A program made the translations under genes and the position numbers. Below, one piece after another: positions 1 to 20,000 of a stretch of DNA of 20,000 nt. The notes under the pieces are model-generated. The model was not told the DNA's origin. It saw only the letters and a list, made by a program, of their open reading frames with translations, and did no database searches. The number at the start of each line of letters is the position of its first letter. The first letter of the stretch is position 1. Where the stretch lies: IMG/VR virus record IMGVR_UViG_3300025534_000009; one strand, 5' to 3'. This stretch comes from an uncultured virus (IMG/VR IMGVR_UViG_3300025534_000009). Taxonomy: Duplodnaviria > Heunggongvirae > Uroviricota > Caudoviricetes.

Positions 1-2
1 TG

Positions 3-125
3 CGCTCCTATACCGAGAACCGGGGTGGAGAATACGCCCTTGGTGTCGAGGACGGCATGCAGAAGGCAGCAGACATTCTGGAAAATCTCATACGCCGCTA
101 TCGCGAGGGGGTCGTTATTGGATAG
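3..125 (+). CDS. 3' end of a hypothetical phage protein (partial, runs off the left edge)
   Basis: Open frame from position 3 (RSYTENRGGEYALGVEDGMQKAADILENLIRRYREGVVIG) ending at TAG 123-125 and overlapping the next start codon. Confidence 0.6.
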   Translation, partial: RSYTENRGGEYALGVEDGMQKAADILENLIRRYREGVVIG

Positions 126-378
126 GAAATTCAGCAGTCTGCTCGATGAGCTGATTGGCCCGGCAGCTCCAGAGCGAGACAAGGACCTCTTCATCGAGAG
201 CAGAGCGCAGCAGGTGATCGCTTCAGCGAACAACTTGATTGCGCTCATTAGGGAAACCTACGACGCGGAGACGGCCGAGGAGCTTCGGCGTCGCCTCATC
301 AATTCGATCAAAAGCGGAGATGAAAACAAGTTCCGGCGACGCATGGCGAAAATCAGAGAGGATCGTCTGTCCAGATAA
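118..378 (+). CDS. Conserved hypothetical jumbo-phage protein
   Basis: TTG start at 118 after GAGGGG is preferred to the GTG at 25. The stretch IESRAQQVIASANNLIALIRETYDAETAEELRRRLINSIKSGDENKF resembles, from recall, a family in large T4-like myoviruses. Confidence 0.75.
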   Translation: MDRKFSSLLDELIGPAAPERDKDLFIESRAQQVIASANNLIALIRETYDAETAEELRRRLINSIKSGDENKFRRRMAKIREDRLSR

Positions 379-396
379 CCACGAGGACCATCGCCA

Positions 397-1215
397 ATGT
401 CAAACAATAACAATAAGAAACTGGCGCAAACAATTGTGGAAGACGGATTTTTCAGTGGCCTTGCATCATCGCTTGGATTGACTGGCAAGGCAGCTCTCGG
501 CGTTGGCCGGGATGTCAGGATGGCGGTAGCTGGAGCGAAAGGCGCCAATCTCTACAAGCGGGTCTATCGGAAGGTGATGCTCGATTGGAAGAAGTTTGCC
601 GCGACCCTGGGTGCCGACGCTAAGACAGAAGCTGCGCCGACGGACGAGAACCTGCTGAAATTCGTGCTGAAGTACTACAAGGCCGACGCCTCGGAGCTTC
701 TGGCTGAAATCAAGACGGACTTCGCCAGGTTCGCCGACGACAAGACCGATGGTGATGACTCCCCGGATGCCGTGCGTAATCGCAGCGTCGAGAGGGCAAT
801 GCGCGAGCACCGGAAGATGATGCTGGTGGCCGAGGAGTTTTTCAAGGCGCTCGCCCGTGAGATCGCCTCCGACCCGAAGCTCGCGCTCCTGTTTCTTGGA
901 GACAAAAAGGCGCGGTCTGACGGCGGCATTGGTCAGGCCTCGTACACCTCGGTCGGTGTCTCCTCCGCTGCGAGAGCGGGCGCGTATGCGAGCACTTCAA
1001 GTTCACCCTCGTCATCCAGGTCCGATCCCGAGGTCAACATGCGCGCCTTCGCCAAGAACCTCGGTGACCTCGGCGTGCGGAAGTCCCTCTTCACAAATCT
1101 GGCCGAGCTGCGCGGATACGATTTGTCCGAAATCCATCAGCGGATAAAAACCTTCATGGATCACGAGGACGCCACGAAGATCGTCGCCGCCATGCTTGCC
1201 GCACTTAGGAGGTGA
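397..1215 (+). CDS. Hypothetical protein, possibly a virion/internal head protein
   Basis: 272-aa ORF with GAGGA RBS, GC3-rich codons and operon packing. Confidence 0.85.
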   Translation: MSNNNNKKLAQTIVEDGFFSGLASSLGLTGKAALGVGRDVRMAVAGAKGANLYKRVYRKVMLDWKKFAATLGADAKTEAAPTDENLLKFVLKYYKADASELLAEIKTDFARFADDKTDGDDSPDAVRNRSVERAMREHRKMMLVAEEFFKALAREIASDPKLALLFLGDKKARSDGGIGQASYTSVGVSSAARAGAYASTSSSPSSSRSDPEVNMRAFAKNLGDLGVRKSLFTNLAELRGYDLSEIHQRIKTFMDHEDATKIVAAMLAALRR

Positions 1216-1216
1216 C

Positions 1217-1882
1217 ATGGAATTCATCCGCAACCTCAGCGAAAGCAAGCTGTTTCCATCGAAGGAAATTCTGGAACGTTACTCCAGGAGGGAGATCGCA
1301 GAGCTGCTCTATCTCTACATCATCGCGTTCCGGATTTTCATGGCTGAGGAGAGCACTCGCTTCTGGGCTTCCAACTACCTCCGGAAGACCATTCAGAACG
1401 GTGAGTTCTCCCGCTGGCAAACCACGGGAAACGACCTCTACGTTCTGATCTACGCGATCCAGGCCAAAAAGGGCGACGAGAAGCCCTACCCGCTTCGCAT
1501 GTCCGACCTGACCCGGTGGATCAAGCAAGGGGCAACGCGTCGAGAGTTCCCTGATCGGCTGACCGATCGGCTCTTCGTTCGTCTGGACTTCGATCTGAGG
1601 ATCAAGCACGAAAGCATGCGCGCCGTCCGGCGACTCGTTTCATCGTGGCCGACGCTCGAAAAGGAGTATCGCCGTCTGGCGATGACCAGGCTGCTTCAGT
1701 TCCTCCGCGCCAGATCACCGAAGAGCGACATTCTTCTCATGCTGCGACGGCTGGCCGAGATCGAGAACTACGAGCTGAAGAACGTCTTCAACATGGAGAC
1801 AGGAGAGTTCGAGTACGACCAACAGCCTCAACTGACAGGGAAGGAAAGCTTTCTTCAAAAGCTCATTCGGTCCAAGAAATGA
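1217..1882 (+). CDS. Conserved hypothetical jumbo-phage protein
   Basis: ATG at 1217 follows AGGAGG, 1 nt after the upstream stop. MEFIRNLSESK...TGNDLY resembles a recalled large-phage family. Confidence 0.85.
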   Translation: MEFIRNLSESKLFPSKEILERYSRREIAELLYLYIIAFRIFMAEESTRFWASNYLRKTIQNGEFSRWQTTGNDLYVLIYAIQAKKGDEKPYPLRMSDLTRWIKQGATRREFPDRLTDRLFVRLDFDLRIKHESMRAVRRLVSSWPTLEKEYRRLAMTRLLQFLRARSPKSDILLMLRRLAEIENYELKNVFNMETGEFEYDQQPQLTGKESFLQKLIRSKK

Positions 1883-2109
1883 AGTCTTTCATCGAATATC
1901 TTCAGGACGTTGAACAGGAACGCCTCGACGAGGATGCCACCAGCGGGGCGACAAGTGCCGCATCCATTGCGATTGTAGTCGGAGGCCTCGGCCAGAAGGC
2001 AAACACCGACACCATTGGCGTCGGCTTTGAACCGGACGGCCACGAGCGCAGCATCTATCTGGCTCCGGAGTCGCCGAAGACCGGTAAGAAGCCTATTCTC
2101 CGTCGGTGA
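1879..2109 (+). CDS. Small putative capsid-internal protein
   Basis: ATGA overlap with the upstream stop. The N-terminus MKSFIEYL resembles the T4 internal-protein capsid-targeting sequence, and it carries an LDEDATSGATSAASIA motif. Confidence 0.8.
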   Translation: MKSFIEYLQDVEQERLDEDATSGATSAASIAIVVGGLGQKANTDTIGVGFEPDGHERSIYLAPESPKTGKKPILRR

Positions 2110-2131
2110 ATGTCAGAAAACACATTCGTAA

Positions 2132-2137
2132 TAAATA
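2132..2137 (+). promoter_or_regulatory. T4-like late promoter core (TAAATA)
   Basis: ATAAATA in an AT-rich intergenic gap, 31 nt upstream of the ATG at 2169. Confidence 0.6.
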
Positions 2138-2168
2138 GTCGTACAACCTTTTAAGAAAGGATTTCAAC

Positions 2169-2504
2169 ATGTCTAATAAGGTCAATGGTAAGGCGCTTCC
2201 CGGCGAGAACCTGACTGGCAACCTCCAGTTCTTCTCGGTCACGACCACGGTCGATATCTCGGGAACCACCGCGCAATCGCAGAAGGCTTTTGATCGTCTC
2301 ATCGAGATCATCTCGCTGAACGGCCAGCCGGTCATCCTCGGCCCGGTCACGGTCGATGGTTCGGACTACTCGTTCCGCTTCGCCACCGAGCATGCCGGTG
2401 CGTGGGCCAGCGCTGACGCTCTGGTTGCCGCCATCGAGCAGCACGGCAAGGGCATCTTCGACCAGGGCTCGGTCACTGTCGAAGTCAGCGACATGATCGG
2501 CTAA
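2169..2504 (+). CDS. Putative virion structural protein
   Basis: 111 aa with strong codon bias, AAGGA RBS, its own late-promoter motif and a terminator. The N-terminus KVNGKALPGENLTGNLQFF resembles recalled small jumbo-phage structural proteins. Confidence 0.85.
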   Translation: MSNKVNGKALPGENLTGNLQFFSVTTTVDISGTTAQSQKAFDRLIEIISLNGQPVILGPVTVDGSDYSFRFATEHAGAWASADALVAAIEQHGKGIFDQGSVTVEVSDMIG

Positions 2505-2528
2505 GGCCTTCTGGGTCAGATTGAGAAG

Positions 2529-2557
2529 CGCCCGATGCATAAGCATCGGGCGTTTTT
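2529..2557 (+). terminator. Rho-independent terminator
   Basis: CGCCCGATGC-ATAA-GCATCGGGCG followed by TTTTT. Confidence 0.85.
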
Positions 2558-2560
2558 GTT

Positions 2561-2566
2561 TAAATA
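2561..2566 (+). promoter_or_regulatory. T4-like late promoter core (TAAATA)
   Basis: TAAATA directly after the terminator and upstream of the ORFs at 2591 and 2736. Confidence 0.5.
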
Positions 2567-2590
2567 TAATTGTCATTAGTGATCAATGAG

Positions 2591-2749
2591 ATGACATTGA
2601 ACGAGCTATTCAGTCTGCGCCGTAAGCGTAAAGAGATCGTCTGGGTCAAGCGCGGAAATGAACGAGAACGGACGGATATTTCCATCCGGCGCGTGATACA
2701 GCCTAGGCGACGCTTCGATATTCGAGGAAAGAATAATGAAAAAGATTGA
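2591..2749 (+). CDS. Small basic hypothetical protein (52 aa, not in ORF track)
   Basis: MTLNELFSLRRKRKEIVWVKRGNERERTDISIRRVIQPRRRFDIRGKNNEKD fills the gap after a TAAATA motif and overlaps the next start. Confidence 0.5.
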   Translation: MTLNELFSLRRKRKEIVWVKRGNERERTDISIRRVIQPRRRFDIRGKNNEKD

Positions 2750-3434
2750 TTTTGTGACCGATCTCGCGAATCTTCTTTCATTGGAGGCAAAGGATATTGA
2801 CGTTGTCGTCAAGCACCTCGGCTTCGACGAAATCATCGACCTGATCGACGCCGCCCAGAACAAGGACAAGAAGCGTGCCGCGAGAATTCTCGGTATCCGT
2901 GAGGACGGTCGCGAGTTGTCTGGGATCAGCGACCTGCTGGCGTCGTTCGAGAAGGACACCAAGCTCCGCAAGGAAGGTTCGTCCAAGGACGCGAGACGCT
3001 ACATGCCGAACATCAACGACAAGGTGATCGTCAACGGCGAGCGCGGGACCGTGAAGATTCCCAACGGCCCGAATGGTACGATCGGCGTGATGATCGACGG
3101 TGAGCTGACAATGGCCAAGAGATCGGAAGTGCGGCCGCTACGGGAGTCCACTCTTGGCATGACCACGATCCCATCGCTTGAGCGCATGCGCGAGCTGGCT
3201 GGTATTACCACGTGCTCGGAGCCATCCCAGAAGCTGCCTACGCCCGCCGTGGACGTTGATAGCGAGTGTTCGGACGAGGAATGCCCCCTGGCGGCTATCC
3301 AGGACGCTTTCGACACCATCGAGAAGAACATCGGCAACCTGAAGATCAGGGATGGCAAGATCGTCCGGGATCGCGCCAACCGCATCCTCATGCGGCTGAA
3401 CGAGAGCGCCACTCGGCGCGGCCGACGCATCTAG
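2736..3434 (+). CDS. Hypothetical virion-associated protein
   Basis: 232 aa with GAGGA RBS, an LERMRELAGI motif and LRE/LNE motifs typical of large-phage head proteins. Confidence 0.85.
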   Translation: MKKIDFVTDLANLLSLEAKDIDVVVKHLGFDEIIDLIDAAQNKDKKRAARILGIREDGRELSGISDLLASFEKDTKLRKEGSSKDARRYMPNINDKVIVNGERGTVKIPNGPNGTIGVMIDGELTMAKRSEVRPLRESTLGMTTIPSLERMRELAGITTCSEPSQKLPTPAVDVDSECSDEECPLAAIQDAFDTIEKNIGNLKIRDGKIVRDRANRILMRLNESATRRGRRI

Positions 3435-3437
3435 CGC

Positions 3438-3477
3438 AACGACGGAGGTGACCATCGGGCCACCTCCGTCGTTTATT
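3438..3477 (+). terminator. Rho-independent terminator
   Basis: 13-bp stem AACGACGGAGGTG/CACCTCCGTCGTT followed by TATT, right after the stop at 3434. Confidence 0.75.
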
Positions 3478-3494
3478 CCAAGCAAAGTGACGCT

Positions 3495-3519
3495 CAAGAA
3501 TGCCCGGAAGACCGGGCAT
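3495..3519 (-). terminator. Terminator of the former RNA ligase gene
   Basis: ATGCCCGG-N4-CCGGGCAT hairpin followed by TCTT on the minus strand, just downstream of the ancestral stop at 3525. Confidence 0.55.
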
Positions 3520-3524
3520 CCTTG

Positions 3525-4589
3525 TCAATTGTACTCCGTCACGTTTCCCTTGCGGGTCAGCGGGGTTGATGTCCTGCAACATCACCCTGTCCATGCCGTC
3601 AGGCTCGGACCGGATCACGATGCCCTCACGCACGTGGTTGGCGAGCGTTGTGGTGCCGTTCTTGAGGTCACGCAGGCTCTGGGACCACGGTCCCTTGAAA
3701 AGGAGCGGAACGGTCTCGGCGCCAATCTTCTCAGTCGCCTGTGCCATCTCCTCCCACTTGAGAAAACGCACCTCACTCCCCTTAACGACCACCACATCGA
3801 ACACCCCGAATTCGGGCTGGTCCTTTCCATAATGGAGGTCCTGGATGCCCTTGCCGAAAACCTCTCCCAGGAAGAAGACCTTGTCGTAGCCATCGACAAA
3901 GCGCTTGAACGCCTCCAGCTTCGAGAGAAGAGCCTTGACGTAGACATTCCGAGAGACGTTCGCTTCGTTGTTCTTGAAGACGAGCCCCTTCGCGCCGAGA
4001 CCCTTTGAGAAGCAGAAAAAGTCCCCTTCGAACAGGTGCTGGTTGCCGAGACCACGGACAAAGCCAAGGCCGCAGAAAGTGCCGTGAATCTTCTCTGTAA
4101 CCGTGACGGACATGCCATCGACGAAGAGGTCCGAGAACTTCTGAATATTCTCCACGTCGAAGTCGATGGTGTTCTCCTGACCGATGAACACCACGTCTCC
4201 AGCCATGGACGCCGGAATCTCGGGAACGAACTTTGTGATCCCGAGGAACTCCGCAACATCGTCCCCGACCTTGACCTGCTTCCAGGTGTAGGTCCCGTCG
4301 GCGTTCGGAATGCGATCGCGGACGGAGACATCATCACCATCGATCACGCCCCATGCAGGAAACATGATCCCTCGGGAAAGGACGTCGCGCAGCTTGATCG
4401 CCTTCACACGATTGCCCTTGCTGCCCGCAAGGAGCCCCCTTGTTGTTCTTCTCGTCCCAATATCCTTCCTTGAGGAGTGCGTCGGGCACAACGGCCCCCT
4501 CCGGGACGTAGACGACATAGTCTCCCGGCGCGTAGCCTCCCATCAGGCAACTTGGCAGAGATGGAGACAAACTCTCGGAAATAGTTCAG
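3525..4589 (-). pseudogene. Degraded ATP-dependent RNA ligase, Rnl2/DRB0094-like family
   Basis: Motifs I (TEKIHGT), III (LGEVFG), IIIa (FGVFDV) and IV (REGIVIR) are present. Frameshifts occur near 4538, 4437 and 3561, motif V reads RVMLQ rather than K, and no in-family start was found. Confidence 0.85.
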
Positions 4590-4938
4590 CCCCTCCCCAG
4601 AGCCAAAAGATACAGATAGTCGGGCGCCTCCACCTTTATGAGAAAATCCTTGGCGGGACCAAAACCAACTTGGTCGCGAAGTGCCTCGGACAACATACGC
4701 AGGTTAGGGTACATCTTAACGAGCCGACAGATTTTGGTCGCCGCCTTCAGGTCTTCATCGTTAAGTTGGTAGGCGATTACCCAGACGATGAGGCGCTTGG
4801 TGTCGGTATCGATATGGACTTCGTACTCTGAAGTATCTTTATGAAAGAGAGAAAGAAGGTTCGAAAAACCGCCATACGGGTTATCCCCGGTTTCGTCGCA
4901 AACAACGCCACTATAAAATCACTACCACAGAATTGCAT
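4586..4938 (-). pseudogene. Possibly frameshifted hypothetical gene
   Basis: A 111-codon open frame (4918-4586; FYSGVVCDETGDNPYGG...YLLALGRG*) has no early start codon. One extra T in the T4 run at 4915-4918 would join it to the ATG at 4938. Confidence 0.4.
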
Positions 4939-5246
4939 TTCTTTTACATGTGGTCGGACCATGGGTGGTGAGTAACCAAGCACCCGTTGCTGGCTGTGAC
5001 GTGCATGTCGCCAGAAGCGCCCCAGTCGAGCAGCGGGCGTCGAGTACGACCTGTAAGAAAACATCACCGCAATAGTCAAACTTTCGATTTCATTGCTTCA
5101 GAACCGGGAGGCGCATCGCATGTCGTACCAGACGTAAAAATGATGTCGGGTGGGAAAGAAGAATTCGATGAGAATATTTCTTTGATATGTTGCCGACACT
5201 GACCAAAGGCGGCGCACGTTGCCAGCGTGTCTTTTTAAATAGTATC

Positions 5247-5816
5247 ATGACTACCATTCGCAAAGCAAAACGAAACATCGGTCCGGTTCTCAGCGAGGCG
5301 GGAGCAGGACCGTCGCGTCTTGTCGCTCACATCAGATCGGGGCGTCCCTTCTTCATGATCTCGGCCATGCGTGCGAACCTTTCCCATCACGAAAACCTGG
5401 TTCGCGCCAAGAAACTGGAGAGAATGCTGGCGAACCTCCCCTACTCTTTCATTCGAACGGAGGGTGAGTACCTTGAGATCGGCCAGACCGAGCCAAGCCC
5501 GGAGTTGTCTCTGTTCGTCATGCCCGTGGACCCCGAAGCGCCCGGTGCGATCGACAGAATGATTTTTCTGGCTGTACGACTTATGCGAGTATTCGACCAG
5601 GACTCCGTCCTTATCGGCGACGGCAACCGTGTCTATCTCCGCGAACGGGATGGAAGTGAATTCTCGCTTGGAAGCGCGGCATCGTTTTCTCTTGCGGTAA
5701 TCAAGCGTGCTCCGGCCTTCAGCAAGATTAAAGGCCGCAAGTTCACTTTCGCCGACCCTGACGATGCTCCAGGTGCCGCCGTCTATGGCCAAGACAAAAG
5801 TGTTGCGAACCAATAG
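5247..5816 (+). CDS. Conserved hypothetical phage protein
   Basis: ATG at 5247 lies 5 nt after TAAATA (5236-5241). The FFMISAMR...GEYLE...ELSLFV...FDQDSVL pattern is recalled from large-phage proteins. Confidence 0.8.
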   Translation: MTTIRKAKRNIGPVLSEAGAGPSRLVAHIRSGRPFFMISAMRANLSHHENLVRAKKLERMLANLPYSFIRTEGEYLEIGQTEPSPELSLFVMPVDPEAPGAIDRMIFLAVRLMRVFDQDSVLIGDGNRVYLRERDGSEFSLGSAASFSLAVIKRAPAFSKIKGRKFTFADPDDAPGAAVYGQDKSVANQ

Positions 5817-5839
5817 CGTGTCGCTATAGTTGCCACGCT

Positions 5840-6193
5840 ATGCGTAAGAGCGAGCTGTTCACAGAACTGACCAAGCGGAATGCGCTTCGGCGGGAGGCGC
5901 AGCTGCCGTTGCTCGACCTGCGCAGGGAGCTCCAGAAGCAGGAGATCATCGAGGCCTGGAAGGAGTATTACACGATCCAGGAGGCCTACGAGGAGAAGCG
6001 GAAGAGCATCTTGGATCGGATATCGCGGGAGTATGCCGTCAAGTACGGTGTGGCCCCGGACAGCGCCGGGGGCCATTGGATCGTCCTGGCTAAGGCCGAG
6101 CGGGAGTTCGAGGCCTACCTGGAGACGATCGGCTACAAGAAGCCCCCGCCAATCCCCGGCCAGGCGATCTTCTACGGCGGTGACACCGAGTAA
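5840..6193 (+). CDS. Hypothetical helical protein
   Basis: 117-aa ORF with strong GC3 bias, convergent with the next gene. Confidence 0.8.
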   Translation: MRKSELFTELTKRNALRREAQLPLLDLRRELQKQEIIEAWKEYYTIQEAYEEKRKSILDRISREYAVKYGVAPDSAGGHWIVLAKAEREFEAYLETIGYKKPPPIPGQAIFYGGDTE

Positions 6194-6203
6194 TCCGCCA
6201 CTC

Positions 6204-6665
6204 TCAAATCACTTCGTACCGCTTGAGCTGCTCAAGTGTGTCATCGGCGTTCTTGTGGCGAATGCCGATGCCACCAGCGGCTTCCCACCGCCTGATGTTC
6301 TTCGGCATGTCATCGACCAAGATTTCGCCCGGTCGGCGGATGTGTAGAGCCTTGTCGCGAGAAAGGCATGTGACAACGAGCTCATGGTCAAAGTGCCGCT
6401 TCCACCACTCCTTCTTGGCGGCCGCAGCGACCTCAAAGCCACTCTTCGGGCAGCCGGTGAGCACCACGGGCTGAAGGTGTACAACCTTCTCCCAGAGATG
6501 CATGGCGTCGCTCTTGAGCGGCATCTCGTACCAAAAGTCGTTTCTTTTATTGATGAGAGCCCACATGTGGGCTTCGTTCATCTCCCGTGGCCACTTCCCG
6601 AAGAGCTGGTAAACGTGGAGATCGAAGTCGGCAAAAACTCCGTCACTGTCTAGAACGATGCTCAT
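6204..6665 (-). CDS. HAD-superfamily 5'(3')-deoxyribonucleotidase (NT5C-like)
   Basis: N-terminal LDSDGVFADF (DxD), LTG, K..W and LVDD motifs, with an AGGAG RBS. Confidence 0.9.
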   Translation of the reverse strand: MSIVLDSDGVFADFDLHVYQLFGKWPREMNEAHMWALINKRNDFWYEMPLKSDAMHLWEKVVHLQPVVLTGCPKSGFEVAAAAKKEWWKRHFDHELVVTCLSRDKALHIRRPGEILVDDMPKNIRRWEAAGGIGIRHKNADDTLEQLKRYEVI

Positions 6666-6713
6666 AAAATAACTCCTGCCGAAATAAGAATATGTTACGA
6701 ATCTCGGCAGGAG
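6666..6713 (-). promoter_or_regulatory. Hairpin/terminator overlapping the nucleotidase RBS
   Basis: Minus-strand 13-bp stem CTCCTGCCGAGAT/ATTTCGGCAGGAG with one G-U pair, followed by TTATTTT and then the ATG. Confidence 0.55.
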
Positions 6714-6783
6714 GTACCATATAATTCAGGCTCGCGTGGCGCCCCGGCTTCCTCGTTACATGAGGCGTCACGCATTCGTATGT

Positions 6784-7098
6784 CTATACTCCCTTTTCAA
6801 GAATTTTAATCGAAATTGTTAAGATGAATGCAAAAGTTACGATGATTGCATACCAGAAGAACAACAGGATCGCCTGATAGAGATGCCAATCCCAAACCTC
6901 CACCGCGCCATATACGCCAAAACAACTTCCAACCAGTGGGATATATGTCAGGAAAATAGCTATAAAGAAACTAAGGACTTTTCCTATACCAAGGGCATAA
7001 GAAAGGCCGTCCATAATGGCGAACATTTGTACGAAGCCTATAATCAGATAAAGTACATACACCGCGATACCAAAGGCTCCTGACAAGATGGATGGCAT
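6784..7098 (-). CDS. Small integral membrane protein (about 3 TM helices), AT-rich
   Basis: 104 aa, hydrophobic throughout, with lower GC than its neighbours. Confidence 0.8.
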   Translation of the reverse strand: MPSILSGAFGIAVYVLYLIIGFVQMFAIMDGLSYALGIGKVLSFFIAIFLTYIPLVGSCFGVYGAVEVWDWHLYQAILLFFWYAIIVTFAFILTISIKILEKGV

Positions 7099-7533
7099 CC
7101 CCTAACCCTCCGAACACTCGGTGATTCAACCTGCGAGATAGAGTGTTCATCAGCATGGAGGGAATGACAAGCGAAACGGCGCGCAGTCGGTTTAGCTGCG
7201 CGCCTCGGAGTGACGTACTTCAATTCAAAATGTTCTCAGCGCCATCTGGTCCAGCAATGCACTTCAAGCAGGGCGTAACCACAATTGTTTCCAGGGGGTC
7301 CGAAATTTTTCGCCATTGCACTCGCAACGGAGGCCTGCCAAAGACATCGCGGCAGACGTATTGAGCAGCGCTTTGTTCTGGTGTATTACAGGCGAAAATG
7401 TTTCGGATAGGAAAATTAGGATGCGTACTAAAACAACTTGAACTAAACTCACCTATGCAAGCGTTGCGGAATTGCCGCCCAGTAGGAAAAGAGAAATGGT
7501 GCCAGGTAGACGTAACGTTTCATGGCGCACCTC

Positions 7534-7773
7534 CTAACTGAAGTTGAGGGCGCGGAACGGTCGGAATCCTGGAGAATCCCTCCCGCCCGTCGTGATATCG
7601 ACGAATGGCGTCAAGTCCAAATAGCCGCGCGGAAAAGTATCTGACTTGGCGTGATATTCCTCTGCTCGTTCGCAGCGTTCATCTACCCATGACCAGATCG
7701 GGCGGCTTTCGGCTAAAGACGAGGAGGCAGGGAATGGTTTCAGGGCGACGGCGCCACGAAGCACATTCCTCAA
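7534..7773 (-). CDS. Doubtful small hypothetical protein
   Basis: 79-aa ORF with a TTG start, packed after the upstream gene. No recognisable motif. Confidence 0.3.
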   Translation of the reverse strand: MRNVLRGAVALKPFPASSSLAESRPIWSWVDERCERAEEYHAKSDTFPRGYLDLTPFVDITTGGRDSPGFRPFRALNFS

Positions 7774-7783
7774 TGGTCGCTCG

Positions 7784-8047
7784 TCATGCGACTGACTTCT
7801 GCTTCTGAAAACGAGCCAACCTCTTGGCCTCCTTCAGCTCGGCGAGCATCGCCGTGGCAATCCGGGAGAGCGAGATACGCTTCAATACATCTACGTGCGA
7901 AAGGCGATAAGCCCGATCGTCGTTCTTGATCTTGATCTTTAGTTCCCTGATTGCCTCGGAAAGCTCCCGGTAGGAATCCCGCCAGTTCTGACGATATGCC
8001 AGGTACGTTTCGCGAGATGTGATGGTGTCGATGAGAAAAGTCGTCAT
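7784..8047 (-). CDS. Conserved hypothetical phage protein
   Basis: ATG at 8047 after AAAGGA. The SRETYLAYRQNWRDSYRELSEAIRELK pattern is recalled from phage proteins. Confidence 0.75.
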   Translation of the reverse strand: MTTFLIDTITSRETYLAYRQNWRDSYRELSEAIRELKIKIKNDDRAYRLSHVDVLKRISLSRIATAMLAELKEAKRLARFQKQKSVA

Positions 8048-8300
8048 GATTGAAAATCCTTTCGTTATTTCCGCAATGAGAAACATTTTGTAATTATGCG
8101 CACGTCTTCTTTTCGTGCGGGCCGATGCCAAGCGCAGTGACGATAGAAAGACCGATGACGGGGGACCGACCCACCGTGCGTCTTCATGGGCGCACAGGAG
8201 TCTGTGCTTCTGGTACGGGGCAGCATCTACCGGTCTCTCTTGGAGGGCTGCATGACGAGCTTGTCAGCCGCGCCTGCGGGCACCCATCCGGTATTCGAAA

Positions 8301-9053
8301 TTACTTGTTGTCCTGCGGGGGTGCTGGCAGGTCTTTGCGAGATACACAGATGTGTGTCCGCTCGTAACCATTGTCTCCGGTAGTCAGTCCCCAGACGTGA
8401 AGTTCATCATCAAGCATCCAGTAATGCGCGCGGCGAACAACGGAGACGGTTCGTTCGACTTCGTCGTGCTGCACAAGAGCGCCCCACGACATGTCCCTGC
8501 CCTTGCGATGCATATAGACGATCTCGTTAAAGACCCCGAGCAACGCTCGTTCCATGTCGGCCGCTCGAATGTTACCGAGAATGCGTTGGTCTTTATCATT
8601 GTGAGCAGCCTGACGGACTACGTTGTACATCGCCAGGAGAACACTGAATATGCAGGCGTTATCCGTGCTCTCCTCCAACAAATTCCAGTCGAAGGGATGT
8701 GATGCACCCGCCACAATCTGGCGAATGCCGGTCAACGTCTCCGGTACAGGATCATCCCCGGCCGTGACGGCGGCGTTGTAGACGGAAACGAGTTCCGTAG
8801 CCTCATAGAGGCCATACCAGACCCAGGCCGACACGACGCCGTCGTATTCCTTGGGGTCGCGCTCGTCGATGCGGGAGCGTGTACCGTCCTTGTGCAGCCG
8901 GTAGTAGACCTTTGCGTCCGGGTCGATGCCTCGCCTGCGGGTCATCCAGCGGGCGACCATCTCGATTCCTAACTTCTGACGATCTCGCATCGGCCGCCTC
9001 CTGGGATCGACTTCGGAGGCGTAACTGTTTTCCAAATATGCTGTGTCAACCAT
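8301..9053 (-). CDS. Hypothetical protein
   Basis: 250-aa ORF, the longest in this region. The start position is uncertain. Confidence 0.75.
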   Translation of the reverse strand: MVDTAYLENSYASEVDPRRRPMRDRQKLGIEMVARWMTRRRGIDPDAKVYYRLHKDGTRSRIDERDPKEYDGVVSAWVWYGLYEATELVSVYNAAVTAGDDPVPETLTGIRQIVAGASHPFDWNLLEESTDNACIFSVLLAMYNVVRQAAHNDKDQRILGNIRAADMERALLGVFNEIVYMHRKGRDMSWGALVQHDEVERTVSVVRRAHYWMLDDELHVWGLTTGDNGYERTHICVSRKDLPAPPQDNK

Positions 9054-9172
9054 TCAACTAATGTTCTTCCAAACGGGCCAATTGTACACCAGAGATGCGA
9101 TCAAGAATAATAAAAACGGTCGAAGACCCTTGTAAGACAATTTCGATTTTGGTTTCGAGCGCTCCAATTATG

Positions 9173-9180
9173 TATAAATA
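9173..9180 (+). promoter_or_regulatory. T4-type late promoter (exact TATAAATA)
   Basis: Exact T4 gp55-dependent late consensus upstream of the vWA operon. Confidence 0.7.
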
Positions 9181-9186
9181 TTGTTA

Positions 9187-9261
9187 CATCGGAAATTGGT
9201 CCGATGATACGGGCAGTAAAAACCTCGCAAGTCGGTGAGGTAGTAAAGACCCGGTAAGGAG
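9187..9261 (+). promoter_or_regulatory. Structured 5' leader (candidate cis-regulatory RNA)
   Basis: Hairpin CATCGGA/TCCGATG, then an outer CGGG/CCCG stem, an internal loop with AGTAAA on both sides, and an inner ACCTCGC/GTGAGGT stem. It ends next to the RBS TAAGGAG. Confidence 0.45.
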
Positions 9262-9265
9262 CAAT

Positions 9266-9883
9266 ATGGTAGAACACGTTGATCAATCGCTTCCGGCGGG
9301 CGGTCGATCCACTGTCGTTGAACTTGTCATCGACGAGACCGGATCGATGTCAGCATTCAAGACCGCGACAATTTCAGCGATCAATTCCTTTCTCAAGGAT
9401 CAGGCAGAAGTCGAAGGTGAATGCCTTCTTTCGCTGAGCAAGTTCCACTCCGGTTCGATCCGGACTCCTATCCAGGACATCGACATCAGGTTCGTTCCTC
9501 CTATGACGGAGAGAACCTTCCTTCCTGGTGGCGGAACGAATTTGTATGACGCAATCATCGAGCGCATCAATGCCCTTAGTTCACGAACTGCGAACTGGAC
9601 GGGCGACTTTCAGGTCCTGTTCGTTGTCCTGACCGATGGTGAGGACAACATGTCGAGGAACGGGCCGAGACAGGTCAGAGCGTTGATCAAGAAATACGAA
9701 GCCGCGAATTGGCGGTTCATGTATTTGGGGGCGACCGACAACGCTTTGACGATTGCAAAGAGTCTCGGCTTTCATCGTAGCCGATCCAAGAAATTCAAGA
9801 TGAAGGACATTGAGAGGACCATGGCCGTGCTTTCTGCGAGCACGACGGTCTATCGCGCCACTGGGGTGGCGGAGATTGCTTGA
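9266..9883 (+). CDS. von Willebrand factor A (vWA) domain protein
   Basis: MIDAS-like IDETGSM, GGTNLYDAI and VVLTDGEDN motifs, with RBS TAAGGAG. Confidence 0.9.
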   Translation: MVEHVDQSLPAGGRSTVVELVIDETGSMSAFKTATISAINSFLKDQAEVEGECLLSLSKFHSGSIRTPIQDIDIRFVPPMTERTFLPGGGTNLYDAIIERINALSSRTANWTGDFQVLFVVLTDGEDNMSRNGPRQVRALIKKYEAANWRFMYLGATDNALTIAKSLGFHRSRSKKFKMKDIERTMAVLSASTTVYRATGVAEIA

Positions 9884-9894
9884 GGAGTTCATTC

Positions 9895-10674
9895 ATGCGG
9901 TACAATAACGTTTCCCTTGAAGTTCATGTTCGCGGTCGCCAGATCACCGAGTACCCGCACAACGGCCAGGTTTTCGTCGAGGGACGACCAGGCTCTCGCT
10001 ACGAGATCGTCGTTCGCAATCACAATCTCTTTCCGATCGAGGCCATCGTCTCCGTCGATGGTCTGTCGGTGATCGACGGAAAGGACGCTGGTCCGAACTC
10101 GTCAGGCTATCTCGTTGATCCTGGCGCCAGCATCACGATCCCCGGCTGGAAGGTGGACAGCGCGACGGCCGCTTCGTTTGAGTTTGCTGGTAAAGGCAAG
10201 AGCTATGCGCAATTCGCCAGCGGTTCGACGCGCAACGTCGGTGTGATCGGTCTCCTCGCATACAAGCTCCAGCACCCGATCTACACCACCGTTCCCCACC
10301 CCTTGAGGAGCATCCAGACCCAGCCCTTGCCTGGGTGGATTTACGCGAATGGCTATCAAGACGGGGTCGCTACGTACTCGGCATCAGGTTGCGTCAGCTA
10401 TGGGGCTTCCATCACCGCATGCTGCGTTCACGACGCAGGCGAGGTGAGCATGCAGAACCTCGGCACCGCGTTTGGTCAAGCGACTGATTTCGCCACCATC
10501 TCCATGGAAGCGAAGCGCGAGGACCTGCTCGGTATGATCGTCATCCATTATGACGACGCTCGCGGCCTGAAGGCCCGAGGTATCTCCCTGGACAAGCGAC
10601 CTCGCGTCCGCAACCAGCCCAACCCGTTTCCCGGAATGAGCGGCTGCAAGCCGCCACCCTGCTGGAACGGTTGA
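9895..10674 (+). CDS. Conserved hypothetical protein in the vWA operon
   Basis: ATG at 9895 after GAGGAG. YEIVVRN...SVDGLSVIDG...PGW...NVGVIG motifs match a recalled uncharacterised family. Confidence 0.85.
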   Translation: MRYNNVSLEVHVRGRQITEYPHNGQVFVEGRPGSRYEIVVRNHNLFPIEAIVSVDGLSVIDGKDAGPNSSGYLVDPGASITIPGWKVDSATAASFEFAGKGKSYAQFASGSTRNVGVIGLLAYKLQHPIYTTVPHPLRSIQTQPLPGWIYANGYQDGVATYSASGCVSYGASITACCVHDAGEVSMQNLGTAFGQATDFATISMEAKREDLLGMIVIHYDDARGLKARGISLDKRPRVRNQPNPFPGMSGCKPPPCWNG

Positions 10675-10680
10675 GATTGG

Positions 10681-10708
10681 AAGGCCCCGTTACGGGGCCT
10701 TTCCTTTT
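10681..10708. terminator. Terminator between convergent genes
   Basis: AAGGCCCC-GTTAC-GGGGCCTT followed by TCCTTTT. Confidence 0.7.
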
Positions 10709-11664
10709 CCGATGGGCGTGGACGCCTCGTAGAACAGGTAGGTATCCGGCTCGATGAATTCGTAGTCGTTCAAGCGGGTTTTCCCCTCTTCGACCAGCTC
10801 GCTGTGGAGCCTTACGTTCGTGATCGCCCGGTTCTTGCCGACCTTCGCCCGGATCACGCACTCATACATGCCTTCGCCGCCGAAACCAGGAAACCGGAAC
10901 TCCGTGAAGGACTTCTGCGTCTTCGTTCGGACACCGGACACGTCGGTGCACACAGGGTAACTGTCCTCCTCGTCGGACGAGGCCATGTCCTCGGACTCTT
11001 GATGATAGAGGTCGCAGAGAGTGCAAAGCGTCTTGAGGTTGATCGGTCGCGCGGGGAGCCCGACGACAACGATCTTGTACCGCCTGGCCTTTCCGATTGT
11101 GTCGATCAGGTAGACCTCATCCGGTCCCTTCTTGAGCATTTCGATAGCGAGCGACCTCGGAAAGATTTCTCCGCGATATCCGGCCCCAAGCGCCAGAACC
11201 CTGGCGACCGCTGCCAAACCGGCCCCATACGACGCCTTCACGGTCTCTGCCGAGAACTGACCTTCCTGCAAATCGAGGTAGGGCGCGTGAAAACCGAGTT
11301 GCGCTCGATAGTGGATCGAACGCCTCGGCATCAGAAAGTTCTCCTCCTGGCTGTTCCCGGCCATGAACAGGTTCGCGCACGCCGAAAAGCACTGTTCCCC
11401 ATCATCCACGAACGTACCGATGGTCTTCTCAATGAGGAACTCGGCGATGGCGAGGCCTTCGGCGTAGTTGCCGCCGTCGCTCGCCAGACACAGCGTGTCA
11501 CCGTAGTCGATGCCGCTGGAACTCAGCTTCTGCAAGTCGCCCTTTTCGATCCGGCCTGACAGAACATAGCCGCAGTTCGGACGATCCACCTTCTTGATCT
11601 CGGCCGCCGTGGCTACCCCGACAAACGCGGCAAACCACGCGAAAATCCATAAGAACCAACGCAT
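10690..11664 (-). CDS. Secreted/periplasmic protein with ClpP/crotonase-like fold (COG3904-like)
   Basis: Signal peptide (MRWFLWIFAW...ATAA) and LSGRIEKGD, LASDGG, CFSACANLFMAG and LGFHAP motifs. Confidence 0.8.
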   Translation of the reverse strand: MRWFLWIFAWFAAFVGVATAAEIKKVDRPNCGYVLSGRIEKGDLQKLSSSGIDYGDTLCLASDGGNYAEGLAIAEFLIEKTIGTFVDDGEQCFSACANLFMAGNSQEENFLMPRRSIHYRAQLGFHAPYLDLQEGQFSAETVKASYGAGLAAVARVLALGAGYRGEIFPRSLAIEMLKKGPDEVYLIDTIGKARRYKIVVVGLPARPINLKTLCTLCDLYHQESEDMASSDEEDSYPVCTDVSGVRTKTQKSFTEFRFPGFGGEGMYECVIRAKVGKNRAITNVRLHSELVEEGKTRLNDYEFIEPDTYLFYEASTPIGKGKAP

Positions 11665-11723
11665 TCCCCCTCCCTCTTAACGGGACCTTAGTCGGTCGAT
11701 GCCACGATGACCGCTCGGCCGCC

Positions 11724-11879
11724 TCAAATCCAGGTGGCCGTAACGAGAATGGTGGCTGCTGTCAGCACCACTGCCAAGAGCAAGGTCGCATCCAGGCTGT
11801 AGCGGCGAGACAGATCGCAGGCGGCAGGTACCTCGACCAGACGCTCACGACGCGGCGCGATGAGCGGAACCGTTCGCAT
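11724..11879 (-). CDS. Small protein with a C-terminal TM helix
   Basis: TGATG coupling to the upstream gene and a hydrophobic C-terminus. Confidence 0.55.
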   Translation of the reverse strand: MRTVPLIAPRRERLVEVPAACDLSRRYSLDATLLLAVVLTAATILVTATWI

Positions 11880-12451
11880 CACGCCTCTCCCGGCAGTTGT
11901 CCTGACCACCACCCATCAGGGGGCGACGACCCGCCTCTGCGGTCTCCGAAATTTTTAGGGCCTAAATGGACCGCTCCGCTCGCAGGTTCTTTGAAACCCC
12001 TATCTATCCTAGAATTGCGAGCGTTAGCGATAAATTTTGGCCCTTGTGACTTTCTCCGCAGCATGAAGGCCAGCATGGCTGCCGCGACACCGGAGAAACG
12101 CCAGAAGATGGGAGCCCTGCGGCAACCCTCGGTTGTGGCGCTCCAGCGCCATTTGCCGGTCCCGGACACGCGGGCGATGAAGCCGATCTTTTCAAGCTTG
12201 GCGATCGCCAGACGGATTTGCTTCTCGGTCAGCCCCAGTTCCTCGACCTGCGCGAGCGCCGCCCGGCAGATGACAAAATGCCGACCCCAGGTCTTGGGAC
12301 CGGCATGAAAGCGGGCCAGGAAGCGAGCGAGAACGTGAGCCGGGGTTTCCTTGTGACCTAGGCGGTCGTTGAGCCAATCACGGAGGCGACCGGGCATCCA
12401 ATATGGGCCGGACCAGCGGGATGGTCCGTACTTGGAGGTCTTAAAGCGCAT
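11879..12451 (-). CDS. Winged-helix DNA-binding protein, putative plasmid replication protein
   Basis: RAALAQVEELGLTEKQIRLAIAKLEKIGFIAR has a wHTH pattern. AGGAG RBS. It resembles recalled Methylobacteriaceae plasmid proteins, and an antisense sRNA cassette lies upstream. Confidence 0.7.
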   Translation of the reverse strand: MRFKTSKYGPSRWSGPYWMPGRLRDWLNDRLGHKETPAHVLARFLARFHAGPKTWGRHFVICRAALAQVEELGLTEKQIRLAIAKLEKIGFIARVSGTGKWRWSATTEGCRRAPIFWRFSGVAAAMLAFMLRRKSQGPKFIANARNSRIDRGFKEPASGAVHLGPKNFGDRRGGSSPPDGWWSGQLPGEA

Positions 12452-12587
12452 GCCAATACGCTCCTACCGCGCCAGATGCCGAGATCGGGCGCGCTGAGAT
12501 GTTTCAGAGGAGCGGCAATAGGCCAGCGTCTCGGGAAAACACCCGAGCCGTCTTGACCATAAAGGGCTGATTCGCTAGTGTCGCTAC

Positions 12588-12671
12588 TGCGAGGAAAGCG
12601 TCACTAGCGGCCCTTGCCGCTGTGAGTTTCAGAAAACGCCCGTCAGTTGCCGCTGACGGGTGTTTTCATTT
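12588..12671 (+). ncRNA. Putative counter-transcribed antisense RNA (ctRNA-like), copy 1
   Basis: TTGACC(12553)-N17-TAGTGT(12576) promoter with GATTC in the spacer, and terminator GAAAACGCCCGTCAG-N6-CTGACGGGTGTTTTCATTT. The 5' end is estimated. Confidence 0.6.
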
Positions 12672-12986
12672 GTGCCGTTGCCGTCACATCGATGAAGTCC
12701 TTGATGATCTGCGGGCGCGGGCGGCAGTTATCCACGCGCCGTCCACAGGTTATGGTTAACAAAAGCATGAGTGCTGAGTCTTTCGGCAGGGTCAACCCCG
12801 ACCGTGCCTGAAGGGCTCGAAAATCTAATATTCGCTTGGCCTTCGCGGCTTTCTCGGTCACTCCGCCATCTTCCTCCGATGATCTGCCGAGACAGGTTTC
12901 AACACCTGTACAGACAATAGTTCATCGTGTCGGGAACACGCCCGATCGCTCTTGACCAGTTGTCGGGGGATGGCTACCTTGAGTGT

Positions 12987-13060
12987 GTTGTGAGCTACTC
13001 CGGTAGCAAACACCCATTTACCGAGCGCCCGTCAGCACCACCTGGCGGGCGCTTCGTTTC
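12987..13060 (+). ncRNA. Putative ctRNA-like small RNA, copy 2
   Basis: TTGACC(12952)-N17-TACCTT(12975) promoter, internal hairpin GCTAC-TCCG-GTAGC, and terminator GAGCGCCCGTCAG-N6-CTGGCGGGCGCTT-CGTTTC. The 5' end is estimated. Confidence 0.55.
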
Positions 13061-13207
13061 GAGGGTCCATCACATGCTGATCCTCCATCCTGGGGCGTAT
13101 GAATCGGCGCCCACATTAATGATCTGTCAAAGATTCAAAGTCGCTTGAGTCGGTCAACCCCCAACACGCAATTCCGCCGTAATTCTGGCTGCGAGAGCCG
13201 CTTAGAC

Positions 13208-13641
13208 TATAAGGTATTTGTCGCGAAAGTCGGGTTCGGCGAATTACGCGACAAATACCTCATACCTGGGGAGGGGCGGAGCAGAGGCGCGGGGGAATTT
13301 CGCGACAAAAACCTAATAGTTGACCCCCCGAACCATAAGGTATTTGTCGCGAAAGTCGGTGCCCGCTCCGGAATCCTCCGGAATCCGAGAAGCCGGATGG
13401 CTCCGCGCAGCGGGCGCTGTGAGGTATTTGTCGCGAAACTCGGCCAGAAGGATCGGACTGCCCGACGGCGATCCGGTAACCCATTGAGAAACAATGGGAA
13501 ATAATTTCGCGACAAATACCTTATAGGGGGGGCGGAAGGCTCTGAAGCTCCCCGGACAGGCCCAAACGGGGGACTTTCGCGACAAAAACCTCATAGTTTG
13601 GGGACCAGGCGGAGGGGGAATTTCGCGACAAATACCTCATA
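13208..13641. repeat. Iteron array (putative oriV): eight 21-bp repeats, consensus TTTCGCGACAAAWACCTYATA
   Basis: Copies start at 13208, 13334 and 13418 (reverse complement of the consensus) and at 13244, 13298, 13505, 13575 and 13621 (consensus orientation). The array sits directly upstream of repA. Confidence 0.9.
13477..13489. promoter_or_regulatory. Candidate IHF binding site within the origin
   Basis: TAACCCATTGAGA matches YAANNNNTTGATW with one mismatch and lies in an AT-rich patch between iterons 5 and 6. Confidence 0.4.
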
Positions 13642-13669
13642 GTCGGTCGCCCCTCGCAGGCTGCGAAAT

Positions 13670-13698
13670 TTGACATCCGGGCGACCGGTCGCGAGACT
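13670..13698 (+). promoter_or_regulatory. repA promoter with palindromic operator
   Basis: TTGACA-N17-GAGACT. The spacer holds the perfect palindrome GCGACCGGTCGC (13681-13692), built from the iteron core GCGAC. Confidence 0.55.
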
Positions 13699-13726
13699 CA
13701 TTCTGTTGAATCTCAAGGACAAAGCA

Positions 13727-14878
13727 ATGTCGGTGCAGAAGCGCGGGTCGGTCCCCTCCAAGCCGAGGGTCATCAACGAGCCTCTCCAGTTCGACTTCTT
13801 CTCCTCCGACGACAAGGGCTACTCCAAGGCGCTCGGGCTTTGGGACATGGCGCCCTACACGGTCCTTTACACATCGGCCGAGGACCGCGAGTCCGGGCGC
13901 TACCTGAAGTCCATCGACCGGACGTTCGAGGCTGGCGGCAGGGTCTACAAGTTGACACTTCGCCCTGCCCGCATCCGCCATGAAGATGGGCGCGAGACCG
14001 ATGAGTACCCTGGCGAGCGCGAGCACCTGGTCGAGCTGGCGATCCGCCGTATCGCCACCATCCATCGAGACATGACGCTCGACTCCGACGAGGTCGTGTC
14101 GGTGACGGTCGGTCTCTATCAAATATGGAACGAGCTGCGCGCCAATGGGCACACCTACAGCTACGAAGAGATCGACGCGGCTCTCGACGTCCTCAACAAG
14201 GCGCAGGTCGAGATCAGCCGGATTGACAATGAGGATGGCGAGGAGATCGAGAACATCCTGTCGGAGCCCATATTCCCTTCCCTGCGCTACAGGAAGAACA
14301 CCAACAAGGAGCGGGTCTCCAGCAACATTGCGCGAATCAGACTCAATTCATTGATGGCAGACGCCATCAAGCGGCTCGATCTGCACGATGTCGATTACGG
14401 GCTGCTGATGTCGCTGAAGGCGATCCCGCGCTGGGTGTACAAGCGCCTGCACTACCTGGTGCTTTTCTCCAACACGGAGCAGGAGGTGTTCCAGGTCCGG
14501 GCTTCCGAAATCCAGCAGATTTCGGGTATGGGGACGTACAGCCGTGCCCGCGATGCCTGGGACAAGATCACCACGTACCTGAACGACCTGATCACGGCAG
14601 GCATCGCCGACGAGATCGTCCCCGAGCCGATCTATGACCGCAGCGGACGCGGACGACCGAAGCGGATCGACATCGTCTACAATATCAAACTGTCCAGCTG
14701 GTTCCTGGACACCTGCGCGAACGCGCGGCGTCGCATGATCAAGGACCGGGAGGACTTCATCGCGGTGGCTGGGCGGCACCCTCAGGAAGGGTGGCATCGC
14801 GCAGAGAGAGCCACGCGAACGAAACTCATCGAGCGCAAGAAGGCACGGGAGAGAGACGAAGCCGCCTCTCTCCCCTGA
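13727..14878 (+). CDS. repA: Plasmid replication initiator, IncA/C RepA-like family
   Basis: ATG at 13727 after AAGGA. It aligns colinearly with recalled IncA/C RepA: YS...D.P, PA.I...DGR....Y.G.RE...E.A.R..A, LY....EL...GH.Y...EI..A, FP, N.L....I, R..YKR..Y and ID..Y.I. Iterons are adjacent. Confidence 0.85.
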   Translation: MSVQKRGSVPSKPRVINEPLQFDFFSSDDKGYSKALGLWDMAPYTVLYTSAEDRESGRYLKSIDRTFEAGGRVYKLTLRPARIRHEDGRETDEYPGEREHLVELAIRRIATIHRDMTLDSDEVVSVTVGLYQIWNELRANGHTYSYEEIDAALDVLNKAQVEISRIDNEDGEEIENILSEPIFPSLRYRKNTNKERVSSNIARIRLNSLMADAIKRLDLHDVDYGLLMSLKAIPRWVYKRLHYLVLFSNTEQEVFQVRASEIQQISGMGTYSRARDAWDKITTYLNDLITAGIADEIVPEPIYDRSGRGRPKRIDIVYNIKLSSWFLDTCANARRRMIKDREDFIAVAGRHPQEGWHRAERATRTKLIERKKARERDEAASLP

Positions 14879-14885
14879 GAAATGC

Positions 14886-16157
14886 TCACCACAGAGTGGC
14901 CGGAAGACGACGCTTCCAGCGTTCGCCCGGCTTGAGGAAGCCCGCGTGCTCCTTCTCCGCGAACTTCGCGACCTTGGCTAGTTCGCGCGAGGCCCAGCGG
15001 TTGTAGAGAAGGCGCTTCGGCGGACGCACACCCGAGAATTCCCCGGCTGGCTCGGTCTGAGCCGGTGTGCTCGCAACTGGAGCGGGCGTGGGAGCGGGTG
15101 CAGGTGCGGGAGTCTGAACAGGCTGCTGGACAGCGACCTTCGGGGCTGTCTGCTTCCGGGGCTGACGCGGCTTGCGGGTCTTCGGTGCAGCCGCCTTCGG
15201 TGCGGCAGCCTCGTCCTTAGGAGCTGCTTCTTCCCACTCGTCGTCGGTAATGGGCGCGGGTTCGGGGGCCACATCGGCCGTTTCGGCCTCGCTCGACGCG
15301 TGAGCGGGTTCCTCAGGAGAAGCCGTCTCGACCGGCGTCTCTTCCTGAACGACCGGCTCCTCGACAACCGGGGCATGCTCCTCGGCCGCAGGCTCCGCTA
15401 CGACGACCGGCGCAGTCTCGTCCACGGCTGGCGCCTCGGTCTCGGCAACCGGTGCGGGCTCCTCGGTCGGGGCTTCCGCAACGACATCCGGCGCGGCCTC
15501 GACCACGTCCTCGGTCTTCTCGGCAACCGGTGCAGGAGCCTCTTCAACTTCTGCCTCTTCGACCTTGGCCTCCTCGACCTCCCGGCTCTTCGTCTCGACG
15601 GGCGCATCAACGAAGAGCGTTGGCTGGGAATTGTCCTCCAGCACGTCGAAGAGCTTCTTCTGCTGCGGGACGGAGGCTAGTTCGTTGCCTTCGAGGGTGT
15701 CTACCTTCTTCGGGCCGCGCTTGGAGCGCTTGTTGGCTTCAGACAGTCGCTCCTCAACCGGATCGGTACCGAGGAGGCTCGGGAGAACCTTCTTCTCCTG
15801 CGCAGCCTCGGGTTTCGGTTCGGGAGCGACCTGCGGCTCCACCGAGGCGGTCACGGCCTCGGGCTGTGGTGAAGGAGTTGCCGTACGACGCAGGAAGGAA
15901 GGGATTTCCAGATCGTCCGACTTCGAGGTATCGTTGCTCATTGTCACGTTCTGCGGTTGAAACGAACGCCCAAACAGCGCTTCCTCGGCGGAGCGCAGCT
16001 GGTCATACGAGATATCTTCGCGAATATCCCGCACCGGAAGTTCATCGTCGTAGATCGGGTCGATGGTATTACCTTCGGGCTCGATACCGTTTCCCGTTCT
16101 CATCGGCCGTCGCGAACGCTTTATCTCCACCTTGAACTGCGGGATTTGGCGTCTCAT
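14886..16157 (-). CDS. Acidic Pro/Ala/Glu-rich disordered protein with basic termini
   Basis: 423 aa. The N-terminal FKVEIKRSRR and C-terminal LKPGERWKRRL motifs are recalled from Hyphomicrobiales hypothetical proteins. GAGG RBS. Confidence 0.85.
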   Translation of the reverse strand: MRRQIPQFKVEIKRSRRPMRTGNGIEPEGNTIDPIYDDELPVRDIREDISYDQLRSAEEALFGRSFQPQNVTMSNDTSKSDDLEIPSFLRRTATPSPQPEAVTASVEPQVAPEPKPEAAQEKKVLPSLLGTDPVEERLSEANKRSKRGPKKVDTLEGNELASVPQQKKLFDVLEDNSQPTLFVDAPVETKSREVEEAKVEEAEVEEAPAPVAEKTEDVVEAAPDVVAEAPTEEPAPVAETEAPAVDETAPVVVAEPAAEEHAPVVEEPVVQEETPVETASPEEPAHASSEAETADVAPEPAPITDDEWEEAAPKDEAAAPKAAAPKTRKPRQPRKQTAPKVAVQQPVQTPAPAPAPTPAPVASTPAQTEPAGEFSGVRPPKRLLYNRWASRELAKVAKFAEKEHAGFLKPGERWKRRLPATLW

Positions 16158-16317
16158 TGGACCTCTGCTTAATGTCTTCCCAGACGAGGCAAATCAGTGT
16201 GATCGGATTCATTATAGCCCTTGGTCATCGGATGGGAAGGGGCATTCTGTCGCTATATTGTTTCTAAACACAAAAACTCCGGCCATGATCTCGCCAGAAA
16301 CTCCACGCCGTCTTGTT

Positions 16318-16908
16318 TCAAATCCACGAGAGCGTGGGAGAACCCTGGTATCCGTGCTCCCACACGTACCAAGCGAAGGCGATCATGCCTGTAGAATACC
16401 CATCCCCGTCTCCATTCCGGTACATGCTCAGCCTCTTGCTGAATACGTAGACGGTTCGGAGCGGTGTCTGCTCGAACAGGGCCTTTCGCTTCACACCCTC
16501 CAGGAATTGCAACTTGAGCAGCATCGCGACCTTCCCGGTCGTTCGATCCAGTGCATGCCGCACGAACCTTTCGGCAAACTTGTATGGCGGATTGGTGACG
16601 ATGTTCCGGGCTGTGTATGGGGACGAGAAGAAGTCATGACCGCCCTCCCCGTAACCACGGTCGATCAGGTCGGTAGCCAGAACGTCATAGCCACGCTCTG
16701 CAAGCACCGAACATATGGCACCGTCGCCACATGCAGGTTCCCAGATGATGCCGTCGAACCGTTCGCGGTCCAGCAAAGCATGCGTTGCTTCTGGCGGTGT
16801 TCTGTAGAAGTCGGCATCTGGCCGCCCAGCCGATGTACCGACGAGGCTCTGAGCCCGTCTCCTTCTCTTATCCTTTTCTGAAAGATCGTCAACGAAAGTT
16901 TTCACCAT
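16318..16908 (-). CDS. Phage-type DNA amino-methyltransferase (probably N6-adenine)
   Basis: DFYRTP, SAM-binding WEPACGDG and catalytic NPPY motifs. TAAATA lies 4 nt before the ATG. Confidence 0.9.
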   Translation of the reverse strand: MVKTFVDDLSEKDKRRRRAQSLVGTSAGRPDADFYRTPPEATHALLDRERFDGIIWEPACGDGAICSVLAERGYDVLATDLIDRGYGEGGHDFFSSPYTARNIVTNPPYKFAERFVRHALDRTTGKVAMLLKLQFLEGVKRKALFEQTPLRTVYVFSKRLSMYRNGDGDGYSTGMIAFAWYVWEHGYQGSPTLSWI

Positions 16909-17091
16909 ACATTATTTAGGATGACGGGCGCTTGCCCTGCTCCCGCCGACGCCGTCGATTCGCGATCCGGGTCGCGGGTCGGCCTGATGGCTCGGCAAAG
17001 GACGAAAACTCGTTGACGAAACACGATCGCAGGGCGGAAAACGGCGCTGTTGCAAGGGCTTAACCAAACGCACGAAAAATCGTTGACGAAA
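16886..17091. repeat. Three copies of the quasi-palindrome TCGTTGACGA
   Basis: A direct repeat ACGAAAA(C/A)TCGTTGACGAAA (19/20 identical) at 17002-17021 and 17072-17091, plus an inverted core at 16886-16895. Confidence 0.7.
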
Positions 17092-17110
17092 ACCGAATCT
17101 CGGCTATAGT
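17083..17110 (+). promoter_or_regulatory. Sigma70-type promoter of the ParB-like gene
   Basis: TTGACG-N16-TATAGT with GAATC in the spacer. Confidence 0.55.
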
Positions 17111-17164
17111 TCAGCCATCAAAGCGATTCCACAACGTATTCATACAGAAATAAGGAGTGTAGAT

Positions 17165-18091
17165 ATGACTGCTGTTGCCGTTCACGCTCCCGAGGCGCCG
17201 GTTGTTCTTGACTTCGAAGCCGCCCGTGCTGCGGCCAAGGAGGCGGCCCCGGAGTTGTTTGCCCTCGCCGAGAGCAAGCTTCAGGAGGGGGGCAAGGGCG
17301 GCATCAAGGAGATCGCGGACGGTCGCTCCGACGAGTTCCGCGTCAATCCGTTCAGCCTCTACGTCGAGCCGGGCTGGAACTCCCGCGACCTGGACGACCC
17401 CGAGAACCACAAGCACATCGATTGGCTGTCGAAGAACATTGCCGAGAACGGCGTCCTCGATGCTCTTGAGGTTTATGTCTGCAATGGCCGCCTGAAGATC
17501 GTTGACGGTCACTGCCGGTACTTCGCGACGATGCGCGCCATCGCCAACGGTGCGCAGATCAAGACCGTCCCGGTGAAGACGGTCCCGAAGGGCTCCGACG
17601 AGGGCGATCGCATTCTGTCTCAGATCGTCCGGAACGCCGGTAAGCGACTTTCTCCCCTTGAGACCGGGGTCGTCTACAAGAAGCTCATGGCTCTCGGCTG
17701 GTCCGAGAACGATATTGCCAAGCGGTCGAGCTGCACTGTGAACAGCGTTCGCCAGCTCCTGGCCCTTCAGGAGGCGCCCGTCGAGATCAAGAAGTACATC
17801 ACGCAGCGCCGCATCTCGGCGACTCTGGCGGCCGAGACCCTGCGCCACTACCCCGAGCAGGAGGCGATCCAGATCATCCGTGATCAGATCGCCGAGGCCG
17901 ACAAGACCGGTCGTCGCCGGGTGACCAAGAAGCACATCGAGAAGACCGTCGCGTCCTTCTCGCCAAAGGCCCGCCTGCGCGAGCTGTTGGAGGCGTTCTC
18001 CGTGGCTGAGGTGGTCACCAGTGACGACGAGGTGCTGGTGCGGTTCGACGTGGCCACCTACGAGAAGGTGCGCGAAGCGCTGGTCTGCTGA
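17165..18091 (+). CDS. ParB/Srx-family protein (ParB N-terminal domain plus HTH)
   Basis: WNSR, IVDGHCRY, LSPLE and GWSENDIAKR(HTH) motifs, with RBS TAAGGAG. Confidence 0.9.
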   Translation: MTAVAVHAPEAPVVLDFEAARAAAKEAAPELFALAESKLQEGGKGGIKEIADGRSDEFRVNPFSLYVEPGWNSRDLDDPENHKHIDWLSKNIAENGVLDALEVYVCNGRLKIVDGHCRYFATMRAIANGAQIKTVPVKTVPKGSDEGDRILSQIVRNAGKRLSPLETGVVYKKLMALGWSENDIAKRSSCTVNSVRQLLALQEAPVEIKKYITQRRISATLAAETLRHYPEQEAIQIIRDQIAEADKTGRRRVTKKHIEKTVASFSPKARLRELLEAFSVAEVVTSDDEVLVRFDVATYEKVREALVC

Positions 18092-18111
18092 TCACAGTGC
18101 CTTCGACGGAC

Positions 18112-18142
18112 AGGAAGCGATCCCGTAAAGGATCGCTTCCTT
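18112..18142 (+). terminator. Terminator-like hairpin after the ParB-like gene
   Basis: 12-bp stem AGGAAGCGATCC-CGTAAA-GGATCGCTTCCT with only a short T tail. Confidence 0.65.
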
Positions 18143-18331
18143 ACGGTCTCGCGTAATGAAAGGTTTGGGGACGTCCATAAGCGTTTTTTCCCGTCGGGCA
18201 GACAAGAGGCGGTGAGTGCCATCCCCGTTGAAAACACCCACAGGAACTGTTGACCTTATGAAAAAAGACGTTCGCTAGAAGGCGCCCCAGAGAGCTTCGC
18301 GAACATTGGAAGGACAGGAAGAGACACCGAT

Positions 18332-18547
18332 ATGTCTGACCGTCGTTTCGGCAACCTGCCCGAGAAGATGTCATGGATGCTCCGTGTTCTTCTCATGGTT
18401 GCCGTGCTCATTGTGGCGGGGTTCGTGATCCGAGCTGCCGATCAGGCCTACGGAATTCTGGCCGGAGCCACCGTTCTCGCCGGTTTCGTCATCGGAATCG
18501 GATTTGTGGTCGCAAGACGCCACAAGCTAACGGGCTCATGGAACTGA
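18332..18547 (+). CDS. Small membrane protein (2 TM)
   Basis: 71 aa with two hydrophobic helices and a basic C-terminus. Confidence 0.7.
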   Translation: MSDRRFGNLPEKMSWMLRVLLMVAVLIVAGFVIRAADQAYGILAGATVLAGFVIGIGFVVARRHKLTGSWN

Positions 18548-18596
18548 ATGAAATGCTCCGCTGGGAAGTGTGCAGTCCACTTCCCCAACTTCGAAA

Positions 18597-18625
18597 GCGG
18601 CCCTCACTGGGCCGCCTTTTCTTTT
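18597..18625 (+). terminator. Rho-independent terminator
   Basis: GCGGCCC-TCACT-GGGCCGC followed by CTTTTCTTTT. Confidence 0.75.
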
Positions 18626-19023
18626 GCATTAGATGCAGTCTCGGCATTCTGGAGCACATGGTTCCAGTCTCCGCAAAGAGCCGCGACGGCCATGTGCAGG
18701 CGCTTGCCGAATGAGCTGTCATAGATGGCGGCCGCAAACAGGGCTGTTGGGAGGATGACCACGAGCCCAGCCAGGGCACAGATTTCCACAAACGCCAGAT
18801 GGGTAAGTCTGTCTTGAAGTGGAGTGAGGGCAAGATAGACCAGAGCCATCACGCCAAGCATCAGGGCGACTCCCAGTGCAGGCGGGACCAGGGTGAGAAC
18901 AAGACCGAGCACGTAGCTTATGCCCTTCCCCGCTTTGCATGCAGCGTGGTTCCAACAACCTTTGAGCTTCGTCGCAAACGTTCCCATCCCGGCCCCAGCG
19001 CTATCCGTTTTCTGAAACGGCAC
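18604..19023 (-). CDS. Membrane protein (about 3 TM)
   Basis: Hydrophobic ORF. The start may instead be the ATG at 18987. Confidence 0.7.
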   Translation of the reverse strand: MPFQKTDSAGAGMGTFATKLKGCWNHAACKAGKGISYVLGLVLTLVPPALGVALMLGVMALVYLALTPLQDRLTHLAFVEICALAGLVVILPTALFAAAIYDSSFGKRLHMAVAALCGDWNHVLQNAETASNAKEKAAQ

Positions 19024-19168
19024 GGAGTTTCTGGCCGAGAAAGAGAGCCAGTGGCAACCCGGCTGTGACGGTTGTCACCAAGCAGCTGAGGGGGTGGAAA
19101 AGTCGCTCAACCGAGGGAGTTGGGAATGATCGAGTATGGGCGCTTGTGTCGGTCAGGCGCCACAAAAC

Positions 19169-19254
19169 TGGCTCGGGTGGCAGGACTCGAACCTGCAATG
19201 CCTTTCGGCGACCGGTTAACAGCCGGTTGTGACTACCAATTCCACCACACCCGA
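19169..19254 (-). tRNA. tRNA-Asn (anticodon GTT), 86 nt, long variable arm, encoded CCA
   Basis: Acceptor stem TCGGGTG/CACCCGA, D stem GTGG/TCAC, anticodon arm ACCGG-CTGTTAA-CCGGT, T arm GCAGG-TTCGAGT-CCTGC, G73 and CCA. TAAATA lies upstream at 19273-19268. Confidence 0.95.
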
Positions 19255-19412
19255 TCAAATACGACAGTATTTATCATCAAAATATCTCGTGAGATAACGT
19301 GAAATAGAAACGCGCGCCCATTCATTGTCCATCTCATCAGGTATGAATGAAATGCATGGCAGTAAAATAGCAAACGGGTTAAATACAGCGCATATTAATT
19401 TCCGGGAGAATT

Positions 19413-19592
19413 ATGTTGAAGAAGTTCAAGTCGCGTCTCGCCGAGGCGTGGAAGCGTTTTTGCATGAGTGAAGAGGAAAGATATCTGATGCAGGCGACCG
19501 ATCTGGAAGACCTGGAGCGTCGAATGCAACGCTGGCGCGAAATGGAAATCGAGCGCAAGCACAGAATGCACATCTTTTATTTACAGCGATGA
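19413..19592 (+). CDS. DUF3563-like small protein (59 aa, not in ORF track)
   Basis: EERYLMQATDLEDLERRMQ motif, GGAG RBS and TAAATA at 19380-19385. Confidence 0.75.
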   Translation: MLKKFKSRLAEAWKRFCMSEEERYLMQATDLEDLERRMQRWREMEIERKHRMHIFYLQR

Positions 19593-19639
19593 TATTGGTC
19601 GGCGTCCTACTCGTAAATAGCGCCGGGGAGTAGGCCGCC

Positions 19640-19996
19640 ATGAAGAAGTTCTTCAAGGACCTGTTTACGGGTCGAAACAACAATTACGACATCGCTCGCG
19701 TCATGTGGTTCCAGTCCATCCAGGCGTACATGCTCATTTCCGCCTACTCGATCTATCAGGGTGGAACGTTTGACGCCATTGGATGGGGCGCAGGTCTAGC
19801 TGCGCTTCTCGGCGGCGGTGGTGCTGCGATCGGACTGAAGGCCAACGCCGATCCAGACGATCTCAACGGTGATGGCTACGTGGACGAAATCGAGCGGGCT
19901 CGCGCTCTCGAACGGCGCATGAAGCATATCGGTCGCCCGCGCCGCAATCGCGGACGGAACATGGACGATGACGATAATCCCTTCATCGGAGATTGA
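19640..19996 (+). CDS. Phage membrane protein (holin-like) with an EF-hand-like loop
   Basis: KDLFTG..N.YDIARV, two hydrophobic/glycine-zipper segments and DLNGDGYVDEIE. TAAATA at 19614-19619. Confidence 0.75.
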   Translation: MKKFFKDLFTGRNNNYDIARVMWFQSIQAYMLISAYSIYQGGTFDAIGWGAGLAALLGGGGAAIGLKANADPDDLNGDGYVDEIERARALERRMKHIGRPRRNRGRNMDDDDNPFIGD

Positions 19997-20000
19997 AAAA

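Follow-up and report, generated by a model that had tools for sequence, protein, structure and literature searches.

A probable captured plasmid replicon in an uncultured Atu_ph07/Phosso-lineage jumbo phage

How does an intact plasmid-type replication initiator gene come to lie among the genes of a jumbo phage, and what would it do there? The locus is part of a 20,000-nucleotide stretch from an uncultured virus (IMG/VR record IMGVR_UViG_3300025534_000009), which was analysed whole and is referred to here as the window. An earlier note, made from the sequence alone, had proposed a large T4-like phage that carries an IncA/C-type iteron replicon and is maintained as a plasmid prophage in an alphaproteobacterium. 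Our analysis indicates with high confidence that a jumbo phage genome has captured a plasmid replicon, which it carries intact. The role of this replicon is a more tentative matter: we infer, with a probability of roughly 0.4, that it serves low-copy, plasmid-like replication of the phage genome during non-lytic residence, in a carrier state or as a plasmid prophage.

The source genome is that of a jumbo phage, uncultured and of the Atu_ph07/Phosso lineage, with T4-type replisome genes of its own. By tblastn, Phosso or Atu_ph07 homologues are found for eight of the 22 window ORFs taken as genes, all eight ORFs lying left of 11.7 kb, and the flank to the left of the window (read in records G001, L089, L090 and L169) is syntenic with both phages, which bears out the proposal of a large T4-like phage. 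This flank encodes a UvsW-like helicase (53% identity to Phosso/Atu_ph07), a primase (35–37%) and a DnaB-like helicase (52–53%), within 15–25 kb of the rep module. Agrobacterium phage Atu_ph07 and Sinorhizobium phages Phosso and AP-J-162, of 470–490 kb, form the sister group of the Rak2-like phages and infect alphaproteobacteria; they share genes and local gene order with the window phage, which differs in G+C content (∼55–57%, against 37% and 47% for Phosso and Atu_ph07; PMC11242549, Table 1). The published description credits the Atu_ph07 lineage with 16 T4 core proteins and places it just outside the Rak2-like group (PMC6102473).

The left part of the window opens with the 3′ part of a small gene (1–378, + strand) that resembles a virion structural protein (phrog_11854 'virion structural protein', E = 9.9e-17), shows 44% identity to Phosso 327790–328008 (tblastn) and also matches RaK2-like phages. 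Three further plus-strand genes (1196–1882, 2169–2504 and 2736–3434) are syntenic with Phosso 330.9–335.5 kb and match Phosso and Atu_ph07 with tblastn E values of 1e-20 to 6e-13. They are followed by an RNA ligase gene (3388–4518, − strand; Pfam RNA_ligase, E = 4.6e-21; phrog_968, E = 3.2e-28), a SAM lyase-like gene (5187–5816, + strand; Pfam S-AdoMet_lyase, E = 2.2e-10) that likely starts at the ATG at 5246, 5 nt past a TAAATA, and a 5′(3′)-deoxyribonucleotidase gene (6204–6665, − strand; phrog_2643, E = 1e-32; Pfam NT5C; 37–41% identity to Atu_ph07/Phosso). A vWA gene (9266–9883, + strand) and its partner (9880–10674, + strand) are conserved and also adjacent in Phosso and Atu_ph07 (phrog_7371, E = 1.2e-37; tblastn E = 1e-31 and 9e-39). 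The final Atu_ph07 homologue ahead of the rep module encodes a secreted-looking protein of 324 residues (10690–11664, − strand; tblastn E = 3.5e-8; phrog_30575, E = 1.3e-6). The decayed genes that had been taken as a sign of long residence in a host were not borne out. The one frameshift found affects the RNA ligase gene towards its 5′ end and stems from an extra C at 4435 that is peculiar to the window's assembly and absent from G001, L066, L068 and runs X2, X7 and X12, and nine ORF-less stretches (4469 bases) gave a single marginal match (E = 0.001) in tblastx against Phosso and Atu_ph07.

The right part contains a DNA methyltransferase gene (16318–16908, − strand; phrog_799, E = 6.5e-66; NPPY motif in the translation) with a TAAATA 4 nt upstream of its ATG, a ParB-like gene (17165–18091, + strand; phrog_1033, E = 4.4e-53; Pfam HTH_ParB, E = 2.5e-6), a tRNA-Asn (GTT; 19169–19254, − strand; ARAGORN; Rfam tRNA, 55.4 bits) with a TAAATA 13 nt upstream, and small ORFs. 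The best tblastn matches of the ParB-like protein (37%) are in Agrobacterium phages Milano and 7-7-1, both lytic. No ParA gene adjoins it and no parS-like palindrome stood out nearby. Virion-type genes had been placed on both sides of rep; on the left this holds for the gene at 1–378 only, and on the right there is none before the window's end, past which a PAAR gene and a glutaredoxin gene were read in L066. The TAAATA repeats on either side of rep are real: nine copies are present against 1.78 expected (none of 200 shuffles reached nine), four to the left and five to the right of the module with none between 9181 and 16912. All nine are intergenic and aimed at a downstream gene or tRNA, and one of them extends to the full TATAAATA.

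The replicon module (∼12015–14839) comprises a winged-helix gene, two sRNA-like units, iterons and rep, and shows 72% DNA identity to L070, a plasmid-like metagenome contig (GC 63%; HipA, GGDEF-EAL and DUF7007 genes) that carries the whole module in the same architecture. The small winged-helix-like protein o190 (11879–12451, − strand) is divergent from rep and has 70% amino-acid identity to L070:8183–8761, with a dN/dS of 0.29. It has only three homologues among 5.8 billion clusters; HTH_36-like clusters in the protein atlas are a lead only. The first sRNA-like unit (12516–12672, + strand; repeat families D3/D4; fold z-score −5.9) consists of a hairpin, a TTGACC-17 nt-TAGTGT promoter, a predicted transcript of ∼85 nt and an intrinsic terminator; promoter and terminator are kept in L070, and no Rfam family matched. 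The second (12915–13062, + strand; z-score −4.8) is its paralogue. Between them, a DnaA-box-like site, TTATCCACG (12728–12736, + strand; one mismatch to the consensus), is followed by a second TCCACA; the site is kept in L070, and such sites are not above chance (one against 1.95 expected). Eight 22-nt iterons, defined by at most two mismatches to TTTCGCGACAAAWACCTYATAG, occupy 13207–13642, five on the plus strand (at 13244, 13298, 13505, 13575 and 13621) and three on the minus strand (13207, 13333 and 13417); 200 shuffled controls contained none. In L070 the iterons are equal in number and arranged alike; their sequence is TTTCGCGACAAATACCCTATAG, which differs at only two of 22 positions. The iterons, the open rep frame and the ParB-like gene are thus all as the earlier note had them.

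The rep gene (13727–14878, + strand) is an intact ORF from its ATG, with an alternative TTG start at 13670, and encodes a 383-residue WH1–WH2 iteron initiator of the IncC-RepA superfamily. Rep is a real initiator, and sequence comparison shows it to be homologous to IncC RepA along its entire length, though distantly: hhalign aligned 339 columns (E = 4.6e-68, probability 100%, 20% identity) and tblastn gave E = 1e-9. A PDB sequence search with Rep detected no similarity; neither Rep nor IncC RepA matched a Pfam family, and Rep3_N matched weakly in seven of 76 family members. The AF2 model (pLDDT 93.6) has a predicted fold that matches solved WH1–WH2 initiators in Foldseek (probability 1.00, E values between 1.9e-8 and 2e-3, target TM 0.46–0.59), with RctB (domains 2–3; 5tbf) first at E = 1.9e-8, then Pi of R6K (2nra), RepE of mini-F (1rep) and Rep–DUE (8ac8) complexes; Rep exceeds RepE and Pi in length by ∼130 residues. 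Rep has 711 relatives in the family search. In the tree, phage Rep and L070 Rep are sisters (100/100), nested with the Reps of Methylobacterium pMNOD02, M. indicum and M. frigidaeris in a clade supported at 100/98. Between phage and L070, dN/dS for rep is 0.116 at a dS of 1.29.

The label 'IncA/C-type' therefore stands as full-length homology and overstates the closeness, since IncC RepA has 20–25% identity to phage Rep and lies in the other main branch of the tree. Both are iteron replicons, but in IncC (e.g. NZ_CP009413.1, IncC by PLSDB) a 19-mer, ATATGGG..CTGCACG, is repeated ∼11–13 times downstream of repA, always in direct orientation, whereas the eight unrelated phage 22-mers lie upstream of rep in both orientations. 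The nearest named Reps (29–40% identity, E down to 7e-77) come from alphaproteobacterial megaplasmids, those of the Methylobacteriaceae being closest: Methylobacterium nodulans pMNOD02, Microvirga pMVF16-4, Roseomonas, Azospirillum and Skermanella. pMNOD02 likewise has many short upstream repeats in both orientations and a divergent HTH_36-like gene. These megaplasmid Reps, annotated 'hypothetical protein', reside on bacterial replicons of 0.3–1.3 Mb with other iteron sequences; phage Rep nests within their group, yet sits in a phage genome. The replicon donor was an alphaproteobacterial plasmid lineage, and the nearest Rep relatives, the tree and the phage relatives together make an alphaproteobacterial host, as previously suggested, a reasonable inference. 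A Rep profile matched G001 (20.9 kb, CheckV completeness 4%; E = 8.8e-115) but gave no match in Phosso, in Atu_ph07 or in any of 32 related records from IMG/VR, of which one is rated 95% complete, and Rep had no match in 50,697 phage records. Its absence from these relatives indicates capture in the window phage's own lineage; the dS to L070, the nearest known plasmid copy, argues against an L070-type plasmid as a recent donor.

In the plasmid-like role, binding of Rep monomers to the eight iterons would open DNA close by, at 12.7–13.2 kb; a helicase, either host DnaB (via DnaA) or the DnaB-like enzyme of the phage, would then be loaded, and theta replication would start. The final iteron adjoins the TTGACA preceding rep, which makes repression of the rep promoter by Rep itself probable. 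The module has sigma-70-like promoters and no TAAATA, and would therefore be transcribed by the host RNA polymerase in its unmodified form, independently of the phage transcription programme. Described phage-plasmids (P1, N15 and SSU5 types) likewise join a phage genome to a plasmid-type initiator. They are, however, known temperate elements that control both partition and lysogeny. Neither kind of control was found in the ∼42 kb of window phage read, and phages with a backbone like that of the window phage have been described as lytic. No ParA, repressor, integrase or toxin–antitoxin gene was seen among the larger ORFs scanned in those ∼42 kb. Also counted against a plasmid prophage are that capsid, terminase and gp55 genes are not within the phage DNA covered, that Phosso and Atu_ph07 manage without Rep, and that the ParB type is best matched in 7-7-1 and Milano. 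Atu_ph07 and AP-J-162 are lytic by description (PMC6102473, PMC11242549). Atu_ph07 yielded no lysogens (PMC6102473), which likewise weighs against this role. Elsewhere, the jumbo circular prophage pBtic235 of Bacillus thuringiensis shows that a plasmid prophage can reach such a size (PMC9700832), and jumbo phages counted as virulent are reported to persist in bacterial isolates, on contigs without plasmid replication genes (bioRxiv 10.1101/2024.12.31.630880). If the plasmid-like role is true, a normally lytic kind of phage might persist in cells in the manner of a plasmid.

The module might instead be a lytic-cycle origin, at which Rep would load the phage DnaB-like helicase and primase with no plasmid state, by analogy with the lambda O protein, which acts at the iterons of ori-lambda. 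The phage-encoded helicases and primase near the module and the lack of a visible partition ATPase or repressor are consistent with this. We consider it rather unlikely, because Phosso, Atu_ph07 and the 32 related records replicate without the Rep family, and the plasmid promoter-like elements, o190 and sRNA-like units in unaltered layout, with no TAAATA, fit host-type control better.

Alternatively, the module could be a recent passenger, moved from a host plasmid by the phage recombination machinery, neutral or selfish and of no use to the phage. The gain is confined to one lineage whose known copies are ∼99% identical, L070 comes from the same sample series as phage copy L067, and the neighbouring o423 (14886–16157, − strand), outside the L070-shared stretch, is an orphan ORF of GC 64%. 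This explanation is also unlikely, given a complete and intact module, the dS of 1.29 to the nearest known plasmid copy and the same junctions in 14 studies from 2016–2025. Within the phage lineage the 1152 bases of rep contain a single SNP, a synonymous one, where the rate across the window (104 SNPs in 17,645 bases) would predict ∼6.8, which also speaks against a passenger, although conservation among copies this similar says little about selection.

Use of the module against a resident plasmid, by titrating or handcuffing a related replicon (incompatibility) or exploiting its Rep, is very improbable: the near-identical iterons and layout of L070 and the shared sample series would suit it, but we found no precedent in the literature searched, and titration by iterons alone would not require the phage to keep an entire rep and o190, on both of which purifying selection acts. 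An assembly chimera, suggested by breaks of Logan unitigs at 12517–12546 and 12737–12742 within the repeated origin region, has a negligible probability, since four other assemblies (99.2–99.4% identity) span both junctions and single X2/X7 contigs (5128–12538, 12517–18988, 9893–12737 and 12742–19299) connect phage genes with the module on either side.

The junctions suspected near 11.7 and 16.2 kb are therefore real, being bridged by X2 and X7 contigs as well; X12 contigs bridge 12015 and 14839. The stretch 10500–17500 is present in 20 of 24 listed runs from 14 studies, all 20 of them metagenomes, from bioreactor, compost and soil, and the longest contig recorded with the identical Rep measures 236,747 bp. 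The acidic, proline-rich o423 protein, which had no match in plasmids or phages, is probably disordered, as its atlas model suggests (pLDDT 0.40), and its gene differs from that in G001 by 11 SNPs and six amino-acid changes.

The window contains 22 ORFs accepted as genes and one tRNA-Asn, with a G+C content per kilobase of 47–66%. Pfam and PHROGs searches identified the end of a virion-structural-protein-like gene (1–378), an RNA ligase (3388–4518, minus strand), a SAM-lyase-like gene (5187–5816), a deoxyribonucleotidase (6204–6665, minus strand), a vWA gene (9266–9883), a DNA methyltransferase (16318–16908, minus strand; phrog_799, E = 6.5e-66) and a ParB-like gene (17165–18091; phrog_1033, E = 4.4e-53). 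Phage genes and a plasmid replication gene (rep, 13727–14878, plus strand) are present on one molecule, one of the features of a phage-plasmid. A tblastn search of all window ORFs against the jumbo phages Phosso (Sinorhizobium, 469 kb) and Atu_ph07 (Agrobacterium, 490 kb) matched eight genes at 26–44% identity, all located to the left of 11.7 kb; megablast with the window as query matched no phage. The genes in 1–3434 follow the order of Phosso 327.8–335.5 kb, and the vWA gene and its partner are neighbours in both reference phages. A second assembly of the same phage, IMG/VR record G001 (20,942 bp; CheckV completeness 4%), is 99% identical to window 1–17645 and, together with three left-flank records (L089, L090 and L169), adds 17.6 kb leftward. 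The genes of this flank, largely in Phosso order, include a UvsW-like helicase (53% identity to both Phosso and Atu_ph07), a piece matching a gene annotated as DnaE-like in Phosso, a homologue of a Phosso 'virion structural protein', a Toprim primase (35–37% identity) and a DnaB-like helicase (52–53% identity); the helicase family has at least 565 IMG/VR relatives. In the 4.9 kb by which a further assembly, L066, continues beyond the right end of the window, there are genes for a 623-aa protein, a PAAR protein and a glutaredoxin, and for two small proteins that match Phosso or Atu_ph07 weakly. Judged by gene content and order, the phage is likely to belong with the Atu_ph07/Phosso-like jumbo phages, a sister group of the Rak2-like phages. 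AP-J-162, a Sinorhizobium relative, is described as a lytic 471.5-kb phage with T4-like capsid proteins (PMC11242549). IMG/VR scans with one window ORF (o264) and with ParB returned G001 as the sole record, and 17 contigs are recorded as carrying an identical Rep, one of them 76,746 bp and the longest 236,747 bp in length. The longest contig and the CheckV value for G001 are indirect signs of a genome above 200 kb.

The rep gene starts at an ATG (13727) with AAGGA 8 nt upstream, and its product is 383 aa long. Single-sequence and profile searches of Rep against Pfam, NCBIfam, PHROGs and PDB sequences gave nothing usable, and no relative was found among 50,697 phage records. A tblastn search against 72,556 plasmids matched 1274 records. 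The top matches are alphaproteobacterial megaplasmids, with Methylobacterium nodulans pMNOD02 first (38.7% identity, E = 7e-77), followed by those of Microvirga, Roseomonas, Skermanella and Azospirillum. The remaining plasmid matches are mostly enterobacterial and are annotated as 'RepB family plasmid replication initiator' beside mobI; the replicon of one such record that was examined is typed as IncC by PLSDB. An exhaustive phmmer search related 711 cluster representatives to Rep at E ≤ 0.001. Rep3_N matches 7 of 76 aligned family members weakly (best E = 7.2e-5), the window Rep itself being without a match. An AlphaFold2 model of Rep, calculated with the 76-row family alignment (A1), has a pLDDT of 93.6 and a pTM of 0.92, and Foldseek matches it to 34 PDB chains at E ≤ 0.001, with domains 2–3 of RctB at the top (E = 1.9e-8), followed by iteron-bound Pi of R6K, Rep–DUE complexes and many entries of RepE54. 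The model and these matches identify Rep as an iteron initiator with two tandem winged-helix domains, of the WH1–WH2 (RepE/Pi/RctB) type.

Alignment of the A1 profile with the RepA of an IncC-typed plasmid (L009, 1139–2239) using hhalign gave a probability of 100% and E = 4.6e-68 over 339 columns (A1 columns 5–353 versus 3–346 of IncC RepA) at 20% identity; by tblastn, the two proteins are 25% identical over residues 32–243 (E = 1e-9). This full-length homology places Rep in the IncC (A/C) RepA superfamily. A maximum-likelihood tree was calculated from 58 rows, which include the first 39 relatives after the query in A1 and exclude its other 36 rows, and was rooted at its midpoint for drawing only. 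IncC RepA falls in the other main branch of this tree from the window Rep. Furthermore, the IncC plasmid carries 19-mer repeats downstream of repA, all direct, whereas the window has 22-mers of different sequence upstream of rep in both orientations. The earlier note had looked to profile comparison and phylogeny for initiator homology of the rep ORF, and this homology is seen in the hhalign alignment, the fold and the tree. Its term 'IncA/C-type' holds at the superfamily level and does not extend to a narrow IncC replicon, given the iterons, the identity of 20–25% and the position in the tree.

Eight 22-nt iterons with the consensus TTTCGCGACAAAWACCTYATAG and at most two mismatches are located at 13207–13642, five in one orientation and three in the opposite one; 200 shuffles of the sequence gave none. 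The last iteron ends 85 nt ahead of the rep ATG and is followed by a conserved TTGACA (13669–13674). Putative cognate iterons thus adjoin rep, one of them overlapping the predicted rep promoter, as expected of WH1–WH2 initiators. Between o190, a small wHTH-like gene (11879–12451, minus strand), and the iterons are two sRNA-like units, which fold well as RNA (z-scores −5.9 and −4.8) and match no Rfam family. A sub-threshold Rfam match at 12581–12668 was rejected (26 bits against a cutoff of 50), and the tRNA alone was accepted within the window. A generic promoter and terminator scan of 11500–17200 gave counts at chance level (2 versus 1.7 and 7 versus 4.7, respectively), and the number of DnaA boxes in the sequence is not above chance. 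Iterons 2, 3 and 4 contain three of the SNPs that distinguish the window from the other assemblies (13264, 13315 and 13334); the versions in those assemblies agree fully with the consensus at iterons 3 and 4 and depart from it at three positions in iteron 2.

A metagenome scan for Rep returned five loci, three from the same phage (99.2–99.4% nucleotide identity to the window) and two further loci (L069 and L070) with an 81%-identical Rep. The source contig of L070 is plasmid-like, 74.5 kb in length with a G+C content of 62–66%, and has genes for HipA, a GGDEF-EAL protein, an M15 peptidase, a thymidine kinase, DUF7007 and a halogenase-like oxidoreductase; the peptidase alone matches Phosso, weakly. 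The only stretch that it has in common with the window is the module at 12015–14839 (72% identity), in which the order of elements is identical. The L070 copy contains o190 (a small divergent gene, 70% amino-acid identity) and both paralogous units, in each of which a hairpin is combined with a TTGACC-17-nt promoter-like site and a strong terminator. Its eight iterons are spaced as in the window and differ at two of the 22-mer positions, and the TTGACA again stands directly ahead of rep. A DnaA-box-like site, TTATCCACG, is also present in both copies, and this conservation in L070 is its one support. Between the window and L070, dN/dS is 0.116 for rep (dS 1.29) and 0.29 for o190. In the tree, the phage Rep and the L070 Rep are sisters (100/100), nested with Methylobacterium Reps (clade 100/98) within a wider group that includes Microvirga Reps. 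The simplest reading of these comparisons is that the phage captured the module from a plasmid carried by Methylobacteriaceae-like bacteria; L070 is not a recent donor. A GC3 comparison for amelioration of rep gave overlapping ranges and was uninformative.

The Rep profile matches G001 (E = 8.8e-115) and nothing in Phosso, Atu_ph07 or 32 IMG/VR records with a 47–56%-identical helicase, which include records rated 95% and 74% complete. The gain of Rep therefore appears to be specific to this phage lineage. The earlier note had pointed to the junctions near 11.7 and 16.2 kb as the places where a chimeric assembly would be exposed. Both phage/module joins are shared by G001, L066 and two further assemblies (L067 and L068), and 10500–17500 is present in 20 of 24 listed runs from 14 studies (2016–2025; bioreactor, compost and soil metagenomes), one of which may be the source sample of the window. 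Four runs of four studies were mapped as Logan contigs, from whose depth no copy number or physical state follows. Single contigs cover 5128–12538 and 12517–18988 in the deep run X2 (∼60x) and 9893–12737 and 12742–19299 in run X7; contigs of X12 bridge both 12015 and 14839 and, among the pieces listed for X17, one bridges 12015. Three joints in this mapping have sides of 20–30 letters, and loose contig ends at 13932 and 15215–15388 are probably from other organisms' relatives. The recurrence of the joins in four assemblies, the bridging contigs and the 14 studies led us to reject an assembly chimera.

The hexamer TAAATA occurs nine times in the window against 1.78 expected. Every copy is intergenic and faces either a start codon, at a distance of 4–85 nt, or the tRNA, at 13 nt, with four copies in 2132–9175, five in 16918–19614 and none in 9181–16912. 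Its presence in both flanks and absence from 9181–16912 marks the flanks as one genome and the module as foreign. T4-type late transcription uses TATAAATA promoters read with gp55, and TATAAATA is found in full at just one of the nine copies. Enriched and well placed, though matching the full consensus at one copy alone, TAAATA is at most a candidate late promoter. The copies at 16913–16918 and 5236–5241 lie 4–5 nt before the methyltransferase ATG and the ATG at which the SAM-lyase-like gene probably starts; were TAAATA a −10-like promoter element, both mRNAs would be leaderless or nearly so.

The rep gene has one synonymous SNP in 1152 bases, compared with 104 SNPs in 17,645 bases overall, and the ORF-free 22% of the window holds half of all SNPs. 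An extra C at 4435 alters the first ∼30 residues of the RNA ligase and is confined to the window assembly, being absent from G001, L066, L068, X2, X7 and X12; either a mutation of the strain or an error of assembly may account for it. A tblastx search of the ORF-free stretches for pseudogene remnants gave one marginal match and no detectable remnant. The 'decayed genes' of the earlier note were not confirmed, the extra C being the only clear lesion.

Rak2/Atu_ph07-type phages are generally regarded as strictly lytic. We assign a probability of about 0.35 to the reading that this is a jumbo phage-plasmid on a T4-related Rak2/Atu_ph07-like backbone, in which the captured Methylobacteriaceae-type replicon would keep the several-hundred-kb genome as a low-copy plasmid in growing cells. 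Plasmid-like maintenance as the role of the replicon, taken separately, has somewhat less than an even chance. It is favoured because the replicon is complete with its parts conserved, because of the low variation in rep and because the module retains host-type promoter-like sites. It also gains from the persistence of jumbo phages classed as virulent in 'pure' bacterial cultures, where they have no known way of being maintained and were reported to lack plasmid replication genes (bioRxiv 10.1101/2024.12.31.630880), and from the discussion of pseudolysogeny in jumbo phages in a review (PMC7824862). It is weakened by the content of the ∼42 kb of phage read, in which no repressor or integrase was found and the ORFs scanned include no ParA, the ParB-like gene being the only partition gene seen. 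The best matches of this ParB type are those in Agrobacterium phages 7-7-1 and Milano, and its gene adjoins the methyltransferase, which also counts against a plasmid state, as do the lytic habit of the relatives, the ∼99% likeness of all copies, whose agreement is therefore a weak sign of selection, and the fact that all runs containing the stretch are metagenomes. Some phages, lambda among them, have iteron initiators, and the replicon could instead supply an origin for the lytic cycle; we consider this unlikely, and the module has kept its host-type promoter-like sites. Equally doubtful is a functionless passenger, against which stand the complete replicon and the nearly invariant rep. A role in plasmid interference is very improbable. 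PADLOC found nothing of relevance to the replicon module.

If the jumbo phage-plasmid reading is correct, the module would explain genetically how 'virulent' jumbo phages can be carried persistently without lysis, as recent work reports. Phage-plasmids are known, including the jumbo pBtic235 (PMC9700832); what is new is the T4-related Rak2/Atu_ph07-like backbone, together with the fact that a complete plasmid replicon of an unannotated Rep family has demonstrably been captured. A search of full-text literature (main texts outside subscription journals) found no paper on such a hybrid of jumbo phage and plasmid replicon. A member of a group held to be strictly lytic carries a complete, intact plasmid replicon and is widespread in bioreactors, compost and soil, and the clonable 3-kb fragment makes persistence testable. 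The large Rep family, which has no Pfam or NCBIfam model and appears as 'hypothetical protein' on alphaproteobacterial megaplasmids, gains a name and a fold for its 711 cluster representatives and a link to IncC RepA.

Several features lie beside the module. The orphan ORF o423 (14886–16157, minus strand) has no relatives among plasmids or phages and gave no informative atlas match. Two 30-nt direct repeats upstream of parB (16997–17026 and 17067–17096) each contain CGTTGACGAAA, and a promoter-like site, TTGACG-16-nt-TATAGT, overlaps the second; tandem promoters or an operator could be represented here. The search for parS-like repeats near parB gave these two direct repeats and no convincing palindrome. 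The SAM-lyase-like gene and the methyltransferase, both typical phage anti-restriction functions, lie within one 12-kb stretch, and the methyltransferase has a weak PADLOC mad2 match. GANTC, the CcrM site, occurs nine times in the 1275-nt origin region (12452–13726), with 32 copies in the remaining 18,725 nt; window-wide, the 41 copies compare with 125 in shuffles, a seeming under-representation in which the shuffles may count the palindrome on both strands. The N6-adenine-type methyltransferase gene is 2.6 kb from this region. Length differences between assemblies cluster at 8106–8197, at the 5′ end and in the upstream region of ORF 7784–8131; they include 10 nt inserted after 8157 (ATCAGAGAAC) and several 1-nt indels. 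The thymidine kinase of L070 (5607–6779; phrog_592, E = 1.2e-58) is extended by ∼180 residues at its N-terminus; Phosso and Atu_ph07 have a thymidine kinase two genes upstream of the vWA pair, which is probably a coincidence. In pMNOD02 (L010, 5167–5838), at least 11 copies of a 14–19-nt repeat, GGTTATTGCTCGCG, in both orientations and a divergent HTH_36-like gene precede the 'hypothetical' Rep homologue, with a repABC partition gene ∼5 kb away, and this locus looks like an unannotated second replicon of that megaplasmid.
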